DNA of 49,298 nt from Candidatus Yanofskybacteria bacterium. GTDB taxonomy: Bacteria; Patescibacteriota; Minisyncoccia; 2-02-FULL-40-12; IGHO2-01-FULL-4-A. Under the pieces are notes generated by a model. That model was not told the DNA's origin. It searched no databases and saw only the letters and a list, made by a program, of their open reading frames with translations. Both the position numbers and the translations under genes were made by a program. Location: assembly GCA_016185545.1 (NCBI GenBank), contig JACPNJ010000002.1, positions 1 through 49,298 on the forward strand. The letters run 5' to 3'. Positions within the stretch are counted from its first letter, which is position 1; the number at the start of each line of letters is the position of its first letter. Below, one piece after another: positions 1 through 49,298 of this stretch.

Positions 1-333
1 GTATTCGGGCCTGTGTGGACTACACTTTACGCGCTGATGGGTATCGCGGCGTTTTTGGTATGGCGTATGGGTTGGGAACGGAAAGAGGTGAAAATGGCGC
101 TTGGAGTATTCGGCATCCAGCTTTTCTTGAATGCCATTTGGTCAATCATATTCTTCGGCCTGCAAAATCCCGGCTGGGCATTGGTTGATATCATTCTTCT
201 CTGGCTCGCAATCATCTGGACAATCGCAGTATTTTACAAAATATCAAAGCCAGCGGCATATCTTCTTGTGCCTTATCTTCTTTGGGTGAGTTTTGCCGCC
301 TATCTCAACTACTCGATTTGGATGCTCAACTGA
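1..333 (+). CDS. tspO: TspO/MBR family tryptophan-rich sensory protein (5' truncated by window edge)
   Basis: Frame open from base 1 (VFGPVWTTLYALMG); motifs QLFLNAIWSIIFFG and LLVPYLLWVSFAAYLN are typical of TspO. Confidence 0.93.
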   Translation, partial: VFGPVWTTLYALMGIAAFLVWRMGWERKEVKMALGVFGIQLFLNAIWSIIFFGLQNPGWALVDIILLWLAIIWTIAVFYKISKPAAYLLVPYLLWVSFAAYLNYSIWMLN

Positions 334-432
334 AAATCTACCAGTAGTTCACGATCTTGAATGGTGAAATATTGCCGGGAATCTGCCAAATTGCGGTTCG
401 GAATGCGTGAAGCGCGCGGAGCCAGGCAGTTC

Positions 433-471
433 AAACTAAAAAGCGCCGATAATATTGGCGCTTTTTAGTTT
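433..471. repeat. Palindrome / possible bidirectional terminator, related to 4072-4104
   Basis: aaactaaaaagcgccgata-a-tattggcgctttttagttt: 19-bp arms with one G-T pair. Confidence 0.75.
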
Positions 472-516
472 ATTGATTCGTTACCGCACATCTTTTAGAT
501 AAGTGGACTATTAATG

Positions 517-544
517 TTGTGATGTTTTATCGGCTTGATATAAT
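517..544 (+). promoter_or_regulatory. Putative sigma70 promoter with extended -10
   Basis: TTGTGA (517-522), 16-nt spacer, TGa-TATAAT (-10 at 539-544), shortly before GTG at 555. Confidence 0.55.
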
Positions 545-554
545 AAAAGAAACC

Positions 555-788
555 GTGGCAAACAAACAAAAAATAATAATCGCGGCAACGGTGGTTCTCG
601 TTATAGCGGCGGGAGCCGGTTTTTGGTATTGGTCAAAGAGCAAACAGGTCCAGACAGGAGCCCCTACGCTGGGAAGCGAAATTTTTGAAAAAACACAAAA
701 TTTACTGAAAGGCCAAGTGCCGGATGCCAACCCCTTCAAAGACCAGAAAAATCCTTTAGATGCAATTTATCAAAACCCATTTGAATAA
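555..788 (+). CDS. Small single-pass membrane hypothetical protein
   Basis: N-terminal TM helix (IIIAATVVLVIAAGAGFWYW). Start moved from 519 to GTG 555 because of promoter position. Confidence 0.7.
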   Translation: MANKQKIIIAATVVLVIAAGAGFWYWSKSKQVQTGAPTLGSEIFEKTQNLLKGQVPDANPFKDQKNPLDAIYQNPFE

Positions 789-789
789 A

Positions 790-3462
790 ATGATTATTTT
801 AAGTAGAAAAAAATGGACCGTTGTTTCCGTTGCTTCTTTTGCCGGCTTTATAACCGTTCTTGTATTAGCCGGCTCCTTAACTTCAGTAATCGCTCATGAC
901 TTAAAAGAGACCGGGCCAACCTGCCCTGCGGGTTTAGTAAGTTGGTGGACTGGAGATGAGATTTCGGGAAAAACTGTTTTGGACATTAAAGGCAAAAACA
1001 ACGGAACCATGGTTGGCGGAGTTAGCATAGTTCCCGGTAAGGTCGGGAATGCATTTAAGTTTGATGGAAAGAGCGGATATATTACAATGGGAAATCCCTC
1101 AAGTTTAAATTTCGGGACAAAACCATTCTCATTAGAGTTTTGGATTTACTGGGATGGCGGACCGAATGTAAACAGTGTTTTAAGAAAGGCGAGTCATCCT
1201 ATCGGTGGTCGCGGAGCGGGATATTGGATTAGAATAGGCGGTACTCATATGGAGCTCTTTATGGGAGAAACCATTGGCCCAGACGGAAACCCCAAGGGTC
1301 ATACTAGTACGCCTTTTACTCCAAAAACTTGGCATCACGTCGTTGCTGTCAGAAAAGAGCTTAGCAATCAATCACAATTTTCTGGCAATACGTCATTAAT
1401 TATTGACGGAGTAGAACGAGGCGGCGTCAGAATAATTCCAGATCCTCCTGTTACTGTTAGTGATGCCCCTTTTATTATCGGAGCGCGAAGTGACGAGACC
1501 GGTACCAGTGAGTTTTTCTCCGGCATGATTGATGAAATTTCCGTTTACGATAGAGCATTGGATTGGTTGAACGAAGCCAGACCAATAATCAAGGCAGACA
1601 GCGCCGGTAAGTGTCACAAGCTGACACCAACGCCTGAACCACCGAAGTCACCGACACCCTCAAAACCGCCAGTATCTGTCTCTCCGACACCTGCTCCGCT
1701 GAATGCGATTAAATACCCGATAACAGAGTTGGGAAATTGCGCCGGCCAACAAGAATGCAAGACCTACTGCAATGCGCCAAGCAATTATTCGCAATGCGTC
1801 GCATTCGCTCAAAAAAACAATTTGGCGGTACTGGTGCCTGACGATAAAAAAGGCGTTTTTGAGGCGATGCAAAAAGGGGAAAGTCCGGGCCAATGTAAAG
1901 ACGTGTCTTCCTGCCGCGGCTATTGCGAGAATATAGACAATCTGGAGGAGTGTGTCGGTTTTGTGGAAAAATTTAATTTGGCCAGTTCCGATGAGTTAAA
2001 AGAAATGCGCAAGATAGCCGATATTAAAAAGGCGGGCGTGCCATTTCCAGGTGACTGTAAAACCAAAGAAAGCTGTTTGAAGTATTGCGATAACTCGGCT
2101 AACGCGGTTGTGTGCATGGAGTTTGCCTTAAAGGCCGGATTTATACCAAAAGAAGACATTGATGCAGTCGGCAAAATAGTTCCCTACCTGAAAAGCGGCG
2201 GTAAGTTGCCCGGCGGATGCACGACAAAAAAATCATGCGATGCATACTGCAACAATGATACCAATGTAATTGAATGCGTTGATTTTGCGGAAAAAGTGGG
2301 ATTTGTGACAAAAGAGGACGCCGATATAGTGAGAAAGACCGGCGGTAAAAGTCCGGGAAATTGCAGGTCGCGTGAGGCGTGCGACAGTTATTGCAAAGAC
2401 GAAACGCACATTGATGAATGCGTTGATTTTGCGGTAAAAGCCGGTTTTATCTCGGCAGGAGACGCGGCAGATGCCAAAAAATACAGAATCACTTCCGGAC
2501 CCGGCAACTGTAAAAGTAAAACCGAATGCGAATCTTTCTGCGTACTTCCTGAAAACCAAGATGTTTGTTTCAATTTTGCCAAAGACCACGGCATGATAAG
2601 CGAAGAGGACCTTAAATTTATTGAACAATATCGCAACCAAGGGCCGCCTGATTTTAGCCAAATCAATCCCCAATGGCTTGTTTGCATGGAGGAAGAAATG
2701 GACTCTGCTATTTTTGGACGATTCAAGGCGGGAAAATCGGGGCGTTCAGATATCTCTGCGATACAAGCGGCGCAGAAAAAATGCGAGAGCGAGATGGGCT
2801 CGGATATCAGTAAAGAGATCGAAGTTTGCTTGGGTAAGGATACCTGCTCCGAGTTTAATGCTTGCATGGATACTCTTCAGCAAGGCGGTGAGGAACAACA
2901 AGAAGGCCAGAGTATGCCGGATCCAAAAGTTGACGCAAGAATGAAGGCCTGCAAAGATGAAATACAAAAAGAAAAAACTAGCGCGTGTCTTGCAAAATCG
3001 TGCGGTGAATTTGAAGCATGCCTGAAATCTTTAGAGCAAAGCGGGGACCAGAGCGGGCAGCAGCAAGTGGAGAGTACTCCGGATCCGGCAGTCAATGCGA
3101 AGGCCCAGGCCTGCCAACAAGAAAAAATCAATGCTTGTCTTGAAAAATCATGCGATGAATTTCAGGATTGTATTAATTCTTTAGGCGGAGGAGATGGCGG
3201 AGAACAACAAGGCGGAACGCCGGACCCGGCTGTTATAGCCAAAGTTCGGTCATGCCAGCCCCCACCCCCAAGCGGAGACGGTGAAGAACAGCAACAAAGT
3301 GGCAACCAGTCGGGAATTCCGCAAGGATATTCTTCTTGGGAAGCATTTTGCAGGGCCAATCCAGGCGACTCCCGTTGCTCCGCATACGCGCCACAGCAAT
3401 ACCCGTTATTACTACGATACCAACCCTTTGCCGCAATTTTGAATTTTCTCCTGGGACATTAA
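790..3462 (+). CDS. Secreted LamG/concanavalin-like domain protein with cysteine-rich repeats
   Basis: Signal/TM segment; LamG-like domain (GLVSWW...GKVGNAFKFDG...TWHHVVAV...FSGMIDEISVYDRAL); Pro-rich linker; six C-x5-C-x3-C-x8-C repeats; three CLxKxCxEFxxC...PDP repeats. ATG 790 follows the upstream stop at 788. Confidence 0.85.
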   Translation: MIILSRKKWTVVSVASFAGFITVLVLAGSLTSVIAHDLKETGPTCPAGLVSWWTGDEISGKTVLDIKGKNNGTMVGGVSIVPGKVGNAFKFDGKSGYITMGNPSSLNFGTKPFSLEFWIYWDGGPNVNSVLRKASHPIGGRGAGYWIRIGGTHMELFMGETIGPDGNPKGHTSTPFTPKTWHHVVAVRKELSNQSQFSGNTSLIIDGVERGGVRIIPDPPVTVSDAPFIIGARSDETGTSEFFSGMIDEISVYDRALDWLNEARPIIKADSAGKCHKLTPTPEPPKSPTPSKPPVSVSPTPAPLNAIKYPITELGNCAGQQECKTYCNAPSNYSQCVAFAQKNNLAVLVPDDKKGVFEAMQKGESPGQCKDVSSCRGYCENIDNLEECVGFVEKFNLASSDELKEMRKIADIKKAGVPFPGDCKTKESCLKYCDNSANAVVCMEFALKAGFIPKEDIDAVGKIVPYLKSGGKLPGGCTTKKSCDAYCNNDTNVIECVDFAEKVGFVTKEDADIVRKTGGKSPGNCRSREACDSYCKDETHIDECVDFAVKAGFISAGDAADAKKYRITSGPGNCKSKTECESFCVLPENQDVCFNFAKDHGMISEEDLKFIEQYRNQGPPDFSQINPQWLVCMEEEMDSAIFGRFKAGKSGRSDISAIQAAQKKCESEMGSDISKEIEVCLGKDTCSEFNACMDTLQQGGEEQQEGQSMPDPKVDARMKACKDEIQKEKTSACLAKSCGEFEACLKSLEQSGDQSGQQQVESTPDPAVNAKAQACQQEKINACLEKSCDEFQDCINSLGGGDGGEQQGGTPDPAVIAKVRSCQPPPPSGDGEEQQQSGNQSGIPQGYSSWEAFCRANPGDSRCSAYAPQQYPLLLRYQPFAAILNFLLGH

Positions 3463-3710
3463 GACACCTTATTTACCCCGGTATCAGCGACCTGTATGCA
3501 TCCGGTTTTAGACCTCCCAAAGACCTCTTAAATCCTTGCGAAAATCCAATCAAGACCACAGCGCGGAGCAATTTCAAAAAGCTAGAAAAACCGGCTTTTT
3601 GTTTGGACGGAATGTGAGCTTTAGAACTTTTTTGAGAAATGGCATTTGCCTGCCCCTGGCGTAAGTACGGGGTAGGGTAAAATTTGATTGTTTCTGTTAT
3701 ACTAAAACTA

Positions 3711-4259
3711 ATGCTTATGAATAAAAGGAAACTCTATGGTATCACGAAGGGCCAGTTGATTGTTTTGTGGGTTGCGGGTATTGTCATTTGGGTTTGGTCA
3801 TTTTTTAAGATATTCGTTACGTATTTTGCCATTGTTTCTTCTATCAGTTGGCCGAGATTGTCGCCTGGCGCACCCCTATTAAATGCCGCCTTATTCTTGT
3901 TAATCCCGCTTATTTTGATTCTCTATACAATCGGCTGGCAAAACCACAAAAAACACCTCGCCGTTTCCCGGCAGCAAAATAACAATGGCCAAGCTGAAAA
4001 TGCCTCTAAGCCCCCCCCCCGACTTCCACCCCATAGCCGATTTGGTTGGTTACAGCCAACCGTGATGCGTCCTAAAAAGTGCAGATATTATCTGCACTTT
4101 TTAGTTTCGAATCCTGGCGCCGTCAGCTTGCCGGTTCTAATCCTGCTCCCGTCAAAATCGTTTTTCTTGGTTTTAAGCCATTGTTTTGGTTCAAGTCCTA
4201 TCATCAAGTCACCTTTCAATTTTCCATGTTTTTTGATAGGGTCTCATCATGATTCCTGA
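3711..4259 (+). CDS. Hypothetical membrane protein (2 TM helices); C-terminal half doubtful
   Basis: Two hydrophobic helices in the first ~80 aa. ATG 3711 lies 7 nt after TGt-TATACT. The 3' part reads through a C10 run and a palindrome. Confidence 0.5.
   Translation: MLMNKRKLYGITKGQLIVLWVAGIVIWVWSFFKIFVTYFAIVSSISWPRLSPGAPLLNAALFLLIPLILILYTIGWQNHKKHLAVSRQQNNNGQAENASKPPPRLPPHSRFGWLQPTVMRPKKCRYYLHFLVSNPGAVSLPVLILLPSKSFFLVLSHCFGSSPIIKSPFNFPCFLIGSHHDS
4072..4104. repeat. Perfect 33-bp palindrome
   Basis: ctaaaaagtgcagata-t-tatctgcactttttag. Confidence 0.85.
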
Positions 4260-4812
4260 GTCAGAATATAAACCAAAGCTTCTCGAAATTCTAAATAACG
4301 GAAATGGTGGATGGACTGATGGTGACAGGGAAAAACAAACCGACAAAACAGCCGATATAGTTAATCATCTTCTTAAAATAGCGATTGAAATAAAAGATGA
4401 TACTCGGTATAAATTTATTCACCCAGAACCAGGAGTTATAAGGACAGCGACTCACGATTTATCTCAAAAAAGTAAGCAATTATTTGGAGATGATTCTAGG
4501 GATGCTAATCATAAATTTAGAAACTATCCCGGATATAGAACCATTCTCATTATAAGAACCGAGTTCGCCATGTTTAAAGACACGCTATCATATATGAATC
4601 AGGGATTTCAAACATTTGTAAAACAAGGCGACAAGCTAGTTTATGTTGGACAAAGAAAGAACTATCGAATGGATAGTACTTCAGAAATTGGATGTTATCT
4701 GTTCCCTGATGACCAAATGCTATATTTAAATAATCCGCATGCAAAACAAAATCGTATTTTATCTAAAGATGAGGTGCAGGATTTGTTGGGCATCGCGGTT
4801 GAGGCTATCTAA
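4249..4812 (+). CDS. Hypothetical protein, possible PD-(D/E)xK nuclease fold
   Basis: TAD-x9-IEIK pattern (KTADIVNHLLKIAIEIKDD) resembles restriction-endonuclease motifs II/III. First gene of a coupled operon. Confidence 0.6.
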   Translation: MIPESEYKPKLLEILNNGNGGWTDGDREKQTDKTADIVNHLLKIAIEIKDDTRYKFIHPEPGVIRTATHDLSQKSKQLFGDDSRDANHKFRNYPGYRTILIIRTEFAMFKDTLSYMNQGFQTFVKQGDKLVYVGQRKNYRMDSTSEIGCYLFPDDQMLYLNNPHAKQNRILSKDEVQDLLGIAVEAI

Positions 4813-5412
4813 ATGAATCAAGTTATAGAAGATTTTTTTAATAAATATGTTTTTGGCTGGATGTTTACCGACGTCAGAATTTGCGTTGATGGAGGAGCGA
4901 ATTTCGGTGGCACTGCTCTTATTTGCTCATATATAGATTCGATGGGCAAATTTTACCTCGGTATAACAGAAGATAAGCAGAGCGAAATGAGGTTTACTGA
5001 ATTTATGAATGATTTTTTCGATTCTGAATATAAAGATTTTTCCAAATTTATATATACCGATTATCGGTGCGGCCTTCTCCATCAGTTTTTTCCTAAAAAA
5101 GGAGCGGGCGTGATAAGAGGAAAAGATAACAGGGAATATCACCTTAAGCTTCATAAAGACACCGAAATAATTCCAATAAATCTAACTGTGTTTTATGAGG
5201 ACTTTCAATTAGCAGTTAAAAAATATTATGAAAAATTGAAGATTGATGCAAAGTTGCAAGATAATTTTTTCAAAGTGTATGAATCGATGAATAGCGAAAC
5301 GAGTGCAAACTATCAAGAGTTACTAGGTAAGACAAGCTACACATACGTTTACGGGCCGCATTCATCCACTATATCAGCTGGGATAATTATCAATAAACAA
5401 GAAAAAAAATAA
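4813..5412 (+). CDS. Hypothetical protein, possible HEPN-like RNase
   Basis: Apparently helical ~200-aa protein with an R-x4-H motif (YRCGLLHQ). ATG immediately follows the upstream TAA. Confidence 0.6.
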   Translation: MNQVIEDFFNKYVFGWMFTDVRICVDGGANFGGTALICSYIDSMGKFYLGITEDKQSEMRFTEFMNDFFDSEYKDFSKFIYTDYRCGLLHQFFPKKGAGVIRGKDNREYHLKLHKDTEIIPINLTVFYEDFQLAVKKYYEKLKIDAKLQDNFFKVYESMNSETSANYQELLGKTSYTYVYGPHSSTISAGIIINKQEKK

Positions 5413-5939
5413 TGCCCACTTTTCAACAGTTAAGAACCGGCTATCCGGCTCCTCACTATCCTTTTTCAAATACTTTGCTTGCTTTTATGGCCAACGATAA
5501 TAATTTTTATAGTTCTTTAAAGCTGGCCAATTCCACTCGATTTCAAATTATACCGGTAATATTAACTTCCCATACAGTACTTCCACATCCACTTTCTGCC
5601 GACCAAGTAATAGGAATATGGTATTTTGATAAAGTAAACTTTAATACTGGTAACACCCCCTTTTTTAAACAAGATTTTATTATTAACGTGGGCACAAGAC
5701 ACACAGATTATATTTCTTATTCAGCCGCTAATTCAAATGGTCAATCTGTAAAACCGATCAGGGAATTCTTCCGTCTTTATGGTTCGGGAACAAAGTTTTA
5801 CAATAGAAACGCTCGGCATCCTCAGCGTTGGCAACATCATTACGATAATGTCATTAATCTACCGAGATCTGCTGAATTACGTGCATGGGCTAAAAAACTA
5901 AGAGATGAATATAGAAAAACAGGAAATTGTACAATCTAA
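5412..5939 (+). CDS. Hypothetical protein
   Basis: 175-aa ORF with TAATG overlap to the upstream gene; no family recognised. Confidence 0.7.
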   Translation: MPTFQQLRTGYPAPHYPFSNTLLAFMANDNNFYSSLKLANSTRFQIIPVILTSHTVLPHPLSADQVIGIWYFDKVNFNTGNTPFFKQDFIINVGTRHTDYISYSAANSNGQSVKPIREFFRLYGSGTKFYNRNARHPQRWQHHYDNVINLPRSAELRAWAKKLRDEYRKTGNCTI

Positions 5940-6081
5940 TAATTAGAAAAGTTCTATTTCCCCATCTTTTATAAAAATCTCATCCAAAACTGAATAAATT
6001 ACCAAGAAAAAATCAGTTCAAGACCTGTGGCCGGTAGGCCAAAATTGGACAAAAATCAGATTCTAACTCAGAACCCCGAAA

Positions 6082-6114
6082 ATCAAAATCCCAGATAGTA
6101 TCTGGGATTTTGAT
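6082..6114. terminator. Perfect 33-bp palindrome between convergent operon and tRNA-Asn; probable bidirectional terminator
   Basis: atcaaaatcccagata-g-tatctgggattttgat. Confidence 0.7.
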
Positions 6115-6158
6115 CGAGTTGAGGACGGAGACAGGTCTGAACACACCAGAATGCCTGC

Positions 6159-6230
6159 CTCCGCGGGTAGGATTCGAACCTACAACCTTCGCCTTAACAG
6201 GGCGCCGCACTACCATTGTGCTACCGCGGA
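6159..6230 (-). tRNA. tRNA-Asn(GTT), CCA not encoded
   Basis: Acceptor TCCGCGG/CCGCGGA plus G73, anticodon loop ctGTTaa, T-arm GTAGG-TTCGAAT-CCTAC. Confidence 0.95.
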
Positions 6231-6268
6231 GCTTTGGGGTGTTAAAATTCTACAAGGCCGCTCTTCCT

Positions 6269-6364
6269 GGGAAATTTGAACTGTTGTCCATCGCAAAGCG
6301 ATGGACAGTTACGCCAAGCAAGCTTGGCTAAATTTCCCGTTAAAGTGCCACTGGGCACTTTAAC
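6269..6364. repeat. Cluster of hairpins upstream of tRNA-Asn
   Basis: gggaaattt...aaatttccc encloses tgtccatcgc/gcgatggaca and gccaagc/gcttggc; followed by gttaaagtgcc/ggcactttaac. Confidence 0.7.
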
Positions 6365-6390
6365 CCATTTTGCTATCCCGGAATAAATTT

Positions 6391-6762
6391 TTAATTAACT
6401 GTCGGTTTTAGTTTTAATAATACGCTCTCAAGTGATTTCCTATGCTTTTCCAAAGAATGCCCGCGCTTGCAACGAAAACTGGTTTCTCCCATATCTGCTA
6501 ATCTTTTTAATTCTGTCTCGGCAATTTGACTGTATATGATTTTCATTTCTTCAGATGGTTTAAATTTCATCTTTATCGCCATTCTTTTTGTTACATCTAA
6601 AAGAATATCTTCAAATAATTTAAGTTTCTCCGCACCAGCGACATCCTTTAATTGCTCAGTAGCAGATTGGTTTTGATTAAAACCCAAAGCCAAAGCGCAA
6701 GTATCCAGTTCGTTAAGTTCAACCAACCTTTCGATTGATTCAATAAATTTTTCTGATTTCAT
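6391..6762 (-). CDS. Hypothetical protein
   Basis: 123-aa ATG-initiated ORF downstream of rpoD; no family recognised. Confidence 0.65.
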   Translation of the reverse strand: MKSEKFIESIERLVELNELDTCALALGFNQNQSATEQLKDVAGAEKLKLFEDILLDVTKRMAIKMKFKPSEEMKIIYSQIAETELKRLADMGETSFRCKRGHSLEKHRKSLESVLLKLKPTVN

Positions 6763-6826
6763 GTAATTAAAATATTGTAACGGAATTGGGAAACATATTC
6801 AATCACGCTCTTGAAAAGTATATATG

Positions 6827-8053
6827 TTAATACCCCTTCAACTTCCCTATCGCGTGGTGTTGGCGAATTTTTTCCAACGCTTTGGCTTCAATCTGCCTGA
6901 TGCGTTCGCGGGTTACGCCAAATACTTTACCAACTTCTTCAAGCGTATGGGTTACTCCATCTTTTAATCCAAAACGCATTTCAAGAATTTTTTGTTCGCG
7001 CGGCGAGAGCTCTCTTATAATTTCCTGCAGGTGATCGCGCAATATACGCCATCCGGCCATCGTTTCGGGAGTTACGGACTCCTCATCGGCGATAAAGTCA
7101 GCCAACAGCGAACCTTCATCATCATCATCTCCCACCGGCGCTTCAAGTGAAACGGTGTCCTGCGATATTTTCATGATGTGGTGGATTTTGTCCACATCCA
7201 CGCCCATCTCGGCGGCAGTTTCTTCCGGCAGAGGTTCTCGGCCAAGATCCTGCACTAGTCGTCTTACGACTTGCTGATATTTGTTGATGGTTTCAATCAT
7301 GTGCACCGGTATGCGGATAGTACGCGCCTGATCAGCCAGCGCCCGTGTAATCGCCTGCCTTATCCACCAAGTAGCATAAGTTGAAAACTTGTAGCCGCGC
7401 TTATAATCGAACTTCTCAACCGCGCGCGAAAGCCCGATGTTCCCCTCCTGTATCAAGTCAAGCAAAGTTAGATTGGGTGAACGGCCGACATATTTTTTGG
7501 CGATTGAAACCACAAGGCGCAAATTGGATACCATCAGCCGCTGCCTTGCCGCTTCATCGCCTTTTTCAATTTTTTTGGCCAGTTCCGCCTCTTCTTCGCC
7601 CCGCAAAAGCGGATATTGGCCGATCTCACGCAAATACATCTGTACCGAATCCGAGCCGGCCTCAATCTGTTCTTCCTCAAGCTTCTTTTTTTCCTCCTGT
7701 TCCTTTGTCCGCTCCTCGGCAAAAACCTTGCCGGTATCCATTACGTTGATATTGGCCGCCTCCAGCCGTTCATAAAGTCGCTCTAACCCCTCAATGTCTT
7801 TTTCAACATTGGGAAAAGTGTTTAATATTTCCGCCTCAGTGATAAAACCGCGGTGTCTGCCTTTCTCAATAAGCCGCAAAATCGCATCCTCGCTTATTAC
7901 CGCCTTGGCCACCCTCGGCGCTTTCTTTTCCAGTTTTTTCTTTGGCTTTGTCCTGTTTTGGCGTTTAATCTTTTTACGTAATTTAAACCCCGCTTTCTTT
8001 TTAGAGGTTTTCTTCTTTTGCGCTTTTTTAGGTTTTTTAGATTTTTTAGACAA
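6827..8053 (-). CDS. rpoD: RNA polymerase primary sigma factor
   Basis: Region 1.2 [11 protein letters not shown], region 2 [12 protein letters not shown]...[17 protein letters not shown], region 4 [24 protein letters not shown]; Lys-rich N-terminus. Confidence 0.98.
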
Positions 8054-8061
8054 AGCTAAGA

Positions 8062-9873
8062 TTACAGTTGCTTGGATATTTTAGAAAATTCATTCACAAG
8101 CGCAATAAGTTTTTCTTTTTCACCGCCTTTCTCGGCCGCCTTGATATCATACTCCAAACTCGCCAACTGCATAGAAATCCTGCGCTTTTTTATTTGGGCT
8201 ATTGATTTTTGAAATTCTTCCTCAAGCTCGGTATCCTTAAAATCCCTCCATAACTCCTGTGATTTTAAATATGTAAATTCTAAACTCATTGCCAGCGCCG
8301 GCTCCACCGATGATGCAAGCTGGGCCACCGGCGCCTCTTTTTCTGTTGATTTTAATTTCTCCGCCAAATTCCAAAACTGTTCTGAAAAAAACCGCTTATC
8401 TTCGGAATTAATTTTTTGGGCAAGTTCGGGTTTTTTAACTATCAGCGACAATAAAGTTTCTTCCGTAAGATCCAAGTTGGTTTTTGGTTGTTGGCTATAG
8501 ACTGTCGGCTGATTATCGTGTTCAATCTGTATACCTTCCTTTAATTTTGCAGACGCTAACTCTTGATACAAAATTTCCTCTTTCATTTTTAGCACCAGCG
8601 CAATCTCGCCAACCCAATGCGACTGTTCTATTTTGTTTGCCATGGAAGCAAGGAAAGGCAGGAGTTTTTGCGCTAATAGCTTTTTACCCAGCGCCGTTGT
8701 AATATCAAAAGTTTTCCTGGCTGTTTCAAAATAAAAATCCATGAACGGCTTGGATTTTTGCGTATATTCGGACCATTTTACGCCGTACTTTTTAATGTAA
8801 TCGGCGGGGTCCTTGAGATCTAACTCATTTACGGTAATTATACCAACATTGAATCCTTTTGCAAGGGCTAAATCAACTCCCCTGTCAGTTGCCATCGCTC
8901 CGGCGCTGTCGGAATCAAAACAAAGGTCAAGATTTTCTGTATATCGTTTGATTATCTTGAGATGGCCGTCGGTAAGCGCCGTGCCGGATGAGGCGACAAC
9001 ATGTCTAGCCCCGGCCTGATGCGACATAATCACATCCATATTGCCCTCAACTACCAAGCATTTATTGGCGCGGCGGATATCCAGCTTGGCCTTGTCCAGC
9101 CCATAAAGAATATGGCTTTTGTCATAAATCGGGGTTTGGGGAGAGTTCACATATTTTCCAACGTCCTCCTGTTTGGCAAGCTCACCGAAAACTCTGCCCG
9201 TGAATCCAACCGTCTGGCCATTGATATCAAAGATCGGAAACATTATCCGTGAGCGGAATCTGTCAAAATACTGTGGCCTTCCGTAGCCCTCGGCAAAGGA
9301 GGCACCGCTACCGTCTTTTTTCACAATCAGCCCCGCATTGAGAATCTCCTGGTTTTCATAATTTCGCCCAAGGAAATTATGAAGCGCGTTCCATGATTCG
9401 GGCGCATAGCCAAGGTGGAACTCTTTAATTGATTCATCAGTTAATCCCCTCTCATACAAATAAGCCAGCGCTTTCTTCCCGATTGCCGACTCGCGCAACT
9501 GTTTTTCAAAAAACCTCATCGCCAGCTCGCAGATTTCATAAAGTTTCGTTTTAGCGCTTTGAAATTCCTGATATTCAGGGCTTTGCCTTTCTAATTTAAC
9601 TCCGGCGCGCGCGGCTAAAATACGCAATGCTTCCGGAAATTCAATTCCCTCAATCTGCTTTACGAAACCAAAGGCGTCCCCGCCGGCCGAGCATCCAAAA
9701 CAATGCCAGATTTGCCTTTCCGGGGAAACAAAAAACGAGGCGGACTTCTCGTTATGAAACGGGCAGCGGGCCTTATAGTTGATTCCCGATTTTTGCAACT
9801 TCAAATAACTTGAAATCAGGTCAACTATGTCAACCCGCTCTTTAATTTGATCCACTATGCCGGCCCCAGACAT
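8062..9873 (-). CDS. dnaG: DNA primase
   Basis: Zn finger CPFHNEK...[34 protein letters not shown] and [13 protein letters not shown]; dnaG-rpoD order. Confidence 0.98.
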
Positions 9874-9991
9874 GTTAATTATTCTACCAAATTTACCAAA
9901 AATTTAGAAGCGCTCTAAAATTACGCACCCACCACAACTTGTTTTTGCAAAATTAAAAGGGACCGGAAGGTCCCCTGAAATTCTACCAAAG

Positions 9992-12900
9992 CTATTTTAC
10001 AGGTTCGCCGATTACGTGCTTTGATAATGCCTGGCTGCTGATAAGAGTAATATCCTGGAAGCGATAGCCTTTTTGGACTAGAACTTCCGGACTGTTGATC
10101 CATCTAAACTGGTTGTTCTCGAATACATACACCTTCGGATCGTCCGTCAGTTTAACCAACGTACCATTAGGATACGGCAATTTCTCTGTTGTTTGAGTTA
10201 TGTCATTTCCGGCGGCGTAAGTCTCAAGAACTTCATTCGGTAAAACAATAACTTTGCTAAAATCAAAACCGTAAGATTTAAAGATATCAGCCGTGGTAAC
10301 CCAGCGTTTCTTTGTCTCGTGCAGAATGTAAACCTTGGGGCTGTCCAGCGGTTTAATTAGGGATCCGTCTGGTAAAAGTTGCTGGCTGGCAGGATACGGC
10401 AATTTCTCTGTTGTTTGAGTTATGTCATTTCCGGCGGCGTAAGTCTCAAGAACTTCATTCGGTAAAGTAATAACTTTGCTAAAATCAAAACCGTAGGATT
10501 TAAAGATATCAGCCGTGGTAACCCAGCGTTTCTTTGTCTCGTGGAGAATGTAAACTCTGGGACTGTCTAGCGGTTTAATTAGGGATCCGTCTGGTAAAAG
10601 TTGCTGGCTAAGCTGATCTCCCGTTTGATACTTATCCAACTGCTTATCGTCAACTACACCTACATGATTGAAACCAAAGCCCAAAGAATAAAAAGCCGCA
10701 ACAGAGGAAATCGGCCTCTTGATGTTATTCTTACTGTCAATCATGAAGACCGTCGGCGCGCTTTTGCCTTTTAAAAGAAAGGTCTGAATTATGCCGGGGG
10801 TTTCTTTATCCGAAAGCGGTTTGCCGAAAGGATAAGAATCTATGGCTAACGGATTCGGCACTATAACAACTTTAGGCTGGGTACCGGCCAGTCGTTGAAG
10901 CAACTTCCAACTGGGCACCCATCTTTTGGTTCCGCCTTCAATAAGGTAGACGCTTTTATTAAGTATTCCTCTTATCAGGACGCCTGAAGGATAAACAGCC
11001 AAGGAACTACCCACGCCCGGAAGCACCGTACTTTGGAGTTTCGGGGCTACATATCCGGTAGTTTGGGCGATATCAAGCGGTCTGGAAAACTCAGGGAAAG
11101 AAGTGACTCCTTCCTTAGGAACAGCCTTAATCTCTAACGGCTTGGAAAAGTTTTTAGCTAAATCCAGGGCATAAATGTTAAAATAGTAGGTTTTGCCATT
11201 CTGCAAGTTAACGACGATGGATTTTTTGACGTTATCTTCCAATATAGCTTGGCCATCATCGGGAGATAAAGGCTGGTGTTCTGTATTTTGCACGATTAAG
11301 ACACGGACAAAATCTGTATCAGATGGATTGTCCCATTCCAATAAAATCATGCCGTCGGCTTCAACAACTCTGGCAAGTTTAACCGGCTGGGGCGGGATTA
11401 AATCGATAGTGCTGCCTCCGCCACCACCTCCGCCACCACTGCCACCGCCGCCACCGCCGCCACTAATAACCGGGGCCGTGGGCGTAAAGCTTAAGACTGC
11501 GGGGTCAGAAACTATTCCCTGATCGTCATAACTGAAGATAGTATAATAGTAAGTCGTGCCGTTGGTTGTGCCGGTATCAGTGTAAGTCAGGGTTGGCGAG
11601 GCAACCTGGGCAAGGAGCTGAGCGGAATTGGGTGTAGTAAGAAAACCGGTGGTGTTGCGGTAGATACGGGCACCGGCATAAAGCTCGTAGGGTACCCCGT
11701 TATCATCAACGGGTGCTCCCCAGGAAAGGATAACTGAACCGTTTGAGGCGACAAGGTTCGCTATCTTCGGCGGTTTGGCAAGGCGGGCCAGAGTGGCGCT
11801 CACCTGATTGAGGCTCATGACGGTATTGCCCGCGGCATCGGTAGATACGATCTGTATATTGTAAGAAGTTTTACGCAACAGTCCTGCCAAAACCACCTGA
11901 TGGGTATTCGAAAGGGTGGCACTCAGCTGGGAGGCAGAACCATAGGCGGACGAGGTACCATAGTTAACCTTACTGATAGCCGGCTCATTGGTATTCCAGC
12001 TAATCGTGAGATCATAGGGGGAAGGAATGATTTGAATACCGGAAACAACCGGCGGGACAATATCCGCTGGAAGGACCACGCTACTGGTGGTAAAGCTCTG
12101 GTTTGATCCCGAGGCCGAATTTCCTGCGGCATCTCTGGATTTGACTCTGAAATTATAGGTTGTACCCGCGCTAAGACTTGTTAAGGAAACGCTATGGGCA
12201 GTCAGCATCGTTGTATTGAGGACGGTTTGTGAACCATAGGCGGTAGTCAAGCCGTACTCCACCTGGGTATCAGATACTTCATTGGTAGTCCAGTTAATGG
12301 TAACGGCATTGGCAGTGATATTCGAGGTTTGTATATTAGATATGACAGGCGCGGTAATATCCGGCGGAGATAAGGTGGTAAAGGTTAGATCTCCTGATAC
12401 AGCCAGATTACCGGCGGCATCCTTGGATTTCACCCGGTAGTGATAGAGGGTACCGGCAGAAAGGCCGGAAAGTAATTGCAAATGGGAAGTGACCAGACTT
12501 GTGTTCAGGGTTGTTGATGAACCGTAACTTGTAGTGGTACCGTATTCTACTTGCGTATCTGATGCTTCATTGGTAGTCCAGGTAACAGTGGCGCCTGATG
12601 TGGTCAGGGAATTGGCCAGGATATTGCTGATGACAGGGGCAGTGGTATCGGCCGGGGGAAGGGCTACCGTAGTACGGGAGGATACGTTGGAAAGAGGAGA
12701 AATATTGTTTGCTTCATCCAATGTCTTCATAGCAAAATAGTGGAGTACATTGGGCGATAAGCCGATGGCTATGTAGCTCTGGGTAGTATTAGCTATTTGG
12801 GGAGCAGGCAAACCGGATAAAATAAAGGCGGCATTCCAATTAGCATCAGTAATAGGTATTGTCGACCAACGCATTTGATAAGTTGAAGCAGTGCCGACGT

Positions 12901-15900
12901 TATTGTCATCGCCGGGAGCAGACCAGGATAAAGTTATAGATGTCTGGGTAGCGCTGACAGCGTTTAAATTGGTTATTTGGGAGGGAGGCGTGGTATCCGG
13001 AAGACCGGGAGTGGAAAAGGTACTATTGATGGAAACCGAACCGTTGGATTTGACCCGGTAATTGTAAGTAGTCGTCTGATTAAGGCCGGTAAGAGCAACT
13101 GAATGATTGGTCACCAGCGCGGAGTCAAGAATTGTGGCTGAACCGTAACTAACAGTTAAACCGTATTCTACCTGGGAATTGGCTGGAATATCAGTTAGCC
13201 AGGTTATAGTGGCGCCGGAAGAGGTAATGCCGGTAGCTTGGATGTTGGAGATTATGGGAGCCGGTGAAGCAGTAGTAAATGTGCCATCGGAAGAAACAGA
13301 AGTTAAATTACCCGAGTCAGTTGATTCAACTTGATAGTGATAGAGAGTAGAAGAAGTAAGACCGCCCAGAGCAACAGAGTGGTTAGTAACCAAAGTGTTG
13401 TCTACAACTGTAGAAATAGTATAGCTGGACGATAAACCATAATTAATTTTGGAGGTAGACGGTTTGTCCGTCGACCAGGTAATAACGGCAGAATTATTAG
13501 AAATGTTGGATGCTAAAACGGAAGAAATAACGGGTGGTTGTGAAACAGTAACCGTCACTGATGGGGAGGTAGTGCTGTTACCGGCCGCATCCCGCGCGAC
13601 CGCGCTTAGCATATGCGAACCGTTGGTTGTGGTTGTGGTATTCCAGGAGATTGAGAAAGGAGAAAGGGTGACCTCCGTTCCCAAGTTAACTCCGTCTAAT
13701 TTAAACTGGACGCCAACCACGCCCACATTGTCGGAAGCGGTGGCAGAGACAGAAATAGAAGAACCGGAGACAGTTGAGCCGGAGGTGGGAGCAGAGATAA
13801 AGACTGTGGGAACGGTGGTGTCGGGAGTGGGAGGGGGCGGAGGGGAGACAGCTCCAGCCGGCACAATGGCCCAAATGGGATTGTTGTTCAAAGGATTCGG
13901 GCTCACAAGGGTCTGGTTGAGGATATTATCTCTGCACCAGTTCCACGCAGTGCTCCCGCCGGTCTCACCGGCTATTTGAGAACATGCCGCCATCGCTATG
14001 TAAGGATAGCCACCGTCGGCATCTCCCAATAAACGAAAAGATTCGCATGGGGTATTTGTGAACGCCTGACCACCAATGGTATCCCAGCAGTTTGAGTTCT
14101 GTACAGTCGACACGAAACCGGTCTTTAAATCGGAGAAAGTAGTATAAAAGCTATTCGTTAAAGTTTTGATTACAGGAATTTCATAAGCGCCGATTAGATA
14201 AGGATTGTAAGCGGGATCGGTAATCGTGTTGACGATAAATGGACTTGACCATGTAAGCAAGTCGCCGGATTTGAAACCAAGCTGCTTAGAGAAGCCGAGC
14301 GCCCAGGTGACCATATTGTTCATCCAAAATGCCTCGCCGCGCGAAACTTGAGTACCATCCACGGGCCAGTCGGTAAATGGCTCTCCGCTGTTGCCGCGTT
14401 CCCATTGGCGCAATGGTGAGGGGGGCCACGCGGTCCTTACCGTGGTGTTCCCCCAGTTCCACATGGTATTGCCCTGATAACTGGTACCGATAATGTTCCT
14501 TGCGCCTTCCCATGCCGCCAACGTATCGTCCATTAATTGGGAAAAGTAGGTTTTCTCCGGAGTCCCATCGGGAATTATAAAAGCAGAAGCAGCTCTAGTT
14601 CTTAATCCCCATGCCTCTCCTCGAATCTCACAGGCGCCTTGCGCCCAGCCGCAAATTGCGCCAAAGGTTCCATTGGGGCCACGGCTTCCGGAATCACCAC
14701 CGGAGACGGAGCCATCGGGAGAAAATGCGACCCATCCCGACCAGAACATCAGTTCCTCCAGATACCAATGGTCCCCAGTGAGCAGGTACTGAACATAAAA
14801 CGGCTCCGGTAAATGGGACAATTGGGGATTCCAGCCACTGCTTGTATGACTGCCGACAAATCCGATGCTGTCCGCACCAGTCGCTACGCTCCAATTATCA
14901 CCCCTCTGCCCTGCTGATAATGTCGGGCGTTGGCTGATGGACATGACTCGTCCAATGCCGGAAACAGTGCCGGCACGATCCATAGATTTTGCGGAATTGC
15001 CCTCGCGAACATGTACTGGCCAGGCCGCGGCTAAGTCAGCCATGCCTAAAGCTCGATCCTTTAGACAGGGCGCGCTCGCATTACCGGAGCCCATGGCAAA
15101 AATCCATTGAACTGACCACTTTGGAAATGGAGCAATCTCTGGACGACTGCCCGGAGCTCCCATAGACTTTTGCCAGAAATCGCCGGAGTCATACAAATCC
15201 TTCGCAGCAGCATTCCAATTGTTACAAGCCGAAGTAATTGTGGAGTTTGAAACAATTTTAGTCTGGTCATAATTTGGCAAGGATTTGGTGGATAAAACAT
15301 AGGACAAATTATGGTCCATATTGACTGTTGCCGGAGTACCTCCAATCCAGTATGAAACTCCATTCGGCTTAATCCATCTGCTCATGGCTGTTTGAGTGAA
15401 TGTGGCACGACTATAAACTGTGGAGGGGTTGGCAAAACCCACGGTAATAGCCAATGAATAGGATTGATCCTGAAGTACGCCGGTTGTTGAAATTTCTCCA
15501 ATCGCCCGAACAGAAACTTTGTTTATTCCCGGCCAGAATGTCGCTTCAAAACGGGGACGGAAAGACCGGTTAGCGTCACAACCCATATCATACGTTCTTG
15601 CAACAGAATCATCTGCCAAAATAATTGTCTGCACGATCTGCCCCGATGTCCATACTGTGTAGTGGCCGTTTGCCAGCATGGTTCTTGCGGATTTTGTCTG
15701 CGCTCCCAAACCACAGTTAATGGAAATAGTCGCGTCAAAATCAAAGTTAGCGCCAAGCATCTGTGCCTGCGTCAATGGCGTGTTGTTGCCGGAAGTCTGG
15801 TTTTGGAATGTGACGGTGGCATTACTGCCTGCCGTGATGGTCGGCATAAGGAAAGAGATGACGGCATGCTTCACGGAACCGTCAGACCATCTGGTCTTCA

Positions 15901-16027
15901 CATCTGCCTGGGTGGTGACGGCAGTGCCATTCACAAGGGCTTGGGGGAAGTTGGCTATTTCTCCCTGAACAAAGGGGCGGGCAAAGGACACGGGATAGTT
16001 GGTAGAGGTAGAGCCGGAAATAATCAT
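9992..16027 (-). CDS. C-terminal part of a giant surface protein: PcRGLX/YetA-like (polysaccharide lyase-like) region, Ig and Fn3 repeats, Gly linker, five CPR-type C-terminal repeats
   Basis: PVSFARPF...RWSDGSVKHA barrel-like motif; YLLTGDHWYLEEL and RGEAWGLR toroid-like motifs; ATITWTT...QVEYG Fn3 repeats; GxLIK...VYxxxxxxKRW repeats. No signal peptide; the frame stays open upstream to 16306. Confidence 0.8.
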   Translation of the reverse strand: MIISGSTSTNYPVSFARPFVQGEIANFPQALVNGTAVTTQADVKTRWSDGSVKHAVISFLMPTITAGSNATVTFQNQTSGNNTPLTQAQMLGANFDFDATISINCGLGAQTKSARTMLANGHYTVWTSGQIVQTIILADDSVARTYDMGCDANRSFRPRFEATFWPGINKVSVRAIGEISTTGVLQDQSYSLAITVGFANPSTVYSRATFTQTAMSRWIKPNGVSYWIGGTPATVNMDHNLSYVLSTKSLPNYDQTKIVSNSTITSACNNWNAAAKDLYDSGDFWQKSMGAPGSRPEIAPFPKWSVQWIFAMGSGNASAPCLKDRALGMADLAAAWPVHVREGNSAKSMDRAGTVSGIGRVMSISQRPTLSAGQRGDNWSVATGADSIGFVGSHTSSGWNPQLSHLPEPFYVQYLLTGDHWYLEELMFWSGWVAFSPDGSVSGGDSGSRGPNGTFGAICGWAQGACEIRGEAWGLRTRAASAFIIPDGTPEKTYFSQLMDDTLAAWEGARNIIGTSYQGNTMWNWGNTTVRTAWPPSPLRQWERGNSGEPFTDWPVDGTQVSRGEAFWMNNMVTWALGFSKQLGFKSGDLLTWSSPFIVNTITDPAYNPYLIGAYEIPVIKTLTNSFYTTFSDLKTGFVSTVQNSNCWDTIGGQAFTNTPCESFRLLGDADGGYPYIAMAACSQIAGETGGSTAWNWCRDNILNQTLVSPNPLNNNPIWAIVPAGAVSPPPPPTPDTTVPTVFISAPTSGSTVSGSSISVSATASDNVGVVGVQFKLDGVNLGTEVTLSPFSISWNTTTTTNGSHMLSAVARDAAGNSTTSPSVTVTVSQPPVISSVLASNISNNSAVITWSTDKPSTSKINYGLSSSYTISTVVDNTLVTNHSVALGGLTSSTLYHYQVESTDSGNLTSVSSDGTFTTASPAPIISNIQATGITSSGATITWLTDIPANSQVEYGLTVSYGSATILDSALVTNHSVALTGLNQTTTYNYRVKSNGSVSINSTFSTPGLPDTTPPSQITNLNAVSATQTSITLSWSAPGDDNNVGTASTYQMRWSTIPITDANWNAAFILSGLPAPQIANTTQSYIAIGLSPNVLHYFAMKTLDEANNISPLSNVSSRTTVALPPADTTAPVISNILANSLTTSGATVTWTTNEASDTQVEYGTTTSYGSSTTLNTSLVTSHLQLLSGLSAGTLYHYRVKSKDAAGNLAVSGDLTFTTLSPPDITAPVISNIQTSNITANAVTINWTTNEVSDTQVEYGLTTAYGSQTVLNTTMLTAHSVSLTSLSAGTTYNFRVKSRDAAGNSASGSNQSFTTSSVVLPADIVPPVVSGIQIIPSPYDLTISWNTNEPAISKVNYGTSSAYGSASQLSATLSNTHQVVLAGLLRKTSYNIQIVSTDAAGNTVMSLNQVSATLARLAKPPKIANLVASNGSVILSWGAPVDDNGVPYELYAGARIYRNTTGFLTTPNSAQLLAQVASPTLTYTDTGTTNGTTYYYTIFSYDDQGIVSDPAVLSFTPTAPVISGGGGGGGSGGGGGGGGSTIDLIPPQPVKLARVVEADGMILLEWDNPSDTDFVRVLIVQNTEHQPLSPDDGQAILEDNVKKSIVVNLQNGKTYYFNIYALDLAKNFSKPLEIKAVPKEGVTSFPEFSRPLDIAQTTGYVAPKLQSTVLPGVGSSLAVYPSGVLIRGILNKSVYLIEGGTKRWVPSWKLLQRLAGTQPKVVIVPNPLAIDSYPFGKPLSDKETPGIIQTFLLKGKSAPTVFMIDSKNNIKRPISSVAAFYSLGFGFNHVGVVDDKQLDKYQTGDQLSQQLLPDGSLIKPLDSPRVYILHETKKRWVTTADIFKSYGFDFSKVITLPNEVLETYAAGNDITQTTEKLPYPASQQLLPDGSLIKPLDSPKVYILHETKKRWVTTADIFKSYGFDFSKVIVLPNEVLETYAAGNDITQTTEKLPYPNGTLVKLTDDPKVYVFENNQFRWINSPEVLVQKGYRFQDITLISSQALSKHVIGEPVK
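10169..10609. repeat. Near-identical tandem duplication with a 222-bp period (74 aa)
   Basis: 10169-10387 is repeated at 10391-10609 with few substitutions (SQQLLPDGSLIKPLDSP...TTEKLPYP twice). Confidence 0.9.
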
Positions 16028-16262
16028 GCTATTGCCGGCCGCCGGCGGAGGCGACGGAGCCGAAGCCGTGGTGTTAAATGTATTGTCCCCCGACGTTGCC
16101 AGATTGCTTGAGGCGTCTTTTGATTTGACTCGGTAGTGATAGAGAGTGGAAGCAGTAAGGCCGGTAAGATTGGCTGAATGAGCAGCAACGAGCGAGGTAT
16201 TAAGTGCGGTCGAAAAGCCATAACTCGTCGTGGTGCCGTATTCTACTTGGGTATCCGCCGCT

Positions 16263-19200
16263 TCATTTGTCGTCCAGGTTATAGTGGCGCCGGAGGAAGT
16301 TATGGAAGGTTGAGGCGGAAAGTCCTGAAATAGTTTGGGAATGCGCGGTAACAGGGCTTGTATTAAGTATCGTGGAGTTTCCGTACGCAGTGGTCAGGCC
16401 GTACTCTACTTGAGTATCAGAGGATTCATCTGTGGTCCAGGTTATGGTAGCGCCGGAGGAAGTGACGGAAGAGGCGGCGACTGCGGAGATGACGGGGGCG
16501 GTGGTGTCGGGAGGCGGAGGCGTGCTAGCTGTCAACTTAAGAATGAATGAATTTTGATCCGACTCCAGGATAAGCACGAAACATTTACAATCAGCTACAT
16601 AGCGAAAACGGCCCGAGCCTCCATTCGTGTTCGGGCATCCAAAAGAACTTGTCTGACACGTAGCAACCGGGGCCGTACCGCTAACAGTAAGTACTGAACA
16701 AGAAGGCGTTCCTCCGCCATTTGGATTGAAGGTATACACAGTCCGATTAATCGTGTTGTAGCTTACGAAGAGACCTAAATCCGGTTCCCAATCCCACATC
16801 GGGTATGAAATAGTGCCAATCCCATTGCAACCAGCAGGAACCGATGCTGTAATATCTGTAACAGTATAAGAACTCGCTCCCACCGCCGCGTTAATCTTAT
16901 AGAATTTAGGGGTACCAAGATTCAGAACACCGTTGTTTGAGGGGCCAACTGCATAGAATAGATTGTCGACTGGGTCGAATGCCAGAGAGACCTCCAAAGG
17001 AAACGCTACTCCACCTGGACCATCGCCTTTATTCACGCACGAAAAAGAAGAAAGGCTGGTGGTGGTGCAAAGAAACATGGTCCCATTCGAGGGCGCGACC
17101 AACAAGAGTTTACTCTCGTTGGTATGCCAGCGGGCCATCGCGCTCGGAGATTGCCAAAAGCCAGTGCTGGGATTGGCACCAGTAACTGTTGCTTTCGTCC
17201 AGGTTAGGTTAGCAAGGTCGAAGTTCCAAATACTTTTTACCGTGTCGCCACCAGCAGAGCAAATAGAACCTCCGAAACTAGACACCGCCCTCAATGAAGG
17301 AATGTACTCGAATGCATCATAAGTGTGCCGTGCGCCCGGCCCAGTTGTATTAAGCATCGTATCTGTGCATTGCTGTCCTGAATTCCCATTCACGCTGGTC
17401 ACACCATCGTCCATCGTATGTGACGGTTCAGTGATCCTGGTCATAGCTCCAGTCAAAAGCGAGAGTGCGTATACCGAGTTGTCTTTGGAATCCTGGTGTC
17501 CGCCACCCCAAATGACGGCCCTGTTACCAATTACATCGAACGCACCACCTCCATAAGCATCAATCACTTGCGCCGAACTATTTGCGTACACATACCCATT
17601 AAAATCGGGTGGAAAGATTGTCGGAGTTTGTACCAGCTTTGATGTAGCACCAAGGTTCGTCCAACCTATGGGAAAATTGGTCCCCCCTCCGCCGGGAGCA
17701 GTAGTCGTAAACGTAAAGTCGCCTGAAGTCGCCAGGTTTCCGGATGAATCTTTGGATTTAACCCGGTAATGCCAGAGGGTTGAAGCGGTAAGTCCTGAGA
17801 TAGTTTGGGAATGCGCGGTAACAAGACTTGTGTTGAGTACTGAAGGATTTCCATATGCAGTAGTCAAACCGTATTCTACTTGGGTATCTGACGCTTCATT
17901 TGTCGTCCAGGTTATCGTGGCGCCGGAAGAAGTTATGGAAGAGGCGGCGACTGCTGAAATGACGGGGGCGGTGGTGTCGGGAGTAGATGATATTGCCTGC
18001 GTCGTTACACCCACGGAAGCCGACTGTCCGGATTCATTCCCTGACGCGTCACGCGCGGATACAGTATAAGTATACGTTGTGGAAGGGGTAAGGCCGGTGT
18101 TTGAAAAAAAATTAGTTGCGGATGTCGCAATCTCTGACCCATTGCGGAATATCCCGTAGCCCGTCACTCCAACATTGTCCGTGGAAGCGGTCCAGGAGAG
18201 ATTGATTTGGGAAGATGATACGGCAGTGGCGGAGAGGCTGGTGGGGACGGACGGGGCAACGGTGTCGGGAGCAGTAGTCGTAAACGTAAAGTCGCCTGAA
18301 GTCGCCAGGTTTCCGGATGAATCTTTGGATTTAACCCGGTAATGCCAGAGGGTAGAAGCGGAAAGTCCGGAGATAGTTTGGGAATGCGCGGTAACAAGAC
18401 TTGTGTTGAGTACTGAAGGATTTCCATATGCAGTAGTCAAACCGTATTCTACTTGGGTATCTGACGCTTCATTTGTCGTCCAGGTTATAGTGGCGCCGGA
18501 GGAAGTTATGGAAGAGGCGGCAACTGCGGAGATGATGGGGGCGGTGGTGTCAGAAGAGGGAGGCGGAGTGGGAGTCGGCGTTGTTGCGCCAGCAGCCCTG
18601 AAAGACGCCATCTGTACAATCCAGGTTTGGGCGGAATTGTTGAAAGTCACGGAATTGGAACCCGTGCTTAAAACGTTCTTGTCCTCGGAGGCGTTGTTTT
18701 GAATGAAGCTTCTCTGGGTGAAACCGACACCACTTCCTCCCGTACCTTCAAAAAGCGCCGCTCCAAAAATCAGTTCATCCGAAAAATTAGTGATAGCGGC
18801 GCCGCTTGAAGCATCGGCGCTGGTTCCAGTAGCGAAGGCTGTTATATCAAGAGGAGTAGAGAGATCAGCGCCGGAATATTCATGGGCGGTTATGGATTTA
18901 CGGCCGTTAAAGATTCCGGAGAAGGTGGCTGTGACATTGAAGGCTGTGCCACCTACGATATTTTTGGCATACCATATCTCTTGGCTCCAGGATGCCAGTA
19001 CTCCGGACCCGACAGTGGGACCGACGGCTTTCGCGTATGTGTTGCCGGCGGTATCAGTGATACTGCTTACGCTTTGCGTGCTTGAGTTATACCAAACCCA
19101 GACAACCATCAGATTGGAATTGCCGACGGGATTCGTGAAATTAGCGGTTGTTACCGAATTGTTGCTTAAGAGCTCCGATCTTTCTGCCAGCTGGACAAAT

Positions 19201-19319
19201 GTAACGGCCGCATTGGCTTCTCCAATCTGAAAATTATAGACACCGGCGGTAGCGGTTACAATTACCAGTAAACTAAGGAGTGTTTTTTTGATGGTATTTG
19301 AGATATTTGTTTTCTCCAT
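16263..19319 (-). CDS. N-terminal part of the giant secreted Fn3/Kelch-like beta-propeller protein (frameshifted at ~16307)
   Basis: Signal peptide (KKTLLSLLVIVTATAG...ANAA), Fn3 repeats, WGGGH-x-D propeller-like domain. The last 14 aa (FHNFLRRHYNLDDK) are an out-of-frame reading of an Fn3 repeat. Start set at ATG 19319. Confidence 0.8.
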   Translation of the reverse strand: MEKTNISNTIKKTLLSLLVIVTATAGVYNFQIGEANAAVTFVQLAERSELLSNNSVTTANFTNPVGNSNLMVVWVWYNSSTQSVSSITDTAGNTYAKAVGPTVGSGVLASWSQEIWYAKNIVGGTAFNVTATFSGIFNGRKSITAHEYSGADLSTPLDITAFATGTSADASSGAAITNFSDELIFGAALFEGTGGSGVGFTQRSFIQNNASEDKNVLSTGSNSVTFNNSAQTWIVQMASFRAAGATTPTPTPPPSSDTTAPIISAVAASSITSSGATITWTTNEASDTQVEYGLTTAYGNPSVLNTSLVTAHSQTISGLSASTLWHYRVKSKDSSGNLATSGDFTFTTTAPDTVAPSVPTSLSATAVSSSQINLSWTASTDNVGVTGYGIFRNGSEIATSATNFFSNTGLTPSTTYTYTVSARDASGNESGQSASVGVTTQAISSTPDTTAPVISAVAASSITSSGATITWTTNEASDTQVEYGLTTAYGNPSVLNTSLVTAHSQTISGLTASTLWHYRVKSKDSSGNLATSGDFTFTTTAPGGGGTNFPIGWTNLGATSKLVQTPTIFPPDFNGYVYANSSAQVIDAYGGGAFDVIGNRAVIWGGGHQDSKDNSVYALSLLTGAMTRITEPSHTMDDGVTSVNGNSGQQCTDTMLNTTGPGARHTYDAFEYIPSLRAVSSFGGSICSAGGDTVKSIWNFDLANLTWTKATVTGANPSTGFWQSPSAMARWHTNESKLLLVAPSNGTMFLCTTTSLSSFSCVNKGDGPGGVAFPLEVSLAFDPVDNLFYAVGPSNNGVLNLGTPKFYKINAAVGASSYTVTDITASVPAGCNGIGTISYPMWDWEPDLGLFVSYNTINRTVYTFNPNGGGTPSCSVLTVSGTAPVATCQTSSFGCPNTNGGSGRFRYVADCKCFVLILESDQNSFILKLTASTPPPPDTTAPVISAVAASSVTSSGATITWTTDESSDTQVEYGLTTAYGNSTILNTSPVTAHSQTISGLSASTFHNFLRRHYNLDDK

Positions 19320-19431
19320 GGTTAACCGATTCAAATTCTAGTTCTAGTATAGCATGGAAACATAGAGAAAATAACAAAACTGTTGATAATAAATGAGATA
19401 ACCAAACATTTTATTTCAATTAATATCCGAT

Positions 19432-19466
19432 CATAATAAAAGCCCCGTTACGGGGCTTTTATTATG
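19432..19466. terminator. Perfect hairpin, probable terminator
   Basis: cataataaaagccccgt-t-acggggcttttattatg. Confidence 0.75.
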
Positions 19467-19698
19467 GGAAGGGACCAAGTCATCAGTATTTATCCTGTCT
19501 GGTTCATTTAGGTTTGTTTGGTTGTCGTGGACGTTCTAACACTTGGGTATTGGCATTCAAAATCCCTTGTGAAACTATTAATAGGTTTATTAATGTTTTG
19601 ATAAATTTAATAAGTATTTTTTGTCTATGGATATAATTATTATATGGTATAGCCTGATTTTAAATAATTTTTTAATTTAAATGGTGTTGCATGCTTAT

Positions 19699-20994
19699 TT
19701 ATCTAAACTTTACCCCCCCCCTCACCTTTACTCCTCCTCTGACCTTAATATCGGGAGCGCTAGTCGGTTCAGTATAGTTAAAATAGCCGCTGAATTTAAA
19801 AAGCGGATCGCCTTGAGCGCTCCAGCTGGCTGGAAGGGTGCTAACACTGCAGATATAACTCGATTGGCTGGCCGCGACGGTGTCATATTCGTTCATCCAT
19901 TTGGTACCGTCAACTGAAAAAGCGGGACCATTAGAAGCAGTGGCAATCCAATATGTAGTCCCATTTATCAAAGAAAAGGTACCAGTCCCGGAAATGGCAT
20001 AACGGGTTTTGGTGGCGTTTAAAGATAATACACTGCTTATGCGATCAAGACGCGTAGTTGGACCGCTGCTGTAAAGGCCAAGCTCAACAGTATCACTAGC
20101 AGCACCTGTATCAAGCCTGCCATACCAACTGCCGCCGGAAATGGTGGAACCAGTGGCTCCCGGAAAAGCGCCGGCATTGTAAGCCAACGCGCAATCATCC
20201 GTACCATCCTCGCTCGCGCCGTCACCTGTGAATCCGTAAGTCGGGTCAACTGTTACCGGATAAGCGGCGTTGTCTAAAAAATCACGCGGCACAGTAACGC
20301 TCAAAACCCCGTCGGCGTAGGAAAGCTTAGCCCATATTTCCTTGCCCGTGGCGTCAATTATTTTGGGTCGGAATATGTGCATTACTTTTCCCGCGGCATA
20401 ATTAATATCCCCGATTCTGTGGTTGCGCTTGGTTTTGGAATAGACAGCATAAGAACCCACTACATTTTCCGGTCGATAAGACGTTCGTTTTCCGTCTTTG
20501 TCAAAACATTCCGTTTCAGTGCAGGACACGGACCTGGGATTTTTGTTACCGTCCACAAAGTCCTCATCCAGCGGTTTTTGATAAAAGAAATCCAAATCTT
20601 CCCAGCCGTCAAGCGTGAAATCAAATTTGTTGCTCGTGGGGTTTTCTTTTAAAATAAGTTCTACTTCAACTCCGCCGTCTTCCATATGACTCGCGGCCGC
20701 GAGCGGATACGCGTGAATTTCTTCTTTTTCGCCTTTCCACTCCATCCTGTTAGTCAAAAATGTTCTTTCGCCGGGAACTTGAAGTTGGGGGTAAGAAACG
20801 CCCAAACTTACTTCCCCGTTCCATTTATTCAAGGTTACTTTTGGCTGGGTTCTAAGCAGTTCTACATTTATTGTTCCGGCATTTGCCAAGGTTGATTTTA
20901 TCTCAATTTTATATTTATCCGTTTTTTCTGTAGATAAACCGAATTCAACAACAAAAATTAAGGCTATTATCGACAAACCTAAAAATAGTTTCAT
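19699..20994 (-). CDS. Secreted hypothetical protein with YPVxVDP-ending domain and C-terminal (V/I)K(V/I)RGG repeat tail
   Basis: N-terminal hydrophobic signal; FLDNAAYPVTVDPT motif as seen in N-terminal domains of wall-associated/virion proteins; ends IKVRGGVKVRGGVKFR. Confidence 0.8.
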   Translation of the reverse strand: MKLFLGLSIIALIFVVEFGLSTEKTDKYKIEIKSTLANAGTINVELLRTQPKVTLNKWNGEVSLGVSYPQLQVPGERTFLTNRMEWKGEKEEIHAYPLAAASHMEDGGVEVELILKENPTSNKFDFTLDGWEDLDFFYQKPLDEDFVDGNKNPRSVSCTETECFDKDGKRTSYRPENVVGSYAVYSKTKRNHRIGDINYAAGKVMHIFRPKIIDATGKEIWAKLSYADGVLSVTVPRDFLDNAAYPVTVDPTYGFTGDGASEDGTDDCALAYNAGAFPGATGSTISGGSWYGRLDTGAASDTVELGLYSSGPTTRLDRISSVLSLNATKTRYAISGTGTFSLINGTTYWIATASNGPAFSVDGTKWMNEYDTVAASQSSYICSVSTLPASWSAQGDPLFKFSGYFNYTEPTSAPDIKVRGGVKVRGGVKFR

Positions 20995-21000
20995 TTTAAA

Positions 21001-24000
21001 TTATTTTATTTGTTCTATGCCTACGGAATAGAAGGTGGAAGGACTTGATTGGTTATTATATTCGGTTTGTACCCAATCGGCGGATAAGACCGAGTTTACA
21101 ATTCTAACCTCATCGAACTTGCCATGCCAGCTTCGGTTGTTCGTTGGAATTCTATTTCCAATAACATAAGCATCCGCATTTACGCTGGCAATCCCGGATG
21201 CATTGAAGTTGATGATAAGCGGTTTGGCCGCGCCGTCCACGTAAAAAATCGGGTCATTCGATGCCAAGCTTGAGTCGTAAGTTACCACAATATGATGAAA
21301 CACACCCGCGGACGGCGGCGCCACGGCCCATTCCGCCTGTCCGTTTGAGAAAAAACGGGAATAATACAACGCATCACCGTTATAGACATTGTTGTAAAGA
21401 AGCTCGGCATTTGCCCCTCCCGTTTGTTTTTCAAAATAGCGTCCCAAACCGTTTTCTCCTTCGCTGGTTCGAAGCGCCCAAAATTCATAGCTCCTCGCGC
21501 TGTTATTTAACGTAACATCTGTTCTTATAGAATCGCCTGCACCGTCGAAGCTAGCCGCTCCATCAATCCTCCCGCTTGTTGCCACAGACCCAGAAATTGT
21601 TCCGCTTACACCATTTACGGAATTGACGGCGTTCAGTGTCGCGCCGTTTGATAGATGCCATACACCCGTGTACCCGGCGTTCCATGTTTCGGCCACATTG
21701 CCCTGGAAAGAAGAAATGGCCGGGTTACCGTAGCAGACCGCGAAGGTCGTATCCGAGAGATGCGAAACATTCGGTATCTTTACCCATGCATTCACGACTC
21801 CAGTCGCGGAGTTATAAGTTTCCATTTCCCAATTCAGAAGCGTAAGGCACGTTGAGTCGGTGGCAAAAACAATATCATGTCCGTTGCTGTTTTGCGCCTT
21901 TCCCCCGTTCGGAACAGTGGCAAGGTAATTGTACGTACCGCTTACGAGAACAGGAAAGTTGGCTTGATCGGTATTTGGAACCTTGAGGTGATCAATTGTA
22001 ATGACGCGAGAGAAAGAATAGCCGCTTGCTGGCAATGACAGAGTTGTCGCGCCCACCATAGTGGACTGCCCCGATACATTTCCCGCCGCGTCAAACGCGG
22101 ATACTGTGTAAGAATACGCGGTTGAAGGGGTAAGACCGGTGTCATTATAGGAGGTTGTGACACTTGTTCCCGCTTGGATTCCATTTCTGAATATCCTGTA
22201 ACCGGTTACTCCCACGTTATCCGTGGAAGCGGTCCAGGAGAGATTGATTTGGGAAGATGAGATGACAGTGGCGGTGAGGTTAGTGGGGACGGAAGGGGCG
22301 GTGGTGTCGGGAGTAGTCGTCGTAAACGTAAAGTCTCCGGAAGTCGCCAGGTTTCCGGATGAATCTTTGGATTTAACTCGGTAGTGCCAGAGGGTTGAGG
22401 CGGAAAGTCCTGAAATAGTTTGGGAGTGCGCGGTAACGGCGCTTGTATTAAGTATCGTGGAGTTTCCGTACGCAGTGGTAAGCCCGTATTCTACTTGGGT
22501 GTCAGAAGATTCATCTGTCGTCCAGGTTATCGTGGCGCCGGAGGAAGTGACGGAAGAGGAGGTGACTGCTGAAATGACGGGGGCGGTGGTGTCGGGAGGC
22601 GGAGGGGTAGCACCACTACCGGAAGTGAGTTTTAAAATATACGCATTGTTGTCTATGTCGTTAACGAGAACGTGGGCGTTTAGTGAGGGAATATATCGCA
22701 ACCGCCCAAACGTGCCGTTAAATTCACTGGAGTTTATCGGTCCGCCGGCAAAAGTCTGCGAGGTGCAGGTTTTAGTATCCGGATTAAATAAGTAAACCGT
22801 ATTGCCGCTATTCGGCCAGCCGACAATGCGGTCTAAAATCGGATCATAGCTCAAGCCGGGATATCTTGCGCTCATGAGCGCTCCGCAACCGCCAGTGGAG
22901 GCCTGCGCGCTCCAATCCTGAACCGCGTAATTGCTCCCCGGAGCAATACTTATAGCTTTGACAAAAGCTCCAGAGTTTCCGAATTCAGTTCCAAAAAAGA
23001 TAAAAAGTTTTTTTACAGGATCAATAACGCCGTTAGACTCGAAAGGTACGGATTCGAAGCCGTTTAATAAAGCATATGTGTTTGTGTCGTAATTATACGA
23101 CCAAAATTTGCTTGTGTCTGTGGCAAATACTAAGCGAGTATTTGGGTCATAATCCGAAAGGACCACATTATTGAAGACGCTTGCCTGGGTTGGCCCGTTT
23201 GTGGGGTCCATGCGAGTCCATTGGAGCGTGGATAAATTCAAAGTCCATGTCGCGGAAGTGGTATTTCCAGCCGCACAGGCCCTGGAACCGCCATGAGCAT
23301 ACATCCTATCGGCATGCTGAACATACGCCAAACCGCCATAAGTGTGCCGGGAATTGGGTTTGCCGTCGGCCATAGTCTCCGGACAGGAAGAATCAGCAAT
23401 TGGCACAGAGGGATCATTCAGGCGGGTCATGGTAATCGGATTGGCACCCAGGTTCAGAGAATATATTTCATTTCCATAATAGTCGTTGTGTCCCCCTCCC
23501 CAGATGATCAGCCGGTCACGCATAGTATCCGCCATGGCGCCACCCCACGCGCCAGTAACCCATTCGCAAAAAAAACCAAAATCATACGTTGTTCCGCCAA
23601 AATTATTCGGCGGACAAACCGCACGAATCTTCGTATTCAAAAGCTCGTTCCAACCGATGTTGTAGCTACTGACTGTTGCCACAGCTGTCGTAAACGTAAA
23701 GTCCCCCGACGTTGCCAGATTGCTTGAGGCGTCTTTTGATTTGACTCGGTAGTGATAGAGAGTGGAAGCAGTAAGGCCGGTAAGATTGGCTGAATGAGCA
23801 GCAACGAGCGAGGTATTAAGTGCGGTCGAAAAGCCATAGCTCGTCGTGGTGCCGTATTCTACTTGGGTATCTGACGCTTCATTTGTCGTCCAGGTTATCG
23901 TGGCGCCGGAGGAAGTTATGGAAGAGGAGGTAACTGCTGAAATAACGGGGGCTGTGGTGTCGGGAGCAGTCGTCGTAAACGTAAAGTCTCCGGAAGTCGC

Positions 24001-24867
24001 CAGGTTTCCGGATGAATCTTTGGATTTAACTCGGTAGTGCCAGAGAGTGGAAGCGGAAAGTCCGGAGATAGTTTGGGAATGCGCGGTAACAGGGCTTGTA
24101 TTAAGTATCGTGGAGTTTCCGTACGCGGTGGTAAGCCCGTATTCTACTTGGGTGTCAGAAGATTCATCTGTGGTCCAGGTTATCGTGGCGCCGGAGGAAG
24201 TGACGGAAGAGGAGGTGACTGCTGAAATGACGGGGACGGTGGTATCGGGAACAGTTTCAAGCGTCGCATATAAAGACCAGTGAGAGGACGTTGTTGAGGG
24301 AGCCGTTGAAAACGTAACCGGCATAGTTCCATATATAAAAGAGTAGTACCTGCCGCTTATGCCGGCGGTAACGTTTTTTCTGAAGGCAAGGGTATTGCTA
24401 CTTGGCAGATAAGCCAGCCAGTATGTACCCGCGGGCAGAGAGACGGGACTGATGACGTTGGTCGTGTTCCAACCGGTGACAGGAGTGAAACTCGCGGTTT
24501 CAGCTCGTTTGGCACCGGGTCCTCCTCCGGGGCCGGTGGCGTCATAGATGCCAAGGCGGAGAGAGCCGGCGGCGGTAGTAATATAGAAAGAGAGGCTTTG
24601 GATAGTGGCGGATTGAGAGAGTAAGGTGTTTTGGGCTACGAGGAGATTAGCGTTTCTACTGTCATCAAGACTTAAGATGTTAGTTTCTCCGATGGTGATG
24701 GCTGCAGCCAGTACATATCCTCTATTATTATTTCCCAAGGGCTTGTCAAAAGTTAGGACTTGCAAATGCTGAACGAAAATCAAGACTAAAACCGCCAAGA
24801 AAAGCGCTGCCAAGAAAAGCGCTGCTTTCCTTAGAGAAGAACTAAAATCATTAAATGTTATTTTCAT
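21001..24867 (-). CDS. Secreted Fn3 + Kelch-like propeller + DUF2341/LamG-like protein
   Basis: Signal/TM segment, Fn3 repeats, LIIWGGGHNDYYGNEIY propeller-like domain, NFPVLVS...DIVF...WVKIP (DUF2341-like) and a LamG C-terminus (WHGKFDEVRI...SADWVQTEYNNQ). Confidence 0.85.
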   Translation of the reverse strand: MKITFNDFSSSLRKAALFLAALFLAVLVLIFVQHLQVLTFDKPLGNNNRGYVLAAAITIGETNILSLDDSRNANLLVAQNTLLSQSATIQSLSFYITTAAGSLRLGIYDATGPGGGPGAKRAETASFTPVTGWNTTNVISPVSLPAGTYWLAYLPSSNTLAFRKNVTAGISGRYYSFIYGTMPVTFSTAPSTTSSHWSLYATLETVPDTTVPVISAVTSSSVTSSGATITWTTDESSDTQVEYGLTTAYGNSTILNTSPVTAHSQTISGLSASTLWHYRVKSKDSSGNLATSGDFTFTTTAPDTTAPVISAVTSSSITSSGATITWTTNEASDTQVEYGTTTSYGFSTALNTSLVAAHSANLTGLTASTLYHYRVKSKDASSNLATSGDFTFTTAVATVSSYNIGWNELLNTKIRAVCPPNNFGGTTYDFGFFCEWVTGAWGGAMADTMRDRLIIWGGGHNDYYGNEIYSLNLGANPITMTRLNDPSVPIADSSCPETMADGKPNSRHTYGGLAYVQHADRMYAHGGSRACAAGNTTSATWTLNLSTLQWTRMDPTNGPTQASVFNNVVLSDYDPNTRLVFATDTSKFWSYNYDTNTYALLNGFESVPFESNGVIDPVKKLFIFFGTEFGNSGAFVKAISIAPGSNYAVQDWSAQASTGGCGALMSARYPGLSYDPILDRIVGWPNSGNTVYLFNPDTKTCTSQTFAGGPINSSEFNGTFGRLRYIPSLNAHVLVNDIDNNAYILKLTSGSGATPPPPDTTAPVISAVTSSSVTSSGATITWTTDESSDTQVEYGLTTAYGNSTILNTSAVTAHSQTISGLSASTLWHYRVKSKDSSGNLATSGDFTFTTTTPDTTAPSVPTNLTATVISSSQINLSWTASTDNVGVTGYRIFRNGIQAGTSVTTSYNDTGLTPSTAYSYTVSAFDAAGNVSGQSTMVGATTLSLPASGYSFSRVITIDHLKVPNTDQANFPVLVSGTYNYLATVPNGGKAQNSNGHDIVFATDSTCLTLLNWEMETYNSATGVVNAWVKIPNVSHLSDTTFAVCYGNPAISSFQGNVAETWNAGYTGVWHLSNGATLNAVNSVNGVSGTISGSVATSGRIDGAASFDGAGDSIRTDVTLNNSARSYEFWALRTSEGENGLGRYFEKQTGGANAELLYNNVYNGDALYYSRFFSNGQAEWAVAPPSAGVFHHIVVTYDSSLASNDPIFYVDGAAKPLIINFNASGIASVNADAYVIGNRIPTNNRSWHGKFDEVRIVNSVLSADWVQTEYNNQSSPSTFYSVGIEQIK

Positions 24868-24912
24868 AGGTTTATTTCACTAGGGAATATTAGTTGTTTT
24901 TTAATTTCACTT

Positions 24913-25719
24913 TTACCTGACTTTAATCCCGCCCCTGATTTTGACCCCGCCCCTGATTTTAACGGATGGCCCAGCAGAGCTGGCGGCCGCTCCAGGCGGT
25001 TTGAAGCTTGCCACCAATGCCGTCCAATTATCGTTGAGGTCTAATGAAAATGTTCCCGCAATCGTACCCGCGGTTGTTAGCTCCTGCCATTCTCCCGCCA
25101 ATTTTGAATTTGAACCCCCCGGAGGAACCGCTATCAAATTCAAATAATTGGTTCCCGCAGTATATGAAATTGAATTAGCGGAGTTGCTCCCGATGGCAAA
25201 AATCAATTCTCCATTTACGGTCGTAGTGATATTTCCACTATTAAGATTAACCGAGCCATCAGCTTGAGCGCTGTTCGTCTGGTCTAGAGCGTTTGTAGTG
25301 GCCACTCCGCTGAACTCGTAAAGCACAATACGTAGTGTTGCCGCAGCTCCGCTAATGCCAATAGTCAAGGTATCAGCTCCTGCCGCAATGTTCATTGCGT
25401 ACTGAATAAAAGTTTCGTGTCCGTCGGTTGTCTGGACTTGATTCTTCGCCTGAGCATAAGTATTGCCAGCTGTATCGGTGATGGTCAGGGTTCTTCCCGT
25501 GGCTCCCACGCGCACTCCGACCGCGATGAAGTTTCCAGCCGTGTTATTGCTGGTAAAGGCAAGGGTAGTTGAGGTAACACTGCCTGCGTCTAATGATGTG
25601 TTTTGAACAAAAGCAATGGCCGCCTTGGTTTTTTTAATTTGAAAATTATAAACCCCGGCAACGGTGAATATAACTACCAATAAGATAAGGGATGTTTTTT
25701 TGATGGTTTTAAGAGTCAT
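24913..25719 (-). CDS. Secreted protein paralogous to the N-terminal domain of the 19319 gene; C-terminal VKIRGG repeat tail
   Basis: Signal peptide similar to that of 19319 (TIKKT..L.V..T.AGVYNFQI...AA), AIAFVQ domain; ends VKIRGGVKIRGGIKVR. Confidence 0.85.
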   Translation of the reverse strand: MTLKTIKKTSLILLVVIFTVAGVYNFQIKKTKAAIAFVQNTSLDAGSVTSTTLAFTSNNTAGNFIAVGVRVGATGRTLTITDTAGNTYAQAKNQVQTTDGHETFIQYAMNIAAGADTLTIGISGAAATLRIVLYEFSGVATTNALDQTNSAQADGSVNLNSGNITTTVNGELIFAIGSNSANSISYTAGTNYLNLIAVPPGGSNSKLAGEWQELTTAGTIAGTFSLDLNDNWTALVASFKPPGAAASSAGPSVKIRGGVKIRGGIKVR

Positions 25720-25740
25720 ATTTAACTAGACTAGCCTAAG

Positions 25741-25776
25741 TTTTAGCATAGCATGTAATTTTAGCATAGCATGTAA
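25741..25776. repeat. 18-bp tandem direct repeat containing an extended -10-like box on the minus strand
   Basis: ttttagcatagcatgtaa twice; the minus strand reads TGc-TATGCT. Confidence 0.8.
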
Positions 25777-26211
25777 GTTAAGTATGTTGAAAACATAGAA
25801 ACTGTTTATAACTAAACTAATAACTAACCAATAATAACTAAATACTTTATTTTAATCAATAGTCTATTGTAAAATATTCAATTAATCGTACGTAAAAAAC
25901 TCGGGGATTGGATTTTTATCGGAATCTAGGTTTGTAGATTAGGTTTACTTCTATTTGCTTGCTTGATGGGTTTTATAATACTCAAGTATTTATAATCTGT
26001 TAAACTATTTATAGGTTTATTAATGTTTTTGGCAACAAATTATCATACTTAAAAAGAAAAAGCTAACCGTTTGTTTCCTACCTAGAACAGAGAGTAGTGG
26101 ACGATGTTAGAACCTATTGGATGACTACGGACGAAAGGTTCTTCATTCCAAAGTTATCACGCAATGTCGCTATTCTCAAATGAAAAAGCGGATTGATGTT
26201 ATCGCACCGCT

Positions 26212-26496
26212 TTAATATTCGTGCGGGTTGATTTCTATATTCTCCTCGTTTTCTGTGAACAGAGCGAGCGCAACATATTCTCTATCAAAAAAGAAAGCGC
26301 AAATAGTTACATTTCTTCCGCGTCCGTCACTGAAATCACAGCTCCCGATGCTTGAACCAACATATCGAGGCGTTATTCTGATATTGTGTCTTGGTTCTGA
26401 TTTTGTCTCGAAAACGGCTTCTTCGCTTGTTCGCGAAATCAATTCGCACTCATAATCATATGTTTGTCCGTATGCCTTTCCACGAACAATTATCAT
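26212..26496 (-). CDS. Hypothetical protein
   Basis: 94-aa ORF preceded by purine-rich aaggagagag. Confidence 0.6.
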   Translation of the reverse strand: MIIVRGKAYGQTYDYECELISRTSEEAVFETKSEPRHNIRITPRYVGSSIGSCDFSDGRGRNVTICAFFFDREYVALALFTENEENIEINPHEY

Positions 26497-26597
26497 TGTC
26501 TCTCTCCTTGTAAAAATGCTGTCTGTTCTTATTCCTTTTTATCAAACCTCAACATTATATGCAATGGGTCCTAACGTCTCACCTGTCGGGGTCAAGA

Positions 26598-26852
26598 TTA
26601 CTGGGTTAATGTGTCACTCAACATCATACGAAGGGTCGATTTCCCCTTATCTGTTTTGAAGTATTTTTCTCTGCGTTTTGCGTCCGTCATGCTTTTGTAT
26701 GCTTCGTAGAAAATCAGTCCAAAGGGTCTCCGCGGTTTTGTTGAAACAACTTTGCCTTCGTTGTGCTCATTAAATCTTTTTCGTAAATCGGTTGTATAGC
26801 CGATATATAGTTTTTTATCTTTCAGACTTTGTAAGATGTAGATGTAATACAT
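26598..26852 (-). CDS. Small GIY-YIG nuclease (UPF0213/YhbQ-like)
   Basis: MYYIYILQS...LYIGYTTDLRKRFNEHN...AKRREKYFK; true start is ATG 26852. Confidence 0.92.
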   Translation of the reverse strand: MYYIYILQSLKDKKLYIGYTTDLRKRFNEHNEGKVVSTKPRRPFGLIFYEAYKSMTDAKRREKYFKTDKGKSTLRMMLSDTLTQ

Positions 26853-26868
26853 TGTTGTAGGGTATGGC

Positions 26869-26920
26869 GCCATGCACCACGTGGGATGCATGGCAGCCGT
26901 GAACCCTACGTGGTTCACGG
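26869..26920. repeat. Two tandem hairpins between tRNA-Ser and the GIY-YIG gene
   Basis: gccatgca/tgcatggc (26869-26894) and ccgtgaacc/ggttcacgg (26897-26920); both centres contain ACGTG. Confidence 0.7.
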
Positions 26921-27005
26921 CGGAAGGGGTGGGATTCGAACCCACGAGACCCCGAAGGGTCACGGCTTTCCAAGCCGTTGCACTAGACCGCTATGCGACC
27001 CTTCC
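26921..27005 (-). tRNA. tRNA-Ser(GGA), CCA not encoded
   Basis: Acceptor GGAAGGG/CCCTTCC plus G73, anticodon acggc-ttGGAaa-gccgt, long variable arm, GGTTCGAATCC. Confidence 0.96.
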
Positions 27006-27103
27006 ACGTTTTTTCAATCTTTTAACCAGCAAATTGAACTGTCGGCCACGGTCAAATTAGTTTTTGAACTTTTCAAAACTCTTGGCCGCCGAAGAAAACA
27101 ATA

Positions 27104-28006
27104 TCACGGAATTCGCATCCCGCGTAAAATTTTAATTCTGTCAGCTAATGGAGGATGAGTCATAAAGAGTCGGGCCAGCCAGCTCATGCCCTCTTTACCT
27201 TTGAAGGGTGAGGAAATAAATAGATGGGCGGTGGCATTGTGAGCGTGTTCAAGACGGCTAGAGTCATGGCCGATTTTTTCAAGAGCTGAAGCAAGCCCGT
27301 CAGGATATCGGGTCAAAAGCGCGCCGGAGGCATCGGCTAAAAACTCGCGTTTGCGCGAGACGGCAAGTTGAATAAGCATTGATGCCAATGGAGCCAATAT
27401 CGCCGCGGCTAAACCTATTAGGAAAATCAATCCCCCGCTCCCACGGTTATCATCATCGCGTCCCCCGCCCCAAAAACTTACACGCAAGAACCAGTCAGCC
27501 ACAATCGCTATTACTCCCGCTAATACCACCACGACAGTGGAAATTAAAATATCCCGATTACCGATATGCGATAACTCGTGCGCCAGCACGCCTTCAAGCT
27601 CTTCGTTTTCAAGTTTTTGCAAAGCCCCAGCAGTCACGGCAATCGCGGCATGTTTTGGATCGCGTCCGGTGGCAAAGGCATTGATTTGCGGCGAATTTAT
27701 AATATAGATACGCGGCACCGGCAAACCGACAGTTATGCAAAGATTTTCAACTATGCGGTAAAGATAAAGATTTTCCTCACGCTTAATTGGCTTAGCGCCG
27801 GACATTGAAAGCGCGATTTTGTCAGAATGCCAGTAGGCAACAAGGTTCATGACCAGCGCCAACCCTACGGCAAAATACAAAATTCCCGGCGATTGCATCG
27901 CATAGCTTATCAGCCACCCCAACCCGATCACCAAAATCAAAAACACGGTTATCAATAACCACGTCTTGCGTATATTTGAATCTTTATGCGCGTATAAGTT
28001 AGACAT
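27104..28006 (-). CDS. htpX: Zinc metalloprotease HtpX (M48)
   Basis: NAFATGR, HELSH zinc motif, SRKREFLAD, THPP. Confidence 0.95.
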   Translation of the reverse strand: MSNLYAHKDSNIRKTWLLITVFLILVIGLGWLISYAMQSPGILYFAVGLALVMNLVAYWHSDKIALSMSGAKPIKREENLYLYRIVENLCITVGLPVPRIYIINSPQINAFATGRDPKHAAIAVTAGALQKLENEELEGVLAHELSHIGNRDILISTVVVVLAGVIAIVADWFLRVSFWGGGRDDDNRGSGGLIFLIGLAAAILAPLASMLIQLAVSRKREFLADASGALLTRYPDGLASALEKIGHDSSRLEHAHNATAHLFISSPFKGKEGMSWLARLFMTHPPLADRIKILRGMRIP

Positions 28007-28014
28007 ATTACTTG

Positions 28015-29649
28015 TTACTTACTTATCGCTGCTTTTATGAAACTTCTGAATATGGGGTGCGGGTTTAGGGGGCGGGATTTGAGTTCGGGGTGGAATTGGG
28101 TGGCAACAAAAAACTTATGTTTGGGCAGTTCAATGATTTCCACCAGATTTTTATCGGGATTAATCCCGGACCTGACTAAACCTTTTTTCTCAAGCTCATC
28201 TATGTATTTATTGTTAACTTCATACCTGTGGCGGTGTCTCTCGCAAATCATGCCCGAGCCGTATATTTTATGCGCCAGTGTGCCATTCTTTATTTCGCAA
28301 ACATAACTGCCGAGCCGCATCGTACCGCCCAGATTTTTATTGGCAATATTAGCAAGTTGTTCACTCATCGTACAAATCACCGGATGCACTGTGTCGGGCG
28401 CAATCTCGGTCGTATGCGCCTTTTTTAGATTGCAAATATTTCTGGCAAATTCAATAACGGCAAGCTGTAAACCGTAACACAAACCCAGAAACGGAATATT
28501 ATTCGTACGCGCGTAATTTATCACCTTGATTTTGCCCTCAACACCGCGCGAACCGAAGCCGCCTGGCACAATAATTCCATCAAATTCTTTTAATTTTGTC
28601 AAGGCGCGCGGATTTTTCTCGTATCCCTCGGCATTAAGCCAAGTAATGACCGGCCTGCGGTTATTGGCCCAAGCGGCATGCTTCACCGCTTCAATGACTG
28701 AAATATAGGAATCGGCCAATGTAAAAGCGCCGCTTGCAAAATATTTCCCCGCTATACCTATTTTTACCGACAGCAATTTTTTATTTTTTACTCTACCGAC
28801 CAGATTTTTCCACTTGTTAAAATTTTTCTTTGCCCCGGTTAGACCGAAATGGTTTACAATTCTTAAACCAAGTTTATCTTTCTCAAAATTAATAGGTATC
28901 TCATAAATTGAATCAACATCCGGTGCCGATATGACATTATGATCCGCCACATTGCAAAAAACCGATATTTTTTTCTTGCGTTCGTTATCCAGCGGAACCG
29001 ATGACCGAGCGATAATCATATCCGGCTGGATACCGGCCATGTTAAGGGTACGGACGGCATATTGGGTCGGCTTAGTTTTCATCTCGCCTACCATTTGCGG
29101 TATCGGCAAGTAGCTTACCAATAAAAACAAAACGTTGGCCGGTTCGGTAAGTTTTAACATTCTTGCCGCTTCCAAAAACAGCATATTCTGGTACTCGCCT
29201 ACCGTTCCGCCTATTTCCACAAGCACAAAATCAGCCCGATTGATTCTTGCCGCGTTTTTAATCCGGCCAATTACTTCATTTGGAATGTCGGGAACCACCT
29301 CTACGCACTTGCCGCCATATTCAAGATTCCTTTCTTTCTGGATTACCGCCTGGTAAACCGAGCCGGTGGTCATATAATTGGTCTTAAGAATGTTCTGGTC
29401 TAAAAACCGTTCGTAATTACCTATGTCCTGGTCGCATTCCAAACCGTCTTCGGTTACAAAAACTTCTCCGTGCTCAACAGGATTCATGGTGCCGGCATCA
29501 ACATTTATGTAGGGGTCGATTTTTACGGCGGTTACGGAAAAGCCGTATTCCTTAAGAATACGGCCGATGGATGCGGTTGCCACACCCTTGCCCACACCGG
29601 ACATCACTCCCCCAGCCACAAAAATATATTTGGTTTTATTTGAAGTCAT
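28015..29649 (-). CDS. pyrG: CTP synthase
   Basis: KYIFVAGGVMSGVGKG, KIDPYINVDAGTM, KTKPTQ, GFGSRG, GLCYG, ERHRHRYE, QFHPE. Confidence 0.98.
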   Translation of the reverse strand: MTSNKTKYIFVAGGVMSGVGKGVATASIGRILKEYGFSVTAVKIDPYINVDAGTMNPVEHGEVFVTEDGLECDQDIGNYERFLDQNILKTNYMTTGSVYQAVIQKERNLEYGGKCVEVVPDIPNEVIGRIKNAARINRADFVLVEIGGTVGEYQNMLFLEAARMLKLTEPANVLFLLVSYLPIPQMVGEMKTKPTQYAVRTLNMAGIQPDMIIARSSVPLDNERKKKISVFCNVADHNVISAPDVDSIYEIPINFEKDKLGLRIVNHFGLTGAKKNFNKWKNLVGRVKNKKLLSVKIGIAGKYFASGAFTLADSYISVIEAVKHAAWANNRRPVITWLNAEGYEKNPRALTKLKEFDGIIVPGGFGSRGVEGKIKVINYARTNNIPFLGLCYGLQLAVIEFARNICNLKKAHTTEIAPDTVHPVICTMSEQLANIANKNLGGTMRLGSYVCEIKNGTLAHKIYGSGMICERHRHRYEVNNKYIDELEKKGLVRSGINPDKNLVEIIELPKHKFFVATQFHPELKSRPLNPHPIFRSFIKAAISK

Positions 29650-29664
29650 AATGAGTTAAATATA

Positions 29665-30031
29665 TCTCAAAATTACAAACCTCGCTCCGCCCCTATCATT
29701 TTTCTCTCGGTGTCCCTCACTCCTTAAGAGTCTGGCTCAATCTAGAACTGCCGACGCAGACAGTATCAGATTTTCTTACAACGTCATGCCTTCCTGCAAA
29801 TCTTCCTTAGCGGCCTATCGTTCCTAGCAATTTGCGGTTATCCATTCCCCCTCCGCCTACTGGCTCCGGGGCCCGCAAATTGCCAGCGGAACAATATACG
29901 TCCACTTCGTCAATTTGCTAGTCGGCAGACGAATGACGAAAATCTGATACTGTCTGCTTACAAAATCACATTTGGTACAATGTTCGAAAAATGACAAGGG
30001 CTTCGCTTAGACCGGTTTGTAATTTTTGAGA
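29665..30031. mobile_element. Nested-palindrome (MITE-like) element, family B
   Basis: Termini tctcaaaattacaaacc / ggtttgtaatttttgaga; perfect 20-bp internal stem 29756-29775 / 29938-29957; further inner stems; partial homologue at 48761. Confidence 0.65.
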
Positions 30032-30111
30032 GTTCTTACAACAAAAATGGCTTAAAATAAAGTTTTTTAGGCCAGGCTTTTTTATTTTTCAAGGTTGTTT
30101 GCAGGGGGTTT

Positions 30112-30454
30112 GTTTTTAATCCCTCAAAAATTAGCCCAAGCGGAAGCAGTGCCTTGTCCGAGCGACCTCGCAGCCAAGTAAGTCAGCGAACCGAGAAATA
30201 GGATTTGTCTAAAATTCGGGGTCGAGCCAGCAAATTATTAAATTGTAATCAATTTAATAATTTGCACTCCAAAGAGGCGAGGGGGCTATACAAAGCTTAG
30301 CCCAGCCTTACTTAGGAGTTCAACTCCTAAGTAAGGCTGGGCGGGCACCAGAATTTTAGAAACAAATCCTATTTCAAATGAGCTGATGAGCGCAGGCGAG
30401 GACTAAGCGAGGGCAAGGTACTGCTGGAGCCTAATTTTTGGTGAGATTAAAAAC
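30112..30454. repeat. Nested-palindrome element downstream of lemA
   Basis: Successive arms gtttttaatc/gattaaaaac, caaaaattag/ctaatttttg, gcagtgccttgtcc/gggcaaggtactgc and gaaataggatttgt/acaaatcctatttc; internal 16-bp and 21-bp perfect hairpins. Confidence 0.8.
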
Positions 30455-31001
30455 TGACCTTCACCGGTTCTTTCTCAACGGAATTACCAATCTCAAAAAA
30501 CTGTTCTTTTTTAAATCCAAACATTGAGGCGACCAGATTGGTCGGAACTTGTTCAATCTTGGTGTTGAGTGTTAGCACATTAGTATTATAAAACCTGCGC
30601 GCGGCTTGGATTTTATTTTCGGTGTCGGATAATTCATCCTGCAATTTGGCAAAGTTCTCGGAAGCTCGCAGAGTCGGATACGCCTCAGCCAAAGCAAATA
30701 AACTCTTGAGCGCGCCGGATAGCATATTTTCCGCTTGTCCATGTTCGGCCACAGAATGCGCGCCCATCGCCGCAGACCGCGCCTTGATAACTCGTTCAAA
30801 AACCTCACTCTCATGAGTGGCATAACCTTTAACCGTATTAACAAGGTTTGGAATCAGGTCATATCGCCGCTTTAACTGAACATCAATATCCGACCAGGAT
30901 TCCTTGACCCGATTGCGCGACCTCACCAGCGCATTAAAAGCCCCCGCTAGCCACAAAACAACTACAACTACGATTATTAAAATTATGTATGTAATTGACA
31001 T
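30447..31001 (-). CDS. lemA: LemA family protein
   Basis: WSDIDVQLKRRYDLIPNLV, AEAYPTLRASENF, ARRFYN. Confidence 0.96.
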   Translation of the reverse strand: MSITYIILIIVVVVVLWLAGAFNALVRSRNRVKESWSDIDVQLKRRYDLIPNLVNTVKGYATHESEVFERVIKARSAAMGAHSVAEHGQAENMLSGALKSLFALAEAYPTLRASENFAKLQDELSDTENKIQAARRFYNTNVLTLNTKIEQVPTNLVASMFGFKKEQFFEIGNSVEKEPVKVSF

Positions 31002-31003
31002 AA

Positions 31004-31288
31004 TTAAGATTTGACAAAAACCGCATCTTCTAATTTATCAACTCGCTTTTTAACCTGCTTAATTTCTCTGTTTAGCGACACATCCAAATTTTCTACCTTA
31101 TTTACCACTTCGCAAAGCTCTGATTCTACCCGATCAATCTTATTTTCAAGGACATCAAACCTGCCGTCCATATCCTCAAATCTCTTATCTACTTGCTCAA
31201 ATCTCTTATCTACAGCATTAAAACCATTGCCTACCATTAGGGCTAATTTATCTAAAGTCATTTTGCTCTTTTTGGCGGCTTGTTTCAT
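31004..31288 (-). CDS. Small coiled-coil protein with VDKRFE heptad repeats
   Basis: GFNAVDKRFEQVDKRFEDMDGRF; ATG lies 7 nt after TGt-TATACT. Confidence 0.8.
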   Translation of the reverse strand: MKQAAKKSKMTLDKLALMVGNGFNAVDKRFEQVDKRFEDMDGRFDVLENKIDRVESELCEVVNKVENLDVSLNREIKQVKKRVDKLEDAVFVKS

Positions 31289-31370
31289 TGAGTTGAGTAT
31301 AACATACTACACAAACAAAAACAAAAGCCGAGTTTACTCGGCATTAAGTAATTATCAATATACTCATCTA

Positions 31371-31778
31371 TCAATTAAAATCAATAGTAACCGAATCAAG
31401 GGAATATTTCTTCAATAATGGACGAATGATATTATCCATATAGGCCGTATCCTTCGGAGAATACTGCGCAACGGCATCAAGCACAGCTGACAATTGGACC
31501 GACTGCTGAGGCAATAACCCATGTTTCAGGCAAAAAGAGCAAGCATATTCAATAACGAATCCGACGCATTTTTCCTCTTCTATTTCTGGATAATTATCTT
31601 CAAGTATGGTCAAAATATCATTGACCCTTTTTTCTGTTACGCTACAATCCTTCACTAAAACCCAAATGCTGTCTAAATGCTTGCAATAAGCCGCAAAGGG
31701 TTGAAACGGTTCATGGGATTTATCTACAAAAAATTTTATGATTTCCTCTCTTATTCTTTGAATTTCATCATCACCCAT
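31371..31778 (-). CDS. Hypothetical protein
   Basis: 135-aa ORF with an SD-like aaggaggag upstream. Confidence 0.7.
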   Translation of the reverse strand: MGDDEIQRIREEIIKFFVDKSHEPFQPFAAYCKHLDSIWVLVKDCSVTEKRVNDILTILEDNYPEIEEEKCVGFVIEYACSFCLKHGLLPQQSVQLSAVLDAVAQYSPKDTAYMDNIIRPLLKKYSLDSVTIDFN

Positions 31779-31844
31779 TGCTTCTCCTCCTTATTAAAAA
31801 ACTTGGTAATAAACCAATTATACCATTTTAACTTTATAAAAACA

Positions 31845-33953
31845 TTACTTCTTTCCTTCAATAATTAAATTGGCTACATTTTGGGGTACTTCCTCATAGT
31901 GGTCAAACTCCATATTATACGTTCCGCGGCCTTCGGACAGAGAGCGGATTGTCGTGGCATAACCAAACATTTCCGAAAGTGGAACTTTGGCATCAATCAC
32001 TTTGAGATTAAGCGGCGAACGGTCGGACATCTGTTCAATCCGGCCACGGCGGGAATTGAGATCACCGGTCGTTTCGCCCAAAAATTTATCAGGTATAATT
32101 ACCTCCACTTTCATAATCGGTTCGAGCAAAACCGGCTTGGCGCGTTTCGCGGCTTCCTGCAATGCCATAGCCGCGGCAATCTTGAAAGCGATTTCCGATG
32201 AGTCAACTTCATGATAGGTGCCATCATAAAGCGTAACTTTCAAGTCAACCAGCGGATAACCGGCAATCACGCCTTTATCCAGCGCTTCTCGCACACCTTT
32301 CTCAGCCGCCGGAATAAATTCCTGTGGAATTACACCGCTTTTAATCGCGTCAACAAATTCAAATCCGCCGCCTCGCCCCTGCGGTTCCACGCGCAGCCAA
32401 ACATGGCCGTATTGACCGCGCCCCCCGGATTGTCTGATATATTTGCCCTCGGCTTGGGCGGTTTCCCTGACTGTTTCCTTATAAGCCACTTGCGGACGGC
32501 CGACATTGGCGCCAACGTTGAATTCCCGCTTCATTCTGTCCACTATGATTTCCAGGTGTAATTCACCCATACCTGAAATTATGGTCTCCGCTGTTTCTTC
32601 ATCGGTCTTTATCCTGAATGTCGGGTCCTCGTCGGAAAGTTTTTTCAAAGCCAAGCTCATTTTTTCCTGGTCAGCTTTGGTTTTGGGCTCAATGCGCAAT
32701 GAAATAACCGGCTCTGGGAAAATAATTTTTTCAAGAATAATCGGATTATTCGGATCGCAAAGCGTATCCCCCGTCTTGGTCGCTTTCAGTCCCACCGTAG
32801 CCGCAATCCCTCCGGCATACACTTCTTTAATATCTTCACGGTCGTTGGCGCGCATGCGAAGAATCCTGCCTATTCTTTCCTGATTGCCGGTAGAACTGTT
32901 TAAAACATAAGAACCGGCATTGAGTACTCCCGAATAAACCCTGAAAAATGTCAGTTGGCCAACGAAAGGATCAGTGGCAACCTTAAAAGCCAGCGCGGCA
33001 AACGGCGCATCATCACTCGGTTCACGACTAAGCTCGTTGCCGTTTTTGGGGTCAATTCCCCTTACCGCCGATTTATCTATTGGCGATGGCAGATAATCAA
33101 CAACACCATCAAGCACGAACTGTACGCCCTTATTGCGCAGAGCCGAACCAACAAATACGGGCACCAGTTTGTTATCAATCGTGGCCTTGCGTAATATTTG
33201 CTTGAGCCGCTCAATGCTAATTTCTTTGCCCTCCAGATACTCCGCCATCGCTTCGTCATTATGCTCAACTATTTTTTCCACCAGCTCCGCTCTGGCCGCT
33301 TCCGCATGCTTGCGAAACTCCTCTGACGGAATCTCGGCTTCAACGACGCGCTCCCCAAGCTCACCCTCAAACTTAAAATATTTCATTTCAAGCAGATTAA
33401 TTACGCCCTGAAACTGGTTCTCTTCACCATCGGGAATTTGCATGCGGATGGCATTGGGCGTCAGCCGTTCAAGAATGGATATAAATGATCGCTCGAAGGA
33501 CGCACCCAAACGGTCTAATTTATTGATAAAACAAATTCTCGGCACGCCATACTCATCGGCATAACGCCAGTTGGTCTCCGATTGCGGTTCAACACCGGCC
33601 ACACCGTCAAAAACCACTACCGCGCCGTCAAGTACGCGCAACGACCGTTTAACCTCTACCGTAAAATCAATATGTCCAGGGGTGTCTATTATATTTATGC
33701 GATGCTCAGTGTCTTTGCTTTTGGTCATACCGATTGGCACCCAATAGCTAGTAACAGCTGCAGCAGTAATCGTAATCCCCCGCTCGCGTTCTTGCTCCAT
33801 CCAGTCGGTTACGGTTTCGCCTTCATGCACCTCGCCGATTTTATGGGAAACACCGGTATAAAACAAAACCCGCTCGGTAACAGTAGTTTTACCGGCGTCA
33901 ATATGGGCAATGATGCCTATATTCCTAATTTTTTCGATTGGGAAATCTGACAT
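31845..33953 (-). CDS. fusA: Elongation factor G
   Basis: [49 protein letters not shown]. Confidence 0.99.
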
Positions 33954-34045
33954 TATAAAAAAATAACGCTGGAACAGTTTGCTCTAGCGCCAGCTGATAT
34001 AAAATTTAGTATAGCAAAATTTTAAATCCAGTCAAATTAAATTAT

Positions 34046-34074
34046 TTGCAAAAGGGAGCTGAATTTGGTATATT
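34046..34074 (+). promoter_or_regulatory. sigma70 promoter for rpsT
   Basis: TTGCAA, 17-nt spacer, TGg-TATATT. Confidence 0.65.
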
Positions 34075-34254
34075 ATAACTTACGCGTTTGGCCAAGTTCT
34101 AGGCGAGCACGAGGAGCGAACCGAGGCGTAGTAAAACTACGCCGAGGAAGCACTGGAGTGCTCAACAAAGAAATTGGGCAACCCCTGCGGCTTTGAAGCC
34201 GCGCAAAGCCCAAAAGACATTCGGGCTTCGCGGCGAAAAGCGCGTAAGTTATAA
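34073..34254. repeat. Nested-hairpin element occupying the rpsT 5' UTR
   Basis: Perfect 14-bp termini ttataacttacgcg/cgcgtaagttataa abut the ATG; inner hairpins ggcgtagt/actacgcc, gagcac/gtgctc and gccgcg..agccc/gggct.cgcggc. Confidence 0.75.
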
Positions 34255-34527
34255 ATGCCTATTACTAAATCGGCCAAGAAAGCCCTAAAACAATCAAAAA
34301 GGCGGCAAAAGCAAAACATCAGGCGGAAAATAAAGTTCCGCTCTTTGGTTAAGGAATTCCGTAAGGCCGTCAAGGCCAAGAATTTTGATAAAGCCGAAAA
34401 AATGATCCCGAGTGTTTATAAGGCTTTGGATAAAGCGGCCAAAGGCAAGGCAATCAAGAAAAATACCGCCGACCGAACTAAATCACGGCTTACCCACGCA
34501 TTGAATAAAAACAACAAGACAAATTAA
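34255..34527 (+). CDS. rpsT: 30S ribosomal protein S20
   Basis: MPITKSAKKALKQS...LDKAAK...IKKNTADRTKSRL. Confidence 0.96.
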   Translation: MPITKSAKKALKQSKRRQKQNIRRKIKFRSLVKEFRKAVKAKNFDKAEKMIPSVYKALDKAAKGKAIKKNTADRTKSRLTHALNKNNKTN

Positions 34528-34567
34528 AAAATACTCCCGCTGTTAGGCGGGTATATTTTTTAGGATT

Positions 34568-35665
34568 TTAGGACGAATGTTTGGAAATATTTACCACAAT
34601 GCCAAGCCCGGCTAAAATTGACACCAGCGACGAACTGCCAAAACTTATAAACGGCAATGGCAGTCCGGTCAGCGGAATCAAACCGGAAATGGCAAAAATA
34701 TTGATAAGCGCCTGTCCGCAGATCCAAACAATAATACCCAAAACCAATATACCCCCGAATTGGTTGGCGGCAGATTTGGCGATATTTATCATTGCCAGAG
34801 ACAAAACTAAAAATAATACCAAAAGGAATATGCCGCCTACCAAACCAAGCTCCTCAACAACTATGGCGAAAATTGAATCGCCAACCGGCTCAGGAAGGAA
34901 GTTATTAATTTTCTGACGGCTCTGGCCAAATCCCAAACCGAAAATCCCGCCAGAGCCAATACCCATAAGCGCCTGATTGATATGATATGAAGTATCACGC
35001 TGGTCTGATGATGGATTAAGAAATGCTTTGAGTCGGTCAAATCTGTACGGCTCAACAACCGACAACGCGCCAAGCATGATGCCAACAATCAAAAACAAAA
35101 CGACAAAATGAGTGAATTTAGCACCGGCGAAAAAATACATTGAAATTGCTATCAAAGTAACTAAAATCAGGGTGCCCATATCCGGCTGGGATATCAATAA
35201 CAAGCCGATAAAACCTAGCACCAGTAAAAACGGCACCAGTGATTGCGGACTACCGCCGATCTGCCTGTCACGCCTTGAAAACCAAGCGGCAAGATAAATA
35301 ATCAGGGTAAGTTTCAAAAGTTCTGACGGCTGAAAAGTAAAAAACCCAAAATTCAACCAGCGGTTAGCCCCCCTTAGACCGTAGCCAACACCCGGCACAA
35401 AAACCAAAACCATAAGCCCGACCGCCACTATCAAAAGCGGAAGGGCAATTTTTTTCCAGAATTTGTAATTTATCTTAGAAAAAAGAAAAAAGAGAGCCAG
35501 GCCGGGCAAAACACCGTAAAGAAGCTGGTGCGTAAAATAGTAAGAAGCCGAACCAAAACGTTTTTGGCCTTCAACCACACCAGCCGATGACAGCATGACC
35601 AAACCGAAAACAATGAGGATAAAAATTAAGATGGTCAGGGTTTTGCCGGACTTAGAAATCTGCAT
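34568..35665 (-). CDS. ftsW: SEDS family cell division protein FtsW
   Basis: FGLVMLSSA, GANRWL, FQPSELLK, QPDMGT, GLGFGQSRQK, LPLPFISFGSSS; near mraY. Confidence 0.92.
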   Translation of the reverse strand: MQISKSGKTLTILIFILIVFGLVMLSSAGVVEGQKRFGSASYYFTHQLLYGVLPGLALFFLFSKINYKFWKKIALPLLIVAVGLMVLVFVPGVGYGLRGANRWLNFGFFTFQPSELLKLTLIIYLAAWFSRRDRQIGGSPQSLVPFLLVLGFIGLLLISQPDMGTLILVTLIAISMYFFAGAKFTHFVVLFLIVGIMLGALSVVEPYRFDRLKAFLNPSSDQRDTSYHINQALMGIGSGGIFGLGFGQSRQKINNFLPEPVGDSIFAIVVEELGLVGGIFLLVLFLVLSLAMINIAKSAANQFGGILVLGIIVWICGQALINIFAISGLIPLTGLPLPFISFGSSSLVSILAGLGIVVNISKHSS

Positions 35666-35683
35666 TGTGGTAATGGCCGACCT

Positions 35684-35902
35684 CTTAAAATTACAAACTT
35701 AACCAGCAAAAAAAACTCATTGACCGGCTACACGCGCGTGTTTTGCTGGCCCTTCGGGACAGGCGCAAAACGCGCGCGCCTCCGCCGGTAAACCCGCCCC
35801 AGCTCTTTACTGGTAAAGAGCTGGGCTAGAACTCTATCTTAGCAATAATCTTTGTGATAAAAATCGCTGATTGCTATCAGCTCCCGTGTTTGTAATTTTA
35901 AG
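35684..35902. mobile_element. Nested-palindrome element with family B termini
   Basis: Perfect 15-bp termini cttaaaattacaaac / gtttgtaattttaag; inner hairpins cgcgcgtgttttgc/gcaaaacgcgcgcg and cccagctctttac/gtaaagagctggg. Confidence 0.6.
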
Positions 35903-36374
35903 GTGGCAAAGGGGTAACTTCCACAAAATAATTATAAATAGTAAAGCCCATGAAAAAACCGGTTCTGCCAACAATTTCTAGTATTATGTAGCGAGCTTCG
36001 TTAATGTGCAACAACAAAAATGTGGCATCAAAAAACAAGAAAAACAGACACCAAATCCTGAACCAAAAATTTTCTTTCTCTACCCTAATAACTTCCGATG
36101 AAAACAGATTCTCTTCTGCTTTGTTGCATAAGTAAATCTTTCTTAAAAAGATTACACCAAAAAAGAAAAGAAAGAAGATATCAAGCACAGGAAAAATTGT
36201 TTTGATTGTTAAAAATGGTATGAAATAATTTAAGGCCCTCATAAATAATTCTAACAGGGCCATGAAAATCCCGATTTTGGCAAAGAAATAGCATGTCAGC
36301 CCGGTCAGTTTTTGGAACCAATGGCTGAATTTAGTAATTTTTTCAATGATCTTTCTGTCAAGCGCTTCCAGCAT
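35898..36374 (-). CDS. Hypothetical membrane protein
   Basis: AT-rich ORF with ~4 hydrophobic segments and SD-like aggag; stop codon lies inside the element terminus, so it may be truncated. Confidence 0.65.
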   Translation of the reverse strand: MLEALDRKIIEKITKFSHWFQKLTGLTCYFFAKIGIFMALLELFMRALNYFIPFLTIKTIFPVLDIFFLFFFGVIFLRKIYLCNKAEENLFSSEVIRVEKENFWFRIWCLFFLFFDATFLLLHINEARYIILEIVGRTGFFMGFTIYNYFVEVTPLPP

Positions 36375-36440
36375 TTTATACTCCTACTAGGTTCGTGTTA
36401 TAAAAATTATCTTAACATTTTATAAAGTTGATGTCAAATT

Positions 36441-37526
36441 TCAAAGTAGCGGCGGAATCTTGGAGTCAACCAAGAAAATTATTAACCCTATAATGGCACC
36501 GATCGCCGAAATCATCCAGAAGCGCATTGTAACTTGAGTTTCGGGCCAACCGCGGGCTTCAAAATGGTGGTGGATGGGAGTTGAAAGAAATATTTTTTTG
36601 CTACGAATTTTTTTAGAAACAATTTGGATAATCACCGAGCCGGATTCAATTATAAATATTACCCCGATTGGTATTAAAAGAAGTGGCGTATTTGTAAGCA
36701 TTGCTATTATACCCAACACCACGCCCAGAGACATAGACCCGGTATCACCCATAAAAAATTTGGCCGGGAAAATGTTGTGCCATAAAAACGCGACCAGCGA
36801 ACCCATAATCGCCGCGATAAAAACCACCAGATCCATCCTGCCCTGGTCAAAAGCAATCGCGCCATAAGCGGCAAATATCGTCAAAAATACGCCCGCCGCC
36901 AAACCATCCAAACCGTCGGTTTCATTAGCGGAAAATGAAGTAGCGACAATTATAAAAATAAAAAACGGAATATACCACCAGCCGATAGTAAAATCGCCTA
37001 AAAACGGAATATTTAGTGAATTAAAACCAAGCTTATAGAAAAACCACCAAGCGCCGCCGCCAGCCACAACCGCGTAAAGCAATAAGCGGTACTTCATTCT
37101 TAATCCGCCGCCCTTGGGACCGATACGCATGATCCCCAGTAAATCATCGGCTAATCCGACCAGCGCCGCGACAACTAAAGCGCCTAGCGGCAGCAATGTC
37201 TGCCCGCGGGAAAAAAAGTTAACTCGCGACCAAAATCCGTCAATGGATTTTGAAAGATACCAAAAAACCAAAGTTATGATAGTTACCGTCAGCCAAATCA
37301 AAATCCCACCCATAGTCGGAGTGCCTTCTTTTGCTTTATGCAATCTGTTAAAAATCGGGGCACCTTCAGTCCGCAACTGCTTGCCTAACTTATACTTATA
37401 CAAAACCTTCATCCAAATCGGCGTCAGCGCTAACGTGACGAAAAACGCCAATGTCGCCACGGTAAATATGCGGACTACATTGAAAATTGTGAAAACATTA
37501 TCAATCACAAGAAATTTAAAATGCAA
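36441..37526 (-). CDS. mraY: Phospho-N-acetylmuramoyl-pentapeptide transferase
   Basis: KEGTPTMGG, GLADD, NETDGLDGLA, FMGDTGS, PIHHHFE; start codon uncertain. Confidence 0.97.
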   Translation of the reverse strand: MHFKFLVIDNVFTIFNVVRIFTVATLAFFVTLALTPIWMKVLYKYKLGKQLRTEGAPIFNRLHKAKEGTPTMGGILIWLTVTIITLVFWYLSKSIDGFWSRVNFFSRGQTLLPLGALVVAALVGLADDLLGIMRIGPKGGGLRMKYRLLLYAVVAGGGAWWFFYKLGFNSLNIPFLGDFTIGWWYIPFFIFIIVATSFSANETDGLDGLAAGVFLTIFAAYGAIAFDQGRMDLVVFIAAIMGSLVAFLWHNIFPAKFFMGDTGSMSLGVVLGIIAMLTNTPLLLIPIGVIFIIESGSVIIQIVSKKIRSKKIFLSTPIHHHFEARGWPETQVTMRFWMISAIGAIIGLIIFLVDSKIPPLL

Positions 37527-37591
37527 ATCTCAAAATTAAAAATGACAATTTAAAATTTAAAAAAATGCATTTTGCATTGTTCACTTTCAAT

Positions 37592-38530
37592 TTACTCCCA
37601 TTGATACGCTTCTCTTACCCACTCTATCAGCTTTTTAGTTTCCCTGAAACGATCTGCCGAGCCGAGTATCACGCTTATCACATAATCATTGTCACCGCTT
37701 ATATTAACACCCAGCACCATGGTTCCCAATGCGCCGTCGGTATATCCGGTTTTTCCGATTTTTATACCAGGAATCTGATCAAGAAGCTGGTTGGTATTAA
37801 TCAAATGATGTTTTATTCTCCCGTCCAGCGAACTTACATCTGTTGTCGTCTTTTTTAGCGTTTGCAAAATCAATTCGTAATTTTCCGCGTAACGAACTAA
37901 CTTTACCAAATCAGCCGCGGTCGAAAAAGCATCATGATCGTCCAATCCGGCAGGATCGATAAATTTTGTATTGTACATTCCGAGTATTTTTGCTTTCTCA
38001 TTCATCTTTTCCACTAAATTCAGCCCCCTCTTCTGCGCTTCTGCGGCAAGGGTTAATGCCGCATCATTAGATGATTTTACCAGCAAAATTTCCAATAAAT
38101 CAACAACCTGCAGCTGTTCGCCCTTATAAAGGTCGGCGCCGTTATTGTCCACATTGATGGTTTCTGCCGGTACGGTAAAAACCCATTCTAAATCCAAATT
38201 TTCAAGCACAACCACGGCTGTCATAAGTTTGGTAATAGAGGCAATCGGTAAACGTTTATTTATATTTTTTGCAAAAAGAAAACGGCCTGACCCGACATCA
38301 AACAATGCGGCGGCTTTAGCGTCTATTTCCGGTTCGGGCACATTGAAATCACGGATAGGACTATAATTGGTGTCCGTTACCGGTAATAAAAATGCCCGCC
38401 CGCCACCACTTAGAGGCTGAGCCTCTAAGTTGGCATTTGGGACATCTATCGGATAACCGAAAATAAAAAAAACCGCGCCGCTTATCATTACGCCCAAAAC
38501 AATTGTGATTAAAATTACGTTTAGCCGCAT
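37592..38530 (-). CDS. D-alanyl-D-alanine carboxypeptidase (peptidase S11)
   Basis: SxxK (ASITKLMT), SxN (SSNDAA), KTG (GKTGYT). Confidence 0.93.
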   Translation of the reverse strand: MRLNVILITIVLGVMISGAVFFIFGYPIDVPNANLEAQPLSGGGRAFLLPVTDTNYSPIRDFNVPEPEIDAKAAALFDVGSGRFLFAKNINKRLPIASITKLMTAVVVLENLDLEWVFTVPAETINVDNNGADLYKGEQLQVVDLLEILLVKSSNDAALTLAAEAQKRGLNLVEKMNEKAKILGMYNTKFIDPAGLDDHDAFSTAADLVKLVRYAENYELILQTLKKTTTDVSSLDGRIKHHLINTNQLLDQIPGIKIGKTGYTDGALGTMVLGVNISGDNDYVISVILGSADRFRETKKLIEWVREAYQWE

Positions 38531-38537
38531 TTAGCTC

Positions 38538-38700
38538 GGGCTTGACGGGCAATACCTCCTATCACCATTTGAATTCCCAGCGAGAATTCTGCATTCCGTC
38601 AAAAGCGTGGATTTTACTCGCAGTGTTTTACTATTATACTGCTCGCAAACCGTGCAATCCACTCTTTTGACGGTGCTATGAGGCATTGCCTGTCAAGCCC
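38538..38700 (-). repeat. Structured repeat family A, copy 1 (inverted relative to copies 2 and 3)
   Basis: Reverse complement matches 45855-45990 closely: atgcctcatagcaccgtcaaaagagtggattgcacggtttgcgagcagtataatagtaaa...; own outer stem gggcttgac/gtcaagccc. Confidence 0.9.
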
Positions 38701-39288
38701 TCATGATAACCCGCCAGTCATTTCCAAAACTGCGTTTAATGCGCTAGGCAACTCAGTTACGCCGTCGCTACCGCTAAAATGACCTTTGTCGTGCTCAATT
38801 ATGATTTTAGTGTTCAGCCTCTCTTCGAATAACTTTTTATTTTCTTCAAAGGGCACAACCGGATCATTATCACCAAAAATTGCTACGAAATTATTTGTTA
38901 AGCCCTTTATTAAATTAAAATTGATCGGGGTTTCAATCCAAGGTCTGCCAATTATTTTTTCTTCTTCTGTTTCTAAATCGCCCAGAACAAACCAGCCAGA
39001 TACAAAAACCGTACCGCCAACTTTTTTATCTACGGGTAAACTTTCCAAATATCGCAAAATGGTCTGACAACCGATACTGTGGCCAACAAAAAAAGTATTT
39101 TCATTAACATCACCGACAATTTTGGAAAGATGCGAAACCCACACCTCAATTTTTGGCACAGCAGGTTCTGGCATAGCCGGAACTTGCACCTCAAAACCGC
39201 GTGATTCTAATTCTTTTTTCAACCACGGAAACCAGCCCTCTTCGGGGTAACCGTCCCAACCGTGAATTATAAAAACCCCTTTTTTCAT
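38701..39288 (-). CDS. RBBP9/YdeN family alpha/beta hydrolase
   Basis: IIHGW...WFPWL, GHSIG nucleophile elbow, DNDPVVP, GHF. Confidence 0.92.
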   Translation of the reverse strand: MKKGVFIIHGWDGYPEEGWFPWLKKELESRGFEVQVPAMPEPAVPKIEVWVSHLSKIVGDVNENTFFVGHSIGCQTILRYLESLPVDKKVGGTVFVSGWFVLGDLETEEEKIIGRPWIETPINFNLIKGLTNNFVAIFGDNDPVVPFEENKKLFEERLNTKIIIEHDKGHFSGSDGVTELPSALNAVLEMTGGLS

Positions 39289-39310
39289 CTTAGACTTAAG
39301 AGAGAGAACC

Positions 39311-39505
39311 CCGTCAAAAATTATTTAAAGCGAGCCATTATGCCTTATAGCACCGTTGAAAGAGTGGATTGCACGGTCGCCGAGCAGTATAATGTTTGGG
39401 CGGTAGCCCACTGCGAGGCGAATCCACGCTTTCAACGGAGCGACGCAACCTCGCTGGGGTTGCTAGCGGTGATAGAAGGCATGATGGCGAGCTAATTTTT
39501 GACGG
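39311..39505 (+). repeat. Structured repeat family A, copy 2
   Basis: Core atgccttatagcaccgttgaaagagtggattgcacgg...aatccacgctttcaacgg...gcaacctcgctggggttgc...ggtgatagaaggcat; extra outer stem ccgtcaaaaatta/taatttttgacgg. Confidence 0.9.
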
Positions 39506-39514
39506 TGGCGAGTG

Positions 39515-40933
39515 TTATTTTTTAATTTGTAAATGTAGCTCTTTCAACTGTTTTTCTTCCAATTCGGAGGGACTGTTCATCATAAGGTCTCGGGCATCAC
39601 CGGTTTTGGGAAAGGCAATCACCTCGCGGATATTTGGTTCGTTGGCAAGTATCGCCACTAGGCGGTCCAATCCCCAAGCGATACCGCCATGCGTCGGCGC
39701 ACCATAACTGAACGCCTCTAGCATATGCCCAAAATTTTTGGTAATTCTTTCCTCATCTAATCCTAAAATTTCAAAAACTTTTTTTAATGCTTCGGCCTTG
39801 TGGTTACGGATACTGCCACCGCCTATTTCAAAACCATTCAATATAATATCATACTGCGTAGTCAAAATCTCACCGATATTTTTCTTTTGCATCAGCCATT
39901 CCATGTGTTCCGGTTTTGGCGCGGAAAAAGGATTATGCGTGAAAGTCCACTTCTTCGCTAAAGCTTCGAAGTGCGCAGCACCCTCTTTTTCTTTTTCAAA
40001 AAACGGAAAATCAATCACCCAGCAGAATGCCAAAAGATCGGGGTCGTCAGGGTGTTCACGTAAATCTGGCCTGTCAGTCTTGTATTTTTCCATTGCCTCT
40101 TTGTAAGTTAACCGCGGGAACGGAATTTCCTGAATCTTTTTATTCGGCATTACATTTTTTATCAACTCAATCAATAATGCTTCATTCACCGCCATCACAT
40201 CTTCGCGCTCCACAAAAGACATTTCCATATCCATCTGTGTAAATTCCGGCTGTCTGTCGCCGCGCGTATCCTCATCGCGAAAACTTCTGGCGATTTGGAA
40301 ATATTTCTCAATACCAGCCACCATCAAAAGCTGTTTATATTGCTGGGGCGATTGCGGCAAGGCGTAAAATTTGCCGGAATACAAACGAGAAGGCACCACA
40401 TAATCCCTCGCTCCTTCGGGAGTAGATTTGGTCATAATCGGAGTTTCAATTTCCAAAAATCCCTCCCTATCAAAAAAATCTCGAATAAACTTGGTTACCC
40501 GATGCCGCAGAGCCATATTTTTGGATAATCTCTCGCGCCGCAGATCAAGATAACGGTATTTCATCCGATTTTCCTCACCTATTTCGCGTCCGTCCGTATC
40601 AAGAGCAAAGGGCGGCGTAGCCGCCTCTGATAAAACCTCAATTGATTCCGGCTGTACTTCTATGTCGCCAGTTTCAATTTCTTTATTTACCATCGCTGAC
40701 GGCCGTTTAGCAACCTTGCCTGACACTTTTAAAACCCACTCCGAGCGCAGAGTTTCGGCAGTTTTATACAGTTCTTTATCCTGTGGCGTAAAAACCAGTT
40801 GAACAATTCCCGATTTATCGCGCAAATCAATAAAAATTATCTTACCGTGATCCCGCCGGCCATGCACCCAACCAAAAAGTTCCACGTTTTCATCAGCTTT
40901 ATTTTTTGTATAAGCAATCAGTGTCCTACTCAT
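39515..40933 (-). CDS. aspS: Aspartate--tRNA ligase (short form lacking the GAD insertion; likely non-discriminating)
   Basis: GWVHGRRDHGKIIFIDLRD, YRYLDLR, PEGARDY, LPQSPQ, FRDED...RQPEFTQ, GGGSIR, HGGIAWGLDRL. Confidence 0.96.
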   Translation of the reverse strand: MSRTLIAYTKNKADENVELFGWVHGRRDHGKIIFIDLRDKSGIVQLVFTPQDKELYKTAETLRSEWVLKVSGKVAKRPSAMVNKEIETGDIEVQPESIEVLSEAATPPFALDTDGREIGEENRMKYRYLDLRRERLSKNMALRHRVTKFIRDFFDREGFLEIETPIMTKSTPEGARDYVVPSRLYSGKFYALPQSPQQYKQLLMVAGIEKYFQIARSFRDEDTRGDRQPEFTQMDMEMSFVEREDVMAVNEALLIELIKNVMPNKKIQEIPFPRLTYKEAMEKYKTDRPDLREHPDDPDLLAFCWVIDFPFFEKEKEGAAHFEALAKKWTFTHNPFSAPKPEHMEWLMQKKNIGEILTTQYDIILNGFEIGGGSIRNHKAEALKKVFEILGLDEERITKNFGHMLEAFSYGAPTHGGIAWGLDRLVAILANEPNIREVIAFPKTGDARDLMMNSPSELEEKQLKELHLQIKK

Positions 40934-40967
40934 AATTATATGGTAGTACACAAATTAAATTTAGGCA

Positions 40968-41003
40968 AAAACAAAAGCCAGCTTATGAGCTGGTTTTTGT
41001 TTT
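40968..41003. terminator. Probable terminator hairpin
   Basis: aaaacaaaagccagct-tatg-agctggtttttgtttt. Confidence 0.7.
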
Positions 41004-41170
41004 ATGAACGCTCAGTCTTGTCCCACTATACTTTTGTTGAAAATAACGCCATCTACATAATCTCACCCCGCCCCATCTGAAATAAGGGTCGCTTTAAGCA
41101 ATTAACTAATACCACGACTCGCCTTCGGCTCTAGTTATTTTTACACAAAACCCTAGCCCAGAAAGGGCGG

Positions 41171-41230
41171 GGTAAATATCTGCGACCGTACTCGTTCGCT
41201 TCGCTTACTGCGTGCGGGCAGCTATTTACC
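41171..41230. repeat. Hairpin whose outer arm overlaps the rpsG stop codon
   Basis: ggtaaata...tatttacc encloses ctgc/gcag and ccgtac/gtgcgg around a ttcgcttcgc loop. Confidence 0.55.
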
Positions 41231-41693
41231 ACGCAAAATGCGCGAAAGCTTTATTGGCTTCCGCCATACGATGAGTATCGGTTTTCTTTTTGATGGCCAC
41301 GCCGGTGTTGTTGTAGGCGTTGATAATTTCCTGCGCCAGTTTTTCCCGCATCGGTTTGCCCTTGCCCGATCGGGCCGCGTCAATTATCCAGCGAAACGCA
41401 AGCGCAAGTTTGCGCTCTCCCCTCACCTCGTAGGGCACCTGGTAATTGGCGCCGCCGATTCTGCGCGATTTCAGTTCCATTTGGGGACCGGCATTATTAA
41501 ACGCGGCATCCAGCACTTCAAGCGCCGGTTTTTTTAATTCTTTTTCCGCCAACTCCAAAGCTCCATAGACGATTTTCTCGGCTATGGATTTTTTGCCGCT
41601 TTCCATTACTTTATTGATAAACTTGGCCACCAAAAGCGACGAATATTTATAATCCGGTTCCTGTATTATTTTTTTCTTTATTGGCTTACGCAT
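41226..41693 (-). CDS. rpsG: 30S ribosomal protein S7
   Basis: [41 protein letters not shown]. Confidence 0.98.
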
Positions 41694-41717
41694 ATTTGTT
41701 ATTGCTCACCTTGGATT

Positions 41718-42596
41718 TTATTTTGGGTACCACCGAACCGGCCGAATCCACCCGTTATATTTTCCCGTCTCGTAAGGTATTATACCCATATCGGCAAGCG
41801 ACCGTTCAGCCTCAATGCCTTGAGGCAATGATCTTACACGAATAAATAGGTCGTCTGCCAAATCAGTGTTTGGGCTTGGATATGGCGTACCTATTATTTC
41901 CAAAATTTCTTTTTTATTGAATTCTATATTTTCAATTTCAATAATTAAACCGGGCACAATATCTTCCAGGGTCGGGGTCAACCAGGTTTTTTCCTTAACA
42001 AATCTAGGATTTTTGGACGGTCTTTCGCGATCCCATTCTTCATCCCAATGCTTAATGACATCCTCAATTGATTCCTCGCTCTCTTTTGTTTCTTGCTCTG
42101 CAAATTGATGCATCGGCATTTTAGTTTTTGGCTGTTTGCTTTCTGCCTCTCCTCGAATAATGGCATCAATCTCCGGCAGGTAGCTAAGAAACTTATTTTT
42201 AAGCACCGTGAGCGCAAACCCTCTTCGGCTCTGGTTTTTAAATATGGTCGGACTTAATTTTTTGACTAGCTCTCCCAATTCCTTGTTGATTGCGCTCTTG
42301 GCCCCCTCATAATTCCCGCTTGCGATAATATCAAAAATTTTGCCGTGAAGTTCTTCAAAAACGTTTTCCTTTAAACTCTCCGCCGCTATTTCCCAAAATA
42401 ATTTTTCCCTCATAACCTCATCGGGCTCTAAATTTTTCAATTGTTCGCGTGTTAGTTTAAGAAGCGGCTCAATGTCTTCTTCGCCGTGGCCTTCAATTAC
42501 GTCTCGCACAGACTCGCTAATCTCTTTTTTCAAATTCAAATATTCTTTTGATTCTTGTATGCTTTTTTTACCTAATTTTTCTAGAGTGGTTGTCAT
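41718..42596 (-). CDS. Hypothetical protein inserted between rpsL and rpsG
   Basis: 292-aa Glu/Lys-rich ORF, co-oriented with both neighbours. Confidence 0.8.
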   Translation of the reverse strand: MTTTLEKLGKKSIQESKEYLNLKKEISESVRDVIEGHGEEDIEPLLKLTREQLKNLEPDEVMREKLFWEIAAESLKENVFEELHGKIFDIIASGNYEGAKSAINKELGELVKKLSPTIFKNQSRRGFALTVLKNKFLSYLPEIDAIIRGEAESKQPKTKMPMHQFAEQETKESEESIEDVIKHWDEEWDRERPSKNPRFVKEKTWLTPTLEDIVPGLIIEIENIEFNKKEILEIIGTPYPSPNTDLADDLFIRVRSLPQGIEAERSLADMGIIPYETGKYNGWIRPVRWYPK

Positions 42597-42625
42597 TATA
42601 ACTAACAGCTAGTTATCGGAAATAT

Positions 42626-43039
42626 CTAGCTCTTAGGCATCTTGGCTCCATATCTGCTTCTGCCACGCTTCCTGTTTTCAACTCCGGAAGCATCCAGCCG
42701 GCCGCGTATTATATGGTATTGCACGCCAGGCAAGTCCTTAACCCTGCCGCCGCGCAATGTTACTACGGAATGCTCCTGCAAATTATGGCCAACGCCGGGA
42801 ATGTACGCCGTTACTTCCATGCCATTGGTCAGCCGCACACGGGCGAATTTGCGCAAAGCGGAATTCGGTTTCTTGGGAGTCATCGTGCCGACTTTTATAG
42901 CCACGCCGCGTTTGAACGGCGCCGGATAATCAACCGGCGTATTTTTCTTGCTGTTAAATCCAAACGACAAAGCCGGCGATCTGGTTTTAGCTTTGGACTT
43001 CTTGCGCGGATGTTTTAATAACTGGTTTAAGGTAGGCAT
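42626..43039 (-). CDS. rpsL: 30S ribosomal protein S12
   Basis: [36 protein letters not shown]. Confidence 0.99.
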
Positions 43040-43173
43040 ACACTATCAGCGAATAACGAATTTATACTAAATATACTAATTTACGAAAAGTTTAGGGTTC
43101 ATTTATTTGTATATTCGTAACGACGTTATTCGTTGGTAATTTTTCGGCTAATTAAAAGGGGGTTCAAACCTCC

Positions 43174-43785
43174 CTATCCTACTATAAGCCGAAAGATTAA
43201 ATTAATCAAGGGGTAAACAAAAGGAAATATAAAAATTAAAAAAATAAAGAAAAGAACTAAACCGTATCTCATAAGGAATAGCTTGAGAGCGGCAAATCTA
43301 TTTGGTAGAAATGCCAAAAGCAGCCAATGGCCGTCAAGAGGAGGAATTGGCGCCAAATTGAATATCGCCAAAAGAAGGTTTATTCTAACGATGAAACTTA
43401 TCAATAAAGGCAGCGCCGTTGATTCTAAACTTGAGGGTAAAAATCTTAAAAATAATCCGAAAAGAACTGCCAACACAAGGTTAGATGCCGGTCCTGCCAG
43501 CGCTACTTTTGCTGATCCGAATTTGAGATCGGTTAGATTGGCGGGATTATGCGGTACGGGTTTAGCATAACCAAACACAAATGAAGATCTGGCTAGAATC
43601 AAAAGAAGCGGCAGTATAACCGAACCGAACATGTCCAGATGTTTCAATGGATTTAGGGTGAGACGGCCGGCATTTTTTGCAGTATCATCACCCAAACTGT
43701 TGGCAACGATACCATGAGAAACCTCATGCACAACAACAGAATAAATGAAAACAACTGCTACGAAAACGCCTTCTAAAATTCCCAT
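43174..43785 (-). CDS. Site-2 protease family (M50) membrane metalloprotease
   Basis: HEVSH, GRLTLNP, LAGPASN, FNLAPIPPLDG. Confidence 0.94.
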   Translation of the reverse strand: MGILEGVFVAVVFIYSVVVHEVSHGIVANSLGDDTAKNAGRLTLNPLKHLDMFGSVILPLLLILARSSFVFGYAKPVPHNPANLTDLKFGSAKVALAGPASNLVLAVLFGLFLRFLPSSLESTALPLLISFIVRINLLLAIFNLAPIPPLDGHWLLLAFLPNRFAALKLFLMRYGLVLFFIFLIFIFPFVYPLINLIFRLIVG

Positions 43786-43787
43786 GT

Positions 43788-43816
43788 TTGCTAATTTAGC
43801 AGATTTTTGTTATATT
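43788..43816 (+). promoter_or_regulatory. sigma70 promoter for rpmB, overlapping the divergent M50 promoter
   Basis: TTGCTA, 17-nt spacer, TGt-TATATT. Confidence 0.6.
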
Positions 43817-43832
43817 GTAAATTGATCATGCC

Positions 43833-43967
43833 CCGCTCCAATTTTGCAAAGTAGTGAGTGGCAGTGCCTCTCCCGCGAAACCACTATTCGTGGCCGGGCA
43901 CTGCAAAAGCTGGGCAAGTTTAATTTTTATCTAAAATTAAGAGGAGCAACGGGTAAAATTTGAGCGG
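43833..43967. repeat. Nested-hairpin element in the rpmB leader
   Basis: ccgctccaattttgc / gtaaaatttgagcgg encloses gcagtgcc/ggcactgc and ttaatttt/aaaattaa. Confidence 0.6.
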
Positions 43968-44008
43968 AGTGCTTATTTTGTTACCCAATCGCTTCACTTT
44001 TGGACAAA

Positions 44009-44191
44009 ATGGCAACTCGTTGCCCTCGTTGCGGAAAAAAACCGATGACGGCGAACAAACGAAAACTTTTGCGCGGTAATTATAATCCCGTAAACCGCTA
44101 CCGCAAATATCCCAATCTTCAATGGGCTCATGTTGACGGTAAGAGAATCAGGATTTGCACCTCGTGTATTAAAACGCTAAATAAAGCTTGA
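44009..44191 (+). CDS. rpmB: 50S ribosomal protein L28
   Basis: CPRCGK...R.YPNLQ...RIRICTSCIK, zinc-binding L28 type. Confidence 0.88.
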   Translation: MATRCPRCGKKPMTANKRKLLRGNYNPVNRYRKYPNLQWAHVDGKRIRICTSCIKTLNKA

Positions 44192-44694
44192 TGGGTAATT
44201 TTCTTGAAAAATCCGCGACTCAAAAAGAAGTTATTTTAGAATCTGACAATTCTGGACCAAAACAGATTTTAGAAAAATATTCAGATATAATTGGTAACGA
44301 TGGCATTTTTAAAAAGATCGCCGGATCTATAGAGGACGGCTGGCAGGAACTTAGCCCAAAAGGTAAACAAGACATATCTAAAGAGGTTGAAACCCTAATT
44401 AATAAATTGATAGATTATCATGATTCTTATGTTAATCTAAAAGGACTTGCCGGTAGGCGGTTTTATTTTGAAGATACTAAAAAACTTCAGGAAAGCGCCA
44501 AGGCAACAGATATGCGCGAGAAAATATTGCACGATGCCTTTGTGGATTCGCTTAATATACTTTCAAGAAAAATGAAGAAACTGGGACTTGATAACTCTTG
44601 GCGCGCAGATGAAGAGATATATGGCCTAACACCGAAAGCGGCTCGGGAAAAGCCAAAACTTTGGATGTTTAAGATTTTTAGAGAAAAAATATAA
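44191..44694 (+). CDS. Hypothetical helical protein (possibly DUF3232-like)
   Basis: TGATG coupling with rpmB; motif ILHDAFVDSLNILSR. Confidence 0.7.
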   Translation: MGNFLEKSATQKEVILESDNSGPKQILEKYSDIIGNDGIFKKIAGSIEDGWQELSPKGKQDISKEVETLINKLIDYHDSYVNLKGLAGRRFYFEDTKKLQESAKATDMREKILHDAFVDSLNILSRKMKKLGLDNSWRADEEIYGLTPKAAREKPKLWMFKIFREKI

Positions 44695-44703
44695 ATCGGG
44701 GTA

Positions 44704-44777
44704 CGGGCCGTCGTATAATGGTAGTACGCGAGGCTGGGGGTCTTGCAGCGGGAGTTCGATTCTCCCCGGCCCGACCA
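44704..44777 (+). tRNA. tRNA-Pro(GGG)
   Basis: CGGGCCG/CGGCCCG-A-CCA, anticodon loop ctGGGgg, T-arm GGGAG-TTCGATT-CTCCC. Confidence 0.95.
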
Positions 44778-44779
44778 CA

Positions 44780-44815
44780 ATCAAAAACCATACGATTAAT
44801 CGTATGGTTTTTGAT
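44780..44815. terminator. Perfect 36-bp palindrome, bidirectional terminator between convergent genes
   Basis: atcaaaaaccatacgatt-aatcgtatggtttttgat. Confidence 0.8.
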
Positions 44816-44821
44816 ATAAGA

Positions 44822-45307
44822 TCATGACCTTTGCCACTCGGTTTTAACGCCCTTGAGCTGGTTTTCCGTCATTACCAATTCATCGTATATTCCGTCAATT
44901 AGCTGATATGATTTTGCTTCTTCAAGAGTTACCCACTTGAAATCATCGGTTTCATCATGTTGAAGCGCAACTTCACCCGATTGATAGTCAGCCAAACAAG
45001 AAATGACCAGGGATGGATTTCCGTCACCGTGCACCGTGGCCAAACTTGTCACATACGTGATGTTTGTGATTTCCAGTCCGACCTCTTCCTTAACCTCGCG
45101 ACGCAAAACTTTTTCTAATACATTATACCAATAATCAGTCGCGTCTTTGGGTAAGTTAATGTAATCATCCGTCTCCAGTTTGCCGCCGGGGACCGTCCAC
45201 ATACCAGGAAAGCGTTTTTTATTTGAAGAACGGCGGGTAATCAAATACTTGCCGTCTTTGACGATAATCGCAGTAATGGCCACTTCGTGTAAAAATTTAT
45301 TTTCCAT
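44822..45307 (-). CDS. NUDIX hydrolase
   Basis: WTVPGGKLE...LRREVKEEVGL Nudix box with an insertion. Confidence 0.92.
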   Translation of the reverse strand: MENKFLHEVAITAIIVKDGKYLITRRSSNKKRFPGMWTVPGGKLETDDYINLPKDATDYWYNVLEKVLRREVKEEVGLEITNITYVTSLATVHGDGNPSLVISCLADYQSGEVALQHDETDDFKWVTLEEAKSYQLIDGIYDELVMTENQLKGVKTEWQRS

Positions 45308-45322
45308 AAATTAAACAATAAC

Positions 45323-45826
45323 TCAATCCTCCTTTAAAGTAAATTTCGTATATGATGGCTTATGTTCTACTAATTCTTCCGGCTTAAACCAAACATTAAT
45401 TTCTGTCTGCGCTTCCTCGGGTGAAGCCGAGGCGTGAATAAGATTAAAAACTCCGATTTTCTTGTCATCAGCATAACCATATGAAACGTGGGTATAGTCA
45501 CCCCTGATAGTGCCAGACGCGGCAACCTTGGGTTCGGTAGCGCCCACCATTTTTCTTGCAACCTCAACCATTTCTATACCCTCAAGTGCTAATGCCAAAA
45601 TAGGTCCGGAGGTCAGCATATCAATCATCCTTTGCCTAATTACATCTCCCCTCCTTTTGGCCAAATCTTCGGTATAATGCTTCATGGCAGTATCTTTTTC
45701 AGAAACAAGAACTTTCATGCCGACAATTTTAGCGCCTACACGCTCAAAACGAGTGATTATTTCACCGATTATTCCTCGATCAAGAGCATCAGGTTTTAAT
45801 AAAATTAGGGTTCTCTGCAGTTTCAT
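45323..45826 (-). CDS. ndk: Nucleoside diphosphate kinase
   Basis: RTLILLKPDA, GTIRGDY, NLIHAS. Confidence 0.96.
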   Translation of the reverse strand: MKLQRTLILLKPDALDRGIIGEIITRFERVGAKIVGMKVLVSEKDTAMKHYTEDLAKRRGDVIRQRMIDMLTSGPILALALEGIEMVEVARKMVGATEPKVAASGTIRGDYTHVSYGYADDKKIGVFNLIHASASPEEAQTEINVWFKPEELVEHKPSYTKFTLKED

Positions 45827-45838
45827 TGTTTTTAATTT

Positions 45839-46005
45839 TAGAGTTGGGTGAGTAATGCCTCATAGCACCGTCAAAAGAGTGGATTGCACGGTTTGCGAGC
45901 AGTATAATAGTAAATCACTGCAAGCAAAATCCACGCTTTTGACGGAACGCAGCAACCTCGCTGGGGTTGCTAGTGGTGATAGGAGGCGTTACTCACCCAA
46001 CTCTA
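45839..46005 (+). repeat. Structured repeat family A, copy 3
   Basis: Same core as copies 1 and 2; 23-bp outer stem tagagttgggtgagtaatgcctc / gaggcgttactcacccaactcta overlaps the last codons of the upstream gene. Confidence 0.9.
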
Positions 46006-46879
46006 TTTTATAATTTTGACCGTCAAGTATTAATTCAACGGCACCATCAATATCCGTTCTATAATATTTTATACCATAATTTTCCAGCCGCTCCAAAACT
46101 TCTTGGTGTGGATGCCCGTATTTATTTTTCTTTCCGACTTCAATAAACGCCAGCACCGGGTTAACTGCTTTCAAAAAATTCTCAGTCGTTGAAGTTTTAC
46201 TGCCATGATGTCCAATTTTTAAAAATTTTGCTGACAAGTTTGTACCGCTGGTTAATAATTTATATTCCGTCTTGGCCTCGGCATCACCCGTAAACATTAT
46301 ACTATCATTGCCATAATCCAAACGAAAAATTACCATAGCGTCGTGAGGATTTTTTAATACTTCTTGGTCGTCAATTTTAGGATAAAATGGGTATAAAATA
46401 GTAAGTTTTGCGCTACCGCCCAAATCAATAACTTGGCCGGCTTGAGCTTGAGTTGTCGGAATTGAAGATTTCTCCTTGGTCCACTCTGCATATTCCGCGG
46501 TGTTATATGGAGTGTGATTTTCAATAATTTGCCCGACTTCATATCTTTTCAATACCTCTATGAGTCCCGTAACGTGGTCGGCGTGCGGATGAGTCAAAAT
46601 AACAAGATCAACTGAGTGGTCGTAAAACGGCATAACCCGGCCAAGTTCTTGCAAGATTTTACTATCAGGTCCGCCATCAATTAGAATTTGATTGCCGTTA
46701 AAATCAATCAGTTCCGCGTCACCCTGTTCGACGTCAAGAAAATAAACATGGAGCAGGCCGTCAAAACCGGCAACCGTCGGCAACGCCCAAAAACTTAAAA
46801 TTGCCGCGCTGGCAATCAGGGCAAAAACCAACCACTCAAGTTTAGATAATTTTCTGGAAAGCGACTCGCTAAGCATCAA
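45989..46879 (-). CDS. ComEC/Rec2-type metallo-beta-lactamase domain protein
   Basis: FLDVEQGDA, LIDGG, THPHADHVTG, FTGD, KIGHHGS, YGHPH, RTDIDG. Confidence 0.93.
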   Translation of the reverse strand: MMLSESLSRKLSKLEWLVFALIASAAILSFWALPTVAGFDGLLHVYFLDVEQGDAELIDFNGNQILIDGGPDSKILQELGRVMPFYDHSVDLVILTHPHADHVTGLIEVLKRYEVGQIIENHTPYNTAEYAEWTKEKSSIPTTQAQAGQVIDLGGSAKLTILYPFYPKIDDQEVLKNPHDAMVIFRLDYGNDSIMFTGDAEAKTEYKLLTSGTNLSAKFLKIGHHGSKTSTTENFLKAVNPVLAFIEVGKKNKYGHPHQEVLERLENYGIKYYRTDIDGAVELILDGQNYKIELGE

Positions 46880-46959
46880 CTCTCAATATCACAAAATTTA
46901 AAAATAACAAAGCCGACTTAAAAGCCGGCAGAGGTTGTATCAAGGCAACACTCTATTCT

Positions 46960-47184
46960 TCATTCTTCGCAATCAGGCCAAGGTGATTCATTGGACGGAC
47001 TAACTGCCAGATTAAAGCACACGTCCGAGCAAACCCATCTGCCATCGTGAAGTATACGAATTTTAGAAACAGCGGTTCGTACGGAGCCGTTATTTTTTTT
47101 CACTTTTCGCATTGCCGCAATATACAATTCTTTTCTGCAAACACAACATTTGACCCAATCGGGTGGTTCGTCATCCTTTGACAT
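46960..47184 (-). CDS. Small Cys-containing (possible zinc-finger) protein
   Basis: CCVC...CSDVC; starts 3 nt after the comEC stop. Confidence 0.55.
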   Translation of the reverse strand: MSKDDEPPDWVKCCVCRKELYIAAMRKVKKNNGSVRTAVSKIRILHDGRWVCSDVCFNLAVSPSNESPWPDCEE

Positions 47185-47187
47185 GGA

Positions 47188-48750
47188 TTACTCCTGTGAA
47201 GGAACCCGCCGTTGCTTCTTATAAAACCATCCCAAAAACCAAATCAAAAGACAATAGGCAATTATCAACATCGGCCAATCAAAGCTGATGGAAACCGCGG
47301 ACCAGCTTGGCATGGCAAGTAATTTGATCACACCCAATTGTACCGCCGTCAGAAGCCAAGCAAAATAACCGGCAAGCTGGCCCAAAAACGGCACGAACAT
47401 GCCGGCAAGTCCACTGATAAATCCCAGAAGCATCGCAAATGGAATAGTCGGCAGAACAATGATGTTGGCCGGTAAAGAAACCAGCGATAAATTTTTGAAA
47501 TAGAAAATCAAAAGCGGCAGAACAAAAATTTGCGCCGAAACGGTCATGGTCATAGTTTCACGCAGTTTAAAATATTCCGGCACTTTGGCAAAATATTTTT
47601 CAATGGCCGGAACAAGATATATCAGTCCTAATGTCGCCGCAAACGAAAGCTGAAATCCGATGTCGTGGCGTAAAATCAACGGGTTAATCAATATCATCAC
47701 GGTACCGGCTAGAATTATCGCATTTCCGGTATTGCTAAGCCGGCCCTCCCGGTAAGCGAACAGAACCAGCATACCCATAATCGCGGCGCGCACCACCGAT
47801 GCCTGCGCGCCGGTTAAAATCGTAAACAATGCAACACCCAATAGTGAAAACCAAAATGCCGTCGGCCGTCGGAAAAATAAAAGGGAAAACGCTGAAATGA
47901 GCCAAGCGATAATGGTAATATTGTAGCCCGAAATCGCTAGAATATGAGTCATGCTGGTGCGCGCAAAAGCATCTTTAATGTCCTGTGGAATTTGCGAACG
48001 ACTGCCAAGCAGTATGCCGCCGATAAAAGACGCATTGGGTTCGGCAATTGAACGGGCAATTGAACTTTCAAAAGCACCCTTAAAAGCAAAGATTTTTCTA
48101 AAAATTGCAATTTTTGCATATTCATACTTACTTAGGAGTTGAACTCCTAAGTTGTCTGTAATTATAATCTCCGGATAAAAAAGTGTAGTGTAGATACTGT
48201 CTTTGGCTAAGTACGCCCGATAATCAAAATCGTTAAAATTTTCCGGCAGTCTGACATTGCCGTAAATTTTTACTATATCGCCATAATGATAGCGAGGATA
48301 TAATTCAGTCGTAACCGACACTCTTTCGTCGGTTTTTATTACGTAAGGTGTTGCATCCAGTTGCTTGGCGTAAAAGACTAACCGCTGTTTGCTGCCGTTA
48401 ATTTCCGGTTCGCCGGCAATATAGCCAAGCAATGTTATCTTGATCGGATGCTTATTTTGCGGATCAACTACATTTTGCTGGGCTTCGGCAAATTTTTGGA
48501 GATGATGAGTCTTGGAATAGACAGTGCTGTAGCGCAAGACGCCGGCGAGAAAGAAGAGAGTCAAAAAAGCGACAAAAGCAATTTTGACGTTAAGCAAGCG
48601 TGAACCGCGACGGTAGAAAATGGCAATAAGCGCGGTGCAAATTATAGCCGCGAGGAGAACAGTGCTTTTTGAGATATCAGAAAACGAACCGACGAAGACA
48701 CCGCCGATGAAGGCAAGAAGGATATAAAAAAATATTTGCGAACGGTGCAT
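47188..48750 (-). CDS. comEC: ComEC/Rec2 competence membrane protein (DUF4131 + Competence domains)
   Basis: FDYRAYL, GILLG, HILAISGYN, SVVRAAIM, DIGFQLSFAAT, SLVSLPAN. Confidence 0.95.
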   Translation of the reverse strand: MHRSQIFFYILLAFIGGVFVGSFSDISKSTVLLAAIICTALIAIFYRRGSRLLNVKIAFVAFLTLFFLAGVLRYSTVYSKTHHLQKFAEAQQNVVDPQNKHPIKITLLGYIAGEPEINGSKQRLVFYAKQLDATPYVIKTDERVSVTTELYPRYHYGDIVKIYGNVRLPENFNDFDYRAYLAKDSIYTTLFYPEIIITDNLGVQLLSKYEYAKIAIFRKIFAFKGAFESSIARSIAEPNASFIGGILLGSRSQIPQDIKDAFARTSMTHILAISGYNITIIAWLISAFSLLFFRRPTAFWFSLLGVALFTILTGAQASVVRAAIMGMLVLFAYREGRLSNTGNAIILAGTVMILINPLILRHDIGFQLSFAATLGLIYLVPAIEKYFAKVPEYFKLRETMTMTVSAQIFVLPLLIFYFKNLSLVSLPANIIVLPTIPFAMLLGFISGLAGMFVPFLGQLAGYFAWLLTAVQLGVIKLLAMPSWSAVSISFDWPMLIIAYCLLIWFLGWFYKKQRRVPSQE

Positions 48751-48760
48751 GTTGTTTTAT

Positions 48761-48893
48761 CAAAAATTACAAACCAAGCTCACCCCCTAATTTTTCTTCC
48801 TGTATCATGCCTTCCTATAAATTTTCCTCCTTGAGCTATTGTTACTAAAAATATGCGGTTATACATTCCCCCTACGCCTGCTGGCTCCGGGGG
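48761..48893. mobile_element. Truncated family B element (left half)
   Basis: caaaaattacaaacc terminus, plus blocks tcatgccttcct and tgcggttatacattccccctacgcctgctggctccgggg matching the interior of the 29665 element. Confidence 0.65.
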
Positions 48894-48903
48894 TGGAGTT
48901 TAA

Positions 48904-48972
48904 GGGGCCACCTCACGGTGAGGAACCCGTGGTTGTCACTCGGGTAGAGGGTTTCAATTCCCCTTGGCTCCA
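48904..48972 (+). ncRNA. tRNA-Ala-like element with aberrant D and anticodon arms
   Basis: Acceptor GGGGCCA/TGGCTCC with G3-U70 and A73; T-arm AGGGT-TTCAATT-CCCCT; non-canonical middle; followed by a terminator-like hairpin. Confidence 0.5.
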
Positions 48973-48975
48973 CGC

Positions 48976-49005
48976 CATAAAATTCGCTGAAAGGCGAATT
49001 TTATG
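48976..49005. terminator. Terminator hairpin
   Basis: cataaaattcgc-tgaaag-gcgaattttatg. Confidence 0.75.
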
Positions 49006-49007
49006 TT

Positions 49008-49298
49008 TTATGTTAATGCGGTTAATTCTTTTAATACCGATTCAAAGGCGTTGATGGCGAAAAGGGCTTGCTGGTGGGTTAGGCGGAAGTTGGGGTCATG
49101 GACGAGAAGATTGCGAAGCTTATGAGCGTCCCAGAGGTACTGGAGATTAATTAATTGATCAGGCTTGATGAGTATCAAACGCTCCCCCATTGACTCGCCG
49201 GTAAAACCGGCGGTTTTTAATACATCATCAACGAATTTATCGGCCTCAATCACGGCAAGCTTCCACTCGGCTTCAATGAATGAGTTAACATGTTTTTT
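49008..49298 (-). CDS. Conserved hypothetical protein, DUF4145/HEPN-like fold (5' truncated by window edge)
   Basis: Frame open to the window end; AVIEADK..DDVL...GESMGERL...WDAHKLRNLLVHD. Confidence 0.8.
   Translation of the reverse strand, partial: KKHVNSFIEAEWKLAVIEADKFVDDVLKTAGFTGESMGERLILIKPDQLINLQYLWDAHKLRNLLVHDPNFRLTHQQALFAINAFESVLKELTALT

Follow-up and report, generated by a model that had tools for sequence, protein, structure and literature searches.

The question raised by this locus is why palindromic inserts lying between genes form outer stems that are complementary to the ends of those same genes. The host (G000) is a groundwater bacterium of the candidate phyla radiation with a very compact genome of 853 kb, and the window, that is the whole stretch of DNA that was analysed, covers 49,298 nucleotides. 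A sequence-only reading had placed such complementarities at the ends of MBL, lemA, rpsG and an ORF at 35898, and had reasoned that either insertion creates an inverted copy of its target or selection keeps each insert looped out, both of which would be unusual mechanisms. All four complementarities are present in the sequence, and the outer arms of a family indeed vary from copy to copy. The arms, 13-31 nt long, are far beyond chance; their parts that overlap coding sequence are shorter (2-17 nt). We consider it very probable that the inserts, located in gene junctions, represent several families of mobile repeats (MITE/REP/REPIN-like) that are small and non-coding and are palindromes in themselves. 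Judged from comparisons of sequence, among them those with empty sites in two species of the same genus, the outer stems at MBL, the 35898 ORF and rpsG are the elements' own terminal inverted repeats and not inverted copies of the target. Since these inverted-repeat ends simply reach into stop codons or replace them, an exotic insertion mechanism is unnecessary, and the arms being the elements' own repeats leaves the proposed unusual mechanism unsupported.

The insert between MBL and ndk belongs to a family, here called family A, with further copies in the stretch:

45839..46005, plus strand: family A type 2, between the MBL stop and the ndk start.
38538..38700, minus strand: family A type 2, between the serine-hydrolase stop (38701-38703) and the dacA start (38530).
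39309..39508, plus strand: family A type 1, between the aspS stop and the serine-hydrolase start, an A core within arms TCAAAAATTA / TAATTTTTGA.
38701..39288, minus strand: serine-hydrolase gene, with a family A copy on either side, the two inverted relative to each other.

In the MBL-ndk element, outer arms of 17 nt enclose a conserved core of 133 nt (45856-45988). These arms pair at 17 of 17 positions (45839-45855 with 45989-46005) and are contained in longer arms of 31 nt with 90% complementarity. The final four codons of MBL (ELGE) and its stop (45989-45991) are encoded by the right arm. The site is empty in three relatives, where the spacer measures 12 nt (G005), 13 nt (G014) or 20 nt (G016); there MBL has endings such as KIVN* or KIK*, and both arms are missing, as opposed to the one native arm that an inverted target copy would leave. 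At the second type 2 copy, arm 38672-38700 directly adjoins the TGA at 38701-38703, an abutment that had been reported correctly. At the site in G006 orthologous to the type 1 copy, outer arms and flanks are identical and the interior is different. The serine-hydrolase gene between aspS and dacA was not found in G005, G006 or G021.

Elements of other families touch the 35898 ORF, rpsG and rpsT:

35685..35901, no strand assigned: family E element, terminal repeat TTAAAATTACAAAC / GTTTGTAATTTTAA, whose end supplies the ORF's TAA.
41171..41230, minus strand: family C hairpin at the very end of rpsG (stop at 41226-41228), arms GGTAAATAnCTGC.
41066-41172: second module near rpsG, CCCCGCCC...GGGCGGGG.
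34074..34253, no strand assigned: palindromic element upstream of rpsT, arms TATAACTTACGCG / CGCGTAAGTTATA.

The stop of the 35898 ORF (35898-36374) occupies 35898-35900, within arm 35888-35901, which is paired with 35685-35698. This stop lies in the element's terminus and is element-derived, contrary to what an inverted target copy would entail; the ORF is shortened by about 29 codons relative to its orthologs in G005 and G006, and on its right side the element is flanked by sequence orthologous to the G006 copy. At rpsG, 41171-41178 (GGTAAATA) and 41223-41230 (TATTTACC) pair at 8/8 positions, and the surrounding 13-nt arms at 12/13. The native TGGTAA of rpsG is thereby paired, as a copied target would be, but the arm equals the conserved family C terminus and recurs in four other copies. 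One observation counts against our explanation: in G005, which has no element at rpsG, the 7 nt after the Trp codon (TAAATAG) are the same as the family C terminus. The rpsT element lies between divergent genes at a site that is empty in G005, and its arm 34241-34253 stops one base short of the rpsT ATG (34255), again as had been described.

The lemA-pyrG spacer also counts against this explanation, in that the native gene end itself is mirrored there. It holds two elements:

30112..30454, minus strand: composite element 'B', downstream of lemA, in three nested layers.
29665..30032, no strand assigned: family D element with terminal inverted repeats TCTCAAAA(A)TTACAAAC.

The layers of 'B' are an outer hairpin (TCTCACCAAAAATTAG... 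/ ...CTAATTTTTGAGGGA), a B core that is also found in G002, and an apical palindrome (30300-30342), the only part that belongs to the repeat named REP2. Positions 30112-30121 (GTTTTTAATC) and 30445-30454 (GATTAAAAAC) pair at 10/10 positions within 24-nt arms that are 79% complementary, and the outermost 8-10 nt of 'B' pair with the native lemA end SF* (stop at 30447-30449). In G005 the spacer is 0 nt, and this empty site keeps the native lemA end AGTTTTTAA, which is mirrored as TTAAAAAC beyond the element in G000. Mirrored native sequence was seen only at lemA and is a T-run/A-run (GTTTTTAA / TTAAAAAC) around TTAA. An 8-nt mirror of this kind is unlikely by pure chance, unless the ancestral site was, as we infer, already a T-run/A-run palindrome. 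The empty sites thus answer in two ways: at MBL and the 35898 ORF the arms belong to the element, which supplies the stop, and at lemA a native end takes part in the stem.

Family A is represented by 15 copies in G000 and has matches in 24 of 61 relatives, with 7-15 dispersed copies per genome that lie in both orientations relative to the neighbouring genes. The elements are small (repeats here measure 130-350 nt) and have no coding capacity. A coding reading of the family, based on a 52-aa ORF at 45855-46013, was rejected: indels between copies break the ATG-led frame and are not multiples of three, so that the frame differs between copies, which argues against a peptide. Core identity reaches 95-98% in comparisons of species with fusA genes that are 80-85% identical at the DNA level. 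The core folds into three helices with invariant unpaired stretches and conserved A.G mismatches, and is 90-98% conserved across species. The arms of type 2 copies follow a loose consensus (GAGCTTGG..AATGCC) at unrelated sites and in different genomes and, since the copies have this consensus in common, belong to the element. Outer ends with TA on both sides fit 3 of 7 type 2 copies and the rpsT element, and no consistent target duplication could be read in the type 2 copies.

The closing stem of family A is hypervariable and covaries nonetheless. Both sides have changed in 32 of the 53 pairs, as judged from 29 copies in 11 genomes; 96.8% of cells are paired, as compared with 81.8% in shuffles (0/500 reach the observed value) and 37-41% when the partners are slid. 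This covariation indicates that the pairing is under selection, and it is in this sense only that the earlier suggestion of selected stems holds up. Because the stem changes its sequence and yet always pairs, it is the pairing and not the sequence that is selected, most likely reflecting a folded single strand that would be recognised during copying. That recognition depends on structure, and that the elements are selfish, would fit these data. Built-in stops are below expectation at the ends of family A, where 87/174 frames close within 60 nt as against a proportion of about 0.71 in shuffles; stops are not enriched, so their supply appears incidental.

The explanation that we prefer, namely that each outer stem is the terminal inverted repeat of its own element or of an older element with a newer one inserted in its apex, probably accounts for the contacts with genes as follows. 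Because native spacers are only about 0-30 nt, an insert that spares both genes would necessarily contact a stop or a start. An insert landing in the last codons would survive when the element happens to bring an in-frame stop; ends supplied in this way are those of MBL (...KI|ELGE*), of the truncated 35898 ORF and of a third ORF, on contig C1, whose end reads SRLGE*. Flanks that are short and AT-rich or palindromic (TA, TTAA, T-run/A-run) would add a few native bases to the inverted repeat, as would terminal bases that are common to the element and a stop (TAA, TAG), which would apply to lemA and rpsG. The present set of inserts would then be the insertions that the cell could survive, and the exotic mechanism proposed earlier is removed.

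The same pattern extends across the genome. Syntenic junctions of G000 and its congener G006 differ by at least 60 nt in 253 of 469 cases, and we examined 62 junctions at which just one of the two genomes carries an insert. Insert length has a median of 101 nt, and on each side of the hairpin a median of 6 nt are unpaired. At least 70% of the insert forms one hairpin domain in 50 of the 62. The fraction of a segment that falls in its dominant hairpin domain separates poorly from shuffles (0.85 vs 0.77); folding energy alone is clearly apart from them (-33 vs -17 kcal/mol). The dominant hairpin pairs at least one base of the stop codon at 26 of the 62 junctions, and the position of the stop is unchanged in 35 of 43 evaluable pairs. 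A further group is defined by the conserved terminal repeat TCAAAAATTACAAAC, whose 10-mer has 32 matches vs about 3.8 expected. A family marked by ATCCCGTACGA sits at ATGA overlaps with TGA at one foot of the hairpin and ATG at the other, and only in this family is a target duplication (TGAA, TGGA or TTTA) clear. Inserts are thus polymorphic between species. The window is contained in four DNA runs of groundwater metagenomes from one study, which may be its source; the runs listed as containing it include none of RNA. Over 29500-46200, contigs of these four runs revealed neither a clean empty allele nor an excised form; they break at repeats, and the short sides of their joints are 20-38 letters.

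Among the other explanations, the one that survives best is that host selection keeps the inserts as closed hairpins, so that the stop and the next start adjoin on a polycistronic mRNA. The near-complete hairpins with few unpaired bases, the covarying closing stem, the feet of the ATCCCGTACGA hairpins, and the presence of inserts at 67 of 375 co-directional junctions (in the ribosomal-protein operon at nearly every one) would all agree with it. However, family A occurs in both orientations relative to the flanking genes, the same palindromy is found upstream of rpsT, next to a tRNA gene and outside operons, and REPINs, as described in part of PMC3116915, have a like compensatory pattern without such a role. 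Since palindromy is a property of whole families, it needs no selection at individual sites. As an account of these sequences, such selection seems unlikely to us, though it may act beside terminal inverted repeats carried by the elements themselves.

Less probable still is a role of family A as a functional structured RNA (such as a ribozyme, a processing site or a protein-binding RNA) that the cell keeps, as opposed to selfish DNA. Its strong covariation, the conservation of the core with its invariant unpaired stretches and A.G mismatches, and a fold of the forward strand that in 14/14 copies is no less stable than that of the reverse strand could be read in this way. Against it stand the presence or absence of copies at orthologous sites, their mixed orientation relative to flanking genes and their number of dispersed copies per genome. 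Rfam 15 likewise matched no element at the gathering threshold in the whole window, and hits with E up to 5 over 29600-46100 were at chance level only. The idea that the flanking target is duplicated in inverted form upon insertion, one arm being native and the other copied from it, is very improbable: the mirrored lemA end, the paired rpsG TGGTAA and the nesting of several copies in further palindrome layers favour it, but it appears largely refuted by the empty sites, type 2 arms are homologous between unrelated sites, complementarity past the terminal repeat in 20 TCAAAAATTACAAAC-group elements is about background (4.15/12 positions vs a null of 3.28 +/- 0.38), and direct duplication of a palindromic TA or TTAA alone would extend an inverted repeat.

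G000 has four Y1_Tnp genes above the Pfam cut-off, encoding 221-224 aa with the motifs NHYH and GRYK; in NCBIfam they match best to REP_Tyr_transpos ('REP-associated tyrosine transposase') at 23-38 bits, far under the equivalog cut-off of 80. These genes are flanked by REP-like palindromes, REP1 at the gene on contig C1 and REP2 at the other three, and the single Y1 gene of G006 is also flanked by REP2 matches. Dispersed hairpins in G000 number 25 REP2-like and 10 REP1-like, and many REP2 copies lie in frame inside ORFs. In the sequences of families A, C, D and E that we saw, neither REP1 nor REP2 occurs. Moreover, a Y1 match is absent from 9 of the 24 family A genomes, including G008 and G016 (98% complete, with 9 and 11 copies), so that Y1 genes do not track family A. 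A search of G000 for DDE_3, the one DDE family searched, gave no match, and no pair of terminal repeats was found in G000 or G006 to enclose a transposase-sized interior; these searches yielded no autonomous partner for family A or the TCAAAAATTACAAAC group.

A more speculative reading, which we regard as doubtful, is that structure and not end sequence may be what identifies family A as a mobile element, with a three-helix core and a freely varying closing stem of about 15 bp. The element would be kept 90-98% identical across species and moved by machinery that is no obvious DDE partner and not clearly the RAYT-like Y1 enzymes. It might be one of a guild of palindromic, 'operon-safe' inserts found in bacteria of the candidate phyla radiation, of which another member duplicates TGAA at ATGA overlaps and would thereby regenerate the stop and the ATG at the hairpin feet. 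Our search of the literature on the candidate phyla radiation found no account of palindromic mobile inserts at a large share of junctions. Here, one genome of 853 kb has inserts at many junctions, ribosomal-protein operons included, together with four RAYT-like transposases and nested elements, which bears on the tolerance of selfish DNA by streamlined genomes. Gene calling in such genomes is also affected, because repeats can supply C-terminal tails and stops.

Among known systems, MITEs of the Correia/NEMIS, ERIC and RUP type come first, and with these we group Chunjie, which we presume to be comparable. According to parts of PMC2229807, bacterial MITEs end in TA, carry terminal inverted repeats, fold by pairing one end with the other (5' with 3') and occur as fusions to ORFs. 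As in the portions of PMC2229807 and PMC3184786 that concern Correia/NEMIS, ERIC and RUP, the elements described here are small, non-coding and multi-copy, their ends pair into one long stem-loop, and they lie mainly between genes or within operons, are sometimes fused to ORF ends and are present or absent at orthologous sites. Unlike MITEs, type 2 family A copies keep their terminal repeat in pairing and not in sequence (a loose consensus only); no TA duplication is established for them, and no related IS/DDE transposase was found (DDE_3 in G000).

The REP/REPIN-RAYT system offers a second parallel, since the four Y1_Tnp genes here are each flanked by their own short palindrome, and the hairpins carry compensatory changes, which are common in REPIN hairpins according to part of PMC3116915. 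Families A, C, D and E differ from REPs and REPINs in lacking REP1/REP2 and in not being doublets of one REP. The system as a whole differs in the Y1 scores (23-38 bits against a cut-off of 80), in the many REP2 copies in frame inside ORFs, and in the occurrence of family A in nine genomes with no detectable Y1 gene. With Rickettsia palindromic elements there is no relation in sequence, and copies here are mostly intergenic, with a conserved three-helix core in family A. As part of PMC2229807 describes for the Rickettsia elements, however, palindromes lie in or at the ends of coding genes and are translated, here as ELGE* and SRLGE* tails and LRGSASK inserts.

The complementarities that the sequence-only reading had noted between the outer stems of the palindromic inserts and the ends of neighbouring genes are all present, confirming that part of it. 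The comparison with empty sites, the criterion set beforehand, refutes its proposal that insertion creates an inverted target copy. The genome holding the window (G000) comprises 853,191 bases in 8 contigs (GC content about 42%, completeness given as 100%), belongs to a small bacterium within the candidate phyla radiation, and has the window as the first 49,298 bases of its contig C3. Between 28 and 47 kb of the window the genes lie mostly on the minus strand, and two genomes of the same genus, G005 and G006, are syntenic with this region, in which the gene order is:

First half: pyrG, lemA, fusA, rpsT (plus strand), ftsW, 158-aa ORF, mraY, dacA
Second half: serine hydrolase, aspS, rpsG, 292-aa ORF, rpsL, M50 peptidase, NUDIX protein, ndk, MBL-fold protein

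The 292-aa ORF (41718-42596), without a Pfam match, separates rpsL from rpsG in G000, whereas their spacing is 2-5 nt in G005 and G006. Blocks of 290-570 nt at 12119-24255, each with 7-10 repeats within the genome, are probably repeats inside large genes.

At the MBL-fold gene, 45839-45855 and 45989-46005 pair at 17 of 17 positions within 31-nt arms; at lemA, 30112-30121 and 30445-30454 pair at 10 of 10; and at rpsG, 41171-41178 and 41223-41230 pair at 8 of 8, within 13-nt arms pairing at 12 of 13. The stop of the ORF at 35898-36374 (35898-35900) lies within an arm (35888-35901; partner arm 35685-35698), another arm ends at 38700 with a TGA directly after it (38701-38703), and a third ends at 34253, one base ahead of the rpsT ATG.

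Comparison of the genome with itself revealed several repeat families. Family A is built on a 133-nt core and numbers 15 copies, namely 7 of type 2, in which arms of about 15 nt adjoin the core, 7 of type 1, in which arms TCAAAAATTA / TAATTTTTGA enclose it, and 1 truncated. A second group (families D, E and their relatives) has in common the terminal repeat TCAAAAATTACAAAC, whose 10-mer was counted 32 times where about 3.8 would be expected; most of these form inverted pairs at a distance of 180-690 nt. Family C has four further copies besides that at rpsG. The lemA element consists of three nested layers, because its copy in the relative G002 has the same core without the outer TCAAAAATTAG arms and without the apical palindrome. 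None of the elements matched any Rfam family. The named records that carry a repeat of this genome are metagenome-assembled genomes (MAGs) with titles such as Candidatus Yanofskybacteria, Paceibacteria or Patescibacteria group, which places the organism in the candidate phyla radiation.

The MBL-fold gene of G000 ends in GQNYKI followed by ELGE and stop, ELGE and stop being element arm, with the mirror arm at the insert's far end. In G005 the gene ends in GQNYKIVN and stop, 5 nt ahead of the ndk ATG, and the junction is compact in two further relatives, G014 (spacer 13 nt) and G016 (20 nt). These empty orthologous sites have neither arm, which speaks against an inverted copy of the target there. 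In G006, nearly the same place is occupied by a copy of a different subfamily, whose arms show compensated changes relative to those of G000, with the native KIVN and stop retained downstream. In G036, from another family of the same order, the junction (locus L018) holds an unrelated 229-nt palindromic element that carries the module TGTGGATT / AATCCACA.

The lemA end is native, since its TAA directly adjoins the pyrG ATG in G005; in G000 about 800 nt with two elements separate the two genes. The mirror of this end beyond the element, TTAAAAAC, would be accounted for if the insert had entered a T-run/A-run (GTTTTT.AAAAAC), whether or not TTAA was duplicated, an ancestral state that we infer; G006 has a different element here, without such pairing. 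The orthologs of the 35898 ORF in G005 and G006 run on for about 29 codons (...PLPPGKSK...), the G000 frame closes at a TAA within the element terminus, and the other flank of the element is orthologous to the G006 copy just upstream of ftsW; the change is a deletion next to the element. All five genomes compared share the native rpsG end TGGTAA. The arm there (TAAATAGCTG...) is the conserved terminus of family C, and pairing is extended by no more than the GG of the Trp codon, since a C-run follows the opposite arm. Downstream of rpsG, G005 (L021, contig C15, about 4660-4680) reads TGGTAAATAG and is without an element; the 7 nt after the Trp codon, TAAATAG, are the same as the family C terminus, perhaps as a scar or through a target preference.

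Two cases elsewhere in G000 agree with the picture from these four sites. On contig C8, a type-2 arm begins with the TAG that stops a gene, and behind the other arm stands a TAA; the G006 ortholog has a plain TAA, and the arrangement fits a TA duplication at the stop. On contig C1, an ORF ends in SRLGE and stop within an arm, and its G006 ortholog in CPKI and stop.

That outer arms differ between copies, as the sequence-only reading held, was also seen for the type-2 arms of 11 genomes and 32 further loci of named MAGs, which vary greatly. They follow a loose consensus (GAGCTTGG..AATGCC) with a constant stem length of 21-23 bp, and near-identical arms recur at unrelated sites of different genomes; therefore, type-2 arms are homologous parts of the element. 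Past the terminal repeat, 20 complete elements of the second group show complementarity at 4.15 of 12 positions, compared with 3.28 +/- 0.38 under the null, so that any extra pairing amounts to at most a base or two and not to an inverted target copy.

Selection that keeps stop and next start adjacent on the mRNA was the other explanation put forward; selection on pairing is real, borne out by closing-stem covariation across 29 family A copies, and such adjacency would be only one possible purpose of it. RNAalifold predicted 53 pairs in their alignment, 32 of them with changes on both sides; paired cells made up 96.8%, against 81.8% in shuffles (observed value reached by 0 of 500), and fell to 37-41% with partners slid. 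Covariation was found in 14 of the 15 pairs of the outer helix. In 14 of 14 family A copies the fold of the forward strand is no less stable than that of the reverse, and copies are found in both orientations relative to flanking genes. Together these two observations suggest that a single strand takes up the relevant fold, which may matter to the element itself rather than to host mRNA.

Crude ORF calls gave 543 reciprocal best hits between G000 and G006 (median amino-acid identity 77%) and 469 syntenic adjacent gene pairs, with spacers differing by at least 60 nt in 253. Of the 375 co-directional junctions, G000 is filled and G006 nearly empty at 51, and the opposite holds at 11. The median insert in these 62 pairs is 101 nt, and at least 70% is one hairpin domain in 50 of the 62, flanked on either side by a median of 6 unpaired nt. 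Aligned to the empty ortholog, the stop has not shifted in 35 of 43 evaluable pairs (6 have it later, 2 earlier), and part of the stop codon is paired in 26 of the 62. Since empty spacers measure only 0-45 nt, a tolerated insert must touch stop or start. Stops are not enriched at family A ends; the supply of stops is therefore incidental, and the visible copies are survivors.

A ribosomal-protein operon (G000 C1:318000-338000) has a hairpin at nearly every gene junction, against 0-30 nt in G006. Many consist of heptamers, repeated as (AGGTGTC)n along the 5' arm and as (AACCTGT)n along the 3' arm, and often begin with the TAG stop; those seen all have one orientation relative to the coding strand. 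The aspS-dacA junction (window 38531-39514) is a hot spot, empty in the relative G021 and with one element in G006. Here G000 has the serine-hydrolase gene between two inverted family A copies, and G005 a different ORF flanked by an E element and an element with an A-like module; outer arms and flanks are common to G000 and G006, but interiors differ. A further palindromic family with ends TCCCGTACGA / TCGTACGGGA (G000 C1:186013-186135, G006 C3:135705-135828 and others in each) is flanked by direct repeats TGAA, more rarely TGGA or TTTA; where stop and start overlap as ATGA, the left hairpin foot is left with a TGA, and the right foot gains a new ATG formed by the element's A plus TG.

Four G000 proteins exceed the Pfam cut-off for Y1_Tnp, with REP-associated tyrosine transposase as top NCBIfam match, under the model cut-off. 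These RAYT-like Y1 transposase genes lie at:

C1:261647-262318
C4:46287-46952
C5:49053-49715
C5:94964-95635

Each is flanked by a short palindrome (REP1 at one, REP2 at three); G000 has 10 REP1-like and 25 REP2-like hairpins, and the lemA element apex is one REP2. Family A contains neither, and a Y1 match is absent in 9 of the 24 genomes having family A matches. A DDE_3 gene was looked for in G000 and not found. Copies of the 21-nt REP2 palindrome are also present in frame within ORFs, where they encode LRGSASK-like inserts, two or three of them within the Y1 genes themselves. A single reverse-transcriptase ORF (336 aa, C1:43040-44050), with family D-like repeats 3-6 kb away, has a group II intron RT/maturase as top NCBIfam match, far under cut-off.

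A full-text literature search turned up no account of such repeats for the candidate phyla radiation. The closest kinds are the bacterial MITEs (Correia, ERIC, RUP and Chunjie, the last of which we take to be one) and the REP/REPIN-RAYT systems. For MITEs, passages of one report describe terminal inverted repeats, TA termini and target duplications, as well as transcripts forming long stem-loops through pairing of 5' and 3' ends, and fusions to ORFs (PMC2229807). Compensatory changes are common in the REPIN hairpin, and RAYTs are proposed as the movers of REPINs, according to sections of another (PMC3116915). Our elements belong to a known kind, to which the individual families are new.

Follow-up and report, generated by a model that had tools for sequence, protein, structure and literature searches.

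Family A, a structured repeat with polymorphic insertion sites in Paceibacteria-type CPR bacteria

Family A copies at the locus and across genomes

The window is the whole 49,298-nt stretch of DNA that was analyzed. The initial annotation had placed three copies of an element in it, and these look-alikes, here called Family A, are genuine: a covariance model matches all three at the same positions (Table 1). Copy 1 is flanked on one side by the start of a D-Ala-D-Ala carboxypeptidase gene and on the other by the stop of a serine-hydrolase ORF, and is sense to both. The core of copy 2 is nested in an outer shell (CGTCAAAAATTAT..GCGAG / GCGAG..TAATTTTTGACG), and an opposite-strand gene for a class II aminoacyl-tRNA synthetase has its stop 35 nt from the 3′ end of the copy. 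Copy 3 holds the stop and the last four codons of an MBL-fold gene. A 52-aa ORF across the element is disrupted by indels in other copies.

Table 1. Coordinates of Family A copies and of the parts of copy 3 (positions in the window).
Feature	Position	Strand	Basis or remark
Copy 1	38530..38710	-	full three-way-junction element; covariance model (CM) 190.9 bits, E 1.3e-57
Copy 2	39316..39504	+	TGAAAG/TCGCC subfamily, "type A"; CM 182.8 bits
Copy 3	45831..46011	+	extent of model match; CM 206.2 bits
Copy 3, inserted unit proper	about 45841-46003 (163 nt)	+	three-genome junction alignment
Copy 3, A/T-rich direct repeats	45834-45840 and 46004-46010		bound the inserted unit
Copy 3, P1 5′ arm	45839..45861	+	pairs with 45983-46005; MFE and consensus fold
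Copy 3, junction strand AUAG then CACC	45862..45869	+	CACC pairs with GGUG 45975-45978
Copy 3, P2	45870..45943	+	helices 3-5, 95.5-98.9% paired
Copy 3, TGGATT and TATAAT	45880-45885 and 45903-45908		both in P2
Copy 3, P3	45952..45970	+	near-invariant tip CUC-GCU-GGG, conserved U.G pair
Copy 3, second AUAG	45979-45982		faces the first AUAG
Copy 3, P1 3′ arm	45983..46005	+	MFE and consensus fold
MBL-fold gene	45989-46879	-	stop 45989-45991 and last four codons 45992-46003, inside P1 3′ arm

A repeat search returned arms of 133 nt (91% complementarity), 72 nt (85%) and 54 nt (89%), and BLAST among copies within the genome gave E values of 1e-31 to 1e-66. The covariance model locates at least 17 distinct loci in the 853-kb genome, on all of its eight contigs except C7. 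Two further, more diverged relatives are also present. Of 105 genomes from the same order, 32 proved positive for the family when searched with such a model, as had been suggested at the outset. By family within the order, the positives are 16/25 (f1), 8/9 (f4), 1/8 (f2) and 6/62 (f3). These genomes are MAGs whose contigs break at the element, and absences and copy numbers are therefore uncertain. A pattern scan of genome contigs returned 64 stretches, mostly labeled Yanofskybacteria, Paceibacteria, Minisyncoccia or Patescibacteria, with many labeled uncultured Saccharibacteria. In the covariance-model and pattern scans Family A is limited to Paceibacteria-type CPR genomes, which belong to very small bacteria of groundwater, and no match was found in phage, plasmid or viral contigs.

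Rfam 15 at gathering thresholds finds only three tRNAs in the window. At E values up to 10 over 38300-46300, the copies match just three microRNA models, which score 18.9-21.5 bits where the cut-offs are 58-95. The absence of an Rfam match agrees with the earlier view that the element is not a known riboswitch, ribozyme or REP.

Fold and covariation

Each Family A unit is 165-190 nt long, or longer where extra hairpins have been inserted. One strand is predicted to fold as a three-way junction of P1, P2 and P3. P1 is the long closing stem, hypervariable in sequence and always paired; P2 is a bulged stem with conserved unpaired nucleotides; P3 is a small hairpin with an almost invariant tip. 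In copy 3 the two AUAG strands form a symmetric AUAG/AUAG internal loop. P2 has a GCAYGGU bulge and an internal loop of tandem GA/GA (or GA/AA), and is capped by an apical hairpin with a loop that starts with UAUAAU; some members lack this hairpin altogether. The copy 3 fold has an energy of -91.9 kcal/mol (shuffles -45.1 +/- 3.9, z -12.1). The opposite strand is nearly as stable (z -12.0), so energy alone cannot choose the strand.

The base changes that the initial annotation described can be seen in the sequence, both in the long stem (CA/TG vs TG/CA) and in the side hairpin (GCAACC/GGTTGC vs GAATTC/GAATTC). The outer stems do differ and yet pair; in copy 3 their 31-nt arms are 90% complementary. 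Its suggestion of a structured single-stranded element under covariation holds, and the covariation is strong in the larger alignment. In the three-way junction of 59 distinct copies, pairing holds for 96.7% of cells and 49 of 51 pairs have two-sided changes, although fitting the A3 alignment to the model favors pairing. Register-slid controls on the same copies give 35-41%, and none of 500 shuffles attains the observed values. All 13 P1 pairs have two-sided changes (97.3% of cells paired). In a MAFFT alignment of 14 copies from the own genome, 21 of 51 pairs are compensated. Five motifs had been taken as invariant; they are so in the three window copies, but not among the 59, where ATAGCA occurs in 34, GGTGATAG in 31, TATAAT in 47 and a TCGCTGG-like loop in 53.

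Wobble pairs identify the strand. With the conserved U.G pair excluded (P3 pair 242/357, U.G in 50 rows), G:U/U:G combinations number 81 and A:C/C:A combinations 31; among 50 pair positions, 23 are richer in G:U and 12 in A:C. This excess indicates that it is one particular strand that folds, though the binomial p of 2.5e-6 is overstated because related copies are not independent.

The TGGATT and TATAAT of P2 had been put forward as a portable promoter, that is, a sigma-70-type TGGATT-N17-TATAAT unit scattered through the genome. TGGATT-N17-TAnAAT is present in 37 of the 59 copies, TAnAAT is kept in the apical loop with the own-genome copies varying at its third position only, and 4 of 15 copies are directed at the start of a same-strand gene. 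The other 11, however, face the 3′ end of an opposing gene, and a consensus scan, with 18 sites found (15.8 expected), has none at the motif in any of the three window copies. The first hexamer matches the consensus at three of six positions, and the apical hairpin is the part missing from some members. A transcript starting from the motif would leave out the 5′ half of the fold, and a DNA promoter leaves the compensated stems and the G:U excess unexplained. We regard this proposal as highly doubtful.

Insertion polymorphism and genomic setting

Family A comes and goes between related genomes in the manner of a small mobile element, and this presence/absence polymorphism supports the mobile-element reading offered at the start. 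At the copy 3 site G000 and G006 carry the unit and G005 does not; in G005 the same two genes are 3 nt apart. An A/T-rich repeat of 6-8 bp occurs twice when this site is filled and once when it is empty. Ten G000 copies have both flanks on one contig of the congener G006. One of these sites is filled at the same position, two fall in regions where a copy is arranged differently, and seven have no copy in G006. G001, G003 and G004 lack the unit at the C1:90855 site. The same-site copies are 77.9% identical to each other and fall in different subfamilies, whereas each is 87-90% identical to a paralog elsewhere. Direct repeats of at least 5 nt flank 14 of 57 copies (3.3 expected), most being the GCGAG motif shared within one subtype. 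Only one site has a clear target-site duplication, the other empty sites being too diverged to judge.

Orientation is unbiased. Among 15 copies, 3 are sense to the genes, 6 antisense, 5 convergent and 1 divergent, and the model strand coincides with the presumed leading strand in 8 copies and with the lagging strand in 8, with 1 unclear. The neighbors are unrelated housekeeping genes, none of them conserved.

Some copies contain inserted extra hairpins or sit in mosaic shells, and at the copy 2 site in G006 the same shell encloses a different repeat. Orthologous sites that share outer stems and hold different cores resemble cassette exchange, and P1, conserved in structure over sequence and folding strand-specifically, is what sites recombined as folded ssDNA would show. 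The copies might then be targets of site-specific recombination, of the integron attC kind or another. Such sites, however, form one-way arrays beside an integrase, while Family A copies are scattered among housekeeping genes in either orientation, with a core sequence much more conserved than that of attC. The ORF between copies 1 and 2 is bounded by inverted, not direct, copies. We consider an attC-like role extremely improbable.

A somewhat unlikely but tenable alternative is that the units are structured RNA elements serving the host, with the fold selected in situ and dispersal secondary. Examples are a 3′-UTR stabilizer, an RNase processing site, a terminator-like insulator or a protein-sponging sRNA. 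Covariation, conserved loops and the G:U excess are all consistent with such a role. In 10 of 15 copies, no more than 90 nt separate the model strand's 3′ end from the stop codon of an opposite-strand gene, and U-rich tracts follow some copies. Copies at non-orthologous sites are 91-92% identical across species (flanking DNA 67-90%). On the other hand, at 6 of 9 co-directional sites the surrounding operon runs antisense to the folded strand, and no conserved promoter or terminator was found within or beside the unit. A host role also sits poorly with non-conserved neighbor genes, with only one of ten placeable sites being common to the congener, and with the different subfamilies of the same-site copies.

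Search for a partner enzyme

No autonomous partner of Family A was found. The initial annotation proposed looking for a co-occurring HUH, TnpB or RT gene, and none emerged as a partner. No gene in the genome matches PF07282 (TnpB), and Rfam gives no IS605-orfB or HEARO match, either in the window at gathering thresholds or over 38300-46300 at E up to 10. The genome does have four Y1/RAYT-like (HUH) genes with their own, different REPs: the hairpins that flank them are of the CTTAGAGGC or the ACGACATCGCAAGTCGT type, never Family A. Among family-positive genomes 19 of 32 have a Y1 gene, among family-negative ones 34 of 73, and Y1 is thus not co-distributed with the family. In G008, G009 and G016 (98-99% complete), Y1 was undetected while each has 14-16 model matches, counting both strands. 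IS481 was tried as a parent and rejected, its ends being unrelated. We found no long element with Family A ends in G000 or G006; the sole far-spaced pair of shell ends in these two genomes encloses mreB and mreC.

A reverse transcriptase gene is present in the own genome and could be the recognizer in an RNA-mediated element, SINE-like or ribozyme-bearing, whose folded transcript is recognized and copied back to DNA. RNA-like covariation with strand asymmetry, random orientation and the short duplication at the one clean insertion site would all fit. RT genes are nevertheless unassociated with the family (23/32 positive and 54/73 negative genomes), the unit has no internal promoter able to transcribe it entirely, and a tail or 3′ signature is absent. 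Self-cleaving ribozymes in Rfam give no match to Family A even at E up to 10. An RNA-mediated route seems to us quite improbable.

Likeness to known repeats

The sections on bcr1 of the Bacillus cereus group in PMC3184786 describe an element of about 155 bp with no transposase gene, flanked by short direct repeats, non-conserved in distribution between related strains, reported to be transcribed, and keeping its fold by compensatory changes. The same source, which tabulates ERIC and the Rickettsia palindromic elements (RPE), describes a case of an ERIC downstream of a gene that induces RNase E cleavage. Compared by these descriptions only, Family A is like bcr1 in size, patchy distribution, compensatory changes, lack of a transposase gene and, at its one clear site, flanking direct repeats. 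It differs in belonging to another phylum, in its three-way junction with invariant loops and in being conserved over four families of an order. ERIC and RPE are imperfect palindromes of 100-170 bp, intergenic or at gene ends, with no known transposase, and RPEs can sit within coding sequence. Copy 3, which provides the last codons of a gene, is RPE-like in this respect. Again compared by description, Family A differs from ERIC and RPE in its branched fold and, in the scans made, in its restriction to Paceibacteria-type CPR genomes.

As hairpin-forming intergenic repeats that follow genes and whose stems stay paired, the units also resemble the REPs and REPINs described in PMC3116915 and PMC3733652. 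The genome shares with REPIN-RAYT systems its Y1/RAYT-like genes with flanking REPs. Unlike those systems, Family A flanks no Y1 gene and is present in genomes without a detectable one; unlike REPs, it is branched, 4-8 times longer and without an unpaired GTAG or CGTC tag. With 17 loci, no conserved ORF, inverted ends and insertions polymorphic between relatives, the small units are like classical MITEs as defined in PMC3184786, as is the short duplication at one site. They differ from MITEs in a terminal stem that varies with compensation rather than forming a fixed transposase-binding TIR, in internal stems that covary, and in that G000 and G006 yielded no parent IS sharing their ends.

Interpretation and significance

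We favor, with some reserve, reading Family A as a mobile repeat, non-autonomous and dependent on its structure, in Paceibacteria-type CPR bacteria. By analogy it would join the bcr1/ERIC/RPE/REPIN-like structured repeats as a previously undescribed family, alike in behavior only. The analysis shows the family, its fold, the strand-specific wobble pairs, the polymorphic insertions and the lack of association with particular genes; we infer the mechanism of mobility, the enzyme and the RNA or ssDNA nature of the folded molecule. Units insert in short intergenic gaps, mostly right after stop codons, and are gained, lost or replaced fast relative to the divergence of the flanking genes, building nested or mosaic forms with further repeat families that share these genomes. 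As has been proposed for REPIN-RAYT pairs and bcr1/ERIC/RPE-type repeats, a putative trans-acting enzyme would recognize the folded single strand, either ssDNA during replication or repair, or a transcript, as it copies or moves the element. P1 would draw both ends together and the invariant loops would be the recognition determinants. The fold would be kept because the folded strand is what this enzyme recognizes. As a counterpoint, conservation of unpaired nucleotides over four families, with compensatory change, is also expected of a functional RNA.

It is unlikely, though worth stating, that the three-way-junction core is the active module of a replicator that has no protein or parasitizes host enzymes. 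The folded strand may present RNA polymerase with a -35-like box in duplex form and a TATAAT that is looped out, much as single-strand origins and 6S RNA do, and the element may then be primed or transcribed wherever it is inserted. Otherwise, the core may act as a ribozyme of an undescribed type, cutting and joining the unit. If true, either version would give CPR bacteria a new class of mobile element that lacks a dedicated transposase.

The genomes of CPR bacteria (Patescibacteria) are below 1 Mb and usually called streamlined. The own genome holds at least 17 Family A copies, several other families of hairpin repeats and four RAYT-like genes, which suggests that selfish or semi-domesticated structured DNA can persist in minimal genomes. 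Family A also explains assembly breaks at its sites in these organisms. An Rfam or Dfam-type entry could be built from the model and the alignment of 59 distinct sequences, which could also stop Family A loci from being annotated as small ORFs. More broadly, the family is a clean, well-aligned case for an old question, namely how transposase-less palindromic repeats such as RPE, ERIC and bcr1 move and why their folds stay conserved.

Copies and distribution of Family A

The initial annotation had proposed three copies of a structured repeat in this window. The repeat search found three stretches at those positions with clear homology: copies 1 and 3 form inverted arms of 133 nt with 91% complementarity, and copies 2 and 3 share direct repeats of 72 nt (85%) and 54 nt (89%). 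BLAST identified 15 copies in the window's own genome, G000 (853 kb, 8 contigs). A covariance model was seeded with 14 of the 15, omitting C1:144053, which has a ~75-nt insertion in its 3′ half. At E <= 0.1 the model gave 31 matches in G000, of which 17 mark separate loci on the model strand, i.e., the strand that folds into the three-way junction described below (206-68 bits). The others are 13 weak matches (<= 50 bits) that echo these loci on the reverse strand, and one partial echo. Two further, more diverged relatives on C5 were found by nhmmer and a motif search.

The initial annotation also suggested searching related genomes with a covariance model and checking known RNAs. The model matched 32 of 105 genomes of the order, G000 excluded (family f1, 16/25; f4, 8/9; f2, 1/8; f3, 6/62); match counts per genome take in reverse-strand echoes. 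Family A has no match in Rfam 15: at gathering thresholds the whole window yields only three tRNAs, and at E up to 10 the copies match only microRNA models, far under their cut-offs. A 30-letter Family A pattern matched 64 stretches when one genome per species was scanned, mostly in MAGs labelled Yanofskybacteria, Paceibacteria/Paceibacterota, Minisyncoccia or Patescibacteria. Many matches are in MAGs labelled uncultured Saccharibacteria, and a few are in one Buchananbacteria and one Uhrbacteria MAG. The pattern had zero matches in viral contigs, and BLAST found zero Family A matches in phage and plasmid collections.

Structure and covariation

The compensatory changes first noticed in the long stem (CA/TG vs. 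TG/CA) and in the side hairpin (GCAACC/GGTTGC vs. GAATTC/GAATTC) are present in the sequence. Copy 3 folds at -91.9 kcal/mol, vs. -45.1 +/- 3.9 for dinucleotide shuffles. Its reverse complement has a nearly equal folding energy, so the energy shows a near-palindrome, not which strand matters. RNAalifold on a MAFFT alignment of 14 G000 copies gave a consensus three-way junction of 51 pairs, with compensatory changes at 21 of them. The closing stem, P1, has 13 pairs in the consensus model, is longer in many copies, and reaches 23 in the copy 3 fold. The junction has a symmetric AUAG/AUAG loop and a CACC/GGUG helix. P2, a long stem, is interrupted by the 7-nt bulge GCAYGGU and a tandem GA loop and is capped by an apical hairpin with a loop beginning UAUAAU; P3 is a hairpin with the tip CUC-GCU-GGG.

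A larger alignment covered 74 model matches (59 distinct) from selected loci in 32 genomes. Among the 59 distinct copies, 96.7% of 2938 cells are standard pairs, in an alignment that is fitted to the covariance model and hence biased toward pairing. Two-sided changes occur at 49 of the 51 pairs, and 0 of 500 shuffles reached the observed values. Pairing fell to 35-41% when the 3′ partners were shifted by 1-3 columns. These shifted controls, together with the independent MAFFT/RNAalifold result, argue that the signal is real.

A double-stranded cruciform would penalise G:U and A:C mismatches equally. Excluding the conserved U.G pair of P3, we counted 81 G:U/U:G cells vs. 31 A:C/C:A cells. Of the 50 pair positions, G:U is commoner at 23 and A:C at 12, and the MAFFT alignment of G000 copies gave 14 vs. 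9. The copies are related, which makes the binomial p of 2.5e-6 an overstatement. The G:U excess points to selection on one single strand; thus, a single-strand fold of Family A is under selection, and the folded molecule is RNA or ssDNA.

Presence and absence between genomes

The suggestion that Family A is a mobile element is supported by presence/absence polymorphism at placed sites in congeners. At the copy 3 site, G000 and the congener G006 share the order MBL-fold gene, element, ndk, NUDIX. In a third genome, G005, the first two genes lie 3 nt apart without the element. In a three-way alignment, an A/T-rich word of 6-8 nt (TAAAATAG-like on the gene-sense strand) flanks the element at each end in the filled sites, and the empty site has a single copy of this word. 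The P1 arm of copy 3 encodes the last four codons and stop of the MBL-fold gene (window 45989-46003). The terminus of this protein is ELGE in G000, ELDE in G006 and VN in the empty-site G005.

Flanks were mapped in both directions between the whole G006 and G000 genomes. Ten G000 copies have both flanks on one G006 contig: one site is filled at the same position, two have a copy in a different arrangement within the G006 intergenic region, and seven have no copy there. G001, G003 and G004 lack the element at the C1:90855 site. The two shared-site copies are 77.9% identical and belong to different subfamilies, and each is 87-90% identical to a paralog at another site. Type A copies, the subtype with the core inside an outer stem (shell), are 91-92% identical at unrelated sites in the two species. 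Flanking DNA shows 67-90% identity. Flanking direct repeats of at least 5 nt were found at 14 of 57 copies vs. 3.3 expected; most are a GCGAG word common to the type A shell, so a general target duplication is not established. DNA contigs from four data sets containing the region end at Family A repeats, and no contig of those four spans an empty Family A site. The listed data sets containing the region include no RNA run.

Genomic context and coding potential

Context was assessed with a crude gene call based on the longest ORFs. By this call, each of the 15 BLAST copies lies between genes or runs a few bases into a gene end. Nine lie between co-directional genes (model strand sense in three, antisense in six), five between convergent genes and one between divergent genes. 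In 10 of 15 copies, no more than 90 nt separate the 3′ end from the stop codon of an opposite-strand gene. Replication-strand bias of the kind expected for IS200/IS605-type ssDNA elements is absent, with the model strand leading in 8 cases, lagging in 8 and unclear in 1 (presumed strands). Neighbors in the window encode a D-Ala-D-Ala carboxypeptidase, a serine hydrolase, a class II aminoacyl-tRNA synthetase, NDK, and MBL-fold and NUDIX proteins. Across six genomes, some with 1-3 matches, neighbors include an M48 peptidase, RpoC, a class I synthetase, an S41 peptidase, L25 and FtsH. A conserved "ancestral" locus in low-copy genomes was considered and rejected, as six copies adjoin six unrelated genes. 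Family A has no gene association.

Copies 1 and 2, inverted relative to each other, bracket the serine-hydrolase ORF (PF06821), and the whole block is absent at the orthologous G006 site. A composite transposon made of this ORF and the two copies is unsupported; the ORF occurs in one of five congeners, without adjacent Family A.

An ORF of 51-52 aa spans copies 1 and 3. A protein-coding reading was rejected because differences in apical-loop length, 8 nt in copy 2 and 1 nt in C3:113032, break the frame. The motif TGGATT-N17-TAnAAT is carried by 37 of 59 distinct copies, and the initial annotation took TGGATT-N17-TATAAT for a possible portable promoter. This is not supported. A promoter consensus scan, which returned 18 sites vs. 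15.8 expected from shuffles, lists the motif in none of the three window copies. The motif faces a same-strand gene start in only 4 of 15 copies, and transcription starting past TATAAT would exclude the 5′ half of the fold.

Candidate partner enzymes

HUH, TnpB and RT genes had been put forward as partners, and none was upheld. G000 has four Y1_Tnp/RAYT-like genes (220-223 aa, HUH motif), each flanked by its own REP family; Family A flanks 0 of 4. One REP family, CTTAGAGGC-type (also given as CTTAGAGGCTSAGCCTCTAAG), has 18 sites in G000, and the other, ACGACATCGCAAGTCGT-type, has 17, mostly in inverted doublets. A CTTAGAGGCTSAGCCTCTAAG site in the window lies inside the called 5′ end of ORF 37592-38530. 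The two REP families and Y1/RAYT-like genes resemble REPtron-type systems, here in a CPR genome of 853 kb. Y1 genes occur in 19 of 32 Family A-positive vs. 34 of 73 Family A-negative genomes, and G008, G009 and G016 (98-99% complete, many copies) have no Y1, protein-query search included. TnpB is absent from G000. Group-II/DGR-like RTs occur in 23 of 32 positive vs. 54 of 73 negative genomes. The G000 RT is a stand-alone, group-II-intron-like/DGR-like protein of 336 aa with relatives in 77 of the order's 105 genomes. An IS481-type transposase, encoded by one gene 1.6 kb from a Family A copy, has unrelated ends. The sole pair of far-spaced shell ends within G000 and G006 encloses mreB and mreC.

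Mosaic repeats

Type A copies, including copy 2, are enclosed by the outer stem TCAAAAATTAT...ATAATTTTTGA. At the copy 2 site, G006 has the same outer stem with a different ~210-nt repeat inside ("Family 2"). Family 2 ends, TCAAAAATTACAAAC / GTTTGTAATTTTTGA, are well conserved, and its interiors are varied and strongly folding, in a superfamily of ~180-390 nt. BLAST gave at least 10 long matches in G006 and five loci in G000, where about eight paired-end elements were seen; we saw no autonomous parent of Family 2. Two other sites have a Family A copy in G006 and a third repeat (~300 nt) in G000. At the C1 site, the only case with both ends seen, the third repeat is within the same inner shell, GAGCCATTAT...TAATGGCGAGC. 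The third repeat and Family A have a ACTGCGAGG segment in common. Short derivatives of 76 nt also occur, as does a hairpin that has the same shell and a 17-nt loop. Family A therefore belongs to a modular set of hairpin repeats.

One reading considered was that P1 was a prior host hairpin into which the core inserted at AUAG. This was rejected for the inner P1, as neither G000 nor G006 yielded a P1-like hairpin standing alone. Nesting of Family A in shells is possible, given that the type A outer shell is common to other repeat families and has a short 17-nt-loop version.

Other repeats were observed. Beside the C1:90855 copy is a ~190-nt repeat that matches other contigs of congeners G002-G005 many times. 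The window also has numerous diverged direct repeats (100-300 nt; families D1-D9), which resemble repeated domains within very large coding sequences, and two 219-nt tandem units (D8; 96% identity, spacing 222 nt). A terminator-like 36-nt palindromic hairpin, CTAAAAAG..CTTTTTAG, occurs twice (D16/I4; 83-86% identity). A 101-nt direct repeat (D12; 78% identity) is possibly another dispersed family.

Locations of Family A, other repeats and candidate partner genes
Feature	Location	Strand	Basis or remark
Family A copy 1	window 38530-38710	-	
Family A copy 2	window 39316-39504	+	
Family A copy 3	window 45831-46011	+	
Serine-hydrolase ORF	window 38701-39288	-	
CTTAGAGGCTSAGCCTCTAAG REP site	window 38409-38429		
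REP-flanked Y1/RAYT-like genes	L221-L223		
RT	L224:1333-2343	-	
IS481-family transposase	L225:1096-2055	+	
Family 2	window 35687-35899	-	BLAST
Family 2 superfamily	window about 30125-30440		
Family 2 superfamily	L190-L194 (G006 C4)		e.g., G006:C4:93193-93404
Third repeat	G000 C8:29631-29965		outside window
Third repeat	G000 C1:88520-88900		outside window
~190-nt repeat	L082:1940-2136 (G000 C1:91290-91486)		
D1-D9	window 11820-24261		
D8 tandem units	window 10169-10609		
D16/I4 hairpin	window 433-471 and 4072-4107		
D12	window 29771-29871 and 48792-48892		

Comparison with described repeats

A review describes bcr1 of the Bacillus cereus group as a ~155 bp repeat with a non-conserved distribution and 5-bp direct repeats, which is transcribed and shows compensatory changes (PMC3184786). 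In behavior, Family A matches bcr1 as described there. It also resembles, in behavior, ERIC and RPE elements (PMC3184786) and, in part, REP/REPIN-RAYT systems (PMC3733652). Our literature searches, supplementary files aside, turned up no account of repeats like these in CPR bacteria. Family A is a genuine repeat family, strongly structured and so far undescribed, and its behavior is that of non-autonomous mobile DNA.
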